Below are positions 1 through 64,000 of a stretch of 64,000 nucleotides of DNA, in pieces. This stretch comes from Yuukianura sp. NJ FZ-2021. Taxonomy: Eukaryota. A program made the translations under genes and the position numbers. The DNA is taken from the NCBI GenBank assembly GCA_046563655.1, contig JAJCTO010000010.1, positions 248,001-312,000 of the forward strand, read 5' to 3'. Every line of letters begins with the position of its first letter. Within the stretch, counting starts at the first letter, position 1. Below the pieces are notes generated by a model. It was given only the letters and a program-made list of their open reading frames with translations. It was not told the DNA's origin and did not search any database.

Positions 1-3000
1 TATCGCAAGTTTCATAAATCAGGCCAGTGATATAGATATCGTGACTTGCACGTTCCGAGGTCATTCTGTGAATGAAAGTTCATATTATTAACAAATGCTA
101 CATGAGTCCTCCTGGATCAAGAAAAATTACCTCGAAATAGATTTTATTAACGGAGAAAATTGAAAGCACTAATATGGCATCTTACAAAAATTAAGCGTCA
201 ACTGAACCCAGTGAGATAGATATCGTGACTTGCACGTTCCGAGGGCATTCTGTCAATTAAAGTTCATATCATTAACAAATGCTACATGAGTCCTCCTGGA
301 TCAAGAAAAATTACCTCGAAATAGATTTTATTAACGGAGAAAATTGAAAGCACTAATATGGCATCTTACAAAAATTAAGCGTCAACTGAACCCAGTGAGA
401 TAGATATCGTGACTTGCACGTTCCGAGGTCATTCTGTCAATGAAAGTTCATACCATTAACAAATGCTACATGAGTCCTCTTGGATCAAGAAAAATTACCT
501 CGAAATAGACTTTTTTAACAGAGAAAGTTGAAAGCACTAATATCGCAAGTTTCATAAATCAAGCCAGTGATATAGATATCGTGACTTGCACGTTCCGAGG
601 TCATTCTGTCAATGAAAGTTCATATTATTAACAAATGCTACATGAGTCCTCCTGGATGAAGAAAAATTACCTCGAAATAGACTTTTTTAACGGAGAAAAT
701 TGAAAGCACTAATATGGCATCTTACAAAGATTAAGCGTCAACTGAACCCAGTGAGATAGATATCGTGACTTGAACGTTCCGAGGTCATTCTGTCAATTAA
801 AGTTCATATCATTAACAAATGCTACATGACTCCTCCTGGATCAAGAAAAATTACCTCGAAATAGATTTTATTAACGGAGAAAATTGAAAGCACTAATATG
901 GCATCTTACAAAAATTAAGCGTCAACTGAACCCAGTGAGATAGATATCGTGACTTGCACGTTCCGAGGTCATTCTGTCAATGAAAGTTCATATCATTAAC
1001 AAATGCTACATGAGTCCTCTTGGATCAAGAAAAATTACCTCGAAATAGACTTTTTTAACAGAGAAAGTTGAAAGCACTAATATCGCAAGTTTCATAAATC
1101 AAGCCAGTGATATAGATATCGTGACTTGCACGTTCCGAGGTCATTCTGTCAATGAAAGTTCATATTATTAACAAATGCTACATGAGTCCTCCTGGATCAA
1201 GAAAAATTACCTCGAAATAGATTTTATTAACGGAGAAAATTGAAAGCACTAATATGGCATCTTACAAAAATTAAGCGTCAACTGAACCCAGTGAGATAGA
1301 TATCGTGACTTGCACGTTCCGAGGTCATTCTGTCAATTAAAGTTCATCCCATTAACAAATGCTACATGAGTCCTCTTGGATCAAGAAAAATTACCTCGAA
1401 ATAGACTTTTTTAACAGAGAAAGTTGAAAGCACTAATATCGCAAGTTTCATAAATCAAGCCAGTGATATAGATATCGTGACTTGCACGTTCCGAGGTCAT
1501 TCTGTCAATGAAAGTTCATATTATTAACAAATGCTACATGAGTCCTCCTGGATGAAGAAAAATTACCTCGAAATAGACTTTTTTAACGGAGAAAATTGAA
1601 AGCACTAATATGGCATCTTACAAAGATTAAGCGTCAACTGAACCCAGTGAGATAGATATCGTGACTTGCACGTTCCGAGGTCATTCTGTCAATGAAAGTT
1701 CATATCATTAACAAACGCTACATGAGTCCTCCTGGATGAAGAAAAATTACCTCGAAATAGACTTTTAACGAGAAAATTGAAAGCACTAATATGGCATCTT
1801 ACAAAAATTAAGCGTCAACTTAACCCAGTGAGATAGATATCGTGACTTGCACGTTCCGAGGTCATTCTGTCAATGAAAGTTCATATCATTAACAAATGCT
1901 ACATGAGTCCTCCTGGATGAAGAAAAATTACCTCGAAATAGAATTTTAACGGAGAAAATTGAAAGCACTAATATGGCATCTTACAAAAATTAAGCGTCAA
2001 CTGAACCCAGTGAGATAGATATCGTGACTTGCACGTTCCGAGGTCATTCTGTCAATGAAAGTTCATACCATTAACAAATGCTACATGAGTCCTCTTGGAT
2101 CAAGAAAAATTACCTCGAAATAGAATTTATTAACAGAGAAAGTTGAAAGCACTAATATCGCAAGTTTCATAAATTAAGCCAGTGATATAGATATCGTGAC
2201 TTGCACGTTCCGAGGTCATTCTGTCAATGAAAGTTCATATTATTAACAAATGCTACATGAGTCCTCCTGGATGAAGAAAAATTACCTCGAAATAGACTTT
2301 TTTAACGGAGAAAATTGAAAGCACTAATATGGCATCTTACAAAGATTAAGCGTCAACTGAACCCAGTGAGATAGATATCGTGACTTGAACGTTCCGAGGT
2401 CATTCTGTCAATTAAAGTTCATATCATTAACAAATGCTACATGACTCCTCCTGGATCAAGAAAAATTACCTCGAAATAGATTTTATTAGCGGAGAAAATT
2501 GAAAGCACTAATATGGCATCTTACAAAAATTAAGCGTCAACTGAACCCAGTGAGATAGATATCGTGACTTGCACGTTCCGAGGTCATTCTGTCAATGAAA
2601 GTTCATATCATTAACAAATGCTACATGAGTCCTCTTGGATCAAGAAAAATTACCTCGAAATAGACTTTTTAACAGAGAAAGTTGAAAGCACTAATATCGC
2701 AAGTTTCATAAATCAAGCCAGTGATATAGATATCGTGACTTGCACGTTCCGAGGTCATTCTGTCAATGAAAGTTCATATTATTAACAAATGCTACATGAG
2801 TCCTCCTGGATCAAGAAAAATTACCTCGAAATAGATTTTATTAACGGAGAAAATTGAAAGCACTAATATGGCATCTTACAAAAATTAAGCGTCAACTGAA
2901 CCCAGTGAGATAGATATCGTGACTTGCACGTTCCGAGGTCATTCTGTCAATTAAAGTTCATATCATTAACAAATGCTACATGAGTCCTCCTGGATCAAGA

Positions 3001-6000
3001 AAAATTACCTCGAAATAGATTTTATTAACGGAGAAAATTGAAAGCACTAATATGGCATCTTACAAAAATTAAGCGTCAACTGAACCCAGTGAGATAGATA
3101 TCGTGACTTGCACGTTCCGAGGTCATTCTGTCAATGAAAGTTCATACCATTAACAAATGCTACATGAGTCCTCTTGGATCAAGAAAAATTACCTCGAAAT
3201 AGACTTTTTAACAGAGAAAGTTGAAAGCACTAATATCGCAAGTTTCATAAATCAAGCCAGTGATATAGATATCATGACTTGCACGTTCCGAGGTCATTCT
3301 GTCAATGAAAGTTCATATTATTAACAAATGCTACATGAGTCCTCCTGGATGAAGAAAAATTACCTCGAAATAGACTTTTTTAACGGAGAAAATTGAAAGC
3401 ACTAATATGGCATCTTACAAAGATTAAGCGTCAACTGAACCCAGTGAGATAGATATCGTGACTTGAACGTTCCGAGGTCATTCTGTCAATTAAAGTTCAT
3501 ATCATTAACAAATGCTACATGACTCCTCCTGGATCAAGAAAAATTACCTCGAAATAGATTTTATTAACGGAGAAAATTGAAAGCACTAATATGGCATCTT
3601 ACAAAAATTAAGCGTCAACTGAACCCAGTGAGATAGATATCGTGACTTGCACGTTCCGAGGTCATTCTGTCAATGAAAGTTCATATCATTAACAAATGCT
3701 ACATGAGTCCTCTTGGATCAAGAAAAATTACCTCGAAATAGACTTTTTTAACAGAGAAAGTTGAAAGCACTAATATCGCAAGTTTCATAAATCAAGCCAG
3801 TGATATAGATATCGTGACTTGCACGTTCCGAGGTCATTCTGTCAATGAAAGTTCATATTATTAACAAATGCTACATGAGTCCTCCTGGATCAAGAAAAAT
3901 TACCTCGAAATAGATTTTATTAACGGAGAAAATTGAAAGCACTAATATGGCATCTTACAAAAATTAAGCGTCAACTGAACCCAGTGAGATAGATATCGTG
4001 ACTTGCACGTTCCGAGGTCATTCTGTCAATTAAAGTTCATATTATTAACAAATGCTACATGAGTCCTCCTGGATGAAGAAAAATTACCTCGAAATAGACT
4101 TTTTTAACGGAGAAAATTGAAAGCACTAATATGGCATCTTACAAAGATTAAGCGTCAACTGAACCCAGTGAGATAGATATCGTGACTTGCACGTTCCGAG
4201 GTCATTCTGTCAATGAAAGTTCATATCATTAACAAACGCTACATGAGTCCTCCTGGATGAAGAAAAATTACCTCGAAATAGACTTTTAACGAGAAAATTG
4301 AAAGCACTAATATGGCATCTTACAAAAATTAAGCGTCAACTTAACCCAGTGAGATAGATATCGTGACTTGCACGTTCCGAGGTCATTCTGTCAATGAAAG
4401 TTCATATCATTAACAAATGCTACATGAGTCCTCTTGGATCAAGAAAAATTACCTCGAAATAGACTTTTTTAACAGAGAAAGTTGAAAGCACTAATATCGC
4501 AAGTTTCATAAATCAAGCCAGTGATATAGATATCATGACTTGCACGTTCCGAGGTCATTCTGTCAATGAAAGTTCATATTATTAACAAATGCTACATGAG
4601 TCCTCCTGGATGAAGAAAAATTACCTCGAAATAGACTTTTTTAACGGAGAAAATTGAAAGCACTAATATGGCATCTTACAAAGATTAAGCGTCAACTGAA
4701 CCCAGTGAGATAGATATCGTGACTTGAACGTTCCGAGGTCATTCTGTCAATTAAAGTTCATATCATTAACAAATGCTACATGACTCCTCCTGGATCAAGA
4801 AAAATTACCTCGAAATAGATTTTATTAACGGAGAAAATTGAAAGCACTAATATGGCATCTTACAAAAATTAAGCGTCAACTGAACCCAGTGAGATAGATA
4901 TCGTGACTTGCACGTTCCGAGGTCATTCTGTCAATGAAAGTTCATATCATTAACAAATGCTACATGAGTCCTCTTGGATCAAGAAAAATTACCTCGAAAT
5001 AGACTTTTTAACAGAGAAAGTTGAAAGCACTAATATCGCAAGTTTCATAAATCAAGCCAGTGATATAGATATCGTGACTTGCACGTTCCGAGGTCATTCT
5101 GTCAATGAAAGTTCATATTATTAACAAATGCTACATGAGTCCTCCTGGATCAAGAAAAATTACCTCGAAATAGATTTTATTAACGGAGAAAATTGAAAGC
5201 ACTAATATGGCATCTTACAAAAATTAAGCGTCAACTGAACCCAGTGAGATAGATATCGTGACTTGCACGTTCCGAGGTCATTCTGTCAATTAAAGTTCAT
5301 ATTATTAACAAATGCTACATGAGTCCTCCTGGATGAAGAAAAATTACCTCGAAATAGACTTTTTTAACGGAGAAAATTGAAAGCACTAATATGGCATCTT
5401 ACAAAGATTAAGCGTCAACTGAACCCAGTGAGATAGATATCGTGACTTGCACGTTCCGAGGTCATTCTGTCAATGAAAGTTCATATCATTAACAAACGCT
5501 ACATGAGTCCTCCTGGATGAAGAAAAATTACCTCGAAATAGACTTTTAACGAGAAAATTGAAAGCACTAATATGGCATCTTACAAAAATTAAGCGTCAAC
5601 TTAACCCAGTGAGATAGATATCGTGACTTGCACGTTCCGAGGTCATTCTGTCAATGAAAGTTCATATCATTAACAAATGCTACATGAGTCCTCTTGGATC
5701 AAGAAAAATTACCTCGAAATAGACTTTTTAACAGAGAAAGTTGAAAGCACTAATATCGCAAGTTTCATAAATCAAGCCAGTGATATAGATATCATGACTT
5801 GCACGTTCCGAGGTCATTCTGTCAATGAAAGTTCATATTATTAACAAATGCTACATGAGTCCTCCTGGATGAAGAAAAATTACCTCGAAATAGACTTTTT
5901 AACGGAGAAAATTGAAAGCACTAATATGGCATCTTACAAAGATTAAGCGTCAACTGAACCCAGTGAGATAGATATCGTGACTTGAACGTTCCGAGGTCAT

Positions 6001-9000
6001 TCTGTCAATTAAAGTTCATATCATTAACAAATGCTACATGACTCCTCCTGGATCAAGAAAAATTACCTCGAAATAGATTTTATTAACGGAGAAAATTGAA
6101 AGCACTAATATGGCATCTTACAAAAATTAAGCGTCAACTGAACCCAGTGAGATAGATATCGTGACTTGCACGTTCCGAGGTCATTCTGTCAATGAAAGTT
6201 CATATCATTAACAAATGCTACATGAGTCCTCTTGGATCAAGAAAAATTACCTCGAAATAGACTTTTTTAACAGAGAAAGTTGAAAGCACTAATATCGCAA
6301 GTTTCATAAATCAAGCCAGTGATATAGATATCGTGACTTGCACGTTCCGAGGTCATTCTGTCAATGAAAGTTCATATTATTAACAAATGCTACATGAGTC
6401 CTCCTGGATCAAGAAAAATTACCTCGAAATAGATTTTATTAACGGAGAAAATTGAAAGCACTAATATGGCATCTTACAAAAATTAAGCGTCAACTGAACC
6501 CAGTGAGATAGATATCGTGACTTGCACGTTCCGAGGTCATTCTGTCAATTAAAGTTCATCCCATTAACAAATGCTACATGAGTCCTCTTGGATCAAGAAA
6601 AATTACCTCGAAATAGACTTTTTAACAGAGAAAGTTGAAAGCACTAATATCGCAAGTTTCATAAATTAAGCCAGTGATATAGATATCGTGACTTGCACGT
6701 TCCGAGGTCATTCTGTCAATGAAAGTTCATATTATTAACAAATGCTACATGAGTCCTCCTGGATGAAGAAAAATTACCTCGAAATAGACTTTTTTAACGG
6801 AGAAAATTGAAAGCACTAATATGGCATCTTACAAAGATTAAGCGTCAACTGAACCCAGTGAGATAGATATCGTGACTTGCACGTTCCGAGGTCATTCTGT
6901 CAATGAAAGTTCATATCATTAACAAACGCTACATGAGTCCTCCTGGATGAAGAAAAATTACCTCGAAATAGACTTTTAACGAGAAAATTGAAAGCACTAA
7001 TATGGCATCTTACAAAAATTAAGCGTCAACTTAACCCAGTGAGATAGATATCGTGACTTGCACGTTCCGAGGTCATTCTGTCAATGAAAGTTCATATCAT
7101 TAACAAATGCTACATGAGTCCTCCTGGATGAAGAAAAATTACCTCGAAATAGAATTTTAACGGAGAAAATTGAAAGCACTAATATGGCATCTTACAAAAA
7201 TTAAGCGTCAACTGAACCCAGTGAGATAGATATCGTGACTTGCACGTTCCGAGGTCATTCTGTCAATGAAAGTTCATACCATTAACAAATGCTACATGAG
7301 TCCTCTTGGATCAAGAAAAATTACCTCGAAATAGACTTTTTTAGCAGAGAAAGTTGAAAGCACTAATATCGCAAGTTTCATAAATTAAGCCAGTGATATA
7401 GATATCGTGACTTGCACGTTCCGAGGTCATTCTGTCAATGAAAGTTCATATTATTAACAAATGCTACATGAGTCCTCCTGGATGAAGAAAAATTACCTCG
7501 AAATAGACTTTTTAACGGAGAAAATTGAAAGCACTAATATGGCATCTTACAAAGATTAAGCGTCAACTGAACCCAGTGAGATAGATATCGTGACTTGCAC
7601 GTTCCGAGGTCATTCTGTCAATTAAAGTTCATATTATTAACAAATGCTACATGAGTCCTCCTGGATGAAGAAAAATTACCTCGAAATAGACTTTTTTAAC
7701 GGAGAAAATTGAAAGCACTAATATGGCATCTTACAAAGATTAAGCGTCAACTGAACCCTGTGAGATAGATATCGTGACTTGCACGTTCCGAGGTCATTCT
7801 GTCAATTAAAGTTCATATCATTAACAAATGCTACATGAGTCCTCCTGGATCAAGAAAAATTACCTCGAAATAGATTTTATTAACGGAGAAAATTGAAAGC
7901 ACTAATATGGCATCTTACAAAAATTATGCGTCAACTGAACCCAGTGAGATAGATATCGTGTCTTGCACGTTCCGAGGTCATTCTGTCAATGAAAGTTCAT
8001 ATCATTAACAAATGCTACATGAGTCCTCTTGGATCAAGAAAAATTACCTCGAAATAGACTTTTTTAACGGAGAAAGTTGAAAGCACTAATATGGCATCTT
8101 ACAAAAATTAAGCGTCAACTGAACCCAGTGAGATAGATATCGTGACTTGCACGTTCCGAGGTCATTCTGTCAATTAAAGTTCATATCATTAACAAATGCT
8201 ACATGAGTCCTCCTGGATCAAGAAAAATTACCTCGAAATAGATTTTTTTAACGGAGAAAATTGAAAGCACTAATATGGCATCTTACAAAAATTAAGTGTC
8301 AACTGAACCCAGTGAGATAGATATCGTGACTTGTACGTTCCGAGGTCATTCTGTCAATTAAAGTTCATACCATTAACAAATGCTACATGAGTCCTCTTGG
8401 ATCAAGAAAAATTACCTCGAAATAGACTTTTTTAACAGAGAAAGTTGAAAGCACTAATATCGCAAGTTTCATAAATTAAGCCAGTGATATAGATATCGTG
8501 ACTTGCACGTTCCGAGGTCATTCTGTCAATGAAAGTTCATATTATTAACAAATGCTACATGAGTCCTCCTGGATGAAGAAAAATTACCTCGAAATAGACT
8601 TTTTTAACGGAGAAAATTGAAAGCACTAATATGGCATCTTACAAAGATTAAGCGTCAACTGAACCCAGTGAGATAGATATCGTGACTTGCACGTTCCGAG
8701 GTCATTCTGTCAATTAAAGTTCATATTATTAACAAATGCTACATGAGTCCTCCTGGATGAAGAAAAATTACCTCGAAATAGACTTTTTTAACGGAGAAAA
8801 TTGAAAGCACTAATATGGCATCTTACAAAAATTAAGCGTCAACTGAACCCAGTGAGATAGATATCGTGACTTGCACGTTCCGAGGTCATTCTGTCAATTA
8901 AAGTTCATATCATTAACAAATGCTACATGAGTCCTCCTGGATGAAGAAAAATTACCTCGAAATAGACTTTTTTAACGGAGAAAATTGAAAGCACTAATAT

Positions 9001-12000
9001 GGCATCTTACAAAAATTAAGCGTCAACTGAACCCAGTGAGATAGATATCGTGACTTGCACGTTCCGAGGTCATTCTGTCAATTAAAGTTCATATCATTAA
9101 CAAATGCTACATGAGTCCTCCTGGATGAAGAAAAATTACCTCGAAATAGACTTTTTTAACGGAGAAAATTGAAAGCACTAATATGGCATCTTACAAAGAT
9201 TAAGCGTCAACTGAACCCAGTGAGATAGATATCGTGACTTGCACGTTCCGAGGTCATTCTGTCAATTAAAGTTCATATTATTAACAAATGCTACATGAGT
9301 CCTCCTGGATGAAGAAAAATTACCTCGAAATAGACTTTTTAACGGAGAAAATTGAAAGCACTAATATGGCATCTTACAAAGATTAAGCGTCAACTGAACC
9401 CTGTGAGATAGATATCGTGACTTGCACGTTCCGAGGTCATTCTGTCAATTAAAGTTCATATCATTAACAAATGCTACATGAGTCCTCCTGGATCAAGAAA
9501 AATTACCTCGAAATAGATTTTATTAACGGAGAAAATTGAAAGCACTAATATGGCATCTTACAAAAATTATGCGTCAACTGAACCCAGTGAGATAGATATC
9601 GTGTCTTGCACGTTCCGAGGTCATTCTGTCAATGAAAGTTCATATCATTAACAAATGCTACATGAGTCCTCTTGGATCAAGAAAAATTACCTCGAAATAG
9701 ACTTTTTTAACGGAGAAAGTTGAAAGCACTAATATGGCATCTTACAAAAATTAAGCGTCAACTGAACCCAGTGAGATAGATATCGTGACTTGCACGTTCC
9801 GAGGTCATTCTGTCAATTAAAGTTCATATCATTAACAAATGCTACATGAGTCCTCCTGGATCAAGAAAAATTACCTCGAAATAGATTTTTTTAACGGAGA
9901 AAATTGAAAGCACTAATATGGCATCTTACAAAAATTAAGTGTCAACTGAACCCAGTGAGATAGATATCGTGACTTGTACGTTCCGAGGTCATTCTGTCAA
10001 TTAAAGTTCATACCATTAACAAATGCTACATGAGTCCTCTTGGATCAAGAAAAATTACCTCGAAATAGACTTTTTTAACAGAGAAAGTTGAAAGCACTAA
10101 TATCGCAAGTTTCATAAATTAAGCCAGTGATATAGATATCGTGACTTGCACGTTCCGAGGTCATTCTGTCAATGAAAGTTCATATTATTAACAAATGCTA
10201 CATGAGTCCTCCTGGATGAAGAAAAATTACCTCGAAATAGACTTTTTTAACGGAGAAAATTGAAAGCACTAATATGGCATCTTACAAAGATTAAGCGTCA
10301 ACTGAACCCAGTGAGATAGATATCGTGACTTGCACGTTCCGAGGTCATTCTGTCAATTAAAGTTCATATTATTAACAAATGCTACATGAGTCCTCCTGGA
10401 TGAAGAAAAATTACCTCGAAATAGACTTTTTTAACGGAGAAAATTGAAAGCACTAATATGGCATCTTACAAAAATTAAGCGTCAACTGAACCCAGTGAGA
10501 TAGATATCGTGACTTGCACGTTCCGAGGTCATTCTGTCAATGAAAGTTCATATCATTAACAAATGCTACATGAGTCCTCTTGGATCAAGAAAAATTACCT
10601 CGAAATAGACTTTTTTAACAGAGAAAGTTGAAAGCACTAATATCGCAAGTTTCATAAATCAAGCCAGTGATATAGATATCGTGACTTGCACGTTCCGAGG
10701 TCATTCTGTCAATGAAAGTTCATATTATTAACAAATGCTACATGAGTCCTCCTGGATCAAGAAAAATTACCTCGAAATAGATTTTATTAACGGAGAAAAT
10801 TGAAAGCACTAATATGGCATCTTACAAAAATTAAGCGTCAACTGAACCCAGTGAGATAGATATCGTGACTTGCACGTTCCGAGGTCATTCTGTCAATTAA
10901 AGTTCATATCATTAACAAATGCTACATGAGTCCTCCTGGATCAAGAAAAATTACCTCGAAATAGATTTTATTAACGGAGAAAATTGAAAGCACTAATATG
11001 GCATCTTACAAAAATTAAGCGTCAACTGAACCCAGTGAGATAGATATCGTGACTTGCACGTTCCGAGGTCATTCTGTCAATGAAAGTTCATACCATTAAC
11101 AAATGCTACATGAGTCCTCTTGGATCAAGAAAAATTACCTCGAAATAGACTTTTTTAACAGAGAAAGTTGAAAGCACTAATATCGCAAGTTTCATAAATC
11201 AAGCCAGTGATATAGATATCATGACTTGCACGTTCCGAGGTCATTCTGTCAATGAAAGTTCATATTATTAACAAATGCTACATGAGTCCTCCTGGATGAA
11301 GAAAAATTACCTCGAAATAGACTTTTTAACGGAGAAAATTGAAAGCACTAATATGGCATCTTACAAAGATTAAGCGTCAACTGAACCCAGTGAGATAGAT
11401 ATCGTGACTTGAACGTTCCGAGGTCATTCTGTCAATTAAAGTTCATATCATTAACAAATGCTACATGACTCCTCCTGGATCAAGAAAAATTACCTCGAAA
11501 TAGATTTTATTAACGGAGAAAATTGAAAGCACTAATATGGCATCTTACAAAAATTAAGCGTCAACTGAACCCAGTGAGATAGATATCGTGACTTGCACGT
11601 TCCGAGGTCATTCTGTCAATGAAAGTTCATATCATTAACAAATGCTACATGAGTCCTCTTGGATCAAGAAAAATTACCTCGAAATAGACTTTTTTAACAG
11701 AGAAAGTTGAAAGCACTAATATCGCAAGTTTCATAAATCAAGCCAGTGATATAGATATCGTGACTTGCACGTTCCGAGGTCATTCTGTCAATGAAAGTTC
11801 ATATTATTAACAAATGCTACATGAGTCCTCCTGGATCAAGAAAAATTACCTCGAAATAGATTTTATTAACGGAGAAAATTGAAAGCACTAATATGGCATC
11901 TTACAAAAATTAAGCGTCAACTGAACCCAGTGAGATAGATATCGTGACTTGCACGTTCCGAGGTCATTCTGTCAATTAAAGTTCATATTATTAACAAATG

Positions 12001-15000
12001 CTACATGAGTCCTCCTGGATGAAGAAAAATTACCTCGAAATAGACTTTTTTAACGGAGAAAATTGAAAGCACTAATATGGCATCTTACAAAGATTAAGCG
12101 TCAACTGAACCCAGTGAGATAGATATCGTGACTTGCACGTTCCGAGGTCATTCTGTCAATGAAAGTTCATATCATTAACAAACGCTACATGAGTCCTCCT
12201 GGATGAAGAAAAATTACCTCGAAATAGACTTTTAACGAGAAAATTGAAAGCACTAATATGGCATCTTACAAAAATTAAGCGTCAACTTAACCCAGTGAGA
12301 TAGATATCGTGACTTGCACGTTCCGAGGTCATTCTGTCAATGAAAGTTCATATCATTAACAAATGCTACATGAGTCCTCTTGGATCAAGAAAAATTACCT
12401 CGAAATAGACTTTTTTAACAGAGAAAGTTGAAAGCACTAATATCGCAAGTTTCATAAATCAAGCCAGTGATATAGATATCATGACTTGCACGTTCCGAGG
12501 TCATTCTGTCAATGAAAGTTCATATTATTAACAAATGCTACATGAGTCCTCCTGGATGAAGAAAAATTACCTCGAAATAGACTTTTTTAACGGAGAAAAT
12601 TGAAAGCACTAATATGGCATCTTACAAAGATTAAGCGTCAACTGAACCCAGTGAGATAGATATCGTGACTTGAACGTTCCGAGGTCATTCTGTCAATTAA
12701 AGTTCATATCATTAACAAATGCTACATGACTCCTCCTGGATCAAGAAAAATTACCTCGAAATAGATTTTATTAACGGAGAAAATTGAAAGCACTAATATG
12801 GCATCTTACAAAAATTAAGCGTCAACTGAACCCAGTGAGATAGATATCGTGACTTGCACGTTCCGAGGTCATTCTGTCAATGAAAGTTCATATCATTAAC
12901 AAATGCTACATGAGTCCTCTTGGATCAAGAAAAATTACCTCGAAATAGACTTTTTTAACAGAGAAAGTTGAAAGCACTAATATCGCAAGTTTCATAAATC
13001 AAGCCAGTGATATAGATATCGTGACTTGCACGTTCCGAGGTCATTCTGTCAATGAAAGTTCATATTATTAACAAATGCTACATGAGTCCTCCTGGATCAA
13101 GAAAAATTACCTCGAAATAGATTTTATTAACGGAGAAAATTGAAAGCACTAATATGGCATCTTACAAAAATTAAGCGTCAACTGAACCCAGTGAGATAGA
13201 TATCGTGACTTGCACGTTCCGAGGTCATTCTGTCAATTAAAGTTCATCCCATTAACAAATGCTACATGAGTCCTCTTGGATCAAGAAAAATTACCTCGAA
13301 ATAGACTTTTTTAACAGAGAAAGTTGAAAGCACTAATATCGCAAGTTTCATAAATTAAGCCAGTGATATAGATATCGTGACTTGCACGTTCCGAGGTCAT
13401 TCTGTCAATGAAAGTTCATATTATTAACAAATGCTACATGAGTCCTCCTGGATGAAGAAAAATTACCTCGAAATAGACTTTTTTAACGGAGAAAATTGAA
13501 AGCACTAATATGGCATCTTACAAAGATTAAGCGTCAACTGAACCCAGTGAGATAGATATCGTGACTTGCACGTTCCGAGGTCATTCTGTCAATGAAAGTT
13601 CATATCATTAACAAACGCTACATGAGTCCTCCTGGATGAAGAAAAATTACCTCGAAATAGACTTTTAACGAGAAAATTGAAAGCACTAATATGGCATCTT
13701 ACAAAAATTAAGCGTCAACTTAACCCAGTGAGATAGATATCGTGACTTGCACGTTCCGAGGTCATTCTGTCAATGAAAGTTCATATCATTAACAAATGCT
13801 ACATGAGTCCTCCTGGATGAAGAAAAATTACCTCGAAATAGAATTTTAACGGAGAAAATTGAAAGCACTAATATGGCATCTTACAAAAATTAAGCGTCAA
13901 CTGAACCCAGTGAGATAGATATCGTGACTTGCACGTTCCGAGGTCATTCTGTCAATGAAAGTTCATACCATTAACAAATGCTACATGAGTCCTCTTGGAT
14001 CAAGAAAAATTACCTCGAAATAGACTTTTTTAGCAGAGAAAGTTGAAAGCACTAATATCGCAAGTTTCATAAATTAAGCCAGTGATATAGATATCGTGAC
14101 TTGCACGTTCCGAGGTCATTCTGTCAATGAAAGTTCATATTATTAACAAATGCTACATGAGTCCTCCTGGATGAAGAAAAATTACCTCGAAATAGACTTT
14201 TTTAACGGAGAAAATTGAAAGCACTAATATGGCATCTTACAAAGATTAAGCGTCAACTGAACCCAGTGAGATAGATATCGTGACTTGCACGTTCCGAGGT
14301 CATTCTGTCAATTAAAGTTCATATTATTAACAAATGCTACATGAGTCCTCCTGGATGAAGAAAAATTACCTCGAAATAGACTTTTTAACGGAGAAAATTG
14401 AAAGCACTAATATGGCATCTTACAAAGATTAAGCGTCAACTGAACCCTGTGAGATAGATATCGTGACTTGCACGTTCCGAGGTCATTCTGTCAATTAAAG
14501 TTCATATCATTAACAAATGCTACATGAGTCCTCCTGGATCAAGAAAAATTACCTCGAAATAGATTTTATTAACGGAGAAAATTGAAAGCACTAATATGGC
14601 ATCTTACAAAAATTATGCGTCAACTGAACCCAGTGAGATAGATATCGTGTCTTGCACGTTCCGAGGTCATTCTGTCAATGAAAGTTCATATCATTAACAA
14701 ATGCTACATGAGTCCTCTTGGATCAAGAAAAATTACCTCGAAATAGACTTTTTTAACGGAGAAAGTTGAAAGCACTAATATGGCATCTTACAAAAATTAA
14801 GCGTCAACTGAACCCAGTGAGATAGATATCGTGACTTGCACGTTCCGAGGTCATTCTGTCAATTAAAGTTCATATCATTAACAAATGCTACATGAGTCCT
14901 CCTGGATCAAGAAAAATTACCTCGAAATAGATTTTTTTAACGGAGAAAATTGAAAGCACTAATATGGCATCTTACAAAAATTAAGTGTCAACTGAACCCA

Positions 15001-18000
15001 GTGAGATAGATATCGTGACTTGTACGTTCCGAGGTCATTCTGTCAATTAAAGTTCATACCATTAACAAATGCTACATGAGTCCTCTTGGATCAAGAAAAA
15101 TTACCTCGAAATAGACTTTTTAACAGAGAAAGTTGAAAGCACTAATATCGCAAGTTTCATAAATTAAGCCAGTGATATAGATATCGTGACTTGCACGTTC
15201 CGAGGTCATTCTGTCAATGAAAGTTCATATTATTAACAAATGCTACATGAGTCCTCCTGGATGAAGAAAAATTACCTCGAAATAGACTTTTTTAACGGAG
15301 AAAATTGAAAGCACTAATATGGCATCTTACAAAGATTAAGCGTCAACTGAACCCAGTGAGATAGATATCGTGACTTGCACGTTCCGAGGTCATTCTGTCA
15401 ATTAAAGTTCATATTATTAACAAATGCTACATGAGTCCTCCTGGATGAAGAAAAATTACCTCGAAATAGACTTTTTTAACGGAGAAAATTGAAAGCACTA
15501 ATATGGCATCTTACAAAAATTAAGCGTCAACTGAACCCAGTGAGATAGATATCGTGACTTGCACGTTCCGAGGTCATTCTGTCAATTAAAGTTCATATCA
15601 TTAACAAATGCTACATGAGTCCTCCTGGATGAAGAAAAATTACCTCGAAATAGACTTTTTTAACGGAGAAAATTGAAAGCACTAATATGGCATCTTACAA
15701 AAATTAAGCGTCAACTGAACCCAGTGAGATAGATATCGTGACTTGCACGTTCCGAGGTCATTCTGTCAATTAAAGTTCATATCATTAACAAATGCTACAT
15801 GAGTCCTCCTGGATGAAGAAAAATTACCTCGAAATAGACTTTTTTAACGGAGAAAATTGAAAGCACTAATATGGCATCTTACAAAGATTAAGCGTCAACT
15901 GAACCCAGTGAGATAGATATCGTGACTTGCACGTTCCGAGGTCATTCTGTCAATTAAAGTTCATATTATTAACAAATGCTACATGAGTCCTCCTGGATGA
16001 AGAAAAATTACCTCGAAATAGACTTTTTTAACGGAGAAAATTGAAAGCACTAATATGGCATCTTACAAAGATTAAGCGTCAACTGAACCCTGTGAGATAG
16101 ATATCGTGACTTGCACGTTCCGAGGTCATTCTGTCAATTAAAGTTCATATCATTAACAAATGCTACATGAGTCCTCCTGGATCAAGAAAAATTACCTCGA
16201 AATAGATTTTATTAACGGAGAAAATTGAAAGCACTAATATGGCATCTTACAAAAATTATGCGTCAACTGAACCCAGTGAGATAGATATCGTGTCTTGCAC
16301 GTTCCGAGGTCATTCTGTCAATGAAAGTTCATATCATTAACAAATGCTACATGAGTCCTCTTGGATCAAGAAAAATTACCTCGAAATTGACTTTTTCAAC
16401 GGAGAAAGTTGAAAGCACTAATATGGCATCTTACAAAAATTAAGCGTCAACTGAACCCAGTGAGATAGATATCGTGACTTGCACGTTCCGAGGTCATTCT
16501 GTCAATTAAAGTTCATATCATTAACAAATGCTACATGAGTCCTCCTGGATCAAGAAAAATTACCTCGAAATAGATTTTTTTAACGGAGAAAATTGAAAGC
16601 ACTAATATGGCATCTTACAAAAATTAAGTGTCAACTGAACCCAGTGAGATAGATATCGTGACTTGTACGTTCCGAGGTCATTCTGTCAATTAAAGTTCAT
16701 ACCATTAACAAATGCTACATGAGTCCTCTTGGATCAAGAAAAATTACCTCGAAATAGACTTTTTAACAGAGAAAGTTGAAAGCACTAATATCGCAAGTTT
16801 CATAAATTAAGCCAGTGATATAGATATCGTGACTTGCACGTTCCGAGGTCATTCTGTCAATGAAAGTTCATATTATTAACAAATGCTACATGAGTCCTCC
16901 TGGATGAAGAAAAATTACCTCGAAATAGACTTTTTTAACGGAGAAAATTGAAAGCACTAATATGGCATCTTACAAAGATTAAGCGTCAACTGAACCCAGT
17001 GAGATAGATATCGTGACTTGCACGTTCCGAGGTCATTCTGTCAATTAAAGTTCATATTATTAACAAATGCTACATGAGTCCTCCTGGATGAAGAAAAATT
17101 ACCTCGAAATAGACTTTTTTAACGGAGAAAATTGAAAGCACTAATATGGCATCTTACAAAAATTAAGCGTCAACTGAACCCAGTGAGATAGATATCGTGA
17201 CTTGCACGTTCCGAGGTCATTCTGTCAATTAAAGTTCATATCATTAACAAATGCTACATGAGTCCTCCTGGATGAAGAAAAATTACCTCGAAATAGACTT
17301 TTTAACGGAGAAAATTGAAAGCACTAATATGGCATCTTACAAAAATTAAGCGTCAACTGAACCCAGTGAGATAGATATCGTGACTTGCACGTTCCGAGGT
17401 CATTCTGTCAATTAAAGTTCATATCATTAACAAATGCTACATGAGTCCTCCTGGATCAAGAAAAATTACCTCGAAATAGATTTTTCTAACGGAGAAAATT
17501 GAAAGCACTAATATGGCATCTTACAAAGATTAAGCGTCAACTGAACCCAGTGAGATAGATATCGTGACTTGCACGTTCCGAGGTCATTCTGTCAATTAAA
17601 GTTCATATTATTAACAAATGCTACATGAGTCCTCCTGGATGAAGAAAAATTACCTCGAAATAGACTTTTTTAACGGAGAAAATTGAAAGCACTAATATGG
17701 CATCTTACAAAAATTAAGCGTCAACTGAACCCAGTGAGATAGATATCGTGACTTGCACGTTCCGAGGTCATTCTGTCAATTAAAGTTCATATCATTAACA
17801 AATGCTACATGAGTCCTCCTGGATGAAGAAAAATTACCTCGAAATAGACTTTTTTAACGGAGAAAATTGAAAGCACTAATATGGCATCTTACAAAAATTA
17901 AGCGTCAACTGAACCCAGTGAGATAGATATCGTGACTTGCACGTTCCGAGGTCATTCTGTCAATTAAAGTTCATATCATTAACAAATGCTACATGAGTCC

Positions 18001-21000
18001 TCCTGGATGAAGAAAAATTACCTCGAAATAGACTTTTTTAACGGAGAAAATTGAAAGCACTAATATGGCATCTTACAAAGATTAAGCGTCAACTGAACCC
18101 AGTGAGATAGATATCGTGACTTGCACGTTCCGAGGTCATTCTGTCAATTAAAGTTCATATTATTAACAAATGCTACATGAGTCCTCCTGGATGAAGAAAA
18201 ATTACCTCGAAATAGACTTTTTTAACGGAGAAAATTGAAAGCACTAATATGGCATCTTACAAAGATTAAGCGTCAACTGAACCCTGTGAGATAGATATCG
18301 TGACTTGCACGTTCCGAGGTCATTCTGTCAATTAAAGTTCATATCATTAACAAATGCTACATGAGTCCTCCTGGATCAAGAAAAATTACCTCGAAATAGA
18401 TTTTATTAACGGAGAAAATTGAAAGCACTAATATGGCATCTTACAAAAATTATGCGTCAACTGAACCCAGTGAGATAGATATCGTGTCTTGCACGTTCCG
18501 AGGTCATTCTGTCAATGAAAGTTCATATCATTAACAAATGCTACATGAGTCCTCTTGGATCAAGAAAAATTACCTCGAAATAGACTTTTTAACGGAGAAA
18601 GTTGAAAGCACTAATATGGCATCTTACAAAAATTAAGCGTCAACTGAACCCAGTGAGATAGATATCGTGACTTGCACGTTCCGAGGTCATTCTGTCAATT
18701 AAAGTTCATATCATTAACAAATGCTACATGAGTCCTCCTGGATCAAGAAAAATTACCTCGAAATAGATTTTTTTAACGGAGAAAATTGAAAGCACTAATA
18801 TGGCATCTTACAAAAATTAAGTGTCAACTGAACCCAGTGAGATAGATATCGTGACTTGTACGTTCCGAGGTCATTCTGTCAATTAAAGTTCATACCATTA
18901 ACAAATGCTACATGAGTCCTCTTGGATCAAGAAAAATTACCTCGAAATAGACTTTTTTAACAGAGAAAGTTGAAAGCACTAATATCGCAAGTTTCATAAA
19001 TTAAGCCAGTGATATAGATATCGTGACTTGCACGTTCCGAGGTCATTCTGTCAATTAAAGTTCATATTATTAACAAATGCTACATGAGTCCTCCTGGATG
19101 AAGAAAAATTACCTCGAAATAGACTTTTTAACGGAGAAAATTGAAAGCACTAATATGGCATCTTACAAAAATTAAGCGTCAACTGAACCCAGTGAGATAG
19201 ATATCGTGACTTGCACGTTCCGAGGTCATTCTGTCAATTAAAGTTCATATCATTAACAAATGCTACATGAGTCCTCCTGGATGAAGAAAAATTACCTCGA
19301 AATAGACTTTTTTAACGGAGAAAATTGAAAGCACTAATATGGCATCTTACAAAAATTAAGCGTCAACTGAACCCAGTGAGATAGATATCGTGACTTGCAC
19401 GTTCCGAGGTCATTCTGTCAATTAAAGTTCATATCATTAACAAATGCTACATGAGTCCTCCTGGATCAAGAAAAATTACCTCGAAATAGATTTTTCTAAC
19501 GGAGAAAATTGAAAGCACTAATATGGCATCTTACAAAGATTAAGCGTCAACTGAACCCAGTGAGATAGATATCGTGACTTGCACGTTCCGAGGTCATTCT
19601 GTCAATTAAAGTTCATATTATTAACAAATGCTACATGAGTCCTCCTGGATGAAGAAAAATTACCTCGAAATAGACTTTTTTAACGGAGAAAATTGAAAGC
19701 ACTAATATGGCATCTTACAAAAATTAAGCGTCAACTGAACCCAGTGAGATAGATATCGTGACTTGCACGTTCCGAGGTCATTCTGTCAATTAAAGTTCAT
19801 ATCATTAACAAATGCTACATGAGTCCTCCTGGATGAAGAAAAATTACCTCGAAATAGACTTTTTAACGGAGAAAATTGAAAGCACTAATATGGCATCTTA
19901 CAAAAATTAAGCGTCAACTGAACCCAGTGAGATAGATATCGTGACTTGCACGTTCCGAGGTCATTCTGTCAATTAAAGTTCATATCATTAACAAATGCTA
20001 CATGAGTCCTCCTGGATGAAGAAAAATTACCTCGAAATAGACTTTTTTAACGGAGAAAATTGAAAGCACTAATATGGCATCTTACAAAGATTAAGCGTCA
20101 ACTGAACCCAGTGAGATAGATATCGTGACTTGCACGTTCCGAGGTCATTCTGTCAATTAAAGTTCATATTATTAACAAATGCTACATGAGTCCTCCTGGA
20201 TGAAGAAAAATTACCTCGAAATAGACTTTTTTAACGGAGAAAATTGAAAGCACTAATATGGCATCTTACAAAGATTAAGCGTCAACTGAACCCTGTGAGA
20301 TAGATATCGTGACTTGCACGTTCCGAGGTCATTCTGTCAATTAAAGTTCATATCATTAACAAATGCTACATGAGTCCTCCTGGATCAAGAAAAATTACCT
20401 CGAAATAGATTTTATTAACGGAGAAAATTGAAAGCACTAATATGGCATCTTACAAAAATTATGCGTCAACTGAACCCAGTGAGATAGATATCGTGTCTTG
20501 CACGTTCCGAGGTCATTCTGTCAATGAAAGTTCATATCATTAACAAATGCTACATGAGTCCTCTTGGATCAAGAAAAATTACCTCGAAATAGACTTTTTT
20601 AACGGAGAAAGTTGAAAGCACTAATATGGCATCTTACAAAAATTAAGCGTCAACTGAACCCAGTGAGATAGATATCGTGACTTGCACGTTCCGAGGTCAT
20701 TCTGTCAATTAAAGTTCATATCATTAACAAATGCTACATGAGTCCTCCTGGATCAAGAAAAATTACCTCGAAATAGATTTTTTTAACGGAGAAAATTGAA
20801 AGCACTAATATGGCATCTTACAAAAATTAAGTGTCAACTGAACCCAGTGAGATAGATATCGTGACTTGTACGTTCCGAGGTCATTCTGTCAATTAAAGTT
20901 CATACCATTAACAAATGCTACATGAGTCCTCTTGGATCAAGAAAAATTACCTCGAAATAGACTTTTTTAACAGAGAAAGTTGAAAGCACTAATATCGCAA

Positions 21001-22314
21001 GTTTCATAAATTAAGCCAGTGATATAGATATCGTGACTTGCACGTTCCGAGGTCATTCTGTCAATGAAAGTTCATATTATTAACAAATGCTACATGAGTC
21101 CTCCTGGATGAAGAAAAATTACCTCGAAATAGACTTTTTTAACGGAGAAAATTGAAAGCACTAATATGGCATCTTACAAAGATTAAGCGTCAACTGAACC
21201 CAGTGAGATAGATATCGTGACTTGCACGTTCCGAGGTCATTCTGTCAATTAAAGTTCATATCATTAACAAATGCTACATGAGTCCTCCTGGATGAAGAAA
21301 AATTACCTCGAAATAGACTTTTTTAACGGAGAAAATTGAAAGCACTAATATGGCATCTTACAAAAATTAAGCGTCAACTGAACCCAGTGAGATAGATATC
21401 GTGACTTGCACGTTCCGAGGTCATTCTGTCAATTAAAGTTCATATCATTAACAAATGCTACATGAGTCCTCCTGGATCAAGAAAAATTACCTCGAAATAG
21501 ATTTTTCTAACGGAGAAAATTGAAAGCACTAATATGGCATCTTACAAAAATTAAGTGTCAACTGAACCCAGTGAGATAGATATCGTGACTTGCACGTTCC
21601 GAGGTCATTCTGTCAATTAAAGTTCATACCATTAACAAATGCTACATGAGTCCTCTTGGATCAATAAAAATTACCTCGAAATAGACTTTTTTAACAGAGA
21701 AAGTTGAAAGCACTAATATCGCAAGTTTCATAAATTAAGCGTCAAATTAACCCAGTGATATAGATATCGTGACTTGCACGTTCCGAGGTCATTCTGTCAA
21801 TGAAAGTTCATATCATTAACAAATGCTACATGAGTCCTCCTGGATGAAGAAAAATTACCTCGAAATAGACTTTTTTAACGGAGAAAATTGAAAGCACTTA
21901 TATGGCATCTTACAAAATTTAAGCGTCAACTTAACCCAGTGAGATAGATATCGTGACTTCCACGTTCCGAGGTCATTCTGTCAATGAAAGTTCATATCAT
22001 TAACAAATGCTACATGAGTCCTCTTGGATCAAGAAAAATTACCTCGAAATAAACTTTTTTAACGGAGAAAGTTGAAAGCACTAATATGGCATCTTACAAA
22101 AATTAAGCGTCAACTGAACCCAGTGAGATAGATATCGTGACTTCCACGTTCCGAGGTTATTCTGTCAATGAAAGTTCATATCGTTAACAAATGCTACATG
22201 AGTCCTCCTGGATCAAGAAAAATTACCTCCAAATAGACTTTTTTAACGGAGAAAATTGAAAGCACTAATATGGCATCTTACAAAAATTAAGCGTCAACTT
22301 AACCCAGTGAGATA
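1..22314. repeat. Satellite array of about 120-125 monomers: type A 184 bp and type B 172 bp, with higher-order repeats; runs off the left edge
   Basis: The anchor GATATCGTGACTT recurs at 35, 219, 403 and 575 (spacings 184, 184, 172). Type B has TATCGCAAGTTTCATAAAT(C/T)AAGCCAGTG where type A has TATGGCATCTTACAAA(A/G)ATTAAGCGTCAACTGAACCCAGTG. The ORF track has no ORFs here. The array ends at ...CCCAGTGAGATA (22314). Confidence 0.99.
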
Positions 22315-22353
22315 AGCTATAGTCAAGTAGAAGGGAACTTCCATATTTTCAAA

Positions 22354-23144
22354 ATGGCGTCCCTCCCCCACCCCCCGTGCACATGCCTCGACTTCGACAG
22401 GTTCAACATCCCCGTCACTTCTGGAATGCAGGTAAGAATTTTATTTTGTAAGAAAAAATTCGGCTTACAATTTTAAAAACTAATCTTGGTTTGTAAAATT
22501 TCTTTTTGTTTTTTAGATGTATCAGAAAACAACCAAACTACTGCGAGTTGGTTGAGGAAAAAGTCAGGCAGCAGCGAATGAAAATTTATTCCGAAAAAAA
22601 ACGTGCGGATGATGCCGAGGCAGCTCTGGCAGATGTTTTGAGCCAAATTCCGCAACGACGAACCAACACTGAGGAAGCTGCACCGAATCAACATAAGCGA
22701 CGGAGGACAGATTGCGATTTGAACCGAGCTAATCCTATACCGTCACGAAATTTGACCCCAGCAACTGCAGGACCTTCAAATTATTCGCAGCCGATTGCAG
22801 GACCATCACGGAATTCGCTTCCGCCAAGCTCAGGACCGTCACGGAATTTGCCAACTGCAGGACCGTCACGGAACTCGGTCCAGGCAACTGCAGGGCCGTC
22901 GTACAATCCACCAGAGCCGACTGCAGGGCCGTCACGATATGTAGTGCAGCCGTATGCAGGGCCGTCACACAATCCAACACAAGCAACTGCAGGGCCGTCG
23001 CGCAATACAGCACAACCGGCGGTAAGAAATCCAGAATGTGACAACTCTGCTCGACAACTTCAGGTCAGATTGCGACGTCTGACACAAGAAGAAGTTGACT
23101 CGGTCTACATTGATTCCGGGGAGGAGGAGGAGGCGGACAATTAG
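22354..23144 (+). CDS. Disordered protein with about 9 tandem (T/A)AGPS(R/H/Y)N repeats; probably two exons (intron 22432-22516) with a 1-nt frameshift in the C-run of exon 1
   Basis: ORF 22506-23144. ATG at 22354, CAG|GTAAGA donor, TTTTTTAG acceptor, AT-rich 3' region. Exon 1 joins the long ORF in frame only if one C is removed from 22361-22376. Confidence 0.6.
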
Positions 23145-23450
23145 TTTATGCTTTATTAAATTTTGAGTAAAATATTTTAAAACAAATTTCAATTAAAAAA
23201 AATCTGAAACTGTTAATATGTTACGACAATAAGCTGTGTATTACTTGGGATGTTGAGTTTTAAAAAAGTTTCAATGAAAAAGTTAATTACTTGTTTAAAA
23301 TATACATATGAGGTTACGAAATTTTTTGGAAAAATTAGGACTATTAAAATGTTTGACAATAAGCTCTTTTCTGATGTTTTTCGAATTTTGAATTCAAATT
23401 TTTTTTAAATATGTACATATGAGGTTAGGAAATTTTGGGAAGAAACTCTG

Positions 23451-23822
23451 TTAAAATGTTCGCATAATAAAAAAATAGATTGCATATTCTCCACACACTT
23501 GGGAGTTTGGGCTTTGAAGAGTCCGAATGTTTTCCACAATTGAAGTCTGGAGCCGAGATGCAAAGTTTGAAAAGGCCTTGTCGTAAAACTCCACACCCAT
23601 CCCGTACGAGTCGATGAATTTGAGGGAAGTCTTGGAATTTTCTCGAAACATGGCCACCCAATGACTTCCGGGAGATGTGGACGGATCCGAGTTGACAACC
23701 AGCAGCAGAGGATAACGCTGAACCTCAAGGTGATCCAAATAGTCACACGGAATGACTTGAAAGGTGGCCTGCGTCGGCTTCAAAAATGATGACAGGTAGG
23801 TGAAAATTTGTCGTGTCTCCAT
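23451..23822 (-). pseudogene. Adenain-like (adenovirus-type) cysteine protease 1; C-terminal frameshift in an A-run near 23470
   Basis: VVNSDPSTSPGSHWVA (His), FIDSYG (Asp), LQSPNSQVCGEY (Gln/Cys). It lies directly downstream of the capsid gene, as in Polintons. Confidence 0.92.
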
Positions 23823-23831
23823 CGTCTCTCT

Positions 23832-25147
23832 CTATCCGGTGGTGCTGGTTGCGCTGTAGTCTTTCCAAAAGACGTTCTTGCTCTTGTTCAATGTAGAGAA
23901 CTGCCTGGTATTCGGCGTAGACCATCACAGTAATAGCCTTGGCAACAGCCTTTTTGAATTTCAATTCAATTTTTACATTTCCATGTTTTGGAGGTGCAAA
24001 GCCTTCTCGAGTATGTCGCAAGTTGTAAATCATCAAAGGTTGTTTCTTATACTCGGCTCAGGTCATGTCAATTCCGACATCTTCGTTGGACATTCCCAGA
24101 CCGTAAAAGAGATTGTTGTAGAGCTGAATGTACTGATCTCCTTCCCAATCCAAATGCATTGCCAGAGATGAACTTTGATCTCCGTTGACAGTAACGTTGA
24201 GATGGTTAAAGTCAAAGTGAGAAAAATTGAAGGGATTCGTTGTGATTGTACCCATGTAGTCTTCCGATTCCAAAAGTCCAATTATAATTCTGTCCGGAAG
24301 GAGCCCACTCAGCAAATTTTCATTTATACTTTGCAAACTCCCAGGTCCAATCGTGTAAGTTTTGAGTTCCACCCGACGAAGAGGATATGTAATTGATCGT
24401 CCCAGTTCCCACTCTTTGAGGATTGACGTAACGAGTGAGGGAAGAAGAGTACATTAAACGCGTACATTAAAAGTACAAGCGATTAAACAAAATGCAGGTG
24501 AGGATCGTAGGAAGCTGATGATAATCAATTCCAGGAATCAGGAATTTGTTTTGGGCGAAAATGTCTCCAAATGGACGTCCGATCAACTCAACACTCTTGC
24601 TTCCCTTTGTCAAATCGAACCGAGTTTTATAACCATCCTCCACTGTTGTGCTCTTGCTGCTAGGATCCTTGTCTTTGTAGTATAGAGAACCCTGAGCTTG
24701 TGACTTTTTGAATTCCTTGTTGTAACCGAGTAGAGTTTCAAGGTAGCTTCGGTAGGCGTATTGATTTGAGGATGGTGTGATGAGAGTCTCATTGAAATAA
24801 ACGCTGAGTTGTTGAAACAGGGTATGGAGAAAATTGTTTGCAGGTGCGACAAGTTCCTCTGCCGTCAGAGCAGTTCCATTTTCAGCAACAATTCTTGCCT
24901 TGACGTACAATTTTGTTTCGGACAAGTCCAAAAAATGTGTATCATTTCCTTGAATGTAAAATTCGACGGGTGCCAAATGGTCCGCCAGCGATGTAATTGG
25001 ATGATACTCGGTTTGAATTGTAGACAAAAGGCTGACATCAAAAGCAGGTTCTTCAAACAAATTTGTCTCTGAACGGATAAAAGTGTTAGGAGCAGCCGGC
25101 ACTGAGGTTGTCCCTCCGTACCCTTTTGTTGTTGTTACGCGTGGCAT
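23832..25147 (-). pseudogene. Polinton/adintovirus major capsid protein 1 (double jelly-roll 'hexon'), frameshifted into 3-4 pieces
   Basis: ORFs 24467-25171 (EYHPITSL...VEFYI...LDLSETKLYVK...APANNFLHTLFQQ...YAYRSYLETLLGY), 24058-24372 (LPDRIIIGL...NPFNFSHFD) and 23743-24036 (GNVKIELKF...ITVMVYAEY). Last frame ends ...KNVFWKDY...TAG at 23832. Confidence 0.9.
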
Positions 25148-25148
25148 T

Positions 25149-25590
25149 TTAGAAAACGTACCTTGTTCCACCGACTCTCTTACGACTCTTTGTTCGGCGT
25201 CTCTTATTTCTTTTGCTTTTAGCCTTCTTTGACTTTTTTCGCGTTGGGCCGTATGCTGGTTTTCGTCGTAGTCGTTTGATGCCTCGTTTCCTTGACCTCA
25301 CACCTCGAATGCCCGAACCCGTCTGATTCATAACATCCCTACCCATACTCTTAAGTGCTTCCCAGCCGTGCGATTTCAGAGATTCCTTGATGGGTCTTTT
25401 GTTCAAAATAAAGTCAGAGGCGACACCTCCTACGGCATCTGCCGCATGTGGCAGTACGTACTGCTTAAGAAACGGAAAAAGCCGACGTGCAATTGCACCA
25501 AAAACTCCTCCAAGACCAGCCCCTGACGGGTCACGTAAATTAGAATAATTGATTCGACCAAAACCAACATTATAAACATAATTTTGACAT
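25149..25590 (-). CDS. Basic core (pVII-like) protein with adenain-type Gly-rich cleavage sites; likely 1-nt frameshift just after the ATG
   Basis: The frame upstream of ORF 25149-25406 reads ...PSGAGLGGVFGAIARRLFPFLK...NQTGSG, followed by an Arg/Lys-rich tail. It sits between penton and major capsid. Confidence 0.7.
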
Positions 25591-26636
25591 TTTATAAATT
25601 TTTATTTTGCTTTTTTTTTAACCTTTTTGACGACGAACCCCACTAAAGTAGATTGTGGTGGGGGAAAATCCACTACCAAATTGATTTTGTGAAAAAAATG
25701 AATCGACAGGAAAGTCTCTAGCACAATTGTAGGGGAGGGAGGCAGAGTGGTGTCCAGACGTTGACCTCATGTCTTCCGTTCGCGAAAGCGAAGTGTAGCC
25801 GTGAGGTTACCAAACTCAAATGGCATCCTCTCTCCCACCTCGTTCATTATATACAAATGAATAGTATAAAATTGAGATACGGCCAGCTGCATGTAGTGGG
25901 CATGAGTGAATTCATGAGAGTGTTGTTTTCGAAATTTTCCCTCATAGTTGACCACTCGAAGAATTGTTGCAAGAGCATCTCCAATGAATTGAGGCCGGAT
26001 TAGGTTGCAGTAGACGAAAAGTTTTGTTTGTCCAGCATTCAAAAAGACTGGATACGAGCTAATCTGAAAAAAACGCAAGGAGAAGCAGTGGGCCCGAGAG
26101 CTCCCGATAAACTCATTTTTTCAGCAGTGAAATAATCGACCTACCTGCCAGTGTCATACATCAAAACACTCAAAATTCACTACTGCATCGACTGAAGTCA
26201 ACCACTCACCGTTTGGAAACGATTAACAGCACTTAATGGTAAAAAACAATTTTCACTATTCTTAATCAGCTGAGCTGACGTGATTATACGAAATCCTCAT
26301 CCTTTCGGCATAAACGCCTGACGAATTCAACTTTGGAGCAGATTACACGAGAAACGTCTACTACTTTCTGTGATACCTCTTTCACCCGTTAATTTCATCC
26401 TGTGAACAGCAAATTAATCGGTTAACACGCCGAATCTGAAATTTCCGTCGTTTCCGAGGTTTGGCCACTCTCCACCTTTTTCCGAAAATTCCCGATTCAG
26501 GGATCCCTGTCTAATCCTCGGATAACCTAAAATCCCAATCTTAGGAACTCTATCTAATCCTTTGACAAGCAGATATCTCATCTTCTCCATCCTCGCGTCC
26601 TGCGTTGGAACCTCCGATTCAGGAGTTATTTGAAAA

Positions 26637-26909
26637 TTTCCAATTAAGGAATTCTCACTTCAGAGATTTGACAAAACAATTTCCAATTAAGGAATTCTCA
26701 CTTCAGAGATTTGACAAAACAATTTCCAATTAAGGAATTCTCACTTCAGAGATTTGACAAAACAATTTCCAATTAAGGAATTCTCACTTCAGAGATTTGT
26801 CAAAAACATTTTCCAATTAAGGAATTCTCGATTCAGAGATTAGTGAAAAACTATTTCCAATTAAGGAATTCTCACCTTAGAGATTTGTCAAAACAATTTC
26901 CAATTAAGA
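26637..26909 (+). repeat. About 6 copies of a 43-44 bp tandem repeat in the 5' region of the LINE
   Basis: CAATTAAGGAATTCTCACTTCAGAGATTTGACAAAACAATTTC at 26641, 26684, 26727, 26770 and onward; a partial dispersed copy at ~27481. Confidence 0.95.
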
Positions 26910-27632
26910 AGGAATCACACATGGCAACGGTGGGTCTCGTTTCGGCTCAAATTAATTAACTTTAGGGCCCTATAAGTATTCACAGGAATAACGCAGAAAT
27001 GTGTACGAGGACTCTAAAAATTCGTTATTATCAGTAGAATAAGTTATATTTCTCAGAATTTGCCTTTTTGTTCTGGAATGAGGTTAAAAATTGCATACAA
27101 CGTTCATTTTTTTCTACGCCTGTTATGATACAAAACTTCGGGAATTTGGTAAATATAACTTATGTACCATGGTCTTTCGGATTTTTAGACACATTAAACG
27201 CATTTTTAGGTCTTATAATAAAAAAGTTATAAGACAAAACAGATGTAATTCTGACATAATTCAACAATTTGCAAATATCGGCACTGAATTCAACCGTCTC
27301 CATGGGCACAAAGTTGTTGTTGAACCCATGGTTGTTTGAATTACTATCCTACGAAAAACTTTGGTTTGTCAACCATTGGAAACAGTGCCGACTTTTGCAA
27401 GTTTGAGCAGTGATTTTGCTTTGTTACTAACGGCAATAGCTGACACCAAATCGTAAACAAACGCTGCCTCTTACCCGTCCTTAAGGAATTCTCACTTCAG
27501 AGATCATATTTCCACTTCAGGAACTCCCAATCAAAGAACATTTTCGATCCAGGAATTTCTGCTTAAGGAACTGTTCTGTTCAAAGAATATTCCCGATCTT
27601 GGAATCCTGATTCTGGCTGGTAAATCAAGCTA

Positions 27633-28418
27633 ATGCCAATCTCACGCTCCCCAGTGTCGCAGAAAATGTCTCAAACTACTCTTTCGTTTCTTCCACAAAG
27701 CAAAGGAAGCAAACGAGCTGCAGAATCGGAGCCTAACGATGGAAGCGAGCCATGTTCAAAACGATCAAATTTCTCGAATGACGATCTAATGGCGGCAATG
27801 ACAAAACTAATTGGCAATGTTGAATCCAAAATTGACACAAGATGCGACTCCATCGAACTCAAACTGGGAAAATACCAAGAACAAATCGAAGAACTGCAAA
27901 CGAAAACTGAGAATCAACAAAAAGAAATTGATCAACTGAAGAAAATGAACTCCCGCCTCACAGATGAACTAAGACGTAACAACGTTCTGATCCACGGAGT
28001 TCCAGAAGTTACAAATGAAAACACAACGAACGTTACCAACGGCTTCTTCAACCATTACCAAGTCCGAGTTAATGTAGAAGATGCATTTAGGATTGGAAAG
28101 TTTAACCCGACCTCTGATAAACCACGCCCGATTAAGGTTCGCCTGTCTTCCTTTGCGCAACGCGGACAAGCTCTCCAGCTGCGGAAGAAACTCCTTCAAG
28201 ACAAAGATGTGTGCTCCATTACCGAAGACCTGACCATTGAAACCAGAACGGAAAGACGAAAGATATGGGAATCACGACAAAACGGTCAAAGAAATCGTCC
28301 CCGCGCACCCTCACCAAAAGACAAACGTAACGCAAAACAAACTGAACCTATGACACATCAACGCGAATCCAGTACATCAAACTACGTATCCTGGAGGAAC
28401 AGGGCATCGATAACTTAA
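27633..28418 (+). CDS. LINE ORF1 protein (coiled coil plus L1/CR1-type RRM)
   Basis: Heptad-rich region followed by RRNNVLIHGVPE...AFRIGK...KPRPIKVRL...ITEDLT, the typical non-LTR ORF1 pattern. The ORF is intact (261 aa). Confidence 0.88.
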   Translation: MPISRSPVSQKMSQTTLSFLPQSKGSKRAAESEPNDGSEPCSKRSNFSNDDLMAAMTKLIGNVESKIDTRCDSIELKLGKYQEQIEELQTKTENQQKEIDQLKKMNSRLTDELRRNNVLIHGVPEVTNENTTNVTNGFFNHYQVRVNVEDAFRIGKFNPTSDKPRPIKVRLSSFAQRGQALQLRKKLLQDKDVCSITEDLTIETRTERRKIWESRQNGQRNRPRAPSPKDKRNAKQTEPMTHQRESSTSNYVSWRNRASIT

Positions 28419-29516
28419 CATCACCCCTCTTCTCGCTCTACAGAAATCATACAGTTCACAACTCCACGCAAAATTTTTGGAATACAGGGGACCCTCCAAA
28501 ATATCAATCTCTTCTTAACCCTAGATCCTCCCATACAACCGCAAACCCTTGTCTCACTTGCTAAATTTAAACGCAATAACCAACCCTAAACTCTAACTCG
28601 TATTTTACCATTTCAAGTCTCAATTCACACTAAATCTAAACTTTAAGGTAACTTGATTTTACTGTAACCCGCAAACCCCTGTCTCAGTTAACTTAAGTTA
28701 ATAACTCAAACTTTAACTCCACTTTAACCGTGTTTTACCGTATTTTACCTTACTTTTAAATTACTAAATTCGAAATCTCAATTCATACTAAACTGTATCT
28801 TGATAGGGCAATTGCCAATGTCAAATAAACTAATTGAATTGAAAAAGACTGGATACGCTCCTTCTCCTTCTTAAAGATAGAATCCATCTGCAGGTAGGGC
28901 TCCTCTGACGACTTGGTTCGCTGTCTGCAATTCTCCTCCACCCATCCCCAGAATGTCGGCTACTTGTGGAGAAAACTTGATTGTAGTTCCTTCCTTCAAG
29001 GGTATGCGATACTTGAAGATGCTGGATTCGATTCGAAACTGAGAGTTGGGTAGCATATCGTGCAGAAAACTCAATAGTTGAGTGTCAGTCATCAAACGTC
29101 GGTGTGTTTTGATTGGAATTTCCAAAACTTTTGGAGGTGAAAATGCACGCTGATTAGCAGAGCGGCGCTGTCTTTCTCGAAACGAAATGCTCTTGTCATT
29201 CATATCCAGTTCATGTACAGCAGCAGCGACTGTCTCTGCACCTGTTGGCGCGGCGACAAAAGATGGTGGTGGCAACTGGACCCGTTTTGTAAAAATTGTT
29301 CTTCCTGCTCCGACAAACGCATTTCCATAAGTATAACTCAAGTCGGTCAAGGCCACCTCCCATTGATATCCAGGCAGACTGATGGAACTTGCCAACTTAT
29401 TCTTGAAATCGCAAATTAAATTGCCTGGAAAATAGTCCATCGAAGCATTCGATTGAAGCGTTACGTAGAAAGAGTTGGATGTACTCGAACCAGTTGCAGT
29501 CATCATTGTTGTCAAA

Positions 29517-29772
29517 GCACAAATCCTTTTAAATAAAAGCACGAATCCATAAAAATGTGAGGCACGAATCCTTAAAATTGGTTAGCACGAATCCTTTTAA
29601 TCTAAATTAAACTTACCCTCAAATCCAAAAATACGTAGGTAGGGATGAGTAGAATTGTAAGCTCGAATCCACAAGAATGGTTGGCACGAATCCTAAAAGT
29701 CTTTTCTCAACAATTTGTGTTGATCCAAAAGAAGCAAAAGCACGAATGAACAAAATCGCTGGGCACGAATCC
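29517..29772. promoter_or_regulatory. Array of 8 GCACGAATCC-like motifs, mostly 22-23 bp apart, upstream of the penton/core/capsid genes
   Basis: Copies start at 29517, 29539, 29562, 29585, 29661, 29684, 29740 and 29763, with variable spacers. The regulatory role is inferred. Confidence 0.55.
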
Positions 29773-29878
29773 TCAAAAAATGATCACGCTGGATCCTCCC
29801 CACACAACGTTCGGCTGCCCGATCAGCCCCCCTCGCGCGGGCGGGCAGGGGGACCTTGCCTCCGACTCCACGTCTCCT

Positions 29879-30867
29879 TCAAAACTTTTCCCAACGACAG
29901 ACGTTTCCTCCTCCTCCTCCTCTTTGACTCTTGGTCCCTCCTTTTCGGAACACATCCTTTCCAGTTGGATTAGCAGCCCTCCTTACAAGCCTCTTTGCAA
30001 TAGGTGTAGCTTTAGCTCTAGTAGGTGAGGGACGATGAATTTGAAATGGTGGTGGTGGTGGTGGTTGGGGGTTTTCTTCAAAACCGTCTTCTCCCTCTTC
30101 CTCCTCTTCCTCGTCGGTTCCCCTTTCATTCTGGCTGGCACTTGGTGTGTTGTAATTTGATCCCGCCAGGTTCTGTTGTTGTCTTTGCTCAAAAAATATT
30201 GCTGGGGAAGTGATTAGGCGCGAAATTCCAGAGTTTGGAGCAGATCCATCCACAATTTTTGGAGAAATGTACCGCTGCAATTGGTCTCGAACTTGTATGA
30301 ATCCTTCGGGAGCTCTAATATTCTTTCGATCCTTGAGGTTTATGAAATATTGTAGTATGTTTACAATGTCAGAGCCTGGTAGACGTTGCTTTTGAATCAA
30401 AACTTCAAACTTTTCATTCCAAACAATGTCATTGTAGCGCATCAAATGCAAAAATTTTCTTGCATTTTTACTTCCTTTTAGCTGCTCCAAAATGTATGGT
30501 TCAGTAACATCTGAAGATTTTCCACTCTGATGCTGGGATTGGAAATTATACTATCTCCAAGTTGAGTTCCGTAAAAAAGATTTGATTGATTGTCGTCGTC
30601 TTCTTGAAATCCCTCATGTTGACGGTCACGGTCACCCGCAACATTTTTCACCAAAATTGGTTTGGATTCTAAAATATGACGTTTTTGATGGAGACGACGA
30701 GCTAGGTCTTGATACAAAATTGCTTTTATGTCATCTGGTATGTTTGAATTTGACAACACGCTCAGTTTCGGGTCTACAGAATCGACGGCAGGGATAGAAA
30801 CGTCATTTCCAACTAATCTGATTTGATGCTGAATTTTTTGAAAATCTGCTTCGTTCACCAACCTCAT
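29879..30867 (-). pseudogene. Conserved Polinton hypothetical protein, split by a frameshift near 30485
   Basis: Overlapping ORFs 30478-30867 and 29879-30490. The IVWNEKFEV...LPGSDIVNILQYF...APEGF motif resembles the conserved gene next to the pX-like gene in animal Polintons. Confidence 0.6.
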
Positions 30868-31241
30868 TCGCTTCTTTCCGGTTGAGTTTTCTTTTTGAAA
30901 AATCCTACGGCAGTACTAATTAAAGAGGGTAGTACAGCTCGAAGCAAAAGAGATAGTATCGCACCTCCTTTTTGAGACAAGAGTCGTTTTTTCTTAAACT
31001 TGAGACTTGACCTCCGCCGACCCTTGAGTATTGCGAGAATGGTTTTTTTGTATGGTTTCAGGCGTTTGACAGTGTTGGCGGTGATGCCCACGTTCCCTTT
31101 GTATACGTTAAGTATACACTCACAAATGCCTTGAATTTCCTCTTTGCTTGCGTTTTTAATCAATTCTCGCCGCTGTTTAGGTGACGTTGCTTTGGACAAG
31201 TAGCTCAAAAACTCTCTGTTTTGCGCTACACACTTGGACAT
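30864..31241 (-). CDS. Small basic virion protein with a QKGG cleavage site and amphipathic C-terminal helix (pX / membrane-active type)
   Basis: ICECILNVYKGNV...LKPYKKTI...LLSQKGG then AILSLLLRAVLPSLISTAVGFF. The ORF is intact. Confidence 0.75.
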   Translation of the reverse strand: MSKCVAQNREFLSYLSKATSPKQRRELIKNASKEEIQGICECILNVYKGNVGITANTVKRLKPYKKTILAILKGRRRSSLKFKKKRLLSQKGGAILSLLLRAVLPSLISTAVGFFKKKTQPERSE

Positions 31242-31342
31242 GTTGACCAGTCAAGGAGTTGGGCGTCAATGAAGCTTTTCACTCAAGAAGCTGTTAACAA
31301 TAAAGACCATGACACTTGTCGCATTTTAATTTAGTCGTCAAA

Positions 31343-32275
31343 ATGTCAGAGCTTTAAAAACAAACCAAAGAGGATTACGTAAATCCAAATGTCCAGCATA
31401 GCTTTTCGGGTGCATATCAAGTTAAAAAAAGTTTGAAAAATCATTCAAAAGATGTCGAACGGTCACTCTCTTCCATACAAGCATATACTCTGCACAAACG
31501 AGCTCGGAAAAGATATCCTAGGCGAAGAGTATTCATTCCTGGACTTAAGCAACAAATGGTAGCAGATCTGATTGACGTAAGCAAGTATAGCGACTCAAAC
31601 AACGGATACAAGTTCTTGTTGACTTGCATCAATGGGTTTAGTAAAGTTGCAGATGCAATTCCACTCAAGAATAAAAATGCACCTACTGTGCGAAATGCTC
31701 TGGCGAAGATTATAGAGAAGCGAGGACCTTGCAAGTACTTGCAGGTTGACCGAGGCAAAGAATTCATCAATAAAACTGTGGAAAAGTTACTCAAACAGCA
31801 TGGAATCCATTTGTTCAGTACAGGATCCGAGTTGAAGGCGGTAATTGTGGAGAGATTCAACCAGACTCTTATGAATAGAATTGCTCGCTACATGACATAC
31901 AAAGAAACGGAGAAATTTTACGACGTTCTGCCTGCGATCGTGGAGAATTACAACAATTCATACCACTCTTCCATCAAATGTGCACCGAATCAAGTCAATG
32001 AAGAAACGAAAACTGACGTTTTTCTAAATCTCTACAAAGACAGAGTCGTAAAGCGTCGTAAAAAAACGAAATTCTCCGTTGGGGACACTGTTCTGATTAG
32101 TAAAATCAAAAAAATCTTTGAAAAGGGCTACTCGAGGTTTTGGAATCGAGAGCAGTTCAAGGTTTCCAAAGTTTTTTATACTAATCCAACCAGCTATCAG
32201 CTTCAGGATTTAAAAGGAGAGTTCATCTTTGGAGTATTTTATGATCCGGAACTCCAGAAAATTCTTCATTCCTAA
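31343..32275 (+). CDS. Polinton retroviral-like (rve) integrase; 5' end degraded, open from 31433; no C-terminal chromodomain
   Basis: AYTLHKRARKRYPRR, ADLIDV (D), LQVDRGKEF (D), VERFNQTL (E), YNNSYHSSIKCAP, FEKGY, FYDPELQK. Confidence 0.93.
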
Positions 32276-32458
32276 CCTTGAAGTCCGCGGGTGATGAACT
32301 GTGGTTGCATTTTTAGTATCTGGAGATCATTTCCCGAATTTTTGTGTAAACGAAATTCTACAACTACAATCACCGTGTGTAAATCCTTCTCTTGCCACTG
32401 CAACTTGAACAAATCGTCACGAGGACAATCTGTGAAGCTCCACCCACCCACTCAAGAA

Positions 32459-32821
32459 ATGGCTACTCCTGGACCAAGCTTTGTACCATCCGAAGACATG
32501 GAAGGTCACGAAAGTTCACCTCCATACACCCTACATTCTACTCGTCAAAAGAAAAAGAAGCATTATCCAGCACACACGCGCAAAGTCTCATCGGTTCCCA
32601 TGATTGTGGAGATTCGTAAACAATTCCCAAATCCTCTTCCGCCGCCTCAAGTCATGCTCGAGAATGGATGGACCCTCTTTTTTGCTGATCATCTTGGGAA
32701 TACTACAGACAACTCTTATCTTCACATTCGAAAAGAGTTGGAACCGGGTGTTGGAATCTGCATTCCTGCAGATTTGTTTGACTGTCTAGTTCAAGGACTA
32801 CTTGAACTCAAACGAACTTGA
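32459..32821 (+). CDS. Hypothetical protein
   Basis: ATG at 32459 within ORF 32291-32821; it ends convergent with the ATPase. No motif recognised. Confidence 0.4.
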   Translation: MATPGPSFVPSEDMEGHESSPPYTLHSTRQKKKKHYPAHTRKVSSVPMIVEIRKQFPNPLPPPQVMLENGWTLFFADHLGNTTDNSYLHIRKELEPGVGICIPADLFDCLVQGLLELKRT

Positions 32822-32840
32822 GGGGTAAGTTACCTTGAAT

Positions 32841-33503
32841 CTATTTTTTCAAATAGACGATGCATGATGGGTCGGGAAAAAGATTTGAACGGAAACGGTG
32901 TTCATCATCCTGCTGTTGACTCAAGTCCATAAACAAGTAACTGTTTGGCTTGTTTTTTGTTGCGTCATCGTATGCAGCTTCAAGGACGGGATGACTTTTT
33001 CCATTGTTCATTTGTCTTCCCAGAAACTGAATGATTGTAGAGTCACGTGGATTTCGAAATAACGCCAAATATTTGTTGTTTAACGTCAAGTTTCTACAGT
33101 TTTTGTAGAAAAAGTTTTGCATTGTAATGATTAGAGACATTGATCTATGATGACTCCCTCGAGTCACCACAGTGCAAACGTCCTTGGACATTGCAATCTC
33201 TTCCATAAAGTCGTCGAGAATTACGAGAGTGGGAACTCGGTTTCCCTCGGCCACGTCCACCTCCATACCCTTTTGAAATTCAACACAAGCGTCCTCCTTG
33301 TCCTTGAAAGCTTCATGCACAGAACTTGCAAACGAAGGCAAATCTTCACCGTAGCAATAGATTACTCGCTCAATTTTAGGCTCAATCACTTCATCTTTTC
33401 TCAAAATTAATTGATGAATTAATGTACTCTTTCCAGATTGCGTGGCTCCTGCACAAACCATCACAAACGGATGACTCAAACCAAAATGAAAACTCATCTC
33501 CAC
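32841..33503 (-). CDS. Genome-packaging ATPase (A32/FtsK-HerA family)
   Basis: Walker A GATQSGKS, Walker B VILDD, RGSHHRSMSLIITMQN, YLFMDL. The ORF is intact. Confidence 0.94.
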   Translation of the reverse strand: MEMSFHFGLSHPFVMVCAGATQSGKSTLIHQLILRKDEVIEPKIERVIYCYGEDLPSFASSVHEAFKDKEDACVEFQKGMEVDVAEGNRVPTLVILDDFMEEIAMSKDVCTVVTRGSHHRSMSLIITMQNFFYKNCRNLTLNNKYLALFRNPRDSTIIQFLGRQMNNGKSHPVLEAAYDDATKNKPNSYLFMDLSQQQDDEHRFRSNLFPDPSCIVYLKK

Positions 33504-33588
33504 ACCTTTTTAAACACTTGCTATTGGTCAAACGTTCAAATTCAAACTAAAATTTAAATCTTTATTAAATTGGCTTATATTAGGACTC

Positions 33589-36500
33589 TTAAACTTGTTG
33601 CATTTGCTCGTCTTGTTCTTCTTGTTGTTGTTGTTGTTGGTACATTGGGATTTGGTAGTGACTAAACCGGAGAGACTCAATTGGAGAAATGTAGTAGCCA
33701 GATTTGTCTTCTAGAGCGGAAAGGCTCTGCTTGCATACGGTCGTTGTGTACACTCGGTCCATGCTTCGAATTGTGGTCATTTTTACGCTGAGTGCAGATG
33801 ACTCGTCCAAAACACGAAGATAGTCTTCAAAACGAAGTTCATTTTTCACCGCAGCTCTCACCGTCCCCTTCGCTTTTTTACGGTCCGAGACGATGTTGTT
33901 CTGGTCCAGAGAGCGGACACAGTACAGTTTTGGCTTGAGTGCAACCACCTCAGTTACAATTGAATTGGCAAATTCGTCCTTGAAGTAGCCACACTTTCCT
34001 TGATGTTGCTGGGAAGACAAGTGTCCGAGGGTTGGATGCTTGGGATCATAGTTGGAAGTGTCAAGTCGAAGTCTTGGTAGAGATCTGGAGTCTTGATGTG
34101 CAACAGGAGACTGTCCGTGTCCGTCATAACCAGTCTCATGTTTTCGCCATACTTTTTCTGCATGACATTGTAGTAGAAATCGTACATGATTCGTTTGCTG
34201 TCATCTAAAACTGTAAGTCCAGCACTTATGTGCTTATTTAAACATACTGAAAGCTTTTTCATCATAAACAAGACACACTCTTCGTGTAAAATTTTGAAAC
34301 GCTTTACAGTTGGTTTTTTTCCATACTCGAAAACTTTCTGACGAGTCAGCGCAATGTTGATTCTCTTGTGCTTTCGAACATTTTGCAACAGTTTCCCAAA
34401 CACAATGTTACTCATCGCTTTCCAAAATTTCACATCAACCGGATTCGCGGCACTTCTTCTTCTCTGGATGCACATTTCAATGTAGGCTCGCATAAGAGGT
34501 GCTTGTGTGAAACGAAGACCTCGGTGTATTTTTGTCAACTTGAGTCCCAACTGCAGAAACAACTTGAGCAGTCTGTAGTGGATAATGTAATTTTTTTTTG
34601 GGTAAAGTGTGCCCATCAGTTTGGATTTGTTGACTGAGGTCGGTCTAACACCCAAATTTTCCATCACGTTTTTTGTGTAGGGGGACAAGTTTTCATATTC
34701 AATGATTCCTCGTTCTACTGCCTGCGGATAGTCATTGTGTTGGTCATGCAGTTCATCTGGGTAGTCCAAGTCCACCTCCAAAATGAGCCCTTCTCTGTCA
34801 TCATCTCCCATCCTCAACATTCTTGCAACTGCACTCTCCAAATCTGCGGTTCGTGCCTCAAAGCTGGGATCCAAACGGAAATTCTTCCAAGGAACAAAGC
34901 ATCTCAAACATGTGCTGTAAAGAAGATTAGCGTCCTACAAGCACAAGTAGCTGATTGGTTTCGACGGGTCGTATTGCGCTCCCATGTAAGGATTGTTTGC
35001 TTTTGCATATCGAAGCCCCACAGCACAGTTTCCACCTCGAATTCCTCGCTCACACCACATGTACATGTCATCCAACTTCAAGTAGTCATATTCGACTCTT
35101 CCAACCAACATTGCAGCATCGTAGGCAATTCCTGGGAGCGTAACGTAATGAGCTGGATCTAAACGGAAACTTGTAATCATAGTATCTCTCAAATCCTGGA
35201 AGCAATCCGCCAACAAGCAAATGTCCAACTTCACATAAAGGTTGTGATAATCTTTGAGTGTTCTACATCCAAACTCTTCCCACACCTTCATTGCTCTTTC
35301 GTAATCTTCGTCTGAAATTCCTTCCCCTCTCAGCTCACTGTAGAATGCCTCCTTGTCCGGCAGCCCAGACTCGTCCAACTTCTCAAAACTGTCCATGTAC
35401 TCGTACGGGTAGACGCCCTTCTGAAGCAGAAAAGACATTGCTCTTGGATGATGACGAAATGCAGCTTTGGTCACTTGGAACTTGTTTACATCTTTTTTCG
35501 ATAACATTTCTACCAAGTCTGCCAAGCTGGAACTGATAAACTGATAAGAGTCTATAAACTTGAGTGCATTACCACCATGAGTTGTACACTCCATAGATGT
35601 AAACTTTTCTTCTGACGTAGGTAGGGGTAAAACATGTTTGAACAAGTTGCTTTTCAACGCTTGAACTATAAAGTGAGAATCATAGTTCCGAAAATTGTGA
35701 AAAATTATCGGGATTTTTTTCGTGACTTACAGCTCACACCTCGAATACGCCCCGTGAGGTGGCAGTGGTCAATTACAGTGTCTCTCACATTTTGAAACTG
35801 AACTCCACAATGGATACAATTTGTGGCTGCCGTTCTCATATTATAAAAATCGACTTCAGTGTATGATGGGTCCCGTCCAACATCTTGTTTCAATTTTATG
35901 AAATATGGTTCAGTAATGTTCACCAAATCTTCAAGTAAATGTTGAGCAGCGTTTCGACCACAAAAGATCAAGGGTTCTTCGCACATCCTCCCGGTTGGTC
36001 CTAGAATCACAAAACTGTAGCCACAGTCTACATGTTCATTCAGCACAGTTCCAACTCGCATTGTTCCGTTTTCCTGCCGTAAAATGCACTCAAAATCACA
36101 GAAAATGACACAGGCAGTGTGTGACGAATGTGCTTGAATGTGTACTTGAATTCTGGTGGAAAACATACTCCCTGCGGTTCTACGGCAGCACAAAAAACTT
36201 GATGTCTTTCTAGTGTCGCCTTCGACTGCCAATAATGAAGACAAAAGTTACAAATGTACTTTTGATCATACCTCTCGTTTTGTCCCAACAGACGAGACAA
36301 TCCGAAGGATGGATTTTCATCCGATTGCTTCAGCAAAACAAAGTGTGAGTTACATCCTTCAATTAGCAGCAACAGATCAATGTGCTTTTGTCTTTTTTCA
36401 CGACAAACATACAGCGGAAACACTTTCATTTTCTGTCTTGAGTAATTTGGGTCTAGTTCGTCGATTGCTTCATAGCCATACACATTCACGGAAAGTATTG

Positions 36501-37350
36501 TATTAACTTGTAAGAACTTGTCCATTTGCTCCAAATCCATGGGAAATTTGACGCAGGCAAAGTCTACGGAATTAGGAAAGTTGTCGTAGCTTCTAGGATC
36601 CGTAATTTGATACCAGTTCGCTGATACATCCTTGTGCAATGGGTATAATTCAGCTAAGATGGCATATTTAAAGCATTGTTGGTCCGAATTTCTAATATTA
36701 ACAACACATCCTTTTCTAGTCATGTGAGCAGGCGTAGGAATCCAGCCATCTCCACGCTGCATACGGTACACTGAAAATTTGAATGTAATCCATTTGAATC
36801 GACTAACACGCCATCCAGAGCCCTTCCTCAAGAATGCGGCTATTGTATCTCCAATTTTGTTTGACATAAGCCGAAGGGTATTTTGAATCATTCTGGGTTC
36901 TAAGGTGATGTGGGTAAATGAACGGAATGGAAAATCCTCAACTTGTTGTTCAGTGTTACTTCCATGAACTTGTCTTGTCATTTCAAGTGCAACACTGCTC
37001 ACCAAATACGACCCGATTTCTCCATGAATCCTTCTCATCAAATCCCGCAAAGTTGCTGAACAGTGAGCAAACACACCAACCACATCCACAAACACATCTT
37101 CATCAAACGTTGCGGTATACTCTCGAGTGGTACCGCCGAAAGCAGTCAATTCATCGAAATGTACTTCATTCTCTGGAGCACTTCCACCCTGTTGGTTTTG
37201 TACAGAAGGATACAGTTCTGGGTGAGTATTGTACTGGTGCTCATCCAACTGCCCAGGATACTCAAAATTTATTCCACACAGAGCACAAAATCGTCTCTTG
37301 TAATTCCTCAATTCCAACGCAACAGAATCTCGTTCTAAATTGAAAGACAA
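33589..37350 (-). pseudogene. Protein-primed DNA polymerase B 1, in five fragments
   Basis: N-terminal C2H2 finger; GSGW and VNIRNSDQQCFKYAIL; FCDFE (ExoI); Endo VII-like DHCHLTG; FHNFRNYDSH (ExoII); FIDSY; KGVYPYEYMDS; L*DANLLY (motif A); KAMSNIVFGK (motif B); MTDTDS (motif C); KKAKG. Confidence 0.95.
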
Positions 37351-37491
37351 GATTATTTTTACAAAAAAATTTCATCATCATCATGACATCCGAACATTCC
37401 GTCGGCTGATACTGAAGGGGTACAGATGCCGACCGTGAACTACTTGTACCAGCAATGAGACCTAAAAAACCAACAACAACAACAACAACAA

Positions 37492-37863
37492 TCAAAACAT
37501 GCTCTGCTTTCGAATTACTAATTTGCGATTACCTGGTAATTGAATACTTGGATGGACTTGTTGAATGTGACTTATAAAATCTCGTTCAGAAAGCCCTCTC
37601 AAGTTACATGTTTCGCATCCATACTGTCTTCCGAATACTCCCGAGGTATCATAATGCTCAGTTTGAATGTCTTCAAACAATTCACCTAATGTAACAAGAA
37701 TTTTATGAACAATGTGCATTTCTGCCTCAATTGTTTTAAGCTTACCAGGTATTTCAATGTCCAGATGGGTAGTTTGGACGTGATGTAAGAACTGTTGTGC
37801 ATCTAAATTTTGCAATTGGCATCTGTCACAAGAGTAAAATCTACTAGAACTAAAACCAGACAT
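37492..37863 (-). CDS. Small protein with two C2H2 zinc fingers, just upstream of PolB1 (possibly its former N-terminus)
   Basis: YSCDRC...FLHHVQTTH and YGCETC...FISHIQQVH. Confidence 0.65.
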   Translation of the reverse strand: MSGFSSSRFYSCDRCQLQNLDAQQFLHHVQTTHLDIEIPGKLKTIEAEMHIVHKILVTLGELFEDIQTEHYDTSGVFGRQYGCETCNLRGLSERDFISHIQQVHPSIQLPGNRKLVIRKQSMF

Positions 37864-37988
37864 ATTTCTCCTCCCTACAATTGTACTGGTTCAAGGTTAA
37901 TGCACAACTGAACTCAGTTTCGTTTTTTGTTGCCCTTATGTGTTAAGAAATGACACCCTAACCTCCCCTCAAAAGTTTCCTCTCAAGT

Positions 37989-38105
37989 AAAGAGTTGGTG
38001 GAAGTGAACTCTTCCTCGTATACTCTTCTAAACTGGGAGAAGGAATAAAAGAGATGGTGGAAGTGAACTCTTCCATGTATACTCTTCTTCACTGGGAGAA
38101 GGAAT
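37989..38105. repeat. Two-copy 59-bp direct repeat in a divergent intergenic region
   Basis: AAAGAG(T/A)TGGTGGAAGTGAACTCTTCC...ACTGGGAGAAGGAAT at 37989 and 38048. Confidence 0.85.
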
Positions 38106-38135
38106 GAGATCATCATTTTCTCATGCACTCTGAAA

Positions 38136-38477
38136 GTGCAAGTAGGTCATGTTTACATTTTTGACTTACAGGTCAAGTTTGTTTTTGTTATTGTTTTTAC
38201 TAGCGCCCACAGACTAGTTACTACTTGTGCGTCATCGTCATGTTCTTCGACAATTAGGCCGCCGCCTCCTCCTCCCCCGCCACCGCCGCCGCCTCCCCCT
38301 CCCCCGCCCCCGGCACCAGGGCCACCACCACACCGAAAGTCACATCTCTCCCTTTGGCCTCCGCTTCCGAACGGTCCACCACCAGAACAGAAAGTTCGAC
38401 TCCCTTCAATCTATCCACCAAATTGTGTCATTCCACCCCTACCTTACCAAGAATGGCTTTGTGAAAGGCTAAAATAA
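38136..38477 (+). CDS. Poly-proline hypothetical protein; start uncertain
   Basis: Hydrophobic N-terminal stretch and a long Pro run encoded by mixed CCN codons; the stop lies within AATAAA. Confidence 0.35.
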   Translation: MQVGHVYIFDLQVKFVFVIVFTSAHRLVTTCASSSCSSTIRPPPPPPPPPPPPPPPPPPAPGPPPHRKSHLSLWPPLPNGPPPEQKVRLPSIYPPNCVIPPLPYQEWLCERLK

Positions 38478-38574
38478 AATTACAATCTAAAAATTACAAC
38501 ACCGAGTCATTCGATTGGATGTTTTTTTTTAATTAAAATTTAGATTTTAATTTTCTTTAACAAACGAATTAGGT

Positions 38575-39746
38575 TTAAAGTGTAGACTCTGCATCATTGA
38601 GTATTGGATTCAATTCCACGTCTCTTGATCCGCGCATGTGTGCCCATCGGTTTGCAAAATTTCTGCGATATCTGATTAGTAGGTATACCGCGAATATGAA
38701 GCAGATGCCCAGAGAACCTACGCAAGAAAAAATAAACCGGTTGTAAACCGCCCATAATGATAATAGCTCAGAAATTAGGGGTTGCCCCCCAGGGGTGGGG
38801 GTGTCCCCCCACTTTTCCGCTTCAAAGGGGGGGTGGGGGTGTGTTCCCCCCTCATTCCCGCCCTCCCCCGGTTAGTGGGGGTGGCTTCCCCCCACTTTTT
38901 TGCTCCGCACCCCAGGGGGCGTGGGGATGGGTTCCCCCTACTTTTTAGCTCCGCACCCCAGGAGGCGTTGGGGTGTGTTCCCCGGGGGAGAGGGAGTGTG
39001 TTCCCCGGTGGTGTGAGTGTGGGTCACCCGGGGTGTGTGACGGGGGGTCACCCGGGGTGTGTGACGGGGACTCACCCGGGGGTGACGGTGGATCACCCGG
39101 CGCTGTGGGGTGGGTTCCTTCCGCTTCCCAGCTAGCAGGACGTTAATATGAAGAAAAAGTTGACCTTTGACCCGGAAGCAGGTCACTTGGGGTCATGTGA
39201 TCTACACAAAAGTTGTTGGTGTCAATGAGATGAACAACTTTTGTAGAGGTCATTTTCCGGGTTACCGGAGATGAAACCGGTTGACCTTGACCTTTGACCC
39301 GGAAGGAGTTGACACACGGGGGTCATATTCAATAGTGAATAGGTCCGGGTCATGAGATGGTCACTGGTGAAAACCCGGTTGAAATTGGTCCAATAGTTCC
39401 GGAGAAAATCGTTCTAATGTTTTCCGGGACAGACGGACGGACGGACAGACAAACCACTTTTATAATAATAGCTTCGCTATTATAATAATTTAAGAATTCA
39501 ACATTCTCCATTTGACAGTAGTATTTTTTGACCTACCGATTATTAAAGTAATACCCAGGTTTGAGGTCTTCGCACTGGGGCCTGGAGCAGGAGGAGAGTC
39601 TTCCGAGTCCATTGGTCCAACCACAAGTTCGACTACGCCCTTGGCCTCAGTGTCAAGGTCAGCCACGCACCCCTGGGTTTCATTGCTTACGTAATATGTG
39701 CATCCATTTCCGGAGCATTCGACGCAGTTGTGAAACTTGGAACAAC
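38575..39746 (-). CDS. Small type-I membrane protein with a Cys-rich (PSI-like) ectodomain; exons 39746-39537 and 38717-38575; first exon not located
   Basis: ATCG|GTAGGT donor at 39536 and TTCTTGCGTAG acceptor at 38718 give in-frame SNLGITLIIGSLGICFIFAVYLLIRYRR (TM helix plus basic stop-transfer). The ectodomain reads CSKFHNCVECSGNGCTYY...C. Confidence 0.7.
38728..39489 (-). mobile_element. Non-autonomous Helentron-associated element (HINE, DINE-1-like), about 760 bp, inside an intron
   Basis: Minus-strand 5' end TTATTATAATAGC-GAA-GCTATTAT stem-loop followed by a GTCT/GTCC microsatellite. Matching sub-TIR ATAATGATAATAGC at ~38755, 3' palindrome CGGTT-GTA-AACCG and T-run. TGACCTTGACCTTTGACC motif and internal GC-rich 24-bp repeats at 39021-39100. 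Confidence 0.75.
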
Positions 39747-40026
39747 CTAAACAGAACAGAACACGTAAGACTTTAATAACCCTTTTAAACAATTGATGAT
39801 TTTATTGTGGTGCTTAATCATTTCGTTTGTGAATTGAGGCGAGAGCAAAATGCAGACTGAGTGAATTTTAATTAGTCTGGTCTGATCGACTTTTCAGAAT
39901 GAGTCATTGACGCTTGGTTGCTTTTTGCTCCGTTTCATATCGTTTCATATCACTCCAGTCATACAAAGCATTGAAATTTCACATTTTATTTTAACTTGCT
40001 CTTTCACTTGTGAAACTAATATTAAC

Positions 40027-40473
40027 CTATTCTTCGGAAAAGGGGTTGCAATTTAGGCGTGCATTCAAATATTCTCCCGCCGCTTCATAGTCCAAGTTGT
40101 CTTCGAGCCATTCATTTATCGCCAAGTTCATTTCGTCTTCTCCACCTGGATGACTAGGCGTTTGGAGTAACATGGGGGGAGATGAATCTGCCAGCACACT
40201 CAGTGTTTCCAATGGAATGTCGTCGATCAATTCCATTAGGAGCTCATGCGGTAGTACCGGTGGAGCGGAAGCTGCTTCCTGCAGAAGCCTCAATACCACA
40301 TCGTAGTCTGGGTCTTCTGCCACGGGGAGATGAGCATCCATCCTTTCCATTTCCTTTAGCAACGCATCAATTTCGTCCATTTCGTTGTCTGCTGCAACCA
40401 TGGTGGAACTTGGCTGAAATTCTTCATCGGAAATGTCACTAAAGGCTGGAGATGGTGCTGGTGTAGCAGGCAT
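40027..40473 (-). CDS. Acidic low-complexity hypothetical protein; the frame extends upstream to ~40560
   Basis: Open 148-aa Asp/Glu-rich ORF, co-oriented with its neighbours. Confidence 0.5.
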   Translation of the reverse strand: MPATPAPSPAFSDISDEEFQPSSTMVAADNEMDEIDALLKEMERMDAHLPVAEDPDYDVVLRLLQEAASAPPVLPHELLMELIDDIPLETLSVLADSSPPMLLQTPSHPGGEDEMNLAINEWLEDNLDYEAAGEYLNARLNCNPFSEE

Positions 40474-40627
40474 TTCGTCTTCGGAAGAATCTGAAATCTC
40501 ATCAAGGTGGAGAGACTTCCCTGCACATCTTCTTAGTCCGGAAGGTGGAGCAACTGCCCAAATTGAAAAAAAAAATTAACATTAAGCTCAAAATTTGGTA
40601 GAAAATTCAATTTTCAATTCTGTATTG

Positions 40628-41047
40628 TTATAAACCTGCCAAGCGACCAATCAGGTTCCATGTTGTAGCCCGCCAAATCTGAACCTCCGCCGTTTCCATG
40701 ATATTCATGAAGAATCCTTGCAATCGTTGGTCGGGAACTACAAGGCCTGGACCCCCAAACACTCGGCGGTAACTAAAAACTTGGACTGGGAGTTGAAGCT
40801 GTTTAAATATTCTTTTGGACTCCTTGTCAATACATACAAGTATTTTTGCTTCTGCAAACAATGGTCGAACAATACCCGAGTGAGGAAGTCCAAGAATCTC
40901 CGAAAAACAAAACGAAAGAGCGTGACGTTCTTTACATACAGTCGTGTGGTCAAAAATGAAAGCTTTTTTTTCAATTAAGTTTCCAATTATTAGCTTAATC
41001 AAGTGTCCGGCCTCACTAGCGCGAGCGTAGGATAAGAGAATTGACAT
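40628..41047 (-). CDS. Hypothetical protein
   Basis: TATAAAA on the minus strand at ~41096-41102 and a CAAAATG start context. Open frame, no motif recognised with confidence. Confidence 0.45.
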   Translation of the reverse strand: MSILLSYARASEAGHLIKLIIGNLIEKKAFIFDHTTVCKERHALSFCFSEILGLPHSGIVRPLFAEAKILVCIDKESKRIFKQLQLPVQVFSYRRVFGGPGLVVPDQRLQGFFMNIMETAEVQIWRATTWNLIGRLAGL

Positions 41048-43865
41048 TTTGAAAGTGTCAGTTGAAAGTGACAGTTGAAATTTGGCGCGCGTCACTTTTA
41101 TACACCGCGCTGCTCTGTAACATGGATTCAACGGTCGAAACTTGCGGTTCCATTTAATTTAAGCTAGTTTAATCTAATTTTTCCTCTTCTTCCATTTTTT
41201 CTTGTTTTGGTGTTACGGCCAACCGAAAGTCGCCAAATGAAAAACTGAATGTGTTGTCTACAAAATGTCGCTTGATGTCAAATGCACCGATTCCGCGACG
41301 ATTCAGGATGGTGGTAACCATTTGATCATTTTCAAATTTTACCAACGGCACTTGAATCTGTGCTTGCTTTTCAAAGTTCAAAATGTAGCTTCGAAAGGTT
41401 TCGTGCTTTACATTTTCCTTGGCCCAATCCCGTCCAATTCCTCCGCATTTCAAAATTTCCTTTTCGTTTGACTCTGGATAGTTTAAGATCGAATACTGAT
41501 TAGGACTCGTTGCGCATACTTCGCAGATTCCGTCCGTCACGATTTTCAAAACTCCCGCTCTTCCCCTGTTGGAGTCATCGTAGAGCTGATGATGCTTTGG
41601 TAAATTTGAAACGTCAAAAATGTGTTTTAGGCTCCTTAGTTTTCGTAAATATGTCCGGTCAGGGTCGACGACTTTAACTAGGAGAGAGTCAGTGTTGTTT
41701 AAAATATTTTTGACGTCGCCAAACGTTGGCAAAATGTAATTGTAGTAGTAGTAGAGCATAGTTTTTGCATTGCTCATAATCACAAGTGACAGAATACACA
41801 AATTCCTGGTAGGGACCTTGGTTTTCTTCATGTGAAATAGCATGACGTCATTGTTGTAAATTTCAAAACTTTGAAACTTGTCTGATGCAAGCAGCCTTTG
41901 GGCGATAGTTCTAGTTTCACAAAACTTCTTTTGTGAGTAGTGTGTTGGGTCCAGCATCTACCTCCCATTTAAAGTTACTGACATTAGTTTGGCCAGCTGT
42001 CGCTCCGTCTCTGTAGGAGCATTTTTCTTTTTTTCGAAAATTCTTCCCATGTAATTTTGAAACAATCGCCGCTCTTGAAACTTGATCCCCCTGTGGACAG
42101 CCGTTAGCCGAATTCCGATGCGGAGACAAAATGCCAGCATTTTATAATACAGAACGATGCGCTTTTTGGGAAGCAACGTCAGTAGAAGAATTCGTGGCGT
42201 AGGTTTTTTTTTTGTTTCTGAGCAAAATTCCTGCTGGGCAGTCGATAATATGTTGTATTCCACAATTTTCTTCTCGGGAGGTAGAGGAAATTGACCTAGC
42301 TTTTCGAGAAGCTCATTGGGCACCACTAAGTCAAATTCAAACAAAAATCCAACCTCCGTGTCTCATTTTTGATGGACATAGGCGAATTCTCGCAGCTCGT
42401 CACCAGTCATAAACTCATATCCCCCGCATGGTAGCATTCCTTGCGACCAATAGGCGTAGCATGACGTAATGTCTACCAAATAGGTGCTCTGACCTCTCTT
42501 CTCTGGGGTCAAAGTGCTGCTCCCCAAACCTGTCTGTGTTTGAAACTGAATGTCGAGTTGTGAGGTTAAAGAGACCAGCAATTAGCCCGCGATCCACAAT
42601 TTCTGTCATTTCCGGATTTGTAATTAGCTCAACTTGGGCTCTTTCTGTAAAAAAGCAGCTTTCGAGGACAAACGAGTTGCAACTCCAAGTCGTTGCAATG
42701 TCGAGTCCGTATTCTTTAAACCTGATTGAGCGCTGATTTTCAAAAGCTTCAGCTTCGAGGAGACATTCGACACTCGTTAAAAATTCCAAATAACTTGGAA
42801 ATGCTTCCGGTCATTCTGAGAACAATTAGAGATTCCACCGACTTTTCGTTGAGCATGCGCCAAAATTCCTTATCTTCCAATTCTGCATCTGCTTCTAATG
42901 CTTTTTCGTACTCACTCACTGATTTGAACTTTGGCACTTTGAGTTTAAAGTTCAAAATCCACTTTTTTTCAATCAGTGGAAAGTTTTCATCCAAAAAATT
43001 TGTTAAAATTTGAAACTGACACTTTGAAACTAGCAATTCGGTGACTAATCCCTCGATGCAAACGTCCGGTCGATAATTTTTCAACTGTGATATTCGTAGT
43101 GAGTTGCTATAAACGAGACCAATCGTGGTCCCGTCTTTGAGGGCAATTGGTTCAAGAAAATGGCGACTAGATTTGGTAGCCAAAAGCTTGAGTTCATTTT
43201 GAACTCCAAAGCACATGGACAGCAGATCGAGCTTGTATTTGATGTTCAGATTTTCCTTGGAATGAATCGACCCGAGGTAACTTCCGTCCATGTGGTTATG
43301 GTGACAAACCTTGACATTTTCCGGAGTAAATTGACCTTGAAACAAAAAACGTGAGAATAAATTGAGAACAAATTTTGTCAAACCCATGGGACAGTTATTA
43401 CCTCCGCACAAATCGCAAACTTGTACAGAAATGTGCCTGTGGATCTGAGCGGCAGTCATTTTCACTGGAACGTTTCTGTTGGCCAAGATGTGAATGGCTC
43501 GATTTGAAGCTTCTAAAGCAGTGTTTATTAGAACTTGCATGCAATCGAGTCCACGGTGAGCCTGACGAAAAACTATCCCTTCTTGACCTAGTAGAACCAT
43601 GACAACAGCGATAGGTATGGCGACAATTGAGCCACCATCTCTCGCCTCTTGTACATAGTCAAACTTGAAATAAAAAATGTATGGAATCTTCAAAAGCATG
43701 TGAAGCTTGTTAAACTCGAAAATGTTGGTTTTGGGTTCGTGCGTCATTGTTTCGCCACAGACGTGATGCTTAATCCGTTTTCTTTTTGTGCGGAAGCTCT
43801 TGAGACACTTGTGACAAAAGTCACTCTTGCTTGCATGGTGTTTCCCCAGAAATCGTGATAAGTCT

Positions 43866-45412
43866 TGTGAGACTGCAAAATAGCGTCATGTCGTTAAGAA
43901 AGGGAGAAGCGCGCGCCCTCTATTGGTACTGTAGGGACAACTCTTCCACTTTTCATCTTTTCACTTTCAAGTCAAAAGGCAAAAAGAAACACAAACTCAA
44001 CCACAACTAATTAATTCAATTTTAACCCCTGTTAGGGACTCCGTATCGTTTCAAAACCAGTACTAATCAACTCCTAAGAGAAAGTTGATTGTATGTATGT
44101 TTTTCAGGAGGGGACTACGCCGAGGCTTAGCCCGCACCGATGAGGCGCACTTAGACGGGCCTATTTCAGTAACTCCATTAGGGACATACTGTTAGAGTTC
44201 GGGCTGCCTTTAACCGGTTATCATTTCTTTCACTGGGTATTCAGCAGTCTGAGAGGGGAAGGATACACACAAACTCCTCCACCTCGAGCTTCTGGCTTTT
44301 CGTATTTAAATTATCTTATTTCTCATAAGACAGACGAATTGCCTCCGCTCATCAACATATTATAATCTTGCGAGGGACTGCTGCCTTGCATACTATTACT
44401 TGACGCGGCAGGACGACGGATCGAATCCATCTCCCTGCGTTGACTTTTTCATAGGCTTAGCATACAATCTCAGGTAGACAGTGGAAAAGGATGGGAGCCT
44501 TAACCACTGAGCTACTCGCCCGCCCTTAAAGAGAAAGTTGATTAGTACTGGGGTAATTAGTATCAGCTGCTATTTTCCTTCATTGTTTTAAATTGTAAAA
44601 GGAGTGCATGGATGAGGCTGCCTTTTACATGGAAAAGGGTAGCAGGGGCCCCTCTTCCATACACTCGGGACCGAGTCATGCTGTCGGATCAAGTAGACGT
44701 CACAGGTACGGTAGACGTGGTGAGATAACTCGCCTGCTACCACAGGTGGTTCGAATCTCTTTCGGTTTTCCGGAGATTCTTGGTAGGGTTCGGCGTTTCG
44801 TTTCATTCCGTTTTCGTTTACCGTTTCGTTTTCGTTTCATTTACCGTTTCAATTAGCTGGTTTTCAATTAGAGATTCACGTTTGGTTTCAATTAGAGTTT
44901 TTCTCATTTGGTTTTTCTCATTGGTTTCACATTAACTTAACGATTTGAGCGCGGTAAAGCGGCGCGGCGCGGTTTTCTCTTTTGGTTGTTTGGTTTGAAC
45001 TCACAACATCTCAGTCTCATGTCACGGGGTTGGTGACCCCTAAAATTGCTGTGTACCGCGGCATTTGAGTTATTGGTAGTTAGTACTGGTTGGTTCGTGT
45101 GGAGTTGGTTTGGTGCGGCACTGGGGTGCGGGAATCTGGATTTTCGGGCTGGAGTACTCGAGATCAAAAACGGGCTGGAGTAGCTGATCAACTGAGGCCA
45201 ATTTCTTTCTACTACTACCAGAGGTAAAAAGGGGGTCAAGTCGTGACCTTGAGTGACCGGTCGGCCCTTGGAAGGGAAGAAACCCCCTTCTAAGGTGAAA
45301 CTGCTAAGGGCCCGGGAAAAACGTAAGGATAGGAACGGAAAGGTTGGGTTCACAAATTACAGCGGAAGAGAAGTCCCTTAATTTAACCACTACGTAAATT
45401 CCTTATCTTACA
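43866..45412. mobile_element. Solo LTR (Gypsy-type, 4-bp TSD) inserted in PolB2; contains a SINE
   Basis: Termini TGTGAGA...TCTTACA with TSD GTCT at 43862-43865 and 45413-45416. Precise removal restores ITD-LSRFL in PolB2. Confidence 0.8.
44091..44528 (-). mobile_element. tRNA-derived SINE
   Basis: A box TAGCTCAGTGG, B-box-like GATTCGATCC, (ATAC)n tail, 15-bp TSD AAGAGAAAGTTGATT at 44076-44090 and 44529-44543. Confidence 0.85.
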
Positions 45413-46446
45413 GTCTGTGATGCACACAAAGTGTGACTTGCCTTCATTTTCAATTTGAAGCAAGTTGACATGATGTCTCTTCGTCTCTGTTGTTGCTCGT
45501 GACAGGCTGACCTCTGACCCTTCGACTCGGAAGAGGTTCAGGGAAATTTCCGGGTTATTTTGTTCAAAAGTGTCAAAATCCAAAACTGAAACTCCGCCTT
45601 CCTTGTCGATGCCTTCAAAATTTAGAGCTCCAAGGCACGGCACATATGAGCCTTCCTTGATTAACTTTTTTTGACGAAATTTCCCAGACCGCTTTGGTCC
45701 TTCAGCCCCACGAGACCTTCTTTTTAATGTTGACCAAGCCGTGTCTCCTCTGTAGAAATGGGGGGAGGGGTATGTATCCCTTTCCCCTCAAAGGCTTGTA
45801 CTCTCCAATGTGCACTTGAACCTCTTTGATGGCTTCAATTCTCCATTCTGAGCCACGCACGAGATACAAGTTGAGACTTTCAATAACATAGGCAGTGTTT
45901 TGTAAAATTGATCGCTGAATGTAGTTGGCATGAGTAACTGTAGTAAACGGGGAAGAAACTGGAGAATCGGGATGTCGAATGTCCGAATGACCGAATCTCA
46001 ATCATGTAACAAAGCAGCTTTAGTGCAAATCTGAGACCCTTGTAGCTTGACCCTTGAAGCGACGCACAACTACATTCGTGCGTCGCTTCATAGTGCACGT
46101 CTAGCCAGTAGTATGTACGACATTTGTACTCGCACTTGGAAGCTCCTTGTGAAAAACCACAACTAAATACCGAATGTCGCTTGTTGCCATTTTTCAGTTG
46201 AAAAGGGCCAAACTCAAGCGGCACTGATTGCGACTCGACCTTTTTAAAGATGTTGCTCTGACCAAGGCCAAACGACTACTGACATGCAAGGTGCACCTGG
46301 TCCAGCTATATAGGTCGAAACCGACTAAAAACAATTTTGAAGGCCGAAATTTATCTTCTTTTTTTTTTATTTTATTTTTAAATTTTGCCAGGAAATATAC
46401 TTCATAGTAAGCCGACTTATTCTAAGGGAAATTAATGTACAATGGG

Positions 46447-46854
46447 CTATGGTTGCGAAGAGGTTCGGAAGAGGTAGGCTTTCAGATTGTCGCACTTGAT
46501 TTTGGCTCCAATGTAAAAGGCCACACCGTAAATGACTGCGCCTGTGGAAACAAAACAAATTAAAAATTAAAAAATAAAAATTTGCGAAAATTGTTGGAGA
46601 AAATATTTTTAATTTACCCACGACTAAAGCAAGCGAGTGCATTCCTTGAGGGTTCTAGAAGCTGAAAGTAATACTTGCCCAGGCTGAAATCGATGTGCGT
46701 CTGATGCACAAAACTGTTGCTCAGCAAAAAGAGTCCAGGCTTGAACAAATGTAGATTGTGTATTTACACAACTTTCGCAGCGAACCTTGAGCGAAGGGGG
46801 TACTGCACATGCGCAAACCAGAAGGCTTGAGACAATAAGCTCCAAGAGTGCCAT
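46447..46854 (-). pseudogene. Second small membrane protein (signal peptide, CxxC, TM); intron 46542-46617; needs one frameshift
   Basis: Signal-like start MALLELIVSSLLVCACA, then CESCV. The spliced 3' part reads ALVVGAVIYGVAFYIGAKIK. Confidence 0.4.
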
Positions 46855-46913
46855 GGTGACGTGTGCTTGGTTCGACTGCTAAACTTGAACTGCAGACTAT
46901 TCCCGCCGTCACC

Positions 46914-47603
46914 TTACTTTTCTACGTCTACTGTGACCATGTGCTGGTTATGTGCCGCGATAACTGCAGTTGCAGTTTTGATCTTTGCATTCGTTTCTGG
47001 ATCTTCCAGCCCGACTTGCATTTCTTTCGGGAACGTAAAAATGAGGTTATAATTTTTGATGCAATAGATGAAATCTCCATGTTTTCCCACGAGCGCATGT
47101 GGTTCATATCTTGTCGGATACACGAGTGGCATCCTGTGTAGATTATTGTAGTCGGCGAGTTCCGTCGTGTCAAATATTCCTATGTCTCGATAGCTTGGGT
47201 AACCAAGGTGGCGTTTTAAAACTTCATACATCAACAACCCGGAAGCCAAAATTATGGCCTTTTCAACTCCAATTCCATATGGCGCCAACGCAGTAAACAA
47301 GATGCGCTTGTATTCGCTTTGGTAATATACCAAAATCGGAGTAGTTCCTCCGATCCACTGGGTCTCGAGATTGCACAAACCAATTGCCTGGTCCTTTTGA
47401 ATGTACCGCCTGGTGGATCTCTTGAATTTCTTTCTCATGACATATTCGACGATAATGGAGCTCATGGAGATATGAAGGCGCGAAAACTGGGATCTTCTAT
47501 TCTCTGGCCTTGGTTCATGCTGCCTGAAAGGACGAAAATGAACTCTTCCTCCAATGACTGAGCACGGCGTGTATTTTTTTGAAAATTCGAGTTCAAGCTT
47601 CAC
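46914..47603 (-). CDS. Hypothetical protein
   Basis: 229-aa open frame, co-oriented with the cluster. No motif recognised. Confidence 0.45.
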   Translation of the reverse strand: MKLELEFSKKYTPCSVIGGRVHFRPFRQHEPRPENRRSQFSRLHISMSSIIVEYVMRKKFKRSTRRYIQKDQAIGLCNLETQWIGGTTPILVYYQSEYKRILFTALAPYGIGVEKAIILASGLLMYEVLKRHLGYPSYRDIGIFDTTELADYNNLHRMPLVYPTRYEPHALVGKHGDFIYCIKNYNLIFTFPKEMQVGLEDPETNAKIKTATAVIAAHNQHMVTVDVEK

Positions 47604-48065
47604 ATCAGCTTCCGGATCTCCGACACAGCCGATACATGGGCAAATGTTCTTTTCCTTAGAGACCTGGATCCTTCAACTGATTTTGACATTCTGCAATCTT
47701 GACTTTTAATTGCTCAACTCCAGTTAGCGGCTCAATGTGAGTAGTTTGTATTGGTAGTGCTAATGGCGCCAACTCCACAGTATCCTCTACCAATACTTTT
47801 TGGCAGCCGCAGCCCTTACTTCCTTGCTGGGCTCCTCCCTGGAACAAACTGCTTCCGCAGCAGATTCCATTTTAAAACTAAAGAGAAAGTAGCAAGGGAA
47901 TTTGTATTTTATATCATCTCGGAAAAACTAAGTCTTAGTAGTATATCCTGTACAAACTCGTAACCACATTTTTTATAATTGAATCAATTAAAATTTGGAC
48001 CAAATTAATCAAATGTCGTTTTGACAAAAGGTTAGAGCTAATTGCAACTGCATTGTCGCCAAAAA

Positions 48066-49528
48066 CTAATTAATGCTGTTCACTGCCACCGTCCAATTTG
48101 GAGATCGAATGACTTCCTTGTAGTAATTTTCTTCCTCTGCCTGCCACGCTCTCAAGTGGGAAAACCGAGACCCGTTGACCACATCTACTCGAAAGGGTGT
48201 CGAAAAGACCAAATCCTTTAAGCTCTTCACTCTTGAGCATGCAGTGTAAATTAGCATCGGCGAGAGTCGAAAGAATAGACTGTCACGAGACGGAGCTCTC
48301 GGGATGGAGACGACAACCAGTATGGAAATGCCAAAGCATCATCACATTAAAGTTTTCAAGACGATAGGCTTACTTTGTTTCGAGTGAGGCCTTGACTTTT
48401 GTGAACCGAGACGGCAAACGCCAATTGTAGGGGCAGTTGAGTTCTTGTAAAAGTAATCTTTTCCACCGGATCGGTCACTGGATATTGGATAGGGACAATT
48501 GGAATTTCGTTTAATTTTCCAGAATAATGAAAATGAGGTCCATAATAGCTTGATCATGACAAACAATGGAAATCCACTTGCGTCCCTCTCGTTTGAAATT
48601 TGTGTCACCGTAGCTATTGCTCCATTGTATAATCCAGCCTAAAACATAATTTTGTAAATCGTTGCACGACCCCACACTTGTTTGAAGTTCTCACCTCGAC
48701 CCAGAGGTTCCGTGTAATTGTGACCTTGGCCCCCACCGCTAGCCTGAGCACATGCTCTTTGGAGGATTTAGGATTTTTCGACTTGATGTCTACAATTTCG
48801 GTTCCGAGCTTTTCCAGTCTAAACGCATTGTAGTGGTCTACAAACTTTCTTCCCGCAAACAAAATTGTAGCATCTGCAAAATCTTCTAGCTCTTCTTCGC
48901 TCAATTGTGATGCACATCGACCAGAAAGCAACTGGACATCTTCATTATTGATTTGTCCGACACGCATTCGTAGCAACAATTGGCGAAAAGTCTGCTCTTC
49001 GGGGTCACGCTGGCGCATATTCTGTTGTAAGAAAAAGAGGCGCGAAAAGGATGCATAAGCCGCGGCACCAGCCACTTCAAAACGATTATTTGGATCCGAC
49101 TTTGGATAAATTGGTTTTTCTGCAACCGGTGGCAGCTAAATCAAAAATTATAAAAACTAAAATTTCGACTGTTACAGAACTGAGAAGGAAAAATTACTTG
49201 GGCGCAGTCTCCAAACATTACGATGCTTTTTCCTCCAAAGGGTTCCGTATTTTGGAAAATTGCAGAAAGCCTCAAGCTGACAAATCCCAATAGCTGAAGA
49301 CCTATGAGACTCGATTCGTCGAAAATTAGCCAATCGTTTTTATGCAATTGGCGCCCAACACTTTGCCCAAATTTTCCAGGCTGAGATTTTAAAAAGTTGA
49401 GGCATAAAAATAAGCCCTTGTGGAACGTTTTTCCTCCTAAGTAGACGCAAAGACAAACTTCAATCACAAAATTAGGATAAAATTGAATTCAACTTACCAA
49501 TCAAATGTGCAGAACTCCCCGTAAAACT
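48066..49528 (-). pseudogene. PIF1-family (SF1B) DNA helicase, 5'-truncated, four introns
   Basis: Spliced product: SFTGSSAHLIG|GKTFH, IFDESSL, PFGGKSIVMFGDCAQ|LPPV, QNMRQ, RNLWVE|AGLYNG, QLPLQLAFAVSVHKSQG, NK|VVV, YTACSRV. Introns are 49437-49497, 49136-49197, 48639-48694 and 48318-48373 (last acceptor reads TG). Confidence 0.9.
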
Positions 49529-50200
49529 AATTCCAGTTTTGATGAAGCTTGGGATCTGGTTGTAAAAAGGTACAGTAATCTGAGAGAAATTGTTTTTGCT
49601 CACATGCGGACGTTTTTCGATTTGCATCCAGTCCAAGATTCAGCCACAGGATTACGTCAACTGTGTGATGTAATTAACGAATGCGTTCGTTCATTGAAAA
49701 ATCTCAAAGTTCCAGTGGAACATTGGGATCTAGTTTTCATCTTCGCCGCTTTCCAAAAAATGGATCCAATGTCCAGGAAGGAGTGGCTTCTCGTGCAAGG
49801 AAGTGATCTTCCTAAACTCCCCAAGTTCCTGGAATTTTTTGAAACAAGAGCCACCGCCCTTGCCGACTCTCATTCCAAAAAACCGTGTCAGAAGCCAAAA
49901 TCCGAGTCAAAATCTGCGAATGTTTCAACTGGAGTTAAACCCACCTCTCCATCCAGCTCAAATGCTGAACCAACTGCTTCCGGCTCTTCAACAAAATGCG
50001 ATCTCTGTGGCGAGTCACATTTTCTTTTTCAGTGCTCCGCATTTAAAAAGTTAAATGTCAAAGACCGACTTGACTTTGTACGCCAGTCTCGTCGGTGTTT
50101 CAACTGCTTCCGGAAGTCGTGTTCTTCAAAGTGTGACAGAGAGAAGTGTAAAAAATGCTCTAAGCCCCACCACACACTTTTACACTTCGAGCAGAAACAA

Positions 50201-51183
50201 GGTAGGGCAATGCTCAAGGGTTGAGCATAGGTCTTCTGGAGGTGGTTGATAATTGATGCGACTTTAAACCGGTTTGCCTTAAAACTGTAGAATAAATGAG
50301 AGAGCGTTTTCATGGAATTGATGCACCAAAACGTCGCTCAATATTTTCAGTGTGCATGTGAAGTGCTACTTTGTGCATGAGCTGCGCCAAATTTGGGTTG
50401 GCAATTCTACCATTAAATTGCACCAAAATCATGTTCCAGTTTTGAGCCCCAAAATAGTGCACTGAATTGATGTTCTTAATTTGTTGAGCAAGATGCACAT
50501 AATGTATGGTCGGTGTTGCCATGGCAATGTACTATTAGCGAAACGAGCGTAAACCAAACGGCATCAAAATAGTGATATCGAAATTGAGATTTGTGCATGA
50601 TGAACAAATTTGAACGCTGAGCAGGATGGGTTGAATATGCCTTCTTTTAAATCGAAATCGGTTCATAAAGATGCACAGTGTGTTAAATTAAGTGCATAAG
50701 TTATTCAGCCGAAAATCGCTTGTTTATAATCAGAATTAAAATACTTTCTTGTGAATGCAAACTTGAATCCTCCCATTCGCTGCTTAATTGTTACGAATTT
50801 AAGCCGGAATTTCTACCCTCTAACTAGGCTTAATTTAACAACGTAATTAAACTAACTGTCAGAAAATGACCAGATCAAAACTTCGTTGTTAAAAAATATT
50901 TTCAGTGCAATGCAAAGGTATCAAAAAATTTAAGTCAGAAGAGTCGGCAATGGGAAGTAGCCGCTAATTTTCATGTTGTTAATATAACACTTTTAGTGGA
51001 ATGTAGACCTATTAAAAATACTTTAGCCATACATAACCCCCCGAACGGGATAGGCCTTATGTTTCAGTGGAAAGATTCCTAAAAAATGTGACACACAGAC
51101 AAAGTCGTATCAATAGTCTTCTTCAGCATGTCGTAGACATGCGTCTCCAGAAGACTAAAAACAAAATGCCACCTCCACTCACC
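50201..51183. mobile_element. About 980-bp non-coding DNA-transposon-like insertion in Bel/Pao gag
   Basis: Removing 50201-51185 restores the frame FEQKQ-SSSEPTSG. Termini GGT...ACC with a subterminal inverted GTCTTCTGGAG; 2-3 bp duplication (AA or CAA). Confidence 0.65.
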
Positions 51184-54100
51184 AATCATCAAGTGAACCC
51201 ACCAGTGGATCTCAAGTGGACTCAAACTTGCAGTCTCCAAGTGTAATCCAGACCAGTTCTGGACATTGTTCTCCAGAGAACAATTCAGCACATGTGGTGC
51301 TAATGGAGACTGTGTTAGTGGATGTCCTGGATTCGCATGGTGACAAGCAACAATGTCGTGTCTTTTTGGACAGTGGATCCGAATCTCACTTCGTTTCAGA
51401 GCAGTGCGTAGATCGTCTTGGATTGCCCCGTGAGAAAACGTGCGTCAACATTTGCGGAATCGGTGGTGCGACTGCGGAAACTTCCAGAGGATTAGTCACC
51501 CTCAAAATTTTTTCACACCTCAACAATTACTCTGTGGAGTTCAAGGCTCTTGTATTGAAGAAAGTTACAGGATCCAAGTTGCCCCGTTCAACCATCACAT
51601 CATCACTTAACTACTTGGGTGAAATCGAATTGGCCGATTCTACATTTGCATCTCCAGGACCAGTGGACATCCTAATCGGTGCTCCATTAATTGTTGAGTT
51701 CAGCCGCCCTGGACTTATTCGTGGCCCCAAAGGTTTCCCATCTGCTCGAAATACAGTTTTCGGGTGGGTACTTTCTGGAGTTGCCCCATGTGAGTCAAGT
51801 GCCTCCAATTGTGTTCAAGTGCTCTATTCCCGTTGCTCTAAGGATGAACCTTGTGTTGATTCAACGCTGAAAAAGTTTTGGGAACTTGAGGAGCCTTGTT
51901 CCGTACCTCAACCCACTACTAAAGAGGATGAACAGTGTGAAAAGTGGTTTCAATCATCTGTTAAAAAGTTGGATTCTGGTGAATACTCTGTAGGACTTCC
52001 GTTCGTTTCTGACTTTTCTGGACTTGGCTCATCCCCTACTGCTGCATTACGTCGTTTGACTAGTGTGGAAAAATCACTGGCGAAAAATCCAGAAATGAAA
52101 AGAAGTTATCATCAGCAGTTCAGTGAGTACATTACAAAAGGTTGGTTAGTGACAGTCTCTCCTTCTAATTTACAGAACCCGTGTTCGTACTACATGCCTC
52201 ATCATGTCGTAACCAAGGAAGACAGCACGACTACAAAGTACAGAATCGTTTTTGATGCCAGTGCCAAGTCTTCGAACTTTCCCTGAACAATGTTCTGAAA
52301 ACTGGCCCAAAACTCCAAGTTGATCTGGTTCCACTTTTACTCCATTTTCGTACACACATTGTTGCCATGTCAGCTGATATTACCAAATTTTATAACTGTT
52401 TCTCTGTTCACAGTGAATTCAGTGATTATCAGCGACTACTCTACCGTCCTACTCCAAATGACCCAGTGATGGACATGAAAATGACAAGAGTGACGTTCGG
52501 TGTAGCCCCCGCTCCCTTTTTGGCCATTCGTTGTCTCCACCAGTTGGCAGATGACAACTTTGAAAAATATCCGGCCGCATGTCAAGTCATCAAAAAAGAA
52601 TTTCTTGTGGACAATTTATTGTCAGGAGCCCCGTCAGTGGACGAAGCCATCCAACTACAACAAGAACTGCTCAGTGTCATGCAAATTGGGAAGCTCGAAC
52701 TGCGAAAATGGACTTCGAACAGTCCAATCGTCGTTTCATCTGTCACTTCCGAAAATCAGGCGAAAAGTCACACCCTCGAAATTACAGAAGACGGAACCGT
52801 GAAAACAATCGGATTACTGTGGAATCCGTCTCTTGACACTTTCAGTGTAAAATTGAGTCCTAGTCTCCTATACAGTTCATCATCGAAGTTTCCAGGGCTA
52901 ATTCCTGTCACTACCACAAAGAGAAAAGTTCACTCCAGCATCGCCAGGATTTTTGATCCATTGGGCTGGCTGTCACCACTCATCATTCGCCCCAAAATTC
53001 TAATGCAGAAATTGTGGAAACCGAACTTGGACTGGGACTCTCCTCTTCCCGACTATCTTTTGGACGAATGGTATAACTATACGATAGACGTCATTCGCCT
53101 AAAATCATTTTGCGTACCCCGTTGTGTCATCCATTCCGACCTTACTTCAACCCAATTTGAACTCCACGGTTTTTGTGATGCCAGTGTCTCGGCATATTCT
53201 GCCTGTTTACTTGAAAGCGTTTTCAAGTGCCAACACCCCGATTGTCAATTTGCTATGTGCAAAAACTAGTGTTGCTCCAGTAAAAGGCGAAACAATTCCC
53301 CGACTTGAACTGTGTGGAGCAGTACTTTTGTCAAAATTAATGACTACAGTCATTTCGTCATTGCCACTCCACATTTCGTCTATCAACTGTTGGTGTGATT
53401 CCACATGTGTACTAAATTGGATCAATTCAGACAAGAAGTTGGAAGTTTTTGTGCATAACCGTGTGCGTAAAATTTCATCGCTCCTTCCTTCTGCCAATTG
53501 GAATCACGTTGATGGTGACGACAATCCAGCGGATTGTGCATCACGTGGTATTTCTGTGTTTCAGTTTTTGCAGCATAAGCTTTGGCTACATGGTCCAAAT
53601 TGGCTACAAGAGTCTCCACAAATGCCGACCAGTGCTACAACCACACAAATAGTTACTCCCTCCAACTGGTTTTTCGAAACGGTGGGAGTATTCATCCAAA
53701 AATGTGATTCGTTTCATAAGATGAAACGATATTTAGCAGTATGGATCCGCTATGTTGCCAATTTATATCCAAAAAGTGAAAGTGTGATTGGACCATTGAC
53801 TGTGAAAGAATTGGATCAAGCCCTCATCGTTCTTGTCCGTTATGTCCAATTGGAAACGTTCTCAAGTGAATTGGATTGGTGTAAAAGGAAAAATACGTCT
53901 CCAAGTACTGTAAAATCCCTCACGCCGTTTATCGACGCAAACGGTATTTTACGGGTGGGAGGGAGACTGCGTCATAGTTTCTGGTCCTATGACCAAAAAC
54001 ATCCAATCTTACTTCCTCGTCACCACCATTTCACAAATTGTGTCGTTGGACATGTGCACCATGCCAACAATCATCCAGGACCACAACTGCTGCTCTCACT

Positions 54101-55069
54101 CGTCCGTGACCAATTTTGGATTTCAAATGGACCGAAACTCTGTTCATCCATTGTACGAAAGTGCATTCAGTGCCACAAAGCAAATCCAAAAGTGTTAGGA
54201 CAGAAAATGGGCCAATTACCAACTACTCGTGTGAACCCCACTCTTCCATTTGCTTACGTCGGAGTTGACTATGCTGGTGCGTTCCATGTCAACGCAACTC
54301 CTGGACGTAACCCGAAACTTCTAAAAGCAGATGTGGCAGTGTTCGTCTGTTTAGCAGTGAAAGCGATTCACTTAGAGTTTGTTAGTGACCTCTCCACTCC
54401 AGCATTCTTAAGTGCCTTTGATCGTTTCGTGTCCACCCGAGGCTGCCCCTCAAAAATTTTGTGTGATGGTGGGAGAAACTTTCTTGGCGCCAAAAATGAA
54501 GTGGAAGCATTTCAACATTTTGTTCAGTCCACCCCCCATGTCAACCAAGTGTCTAAGTTTTTCGAGGATCAAAATGTTGAATTCGTCATAAACCCACCCT
54601 ACGCTCCACATTTTGGCGGGATTTTCGAAGCTGGAGTGAAATCCATGAAAACACATCTTCATCGTGTTGCTGGTGACAGGCGACTTTCAATTGAAGAGTT
54701 CTGGACCCTCCTCAAAAGAATCGAGGCAACCCTCAACTCTCGACCTTTGACCCCAATGTCATCCGACGCAAACGACTTCTCTGTTCTGACTCCCGGGCAC
54801 TTCCTCATTGGACGATCCTTGAAGGCTGCACCACAGGAGAACCTGGATGGATTCAAAGTTCATCAACTGACACGCTGGCAGTATGTGCAGCAGATGGCAC
54901 AGCACTTTTCTCGTCGTTGGAGTTCCCAGTACCTCCAGTCCCTCCAGAAAACACCGAAGTGGTTTGCAGAGCAGGAGAACCTTGGAGTCGGAACCCTCGT
55001 TCTGCTCAACGACAGTGACTCGGACCTTGGACCACAAAAATGGACGCTGGGACGGATCACTGCGGTGTA

Positions 55070-55637
55070 GGGGCGAGTTGGCTCAGTGGTTAAGCCTTCA
55101 ATGCTTTTCCACTGGCCGGCCTGAGTTCGCACCCAGTCAGCGGGAGAGAAAAAAAGAAGTCGAGGCCGTGGGTCCTCCCTGTCCCGAAGCAGGGAGGCAA
55201 GTGCTGGACTTCTGTCTTTCCAGCGGCTGTTGTGTGGACACCCCTATATAAAGGAGTATATTGGGGGGTGCCGCATCTGCAAGCACTGCCTGCTGAGACC
55301 ACAGAAGGAGCTGACCTTGAGTCAGAGGTGTCTGTGGTCTGCTGTGACAGCGGGTAAGAGCTTCGCGGATTTGTGGTGGTTGCCGATCACTATTCCTTGA
55401 AGCAGTCCATTAAGCTAAAAAATAACCATTCAATCTGATTTGCTTATCGGGATACGGACGACCTCCGTAGGATGATAGCATTCAGATTACCATAATGTGT
55501 ATTTGCTCATAAAGGACAAAAAATAACGCTGTTTCTAAAGGGGTAGGTCTGAAATATACCATAAGCGTATGCTCAGCGTGAGTCAGTCACCTAATTATAG
55601 GTGACTGCTCCCCCCAATAAACATATATATAACATAT
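55070..55637 (+). mobile_element. tRNA-derived SINE inserted in the Bel/Pao integrase
   Basis: Head GGGCGAGTTGGCTCAGTGGTTAAG, B-box-like GAGTTCGCACC, AATAAA plus CATATAT tail, 14-bp TSD ATCACTGCGGTGTA at 55056-55069 and 55638-55651. Confidence 0.88.
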
Positions 55638-55892
55638 ATCACTGCGGTGTACCCTGGAAAGGACAACCTCGTCAGAGTCTGCGACGTTCATGTTCCAGTA
55701 ACGGATGCCAAGGGAAACGTCACAGTCAAGACGTACAACCGTCCCATTGCCAAGGTTTCCCCTCTCCCCATCGACGATGGAACATATACGTATGCGTATA
55801 AATCTTAAAAATAAGATTTAATATCAAATACTAATTATTTGATTGTGTGAGTGTTTGAGTTCCCTTTTGTTCTTAGGTTTAGTTATAAATAT

Positions 55893-56360
55893 TTTTTTTT
55901 TTTTTTTTTTTGGAGAGTTAATTGACATTAGCATATGCTCTATCAACAAGGGTTAGGGAATTTCTGGGTTGGGTTGAGGTCCTATGGGGTGGGGCGGTGG
56001 TACAGTCAGATAGTTGGCGAGAAGTTCTGAGGGAAGGACGAAAGGCTTTCTGCTAGAGCTGAACGGGCTAGGGCCCTACCACATATCACAGCTCCAGGCA
56101 AGTGACAGGAACAGCATCGTACGCATACCGGCCCACGACCCCCCTCCACAACAGCAACTACTGACCTCTTCACACGCACCCATAACCCCCCAAACTGACC
56201 TATCATCCGAACACCCCATCTGGGCTAGGAAAGTGGAAAAACCATTTCTGGAAAACGACTTTCGTGTCGGCGACGCCGGGACTCGAACCCGCGCCCGTCC
56301 AAGGTGTTAGTAGGATAGAGCCGGAGCTCTAGTCCCCCCGGCCTACGGGCCTTGGACTGC
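55893..56360 (-). mobile_element. tRNA-derived SINE with poly(A) tail
   Basis: B box GGTTCGAGTCCC on the minus strand, ~20-nt T-run at 55892-55911, 15-bp TSD TTTAGTTATAAATAT at 55878-55892 and 56361-56375. Confidence 0.85.
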
Positions 56361-56663
56361 TTTAGTTATAAATATAAATTTTAGTAATAAACTTCTTTCC
56401 ATTAGAATTTTGTTCTAAAACTTCCTGTTTTTCCAAAATTTAGTTCAAATTTTAGCTGTAGTTTTCCTTTCTCTTAGAATTCAATTCTAAAATTCATCTC
56501 TTTTCTAAAATTTAAGTCTAAATTCTAGTTAAAAATATGTCGCCTCAAGTAGGTTCCAGAGTCCCCTTAGCTTCCCACTCAAGAAGATTTCAGTGCTCTT
56601 AAATACCCATTTAGGTAAGTAGGATTTAGTTTGTAATGATGTACTGCGTACATCAGGTGGGAG

Positions 56664-57048
56664 TGTTTGTAGCTGTGGTTGATTTGCAGCCTGTCATTGG
56701 TCGACTTTGTGAGTCAACCAGAGGCAGGTTGTGTGTGCATAAAAAAGAGTGAGACGCCAAGGTCAAAGTGAGCTTTGACATTGGCGTGGACATGTCCAGG
56801 CTTCTCCTGGACATTGATGCGGAGTCTTCTGCTTCAGAGAGTCTGTCCAGCCACCGAGCCACCAACATCTCTCTCTCCTTCCTGTCTGTCTGTGTGTGTC
56901 ATCACAATTATTGTTAGTTAAGAAATCTTTAACCTTGAGCAAATAAAAGTGCTCATAAAATTGGATTTGCTGTGTCACACATCGTTTTCTCAAATTCAAA
57001 CAATTGACAGTTCAAGGTTAGGTCCCTGAAGTGACCAAGTCACAAACA
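56664..57048 (+). repeat. 3' LTR of the Bel/Pao element (385 bp)
   Basis: TGTTTGT...ACAAACA termini directly after the polypurine tract; internal AATAAA at ~56942. Confidence 0.8.
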
Positions 57049-57246
57049 AAGCCTTTTTCACTTTTAATAAAAACACAGATTTTCTTTTCTCAACTTACAA
57101 AAATATGAACCCTTTGCTCTCAAATTATTGCAAAATAAAAACCTTCAAAAATCGGTCCTGTACTTTTGCTGGAAGCCAATTTATTTCACCAATTATTTTG
57201 GCACTTGCTAATTAGAGTACATTTTTTCTTTTTGTCGCACGACTTA

Positions 57247-57708
57247 CTAGGACTTAACAAACTGTTCAACAATTGCATCATTTTTCTTAAGATCGAAACG
57301 ATAGAATTCTTTCAAAATCTCCGGAACGGGTCTTCCTCGCAGCATGTTTGAGATTACATACAAACAAAATTGGCCACAGTTACTGCTATTGTCCGACTGA
57401 ACTTTTGTGCAATTGTACTTGTATCTTCCAAACCGACGTAGAATAGAAATTCCGTATGCACTAGGCTGTTGACCAAGAGGGTCAAAGAAAATTAGCCCCC
57501 CCCTTTTGCGCATGACAAGACATGTCCAGTGAAGCCCTCCCGACCCTTCAAGGTCATCCGTGTTAACAATAACTACAAACGGAATCGATAAATGTAGAGT
57601 TGCAAGTTGATTCCTGGCGACGACGGCCGTCATTGCCTTTCGGTTTGTACAATTCAAAATTCCTTCCAAGTGGGATTCCAGTTCTTCGGTACTCATTCCC
57701 CATGCCAT
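57247..57708 (-). CDS. Adenain-like cysteine protease 2 (ORF intact)
   Basis: IVNTDD...GLHWTC, FFDPLG, VQSDNSSNCGQFCLY, NDAIV. Confidence 0.92.
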   Translation of the reverse strand: MAWGMSTEELESHLEGILNCTNRKAMTAVVARNQLATLHLSIPFVVIVNTDDLEGSGGLHWTCLVMRKRGGLIFFDPLGQQPSAYGISILRRFGRYKYNCTKVQSDNSSNCGQFCLYVISNMLRGRPVPEILKEFYRFDLKKNDAIVEQFVKS

Positions 57709-57710
57709 GT

Positions 57711-59094
57711 CTACTCGAATCGTACCCCTCCACGACCGTCCAGAGAAAGCAAGTTTGTCACTGTCCCAAGTATTAGCAGCTGAATCGTTTTTGTCGTTGT
57801 TGCCGAAAATTGCAATGTCACCTGGAATTACAAAACGGAAAATGAAACATGGAGATTTAGGGTGTATGGGAATTTGGGCGAACTATTTTTGAGGCTTACG
57901 TATAACTCTCCGGTCCTTTGAGGAACAAATGTAGACGAAGGCACAGATTCGGAAAGTTGAAACAAAAATAACGAGTTTCCTTTGGCAAACGTCTCTCGGC
58001 CGATTGCGTTTCCTCCGGTACTATTGACTGGGAGTGCGCCAAAAATCGACTCAAACGCTCTCATGTACTCCTTTAGGTTAAAGTTGAATTCGAGCGAGTC
58101 GTATCGAAACGTGGTTTCATCAAATGTAACCACAATCGACGTTACACCGCAATCGTTAAAATTGAGTGCAGACTTGTTTAGCGCTCCAACGTAATTTGCA
58201 TTGTCCATTAGAGCGACAACGACCGTGTTGGGGACTCGGTTGGTAAAACCGACGAGAGTCGAGAGGGTGCTGACTCCAGAAGGAATTACATACGGCCGAA
58301 TCTCCAGATCTTTGAGAGGATAAACTGCCTTGAGTCCCTTTTGAAATGCCTGCTGATGACGCCGCTCAATCTCCTCGTTTATTCGGTAAATCTTTACGTA
58401 CAACGAGACTTCCACCAACTGAGCCTTAAATGGGATCCCGACTTGCCCAGTCTCTGTCGTCACACTCGAGTCCAGATAAATTGCTGGAGAATTTTTGGTC
58501 AAAATGACATCAAAATTCATAGCCAGGGGGGATGAAGCGATCGACTTCAAATATTCCGCTCGCGAGTCTTCCAGGGCAATCAAATGTTTTTGATTCCTAT
58601 GCCAAATCTTTCCGAGTTTTAAAGCTAGAATTGTTGGCGTCCGTAAAATCATCTGGTGCGTTATCCGGGTAAAACAGTTGCGCGGTCATTCGCGAATTTT
58701 TGTCCCCCTCCGATCTGCCGAGAATTTCGGGGATCGTGCTGCGGTAAACATACTTGCCGCAGCTATCCGAAATTGTTGTAGAATGCAAATTAACCTTGAC
58801 ATTGTTCCAGAGGAGGTGGAAAAACAAATTCGCAGGAGCGACATTGTCGTCTGTCGCAATCTTTGTGCCATCAGCATTAACAATCCGCGCACGAACATAC
58901 AAGTAGCTGTGACCCAGATGGTAGTACAGCTTTGATTTCGGGATTGTAAAGGTGATTTGCGCGTCATCGCTCAGAGGAGTGGTAGGTTTGAAGTGAAGAA
59001 ACTGTGACTCTAAAATTCACACGTCAGTAGGTGGGACTTCAAAAATGTTCAGCGAATTTTGATAACTTTTTCGGCTTTTGCTTAGAAATTCCAT
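57711..59094 (-). pseudogene. Major capsid protein 2 with a 78-nt intron (57822-57899); stops and frameshift
   Basis: LNIFEVPPTD...FKPTTPL...LYVRARI...VAPANLFFHLLWNNV; YPLKDLEIRPY; VPNTVVVALM; FAKGNSLFLFQL. Spliced end TGELY|VTLQFS...LLSLDGRGGVRFE*. Confidence 0.88.
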
Positions 59095-59096
59095 GC

Positions 59097-59390
59097 TCAA
59101 GCGTTTTTCTGGAACCCACAAGGAGCGTCACCCTTCCTCTTTGACCGCTTCTTTGATACTGACTTGCGTCTGCCTTCACCCGTCTGGGACTTATCCCTTT
59201 TGGCTGGTCGTTTCTTGCCCGGTCCCTTCCTTTTTTCGCCCTTAGTAACCTTGACCTTTTTGCCTTGACTTTTGACTTTTTTGCTTTTCTTGCGAATTGG
59301 GGGGCCCTGGAATTTTTGGAGTGGCACGTACGTGGTGTCGGGGGTTGCGACTAATCCTCCAGATTGCGGAAAGGGATCTACTGCTGCCAT
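59097..59390 (-). CDS. Small Lys/Arg-rich core-like protein
   Basis: QSGG site followed by a highly basic tail. It lies immediately upstream of capsid 2, mirroring module 1. Confidence 0.6.
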   Translation of the reverse strand: MAAVDPFPQSGGLVATPDTTYVPLQKFQGPPIRKKSKKVKSQGKKVKVTKGEKRKGPGKKRPAKRDKSQTGEGRRKSVSKKRSKRKGDAPCGFQKNA

Positions 59391-59606
59391 CACTTTTTGT
59401 AGCTTACAAACTCTATTTTTGCACACGACCTCTCGCATTCACCATGCAGTGCAAACTACTCGAGTGTCTTTTGACGACTGACGAGCGTAAAGATATGGTA
59501 CGCCTTTATGACCCACCTCCAGGGGCGTCCGTACAGTGCGACAGACAAACGAAGACTGAGGTCGGGAGGTGCACATGTGTTCTCAGCTCAGTGTCCAGCA
59601 AACTAC

Positions 59607-59750
59607 TGGCGACCGTTTTGAAATTTGAGGAAATTTGGAAGCCTTGGCGACCGTTTTGGGGACGACAACTTTACGACATTCGCTTGGCGACATTGAACTT
59701 TTTGGAGCAACATTGAGCGTGTGGCGACATTCAATCTGTAGCGACACTCG
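59607..59750. promoter_or_regulatory. Cluster of about 8 (G/A)CGAC(A/C)-core motifs upstream of core/capsid 2
   Basis: TGGCGACCGTTTTG twice, then ACGACAAC, ACGACATT, GCGACATT, GCAACATT, GCGACATT and GCGACACT. The function is inferred. Confidence 0.4.
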
Positions 59751-59800
59751 AATAGACTGAATATTTTTTAAAAATACACGAAAATTTCGGAAAGACAGCG

Positions 59801-60413
59801 TTAGCTTTCAAAGGGCGTTATTCTTCCGACAATAGCACGTCTACAAATTGGGCATGACATTACTGCCGCTGCACAAGAGGAACAGCATGCCATGTGACAA
59901 CAGGGAAGCAAAAGCGTATCCAATTCTCGTTCCATGCACACCTTGCACATCTTTTCTGCTTTTAAGCATTGTGGAATCGTATTTAGCTTTTCGATGCACT
60001 CGCTCTGCATTTCCTTTGCTGCAATATTCTTGAGAACTTGTTCAATCTTTCCACACACGTCTTCCACACTCGCGAAGTTGGTTCAATGGGAATATTTATA
60101 TCTTTAACGCCACGAATCAGAGGGCAGGACCCGTTGAATCGTCTTTGCTCAGTGTTAATGTCGTCTCCAATTATAAAGTCACCGAGAATAATGGAGCAAA
60201 AGAAGCAACGAACCATATCAGCACGGCCGAAGTAGTAAAAGCCTTCTCGTGAGGAGTAATAAATGAATGTGTCCAGACATGCGGAGGCGCAAAAAATGTT
60301 TCCAAGCGCTTTTTTTCAGATACATATAGAGATGGTGCACGGCTTATTGTAAACGAATAGAGTGGTCGATTTGGCGGTACGTTGCTGACGAGGTTGTGGT
60401 CATGTTGTGACAT
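59801..60413 (-). pseudogene. Inhibitor of apoptosis (single BIR plus C-terminal RING), two frameshifts
   Basis: BIR: EKKRLETF...W...FYYFGRADMVRCFFC...EQRRFNGSCPLI. RING: CKVCMERELDTLLLPCCHMACCSSCA...CPICR. Confidence 0.9.
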
Positions 60414-60940
60414 GATTTTATTCGCGGGAGCGTATATGTAGCGTAATAATTGTGTTGCTTCCTTTGACTTCGGTGATTGGGTTGAGAAACTCGTCGGCCA
60501 ACTGAATGTGCGCAGACTCGATGCGGCTCCGTTTAAGCGGAAAGTAGACTCGCTTGGGGATTTTTTTTTCGCGACAAATCCAGTAGTGCCCTTATCTTGC
60601 AGAATCTGTGCCGGATGGACTGGCTGACCTGTGACCTCTACTGTGGATGCTGGATGAGATGGAAGGAGAGAGAAGACCGACAAGACAAGTGAAGCCAATG
60701 AGAGCTTTATTCAGACTGAGTGAATGAATGGAATGAATGTATGTGCAGTAGCCTATGCTTAGCCTATGAGGGGTGAGATGGGTGCTGTGTATGGGGTGTG
60801 GTACACATTGGGGGGCTGAAAAAGGGGGTCCTCCGGGGGGTGGGGTATGTGCAAAAATCCGGGGGGACGGTCCAACGAAAATCCAGGAAAATCCAATGTA
60901 CAGGGCCGGTCGTCATCATCTAATCAGGAACATGAGCACC

Positions 60941-63900
60941 TCAAGGTGTCGGTTTTGCATTTTTAGTGACGGAGTCGTTGATTTTTCTGACTTTGATGTC
61001 TAAATCCACTTCAAGTGGTATGCAAGCGTCGTAATACTCTTGAAAATCAAAGAGATTATCGTGTTTGTCTTTAAATGTGACAACTAACGCTTTGTCTTTA
61101 AAACCAGCTAAAGTGCGATAATTTATTCGCGTTCGATTTCTGAGATTTCTTTGATCGACTGGTTCGTTTTGTAAGTCGTTTGAATTTACACTCGGACTTT
61201 TATTTGAAGTATTTGGCTCTTCTAGAGCATTAGAACTGGTCTGTTGTCTTGCGACATAAGGTTTAATTTGAGAAACATGTCTCTTTCCAATACTTTTCTT
61301 GTCCGCTCTTTGTAAAATGTCAAATGTCACATTAGAAAGTCGTTCGCCCAATTCATAAGGGCCTTGCCATCTCGGGGCTAATTTTTCCATAAAACCAGCT
61401 TCTTTGTCAGATTGAACATGGGATTTGATTAAGACTAGATCTCCCTTTTTGAAATTGTCTTGTATTCGACTTTTGTCGTACTGGATTTTATTTTTCTCAT
61501 GAGCTTTTTGAATATTTTCTCGGACGAATTGAATTAATTCTTGTACCAATCTTGGTGTCTCTTTAAGTTCTTCAGAACTAAGTTCTGGCTCCTCCAGAGC
61601 TAAATTTCTGTCGAATGGTAATTGGATTTCTCTGCCAAGATTTAATAAGGCTGGGGACACTTTTGTAGTCTCGTTCATCACAGTTCTGAGCGCTAAGGCA
61701 AACTTTTGAATATTTTCTTCCCATTTATGGTGACTCGATTCCAAATACGCTTGAAGCATTGCTTTGATATTTCGGTTTGTTCGCTCGGAATTATTAGCCT
61801 GAGCATGATACGGACTGATGAATTTGTGTTGAATATTCCATTCAGAGCACAAGTTTTTGAGAATGTTTGAATCGAAGTACGTGGCATTATCTGAGAGAAT
61901 CCTCTTCGGAGTGCCATACCGGCAAAATATTTGATTTTCTAAAATGTCCGCAACTTTTTTCGCTGTGATTTCTGTCACAGGAAATAATTCAATCCATTTG
62001 GAAAGTTCGTCTAGAACGACAAGTAAATGTTTACTTTGTTTTCCTCCAGCACTCGTCGGCAGGGGTCCAATGAAGTCAAAATGAATTGTAGAGAAAACTG
62101 CCTTTGCTGGCTCTGCTAATTGCAGTAACCCGAATGGTTTATGATTGTTTGCTTTGGATCTTTGACAGCGATCACATGATTTGACGTAACTTGCGATTTC
62201 TTTGTTCATATTGTTCCAGTAACATCTTTGTTTGATTCTTTCAAGGGTTTTGGTTCTACCCAAGTGTCCCGCTTCTGGGGCATCATGAAAAATTTGTAGG
62301 ATCCTTTGAGTCATTTGCTTTGGAATAACTGGAACATAATAATCTTCTAGATTTTTTGCTTGTTGCTTTGTAGTGTTTTGACCTTCTAAGTCTAAATTTT
62401 CAGCTGAAGGGTCTGTTTGTACTGCGGTTTTGAAATGATTGCAATCTGGTCGTAGACAGAGGGGAATATGACAAGCAGAGTCTCGAGTCTCTGTTGTATT
62501 GGTAAGTTCTGGATCCATGCCTGGATTCGTAGTCATGCCCTTGAAGGGTTTAATTTTGATGAATAGGGTGTTTCTATCCATTTTGTAACTCTCCAAGCAC
62601 CTTGGCCGAGGTACTGAAGAATTCTGAAGGTGGTCAATAATCTTGGAAAGATTTTCATCCTTCCGTTGCTCCTGGGCGATTTCATCTATTGTCGGAGTAC
62701 AATAGACTAAGAGAAAACTCGGTAAATAGAGTGTTTCTCGGTCTTGGAACATATCGGGGTCGTCTGGACCTTCTGGGACACTAGCACGTGATAACGCGTC
62801 CGCCACCACGTTTTCGCATCCTTTGCGAAATCTGAGTTTCGCGTTCCACGATAAAATTTCCATTGCCCACTGCGTGAGTTTTGCTTTCTTGTTCTTCATA
62901 CCTTTAAGGTATCGGACCGCTCGATTATCGGTTTCTATGATGAAGGGGTGATCTTCTATGAATTCGCGGAATTTGTCGTATGCGAAAATAATAGCATAAA
63001 GCTCTTTTTCATAGATGTGTGCGCTTCTTTCCGACTGTTTCAAAGTCTTACTCACGAACATGATTGGTCTTTCTTTCCCTTCGTGTTCTTGAACAAGGGC
63101 TGCGCCTAAGCCAGTAGTTGAGGCGTCACATTGCATAATCAGGGGTTTTGAGTAGTCAAGAGTTGTTAAAGTGACTGTATCGGAAATCGCGTCCTTAAGT
63201 TGTAGGAAGGACTCTTGTTGAGGGACATCCCACTTCCATTTCTTTCCTTTTCTGAGAAGTGTGTATAAATTTTCTGCTTTGATACTGTAGTTTTTGATGA
63301 AGCTGGAATACCAGCCACACATCCCAAGGAATCGGTAGAGTTCTTTCTTGTTAGATGGAGGTGGGTAGTTGGAAATTGCGTCTTGTTTGCTGGGTTGTTT
63401 CTGAATTCCGTTTTGAGAAGCAATATGTCCTAGATATGGAACTTCATTTTTTGCAAAAATTGATTTTTCTCTTCCAATTGTAAGATTTGCTTCGCGTAGT
63501 CTCTCTAAGACGAGTTCGAGGTGTTTCATATGTTCCTCTAGATTTTTGGAGTAGATTAGGATATCGTCCATGAAAACTTTGACAAATTTGTCTACGTAAC
63601 CATGTAGTACATTTCTCATGACTGCTTGAAAAGTTTTTGGGCTGTTTTTGAGTCCCATGGGCATCACCAAAAATTCGTAATGTCCATCTTGTGTAATAAA
63701 TGCTGTCTTTTCGATACTGTCTTCGTGCATCGGAATTTGCCAGAAGCCTCCGTTGAGATCAAGAACTGTGAAGACGTAATTCATTGGTATGGTTCTGAGA
63801 ATAGAGTTGACGTTGTCCATTGGACCTGCGTTTGTCTTCATGGTATCATTTAGACGAATGTAATTGACACAAAGGCGGTAGGAGCCTGATTTTTTCTTCA

Positions 63901-64000
63901 CCATAACCACTGGAGCAGCATACGGTGAAGTGGAATGTCGAATCATTCCTTTTTGAAGTAACTTTTCGATTTCTTGATTCATAATTTCTCTCACATTTGG
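60941..64000 (-). CDS. Ty3/Gypsy LTR retrotransposon pol (RT, RNase H, integrase); runs off the right edge; 3' LTR not seen
   Basis: LDLNGGFWQI, MPMGLKNSP, FMDD, CDAS, ETDNRA, HDAPEAGHLG...CDRC, DFIGP, SDNA, SERTNR, RWQGPY. The ORF is uninterrupted for more than 1000 aa. Confidence 0.96.
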   Translation of the reverse strand, partial: PNVREIMNQEIEKLLQKGMIRHSTSPYAAPVVMVKKKSGSYRLCVNYIRLNDTMKTNAGPMDNVNSILRTIPMNYVFTVLDLNGGFWQIPMHEDSIEKTAFITQDGHYEFLVMPMGLKNSPKTFQAVMRNVLHGYVDKFVKVFMDDILIYSKNLEEHMKHLELVLERLREANLTIGREKSIFAKNEVPYLGHIASQNGIQKQPSKQDAISNYPPPSNKKELYRFLGMCGWYSSFIKNYSIKAENLYTLLRKGKKWKWDVPQQESFLQLKDAISDTVTLTTLDYSKPLIMQCDASTTGLGAALVQEHEGKERPIMFVSKTLKQSERSAHIYEKELYAIIFAYDKFREFIEDHPFIIETDNRAVRYLKGMKNKKAKLTQWAMEILSWNAKLRFRKGCENVVADALSRASVPEGPDDPDMFQDRETLYLPSFLLVYCTPTIDEIAQEQRKDENLSKIIDHLQNSSVPRPRCLESYKMDRNTLFIKIKPFKGMTTNPGMDPELTNTTETRDSACHIPLCLRPDCNHFKTAVQTDPSAENLDLEGQNTTKQQAKNLEDYYVPVIPKQMTQRILQIFHDAPEAGHLGRTKTLERIKQRCYWNNMNKEIASYVKSCDRCQRSKANNHKPFGLLQLAEPAKAVFSTIHFDFIGPLPTSAGGKQSKHLLVVLDELSKWIELFPVTEITAKKVADILENQIFCRYGTPKRILSDNATYFDSNILKNLCSEWNIQHKFISPYHAQANNSERTNRNIKAMLQAYLESSHHKWEENIQKFALALRTVMNETTKVSPALLNLGREIQLPFDRNLALEEPELSSEELKETPRLVQELIQFVRENIQKAHEKNKIQYDKSRIQDNFKKGDLVLIKSHVQSDKEAGFMEKLAPRWQGPYELGERLSNVTFDILQRADKKSIGKRHVSQIKPYVARQQTSSNALEEPNTSNKSPSVNSNDLQNEPVDQRNLRNRTRINYRTLAGFKDKALVVTFKDKHDNLFDFQEYYDACIPLEVDLDIKVRKINDSVTKNAKPTP

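Follow-up and report, generated by a model that had tools for sequence, protein, structure and literature searches.

A block carrying two sets of Polinton-type genes is probably a pile-up of at least two long-dead elements

The window analysed here (the whole 64,000-nucleotide stretch of DNA) contains a block in which capsid, protease and polymerase genes of Polinton type each occur twice, raising the question of whether it represents one virus genome or several elements. The earlier note on this DNA had offered two readings, an enlarged virus with paralogous capsid and polymerase genes or two divergent elements brought together. Our analysis favours the latter over the former: rather than one 'double' virus, the block probably represents two or more Polinton/Maverick (adintovirus-like) elements from different lineages, long dead and independent of each other, that have piled up.

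Gene content, setting and decay of the block

The block consists of minus-strand genes nearly throughout and is bordered by a 184-bp satellite on one side and a Gypsy element on the other (Table 1). The satellite gives way to unique sequence at 22314/22315, as read from the sequence; at the other end, part of 60.4-60.9 kb is probably occupied by the 3' LTR of Gypsy, and the right edge of the block there may already be LTR. Pfam scans were run on 53 ORFs of at least 100 aa and on 127 shorter ORFs, the latter adding a RING finger (59804-60082, E 1.7e-12) as well as the last part of the BEL pol (55605-55805). The homology inventory comprises two major capsid genes (MCP1, MCP2), two adenain-like proteases and two protein-primed family B polymerases (PolB1, PolB2), together with single copies of an integrase, a packaging ATPase, a PIF1-type helicase fragment and an IAP with one BIR and a RING. 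Homology and Pfam thus bear out the parts named in the earlier note, namely two capsid/protease modules, two PolBs, PIF1 and IAP.

Table 1. Features of the window, with the evidence for each
Feature	Position	Strand	Evidence and state
184-bp satellite array	24..22314	.	TRF: period 184, 123.1 copies, 92% matches; left neighbour of block
Proline-rich ORF, inward-facing	22354..23141	+	ORF 22497-23141; 33-bp coding repeats (direct repeats D2)
Protease 1 (adenain-like cysteine protease), last module 1 gene	23408..23831	-	Peptidase_C5 23454-23831, E 0.006, below cut-off
MCP1, pseudogene	23863..25170	-	One frameshift, in-frame stop(s)
Small virion-core-like protein	25152..25601	-	N-terminus glycine-rich, tail lysine/arginine-rich
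Putative penton (minor capsid), C-terminal part	25770..26120	-	L029 ORF match
2.75-kb insertion, splits penton gene	26121..28873	.	Penton halves contiguous in L029
Putative penton, N-terminal part	28874..29581	-	L029 ORF match
Three small ORFs, module 1	29882..31250	-	ORF list
Retrovirus-like integrase	31358..32272	+	Open, 305 aa; Pfam rve E 1.9e-11
Genome-packaging ATPase	32844..33509	-	Open, 222 aa; Walker A GATQSGKST; weak AAA_14, Adeno_IVa2, FtsK matches
PolB1, protein-primed, pseudogene	33592..37371	-	3 frameshifts, 1 in-frame stop; DNA_pol_B_2 34938-35726 (-), E 1.8e-9; Endonuclease_7 35708-36247 (-), E 4.9e-6
Zinc-finger ORF	37495..37890	-	Weak C2H2 Pfam matches
Non-coding gap, module 1/module 2	37891..38577	.	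Two-copy 58-bp tandem repeat (D5), poly-Pro/Gly tract
Putative two-exon membrane protein	38578..39801	-	ORFs; plausible splice sites read from sequence
Two ORFs downstream of PolB2, one acidic	40030..41158	-	ORF list
PolB2, second full-length-type protein-primed PolB, heavily broken	41172..46275	-	Several frames, at least 2 in-frame stops; DNA_pol_B_2 41961-42362 (-), E 9.1e-6, 25.3 bits vs cut-off 25.8
252-aa ORF, open, helicase/PolB2 interval	46917..47672	-	ORF list
PIF1/RecD-type SF1 helicase fragment	48069..49488	-	4 frames; Pfam PIF1 49144-49488 (-), E 3e-6, above cut-off
BEL/Pao LTR retrotransposon, 5'-truncated	49487..55805	+	DUF1759, Peptidase_A17, Integrase_H2C2, DUF5641
Protease 2 (adenain-like)	57250..57882	-	Open 211-aa frame; Peptidase_C5 E 1.5e-5, above cut-off
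MCP2, pseudogene	57831..59091	-	Two frames; capsid relatives
Basic lysine-rich ORFs	59042..59438	-	Sequence read; upstream of MCP2
Small IAP, one BIR and C-terminal RING, frameshifted	59804..60420	-	BIR 59986-60315 (-), E 1e-9, its start in a third frame; zf-C3HC4_3 E 1.7e-12
Ty3/Gypsy pol	60944..64000	-	Open 1019 aa to window end; RVT_1, RNase H, Integrase_H2C2, rve

Four nested insertions interrupt the block (26121-28873, 38770-39466, about 43886-45385, and BEL from 49487 to about 56000), and their excision leaves ~26.5-27 kb, in agreement with the ~26 kb estimated earlier. The first contains tandem repeats of 43 bp, along with a coiled-coil ORF (27624-28415, +) for which Pfam returned coiled-coil noise only, and no clear target duplication was found at its ends. 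The second, a 697-bp repeat and candidate HINE of the earlier note, carries 9-bp direct repeats ATAATAGCT at its edges and would lie between the two exons of the putative membrane protein, of which the first (39493-39801) is cysteine-rich and the second, with a transmembrane segment and a tail, ends at 38578. The third places ~1.2-1.5 kb of foreign DNA in PolB2, including a 55-bp match to a repeat within the BEL element. The BEL element itself starts in gag, has the Pfam domains of the first ORF set at 49487-55067 (+) and is interrupted in turn near 55071-55600; neither an LTR pair nor long direct repeats were found for it within the window.

The tightly packed 'genes' described earlier proved, where large, to be pseudogenes with frameshifts and in-frame stops: besides PolB1 and PolB2, MCP1, MCP2, the helicase and the IAP are broken. 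Disabling changes number ~1-2 per kb in either module, and this similar decay, which counts against a two-element reading, means that age does not separate the modules. The main genes of both modules also lie on one strand, tightly packed as in a single genome, a layout that likewise counts against two elements.

Two modules and their relatives

Module 1 (about 22.3-38.0 kb; ~12.9 kb once its nested insertion is taken out) is a canonical Polinton in complete form, with every hallmark gene of its own, in the order PolB, ATPase, integrase (reversed), small ORFs, penton, pX-like, capsid, protease. The same order, with PolB first and protease last (PolB, ATPase, small ORF, integrase, penton, capsid, protease), is found in L029, an intact 8.3-kb metagenomic contig that matches the module 1 ATPase (36% identity, E 2e-35), integrase (41%, E 8e-62), capsid (32-39%), protease (34%, E 1e-13) and both penton halves. 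The latter align with residues 29-89 (37%, E 5e-9) and 198-287 (32%, E 1e-11) of a 293-aa ORF lying between the integrase and capsid of L029. A small ORF with a hydrophobic segment at its end (30867-31250) matches a 127-aa ORF of L029 (E 1e-8) and, directly after the ATPase match, 5 of 80 metagenome loci. More distantly, the ATPase resembles the Pox_A32-type ATPase of locus L001 (24%, E 2e-5). MCP1 aligns in two frames with residues 14-437 of the 438 of P0079 (38-40%). PolB1 has an N-terminal domain and C2H2 fingers and carries an insert resembling Endonuclease VII; read in frames -2/-1/-3/-2, it aligns with residues 22-1279 of P0152 (1281 aa) at 40-48% identity. C2H2 Pfam domains are present in relatives' PolBs, and the adjacent zinc-finger ORF is probably the start of the PolB1 gene, with an ATG near 37862. 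By position and by the description in PMC8502044, the small protein upstream of MCP1 is a candidate pX/pVI-like protein. The proline-rich ORF probably has two exons, judging from an ATG at 22354 and a candidate GT..AG intron at about 22431-22517.

Module 2 (about 38.1-60.9 kb; ~14 kb without insertions) has the order IAP, basic protein, capsid, protease, PolB, three small ORFs. Its PolB fragments are collinear with full-length Polinton PolBs over residues about 140-1333 (21-41% identity), and its protease matches those of 7 of 19 viral and 6 of 80 metagenome loci. MCP2 found 987 relatives at E<=1e-3 in a representative library, the best at 36-37% identity, its N-terminal half being 39% identical to P0012 and P0030. 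Full-length capsid homologues match the window only at 23.7-25.1 kb and 57.6-59.1 kb. The basic ORFs upstream of MCP2 may be the positional counterpart of the pX-like gene of module 1. The ORFs at 40030..41158 had no match in Pfam or in 99 comparison loci, and none of these loci matched the BIR or RING (tblastn, E<=1e-3). The 252-aa ORF had neither a Pfam nor an Atlas match, and its AF2 model, with a pLDDT of 34.6, is too poor to use.

The paralogues of the two modules are strongly diverged. MCP2 and the MCP1 pieces share 35% identity in the N part and 18% in the C part, the PolBs 29-30%, and the proteases 26% (E 6e-8; their HW and CG motifs coincide in the alignment); no similarity was found between the modules at the DNA level. 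PolB1 is closer to P0151 (53-58%) than to PolB2 (about 29%). The earlier note had called for a capsid tree; in ours, which has 85 rows, the two pieces of MCP1 join P0079 (SH-aLRT 96) and the two of MCP2 fall in a different set of 38 rows (support 97). An AU test, for a group chosen after the tree was seen, rejects an MCP1+MCP2 clade (lnL difference 66.4, p 0.0175). These sequence comparisons indicate that MCP1 and MCP2 represent different capsid lineages.

The 99 comparison loci (19 viral and 80 metagenomic) were each retrieved by a single PolB match, are 25-45% identical, and many are short contigs. The viral loci show one collinear PolB apiece, and none of the loci listed with capsid matches has two capsid places. 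Three loci, each shown with one polymerase, resemble module 2 in gene order: ATPase ... capsid, protease, PolB in L001; integrase (-), PLA2 (-), ATPase ... capsid, PolB, protease in L005; and capsid, PolB in L077. The capsids of L005 and L077 match the N part of MCP2, not that of MCP1. Upstream of the capsid gene, L001 and L005 carry the ATPase, the integrase (reverse strand in L005) and further virion genes. For module 2 this is the side on which the Gypsy insertion and the end of the window close off the view, and its 'missing' ATPase, integrase and penton would fall there; the suggestion that module 2 may depend on module 1 finds no support. Each module alone is in the normal size range of a Polinton. 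As the paralogues are old and of different lineages, and the module orders match single-polymerase relatives, separate elements are favoured.

The helicase fragment and the partition of module 2

Motifs II, III and VI of the helicase are readable; its N-terminus with Walker A is gone, cut at the BEL junction, and Walker A was found on neither side of BEL. A deletion at ~49530 had been said to hide the link between helicase and capsid 2, and indeed both the helicase N-terminus and the upstream flank are deleted at about 49.5 kb. The fragment was either carried by module 2 as cargo or left behind by another transposon. The helicase, with or without the 252-aa ORF, may be no Polinton gene, although we think this less likely than not; it would then be what is left of a Helitron-like element, or of another transposon with PIF1, inserted between protease 2 and PolB2. 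Four other insertions are already nested in the block, the nearest named Atlas clusters are short PIF1-like pieces from animals (arthropods, rotifers; score 0.95-0.97), none of the 99 loci matches any of the four helicase pieces (tblastn, E<=1e-3), and PIF1 is absent from Pfam scans of 17 of the 19 viral loci (ORFs of at least 130 aa). However, the fragment shares the strand of PolB2 and is closely packed with it, and over one well-kept stretch the best solved structure is bacterial Pif1 (5fhd, E 9e-7) rather than Helraiser (0.025) or eukaryotic PIF1 (0.1-0.4). The upstream part, where a Rep domain would be sought, is deleted. There is also a precedent for a helicase upstream of PolB: PMC12721341 describes a polinton-like virus whose N-terminal SF1 helicase is fused to a full protein-primed PolB.

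An unlikely alternative divides the block into at least three elements, in which IAP, capsid 2, protease 2 and the SF1 helicase would be the remnant of a polymerase-less, S1H-type mid-size DNA virus, and the PolB2 block a separate truncated Polinton. PMC8502044 describes viruses in which virion genes of adintovirus type go with a RecD/Pif1-like S1H gene in place of PolB, and mentions degraded endogenous copies in corals and jellyfish. The proximity of the helicase to bacterial Pif1 fits such a virus, and the L029 pattern of protease last and PolB first would make a protease 2/PolB2 boundary natural. Yet the one-strand capsid, protease, PolB order of the one-polymerase loci L001, L005 and L077 means that no such boundary is needed, no TIR was found between the capsid 2 and PolB2 blocks, and with the helicase N-terminus and upstream flank deleted, linkage to either side is unreadable.

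The junction between the modules and the site

The likeliest place for the module boundary is the 0.7-kb non-coding gap at 37.9-38.6 kb. No inverted repeats of at least 40 nt were found in 22000-64000, and sensitive blastn of candidate ends gave AT-rich chance matches only, confirming the earlier observation that no TIR is visible. Neither element showed terminal repeats or target duplications within the window, and between the modules no TIR, target duplication or satellite remnant was detected. No inverted partner was found for the gap, nor, within the window, for the first 20 bases past the satellite.

A cointegrate of two Polinton lineages, moved or packaged as one unit of at least 26 kb with two capsid, protease and polymerase sets, would account for the co-orientation, the tight packing and a junction without TIR, target duplication or host spacer, and a partner of the left end at 22315 could lie past 64000. 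We nevertheless regard it as very improbable: age would account equally well for the absent repeats, given that all large genes are broken, the paralogues are of different lineages and not products of duplication, both halves match stand-alone architectures, each of the 99 comparison loci came from one PolB match and none with capsid matches has two capsid places, and a non-exhaustive literature search found no Polinton in which the capsid or polymerase set is doubled. Scarcely credible is an assembly misjoin across repeats, for although the join region has low-complexity and repeated DNA and most of 36.5-46.4 kb occurs only in runs of one sample (word shares 0.67, 0.64; 0.28 in a second organism, which could be nested repeats alone), the sequence bears no misjoin sign and the adjoining Gypsy pol is open over 1019 aa and thus of good base-level quality.

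We therefore return to a pile-up of separate Polintons. At least two elements would have settled beside the satellite array, arranged head to tail on the minus strand, and other transposons would have broken them later. Element A would be the complete Polinton of about 22.3-38.0 kb. Module 2 would be what can be seen of a second Polinton with a different type of architecture, cut upstream by the Gypsy insertion where the window ends and damaged in the middle by the BEL/Pao insertion with a deletion beside it. Because satellite-adjacent heterochromatin collects integrating elements, their separate arrival would be most simply explained by build-up there. Neither element is able to act as a virus now, and with satellite on one side, Gypsy on the other and four insertions between, the locus is the type of site where unrelated mobile elements stack.

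Layout, gene content and decay of the block

A satellite array (184-bp period, 123 copies, 92% matches) abuts the first Polinton without a transition zone at 22314/22315, and unique sequence begins at 22315. From there to 60.9 kb, the minus strand carries nearly all sizeable ORFs. Pfam scans of 53 ORFs of at least 100 aa and 127 ORFs of 50-99 aa identified the domains listed in the table, where "Pfam" marks these assignments. Neither capsid gene was recognised by Pfam. Relatives of the module 2 major capsid protein (MCP2), of which 987 were found in the representative library, mostly of about 430-450 aa, match the window at two places only, one in each module. Together, the Pfam identifications and these two capsid matches bear out the gene inventory of the earlier note, which listed two capsid/protease modules, two family B polymerases (PolB), a PIF1 helicase and an IAP. 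Searches of 22-64 kb for Rfam families and tRNAs found nothing apart from a mir-7918 match whose 28 bits fall short of the threshold of 80. The matches listed in a search of sequencing runs comprised five runs from two studies, with no RNA run among them.

Features of the block and its flanks, in window coordinates
Feature	Position	Strand	Basis
Satellite array	24-22314		
Module 1 (element A)	22.3-38.0 kb		
Match of MCP2 relatives in module 1	23.7-25.1 kb		Capsid relatives
Insertion in the penton-like gene (2.75 kb)	26121-28873		Homology to L029
Small ORF after the packaging ATPase	30867-31250	-	
Non-coding gap between modules (0.7 kb)	37.9-38.6 kb		
58-bp tandem repeat, two copies	37989-38105		
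Module 2	38.1-60.9 kb		
GC-rich tract	38230-38480		
Inverted match, arm in PolB2 foreign DNA	44469-44521		
PolB2, start	near 46.3 kb	-	
Helicase motif VI, end	near 48.1 kb	-	
BEL/Pao element	49487-55805	+	Pfam
Inverted match, arm in BEL pol interruption	55071-55125		
Match of MCP2 relatives in module 2	57.6-59.1 kb		Capsid relatives
Gypsy pol, open to window end	60944-64000	-	Pfam
Integrase, rve			Pfam
Protein-primed PolB regions (two; Endonuclease VII-like insert in the first)			Pfam
Adenain-like proteases (two)			Pfam
PIF1 helicase piece			Pfam
BIR and RING finger			Pfam

Homologue-guided mapping placed PolB1 on residues 22-1279 of its 1281-aa relative P0152, split over four frame segments and interrupted by a single in-frame stop. 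PolB2 is more fragmented than PolB1, carries in-frame stops and contains about 1.2-1.5 kb of foreign DNA. Further broken genes are those of the capsids MCP1 and MCP2, the IAP (in three frames) and the helicase (in four); the frames of the integrase, the ATPase and protease 2 are still open. The Gypsy pol, whose frame is uninterrupted over 1019 aa while the BEL and Polinton genes are decayed, is probably a young insertion. Since this open frame adjoins the block and stop codons are among the breaks, the damage represents real decay rather than sequencing noise. The density of decay was considered as a clock for telling the modules apart and was dropped, because its levels are similar in both.

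No convincing target duplication was found at the 26.1/28.9-kb and 43.9/45.4-kb insertions. The foreign DNA in PolB2 and the interruption of the BEL pol share an inverted match of 55 bp (82%), and this resemblance suggests that a single short repeat family inserted in both.

Element A and its relatives

Module 1, or element A, is a complete, ordinary Polinton. Its order on the minus strand is zinc-finger/PolB1, ATPase, integrase (reversed), small ORFs, penton-like gene, pX-like basic protein, MCP1 and protease 1. Its polymerase scored 37.5 bits with DNA_pol_B_2 (Pfam cut-off 25.8) and its integrase 44.6 bits with rve (cut-off 32.6). The capsid, ATPase and protease were assigned by homology, and the putative penton is the homologue of an ORF in the penton position of L029, an intact metagenomic locus of 8.3 kb. 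L029 is one of 99 comparison loci (19 viral, 80 metagenomic), each retrieved through a PolB match. Its gene order is that of module 1, apart from the inverted integrase and several additional small ORFs of the latter, with identities of 36% for the ATPase, 41% for the integrase, 32-39% for the capsid and 34% for the protease; a small membrane ORF and both halves of the penton-like gene match as well. Because the two penton halves are contiguous in L029, the DNA between them is a later insertion, without which module 1 measures about 12.9 kb. When the penton pieces of the window were compared by profile with four candidate pentons from viral loci, no similarity appeared, and an AF2 model of the L029 penton-like ORF was too poor for a fold search (pLDDT 35.8).

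With the canonical animal Polintons/Mavericks (proposed Adintoviridae), of which L029 is the nearest among the loci compared, module 1 shares a protein-primed PolB that has an N-terminal domain and an insert resembling Endonuclease VII, a packaging ATPase, an rve integrase, a penton-like gene, a double-jelly-roll-type capsid and an adenain-like protease. It differs from them in that terminal repeats and a target duplication are not detectable and all large genes are broken. The Pfam domain DJR-like_dom (PF21738) marks the capsids of three comparison loci (L005, L013 and L017), whereas the window capsids gave no such match. Polintons are typically 15-20 kb in size, with ends usually of the form 5'-AG...CT-3' and a 6-bp duplication. 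Between 22250-23500 and 37850-40100, only AT-rich chance inverted matches were found. Given that all its large genes have decayed, element A has likely lost its terminal inverted repeats and target duplication by age.

Directly after the packaging ATPase of module 1 lies a small ORF with a hydrophobic tail. Homologues occupy the same position in five of the 80 metagenomic loci (L029, L050, L052, L058 and L063), indicating a lineage-specific conserved small membrane protein.

Several comparison loci show further features. The integrases of L007, L008, L009, L010 and L017 have a C-terminal chromodomain (Pfam Chromo), which could direct integration into heterochromatin; none was called in the integrase of the window. 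A 465-aa ORF at L012:6201-7595 (+) combines a parvovirus-type PLA2-like domain (Pfam E 1.6e-6) with an ADP-ribosyltransferase exoenzyme-like domain (4.2e-6). The polymerase ORF at L018:4439-10000 (+), of 1854 aa, matches PriCT_2 weakly at its C-terminus and bears an Endonuclease VII-like insert, and in both L014 and L018 Sputnik-type (virophage-like) capsid genes adjoin a Polinton-type PolB. In the 18-kb locus L015, each end has a homing-endonuclease-like gene of the NUMOD4/HNH/AP2 kind close by, at 209-730 (-) and 17182-17700 (-), the two being similar to each other, and a GIY-YIG ORF lies between PolB and integrase.

Module 2 and the helicase fragment

Module 2 is a Polinton of a different kind from module 1, seen in part only. 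Its order on the minus strand is IAP, basic ORF, MCP2 and protease 2, followed by the BEL/Pao element, the helicase fragment, an open 252-aa ORF and PolB2, and finally two ORFs without assigned function and a putative two-exon membrane protein. PolB, major capsid protein and protease are thus present; PolB2 has the usual N-terminal domain, and protease 2 scored 25.2 bits with Peptidase_C5 (cut-off 21.3). No integrase, packaging ATPase or penton was found in 38.1-60.9 kb, from which the earlier note had supposed that module 2 may depend on module 1. In L001 and L005, the ATPase gene precedes that of the capsid, and in L005 the integrase gene does so too. In module 2, the stretch before the capsid gene is interrupted first by the Gypsy insertion and then by the end of the window, so the missing genes say nothing about such a dependence.

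The closest arrangement is that of three loci with a single polymerase, L001 and L005 (IMG/VR) and L077 (metagenome), in which the virion genes precede PolB (in L001, ATPase ... capsid, protease, PolB) and capsid, protease and PolB lie on one strand, as in module 2. The capsids of L005 and L077 match MCP2, not MCP1. An extra boundary between protease 2 and PolB2, considered from gene order, was dropped because these loci show the same order with one polymerase. Identities between module 2 and the three loci are only 21-39%, no integrase, ATPase or penton is visible in module 2, and protease 2 and PolB2 are about 11 kb apart (with the BEL element, helicase fragment and 252-aa ORF between them) as against about 0.4 kb in L001. 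The 252-aa ORF gave no usable match in an Atlas search, and its AF2 model was too poor for a fold search (pLDDT 34.6). The small IAP combines a single BIR with a RING finger and belongs to an already recognised type of accessory gene, since PMC8502044 reports IAP homologues in adintoviruses; IAP-bearing and S1H genomes pictured in the supplementary figures of that paper may bear on the comparison.

The N-terminus of the helicase was lost at the BEL junction, where the part upstream of motif Ia is missing, and no Walker A was found on either side of the BEL element. The best-kept stretch exceeds the Pfam PIF1 threshold, and its match to bacterial Pif1 (E 9e-7) is stronger than those to Helraiser (0.025) and to eukaryotic PIF1. 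Against solved structures, a 173-aa helicase piece gave chance matches only; a word-index protein search with a helicase piece found nothing among longer proteins, and a scan of viral contigs gave one match, of 31 residues, in the 59-kb contig L020.

The chances that this helicase is a member of module 2 are roughly even. Its closer match to bacterial Pif1 fits the RecD/Pif1-like "S1H" genes that some mid-size DNA viruses carry according to PMC8502044, but the nearest Atlas clusters are short PIF1-like fragments of animal genomes, the block is full of foreign insertions, and no helicase piece matches any of the 99 comparison loci. Helitron RepHel proteins also have a PIF1-family helicase domain, and such fragments are frequent in animal genomes; Helitron_like_N had no match in either Pfam ORF scan, the Rep domain being invisible here because the upstream helicase region is deleted, and the Helraiser match is the weaker one. 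For a helicase that precedes a full PolB on its own strand, there is a precedent in the polinton-like virus of the dinoflagellate Oxyrrhis marina, in which PMC12721341 describes an SF1 (Pif1/RecD-type) helicase fused, helicase first, to a full PolB. In module 2, by comparison, motif VI and the start of PolB2 are about 1.8 kb apart with the separate 252-aa ORF between them, making two genes and not one polypeptide. Tlr1-like proteins, as described in PMC5499653, stand apart by their opposite domain order and inactivated polymerase. It is possible, if rather doubtful, that module 2 by itself represents a lineage of animal Polintons in which a separate gene for a Pif1-type helicase immediately precedes that of a full PolB; its helicase would then be the unfused counterpart of the dinoflagellate fusion.

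Relationship of the two modules

Paralogues of the two modules are 18-35% identical and show no DNA similarity. A capsid tree of 85 rows was built from 81 of 150 listed relatives (length 400-470 aa) and four single-frame window pieces. Both MCP1 pieces grouped with the capsid relative P0079 (support 96) and both MCP2 pieces fell in another supported set (97); forcing all four into one clade, a group named after the tree had been seen, cost 66.4 log-likelihood units (AU p 0.0175). PolB1 reaches 53-58% to its relative P0151 and is far closer to the polymerases of other organisms than to PolB2. These data indicate that the modules are not a duplication within one genome, and at most a fusion of two lineages.

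A further indication of separate origins is that each of the 99 comparison loci was retrieved by one polymerase match, while the IAP pieces, like those of the helicase, match none of them. Scans of viral contigs with MCP1, MCP2 and a PolB2 piece singly found no relatives, and protease 2 found one tblastn relative without a distinct locus. A word-index search with the N-terminal PolB2 piece found nothing among longer proteins, and the capsid alignments A1 and A2 were too variable for a pattern scan.

The region 22000-64000 contains no inverted pair of at least 40 nt. With up to 3 mismatches allowed, the 20 nt that begin at 22315 found no inverted counterpart anywhere in the window, though one may lie beyond 64000. 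As no terminal repeat, target duplication or satellite remnant was found at the junction or elsewhere in the window, the module boundary is placed indirectly, most plausibly in the non-coding gap between the modules. This gap holds a long GC-rich tract, which reads as poly-proline (+) or poly-glycine (-), and an adjoining tandem repeat.

We consider it likely that the block is a stack of two decayed Polintons beside the satellite, independent of each other, differing in lineage and architecture, and riddled with later insertions. The earlier note had left the choice between two divergent elements, fused or nested, and one enlarged "double" virus. The low identity of the paralogues and the differing capsid lineages favour the former; the latter is very improbable, and no single pair of terminal repeats encloses both modules within the window. 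In that improbable case the block would be a cointegrate, mobile or packaged and at least 26 kb long, into which two divergent Polinton lineages had fused; along with an IAP and an SF1 helicase it would carry two capsid/protease sets and two protein-primed polymerases, and its outer terminal repeat would lie past the window end.

Read as two independent Polintons, the block is an ordinary transposon graveyard, showing that one genome was colonised by two Polinton lineages that differ in gene order and that both came to lie beside a satellite. It is of use for repeat annotation and as a caution against taking stacked fossils for one giant element; its importance would be greater if both modules had moved as a single unit. 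The helicase beside PolB2 is the sole feature that deserves follow-up in the full genome. If it were proven to belong to module 2, a stand-alone SF1 helicase beside a full protein-primed PolB in an animal element would bear on the origin of helicase-polymerase fusions.

Follow-up and report, generated by a model that had tools for sequence, protein, structure and literature searches.

Genes of the Polinton copy with probable introns

The window, i.e. the entire 64,000-nucleotide stretch of Yuukianura sp. NJ FZ-2021 DNA analysed here (contig JAJCTO010000010.1), contains remnants of two Polinton/Maverick lineages (elements also known as polintoviruses or adintoviruses), which are recognizable by a protein-primed DNA polymerase (PolB) with an Endo VII/HNH insert, and by a double jelly-roll major capsid protein (MCP) gene followed by that of an adenain-like protease. 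One of these copies differs from Polintons as generally described in that short GT-AG introns appear to interrupt its core genes. All of the carrier genes in the window (MCP2, PolB2 and a PIF1-like gene) are now pseudogenes with stops, frameshifts and transposon insertions, and, the copies being dead, no functional splicing would take place there.

The capsid gene MCP2 (minus strand) covers profile positions 1-431, its double jelly-roll assignment being made from the sequence profile. Exon 1 (57900-59094; profile positions 1-397) has accumulated a TGA (59017-59019), a TAG (58597-58599) and a frameshift near 58516-58520. It is followed by a putative phase 0 intron of 78 nt (57822-57899, GTAAGC...TTCCAG) located between profile positions 397 and 398, which is in frame, contains one TAA and shows up in the profile alignment as an insert of 26 codons. 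Exon 2 (57711-57821; profile positions 397-431) consists of 36 codons (VTLQF...VRFE) and a TAG stop. The GELY|VTLQF junction thereby restored is homologous to GNVKIELKF of capsid 1, as the preliminary description had proposed. The protease gene PRO2 (57247-57708, minus strand) starts 2 nt past the MCP2 stop, and is an intact 153-codon ORF (Peptidase_C5, E 1.5e-5) without an intron at its G|xHW site.

Remnants of PolB2 are spread over 41223-46001 (minus strand), collinear with profile positions 166-1206 and including a DNA_pol_B_2 match (41961-42362) which identifies the polymerase of the intron-bearing copy as protein-primed and of family B. They carry in-frame stops at 42363-42365 and 41958-41960, a frameshift near 42487-42500 and about 1.5 kb of foreign DNA (43871-45409), across which profile positions 326 and 323 abut. 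The candidate intron (43336-43401, minus strand, 66 nt, GTAATA...TTTCAAG, phase 1) lies between the CxxCG and HxH motifs of the Endo VII/HNH insert, and is in frame and without an in-frame stop, so that the ORF at 42752-43885 runs through it. Alignment to a profile of six homologs reveals exactly 22 insert residues in PolB2 between CDLCG and GQF, which are absent from PolB1, and their removal restores the CG + 12 residues + HxH spacing of PolB1 (CGVQF...) and of the homologs. Because it is open in frame and ends in AAG, this segment represents the weakest case of the six.

The second Polinton lineage is represented by capsid 1 (23875-25084, minus strand) and PolB1 (33643-37005, minus strand), both of which are continuous at the positions concerned (in PolB1, CIHCG + 12 residues + DHCH), in agreement with the preliminary description. 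Capsid 1 is decayed by a TGA, frameshifts and the absence of about 22 profile positions; PolB1 shows frame changes only and no short gaps relative to homologs. In the window, an rve integrase and an FtsK-type packaging-ATPase-like ORF (31358-32272 and 32844-33509) were found only with this second copy, the intron-bearing copy being fragmentary.

A PIF1-like helicase gene with four candidate introns

The four introns attributed to the PIF1-like gene (minus strand) were described as 56-62 nt in length with one TG acceptor, and indeed measure 61, 62, 56 and 56 nt, the last one ending in TG. A BEL/Pao retrotransposon (49487-55067, plus strand, 5'-truncated and without LTRs) has cut the gene near 49525 and removed its N-terminus, leaving about nine codons of an upstream exon (49498-49524). 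Intron 1 (49437-49497, GTAAGT...CTTAG) joins ...AHLIG|GKTFH; exon B (49198-49436) then ends in ...MFGDCAQ at PF05970 position 151 and, on a Pif1 chain from Bacteroides (...FGDLFQL), at residue 146. Intron 2 (49136-49197, GTAATT...TTTAG) splits GDCAQ|LPPV and is followed by exon C (48695-49135, LPPV...NLWVE), which spans PF05970 positions 157-221 and the start of Pif1_2B_dom. Intron 3 (48639-48694, GTGAGA...TTTTAG) splits NLWVE|AGLYNG within the 2B domain, where exon C joins exon D (48374-48638); the latter contains a frameshift near 48545, ends in ...SVHKSQGLTRNK and matches the yeast and human PIF1 chains with E values of 2e-5 to 1e-4. Intron 4 (48318-48373, GTAAGC...ATACTG) is the least certain of the four, and its read-through VSLS (first four codons) can likewise be aligned with VEIS in human PIF1. 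Exon E (48066-48317, VVVSI...YTACSRVKSL... and a stop) has no PDB match. Along PF05970 and Pif1_2B_dom, the exons keep a collinear order.

PIF1 is an accessory rather than a core Polinton gene, and is linked to the element by its position and one published precedent only; the earlier designation of all carriers as core viral genes applies to MCP and PolB, both now pseudogenes, and not to PIF1. If the gene derived from the helicase of a Helitron or were a PIF1 paralog of the host, its four introns would be uninformative on viral genes. In keeping with such an origin, the N-terminus, where a Helitron would have its Rep domain, is absent; exon B scores better against Helraiser (E 0.025) than against yeast PIF1 (0.11); and self-comparison of 22001-64000 for terminal inverted repeats or a 6-bp target duplication yielded nothing beyond a 44-nt match by way of inverted pairs, and no element ends were found. 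Nothing similar to a Rep (HUH) domain was seen in 55000-57300, the region upstream of PIF1 having been removed by the BEL/Pao insertion. Against it, exon D is much closer to cellular PIF1 chains (2e-5) than to Helraiser (1.2), a single ORF separates PIF1 from PolB2, which follows downstream on the same strand, and Polinton-2 of Hydra is described as having a helicase gene of the PIF1 clade directly upstream of its polymerase gene (PMC5499653). A foreign origin of the helicase gene is considered unlikely, though it is the alternative that best survives. PIF1 may well have belonged to the Polinton element, and the PIF1 and PolB2 segments may share the history of the capsid intron.

Splice signals and composition of the six segments

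All six short intron-like segments of the preliminary description are present, on the minus strand, with lengths of 56-78 nt, and each is placed exactly where homology breaks off and resumes, so that removal of the 26-codon MCP2 insert, the 22-codon PolB2 insert and the four PIF1 segments restores motifs or collinearity, as had been claimed. Every segment starts with GTRAK (6/6), while five end in AG (one in TG) and four in YAG. For an arbitrary segment on the minus strand of 40000-60000, the chance of a GT start combined with an AG end was computed as 0.0034, and that of a GTRAK start combined with a YAG end as 6.5e-5. Their G+C content (0.24-0.38) is lower than that of the 150-nt flanks (0.37-0.49), the sole exception being PIF1 intron 3 (0.38 versus 0.37 in its downstream flank), and the pyrimidine share in the last 20 nt amounts to 0.55-0.80. 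The window contains no host gene with which their sizes might be compared. By itself, neither the single TAA of MCP2 nor the open frame of PolB2 is proof.

That these segments are chance insertions or small duplications in dead pseudogenes, and merely resemble introns, is very improbable: heavy decay of the carrier genes by stops, frameshifts and transposon insertions and the missing AG of PIF1 segment 4 would suit such an origin, whereas the narrow size range, the uniform GTRAK start, the low G+C content, the exact placement at homology gaps and the interruption of the same MCP site in independent relatives with exons under selection (see below) argue against it. Introner-type, other transposon-derived or self-splicing introns are more improbable still, since all 15 pairwise local scores among the segments fall within the range of 100 shuffles, neither repeats nor target duplications were seen at them, no Rfam family reached its gathering score in 22000-64000, and 56-78 nt is too short for a group I or II intron; the point in favour of introners is their reported presence in Maverick-Polinton-like proviruses of dinoflagellates (PMC11957031).

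The capsid intron site among relatives

The MCP homolog search returned 1011 sequences at E <= 1e-3, and a profile alignment was made of 150 homologs and both window copies, of which 143 span the intron site: 127 are continuous, two have an insert (26 residues in MCP2; in P0007, 27 in open frame, running V...Q) and 14 end at or near the site. Ten of these 14 halt directly after G-x-x-K/R/Q, their tails starting with V or AS, and nine or ten of the ORF calls terminate 1-23 codons from the site. In the MCP tree, all 11 interrupted leaves fall within a single 21-leaf clade (support 0.93), as opposed to 0 of 125 leaves elsewhere (Fisher p = 3e-11), and none of 2000 random draws gave so small a clade. 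Seven members of this clade are continuous, corresponding to seven parsimony changes, a distribution that sets no order of intron gain and loss. Among the relatives that appear truncated, P0018 alone was examined as DNA, the interruption of the others being read from the ends of their ORF calls.

The comparison of intron positions across relatives that had been recommended placed the intron at the same MCP codon and in the same phase in the DNA of two loci, L001 (93 nt, GTATGA...TTGTAG) and L002 (416 nt, GTATGC...GCACAG), whose proteins are 79% identical; both segments contain stops, differ fourfold in length and are unalignable. The downstream MCP exon of L001/L002 is under purifying selection: in exon 2, 12 of the codon changes are synonymous and 6 non-synonymous (differences by codon position 6/5/16), similar to exon 1 (155/84; 70/50/207). 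The protease gene of both loci has a further intron at PG|EHW, and a third locus, L003, carries an MCP intron at a different site. All three loci come from a single metagenome. Searches for homologs of PolB2 and PIF1 gave 6 and 0 matches, respectively, among which no relatives with these introns were found.

These data also bear on the possibility that the inserts, that of PolB2 at least and perhaps those of MCP2 and P0007, are lineage-specific coding insertions forming extra loops, the TAA of MCP2 being a later mutation. Such a reading would draw on the open PolB2 segment and the ORF running through it, on the open 27 residues of P0007, and on the long coding insertion that homolog P0002 tolerates near the same PolB site. 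It is nonetheless improbable: the MCP segments of L001 and L002 have stops, widely different lengths and no alignable sequence, ORF calls of relatives break off at the MCP site, the MCP inserts start with V and end with Q, in keeping with GT...CAG, and the PolB2 segment has a high A+T content and ends in a stretch rich in pyrimidines.

Probable origin of the introns and comparison with known systems

Taken together, the six segments are probably fossil U2-type spliceosomal introns, an assignment made from sequence features. They would descend from a lineage of Polintons/Mavericks in which the genes for the capsid, the polymerase and an accessory helicase of PIF1 type were host-spliced. The genes of this ancestral lineage would have been transcribed in the host nucleus and their transcripts spliced by the host spliceosome. 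Since Polintons/Mavericks are copied as DNA by their own protein-primed polymerase, without an RNA intermediate, introns are transmitted to each new copy.

The preliminary description had envisaged either a virus lineage with introns or passage of viral genes through a host-gene-like stage. The former is supported by the clade-specific MCP interruption (11 of 21 leaves versus 0 of 125) and the GT-AG DNA with a selected exon in two metagenome loci. The latter, i.e. introns gained after host capture by domesticated Polinton genes that later died, would suit the fact that introns are a hallmark of resident nuclear genes, and would conform to surveys of vertebrate and nematode Mavericks which report intact core genes as intronless (PMC8097293; bioRxiv 2022.07.12.499685), and to the application of ORF callers to Mavericks on that assumption (PMC10120064). 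It is unneeded and has little probability, because both the window and L001-L003 preserve, surrounding the intron, the compact viral order of basic protein, MCP and protease (2 nt downstream in the window); moreover, two diverged intron-bearing copies, both under purifying selection, occur in one sample, and intron positions vary among relatives, as expected of a diversifying element family.

The lineage of spliced Polintons proposed here shares with the dinoflagellate proviruses the presence of spliceosomal-type introns in integrated Polinton-like elements. The introns of the latter are copies of transposon-like introner families acquired mostly after integration (PMC11957031), whereas those of the window are mutually unrelated and one of them stays at the same codon throughout a clade of diverged members. 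Intron-containing Penelope-like retroelements also carry spliceosomal introns in a gene of their own; being retroelements, they require a special explanation for intron retention, unlike a DNA-copying Polinton, which retains introns automatically. Adenoviruses are nuclear dsDNA viruses with the same module of capsid, protease and protein-primed polymerase, and are expressed via host splicing. Adenoviral splicing mostly joins leaders to the intact coding bodies of long transcripts, while the window introns are small and break the coding sequence itself.

Implications for Polinton biology

What is new here is that the capsid intron appears to be a trait of one lineage. More tentatively, a clade of Polinton/Maverick viruses may have retained an intron at one fixed capsid codon, together with protease, polymerase and helicase introns, across more than 50-65% protein divergence. 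If so, intron-bearing genomes would have been replicated, and perhaps packaged, in that form, and the lineage would resemble a miniature adenovirus in being bound to expression in the nucleus with the help of the host spliceosome, in contrast to virophages and polinton-like viruses that rely on the cytoplasmic factories of giant viruses. The capsid intron could also help to regulate the late expression of the capsid.

Six intron-like segments in dead carrier genes

The preliminary description had placed six intron-like segments in the capsid, polymerase and helicase genes, and their positions and lengths were confirmed on the sequence, as were the splice signals and the homology gaps on which that observation was based. 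All six lie on the minus strand: one in capsid 2 (MCP2; 57822-57899, 78 nt), one in the polymerase PolB2 (43336-43401, 66 nt) and four in a PIF1-like helicase gene (introns 1 to 4, at 49437-49497, 49136-49197, 48639-48694 and 48318-48373, with exons B to E between and after them). Each segment starts with GTRAK, five end in AG and four in YAG, and the last 20 nt contain 55-80% pyrimidines. For an arbitrary segment on the same strand, the chance of a GT start combined with an AG end is p = 0.0034, and that of a GTRAK start combined with a YAG end is p = 6.5e-5. The G+C content of the segments is 0.24-0.38 as compared with 0.37-0.49 for the 150-nt flanks, PIF1 intron 3 being an exception in that its value (0.38) is not lower than that of its downstream flank (0.37). 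Based on these signals and on the comparisons below, the six segments likely represent U2-type introns inherited within a Polinton lineage whose expression would involve nuclear splicing; within the window they would be fossil introns in dead Polinton copies.

The part of the window from 22.3 kb to its end is a graveyard of mobile elements, and this transposon-rich region is directly adjoined by a 184-bp satellite (24-22314; 123 copies, 92% matches, approximately 36% G+C). The first Polinton/Maverick copy comprises capsid 1 (23875-25084), protease 1, an rve integrase (31358-32272), an ATPase-like ORF (32844-33509) and PolB1 (33643-37005). The second Polinton set is located on the minus strand and consists of PolB2 (41223-46001), an ORF without assigned identity (46917-47672), the PIF1-like helicase gene (48066-49524), protease 2 (57247-57708) and capsid 2 (57711-59094). 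Also present are a 5'-truncated BEL/Pao element on the plus strand (49487-55067) and a Ty3/gypsy pol (60944-64000). Self-comparison in the window identified neither DNA-level relatedness between the two Polinton sets nor terminal repeats, and the encoded proteins are distant relatives only; two different Polinton lineages adjoin each other (23875-25084 and 33643-37005 versus 41223-46001 and 57711-59094).

The carrier genes capsid 2, PolB2 and PIF1 are dead. Capsid 2 is collinear with positions 1-431 of the capsid profile and is broken by TGA (59017-59019), by TAG (58597-58599) and by a frameshift near 58516-58520. PolB2, which is collinear with the polymerase profile, is disrupted by two stops in frame, by a frameshift and by roughly 1.5 kb of foreign DNA (43871-45409). 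Upstream of approximately 49525, nothing of the PIF1-like gene is left, this part having been lost to the BEL/Pao fragment, and its exon D carries a frameshift. Considering that these genes are dead, neither a single stop within the MCP2 segment nor an open frame through the PolB2 segment proves anything on its own, and a comparative test is needed.

Several further features of this region were recorded. The BEL/Pao element (49487-55067) begins within its own gag (DUF1759 from profile position 52) and the window contains no LTR pair for it, for which reason its junction with PIF1 is probably a rearrangement and not a clean insertion. Within the foreign DNA in PolB2, a 44-nt piece (44479-44521) is 86% matched, as an inverted copy, by 55071-55114, pointing to a further family of short repeats. 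The 153-codon ORF of protease 2 is intact and has H and C motifs, although the capsid 2 gene, separated from it by 2 nt on the upstream side, carries three breaks. In a SINE-like insert of approximately 460 nt on the minus strand (55878-56382), a tRNA-like GGTTCGAGTCC box and a poly(A) tail were recognized, with a direct repeat of 15-22 nt (TTTAGTTATAAATAT...) on either side; a tRNA gene was rejected here, as neither ARAGORN nor Rfam made a call in this insert.

A capsid intron at a shared codon

A word-based protein search returned no relatives of MCP2, and a full HMMER search with its read-through translation, in which the stop was represented by X, retrieved 1011 proteins at E <= 1e-3. Capsid comparisons employed the best 150 of these 1011 matches, which were aligned together with both window copies to a profile built from 69 matches of 420-460 residues. 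One of the 150, P0011, is a spurious match of 2759 residues, built from tandem repeats of 100 residues that look fibronectin-III-like on visual inspection, which reached E 3e-26 against the capsid query via 24 short matches and does not cover the intron site.

The codon interrupted by the MCP2 intron (phase 0, profile positions 397/398; the "shared site") is covered by 143 sequences from the best 150 of 1011 and the window copies. Of these, 127 are continuous, including capsid 1, which bears out the earlier claim that this paralog has no intron at the MCP2 site. An insert located exactly at the shared site was found in two sequences, i.e. capsid 2 (26 residues) and the best match, P0007 (27 residues), whose insert begins with V and ends with Q, as the read-through of GT...CAG would. 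The remaining 14 sequences stop at or near the site, and ten of these end directly after a conserved G-x-x-K/R/Q, followed by short unrelated tails beginning with V or AS. The AS tails (K|AS) occur in P0012 and P0014 and would be compatible with a GCAAGT donor and hence with a GC-AG intron, a reading made from protein letters only. P0017 is ambiguous at this site. The matching proteins were called as ORFs on short metagenome contigs, which explains why capsid proteins end at the intron; for the same reason, continuous members of the clade described below, such as P0009, truly are without it.

In a tree of 146 sequences based on the region upstream of the shared site (from the best 150 of 1011 matches), interrupted leaves account for 11 of the 21 members of a single clade (support 0.93) and for none of the 125 leaves outside it (Fisher p = 3e-11), and a clade this small was obtained in none of 2000 random draws. 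Capsid 1 is positioned far from capsid 2. Parsimony places seven changes inside the clade of 21, from which the order of intron gains and losses is not derivable.

Introns in the DNA of metagenome relatives

A metagenome scan with a single protein query, P0018, recovered its own contig (L001) as well as L002 (79% identical), L003 (31%) and a fragment (L004); L001-L003 are derived from one metagenome, and among the truncated ORFs this DNA comparison covers P0018 only. IMG/VR was scanned with three queries, MCP2, PIF1 exon C and an alignment of four MCP sequences, none of which returned a relative. The order basic protein, MCP, protease is common to the window and L001-L003.

In L001 the MCP gene reads ...GKVK, then GTATGA...TTGTAG (93 nt), then IELTFQ...VSIK and a stop. 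The MCP gene of L002 is interrupted at the same codon and phase by 416 nt (1425-1840; GTATGC...GCACAG), its greater length as compared with the 93 nt of L001 being due to a 176-nt internal tandem duplication. Both introns match window MCP2 in profile position and phase, and they are not alignable with each other. Between L001 and L002, exon 2 (36 codons) shows 12 synonymous and 6 non-synonymous codon changes (differences by codon position, 6/5/16), and exon 1 shows 155 and 84, respectively (70/50/207). This selection pattern in exon 2, together with the stop-filled spacer that precedes it, indicates that exon 2 is kept as protein, which in turn requires splicing. The capsid intron appears to be conserved and selected across a clade, as judged from sequence comparison.

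L003 is uninterrupted at the shared site and carries a GT-AG intron of about 82 nt approximately 25 codons upstream (~1375-1456; GTAACA...TTATAG). In addition, the protease gene contains a GT-AG intron at PG|EHW in L001 (1893-1986, 94 nt) and L002 (~2115-2398, ~285 nt); neither L003 nor either of the window proteases has this intron.

The polymerase and helicase segments

A word-based search for PolB homologs yielded six proteins, all distant, with 36-40% identity to PolB1 versus approximately 24% to PolB2. The CxxC...HxH nuclease insert is present in all six and in PolB1. The second cysteine is followed by 10-12 residues in two of the homologs (P0001 and P0005) and in PolB1 versus 34 in PolB2, and the profile alignment assigns exactly 22 insert residues to PolB2, between CDLCG and GQF. 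Once these are removed, CG-GQF of PolB2 aligns with CG-VQF of PolB1 at identical spacing; PolB1 itself is continuous here, as had been claimed. Against an intron in PolB2 stand the open frame of the segment, its AAG end and a long coding insertion near this segment in another homolog, P0002. On balance, the PolB2 segment is probably an intron.

For the PIF1-like gene, the PF05970 match of exon B extends to position 151 (E 3.2e-5); its 24.0 bits fall slightly short of the curated 25.9, and the ORF containing it scores 27.4 bits as a whole. With a Bacteroides Pif1 chain, exon B can be aligned as far as residue 146 (...FGDCAQ versus ...FGDLFQL). Exon C, which starts with LPPV, gives weak matches to PF05970 (positions 157-221) and to the beginning of Pif1_2B_dom (E 0.065-0.23, below curated cut-offs). 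Its membership of the PIF1 family is supported by feature search; a word-based protein search (lengths 'longer') found no relatives of exon C, and comparison with PDB gave chance-level matches only. Exon C ends with NLWVE and exon D begins with AGLYNG; exon D, which ends with ...SVHKSQGLTRNK, matches yeast and human PIF1, and exon E has no match in PDB. The positions of introns 2 and 3 are well fixed, and that of intron 1 depends on the nine codons that survive upstream of it. Intron 4 has a TG end, and the four codons at the start of its read-through can likewise be aligned to human PIF1; according to the available text of PMC2374985, TG can function as the 3' splice site of certain human introns.

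The PIF1-like gene is assigned to the Polinton element only because it lies upstream of PolB2 and because, according to the portion of PMC5499653 available, Polinton-2 of Hydra carries a PIF1-clade helicase gene immediately upstream of its polymerase gene. An origin of this gene from a Helitron or from the host is unlikely, if appreciable, next to such an assignment to the Polinton.

Discussion

Two other explanations were rejected: an introner family, given that the six segments show no similarity among each other beyond shuffled controls, and self-splicing introns, given zero Rfam family matches in 22000-64000. Introners are present in dinoflagellate Maverick-Polinton-like proviruses according to the accessible part of PMC11957031.

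Introns inherited in core Polinton genes would differ from available accounts. In the parts consulted, the genes of intact vertebrate Mavericks are described as free of introns, "in agreement with" Kapitonov & Jurka 2006, and short "introns" in spliced alignments are counted as decay in that Maverick survey (PMC8097293); nematode Mavericks have intronless core genes and cargo genes with introns (bioRxiv 2022.07.12.499685); and endogenous viruses are said to "not contain introns", hence the use of prokaryotic gene callers (PMC10120064). Spliceosomal introns in Polinton genes are not mentioned in the available portions of PMC4028283, PMC5499653, PMC8502044, PMC3671162, PMC11296320, PMC12220804 (group I introns only), PMC5718144 and bioRxiv 2024.03.25.586562. 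No literature report of a conserved capsid-gene intron was found, and older single-element annotations may exist, with Kapitonov & Jurka 2006, Pritham 2007, Krupovic & Koonin 2015 and Repbase being outside the scope of this search.

The capsid intron reveals a weakness of surveys that depend on ORFs: in a public protein collection, ten or more capsid entries appear to be truncated at a single intron and, if the intron reading is true, prokaryote-style ORF finders applied to Polintons and polinton-like viruses would score intron-bearing copies as degraded or miss them. The capsid intron also argues for a nuclear lifestyle of the lineage that bears it. If true, introns in selected capsid, protease and polymerase genes would imply nuclear expression through host splicing, a need which would restrict how this lineage lives and which hosts it can use, and a DNA-copying element that moves introns between loci, and possibly between hosts, would constitute a system for intron gain, loss and transfer.
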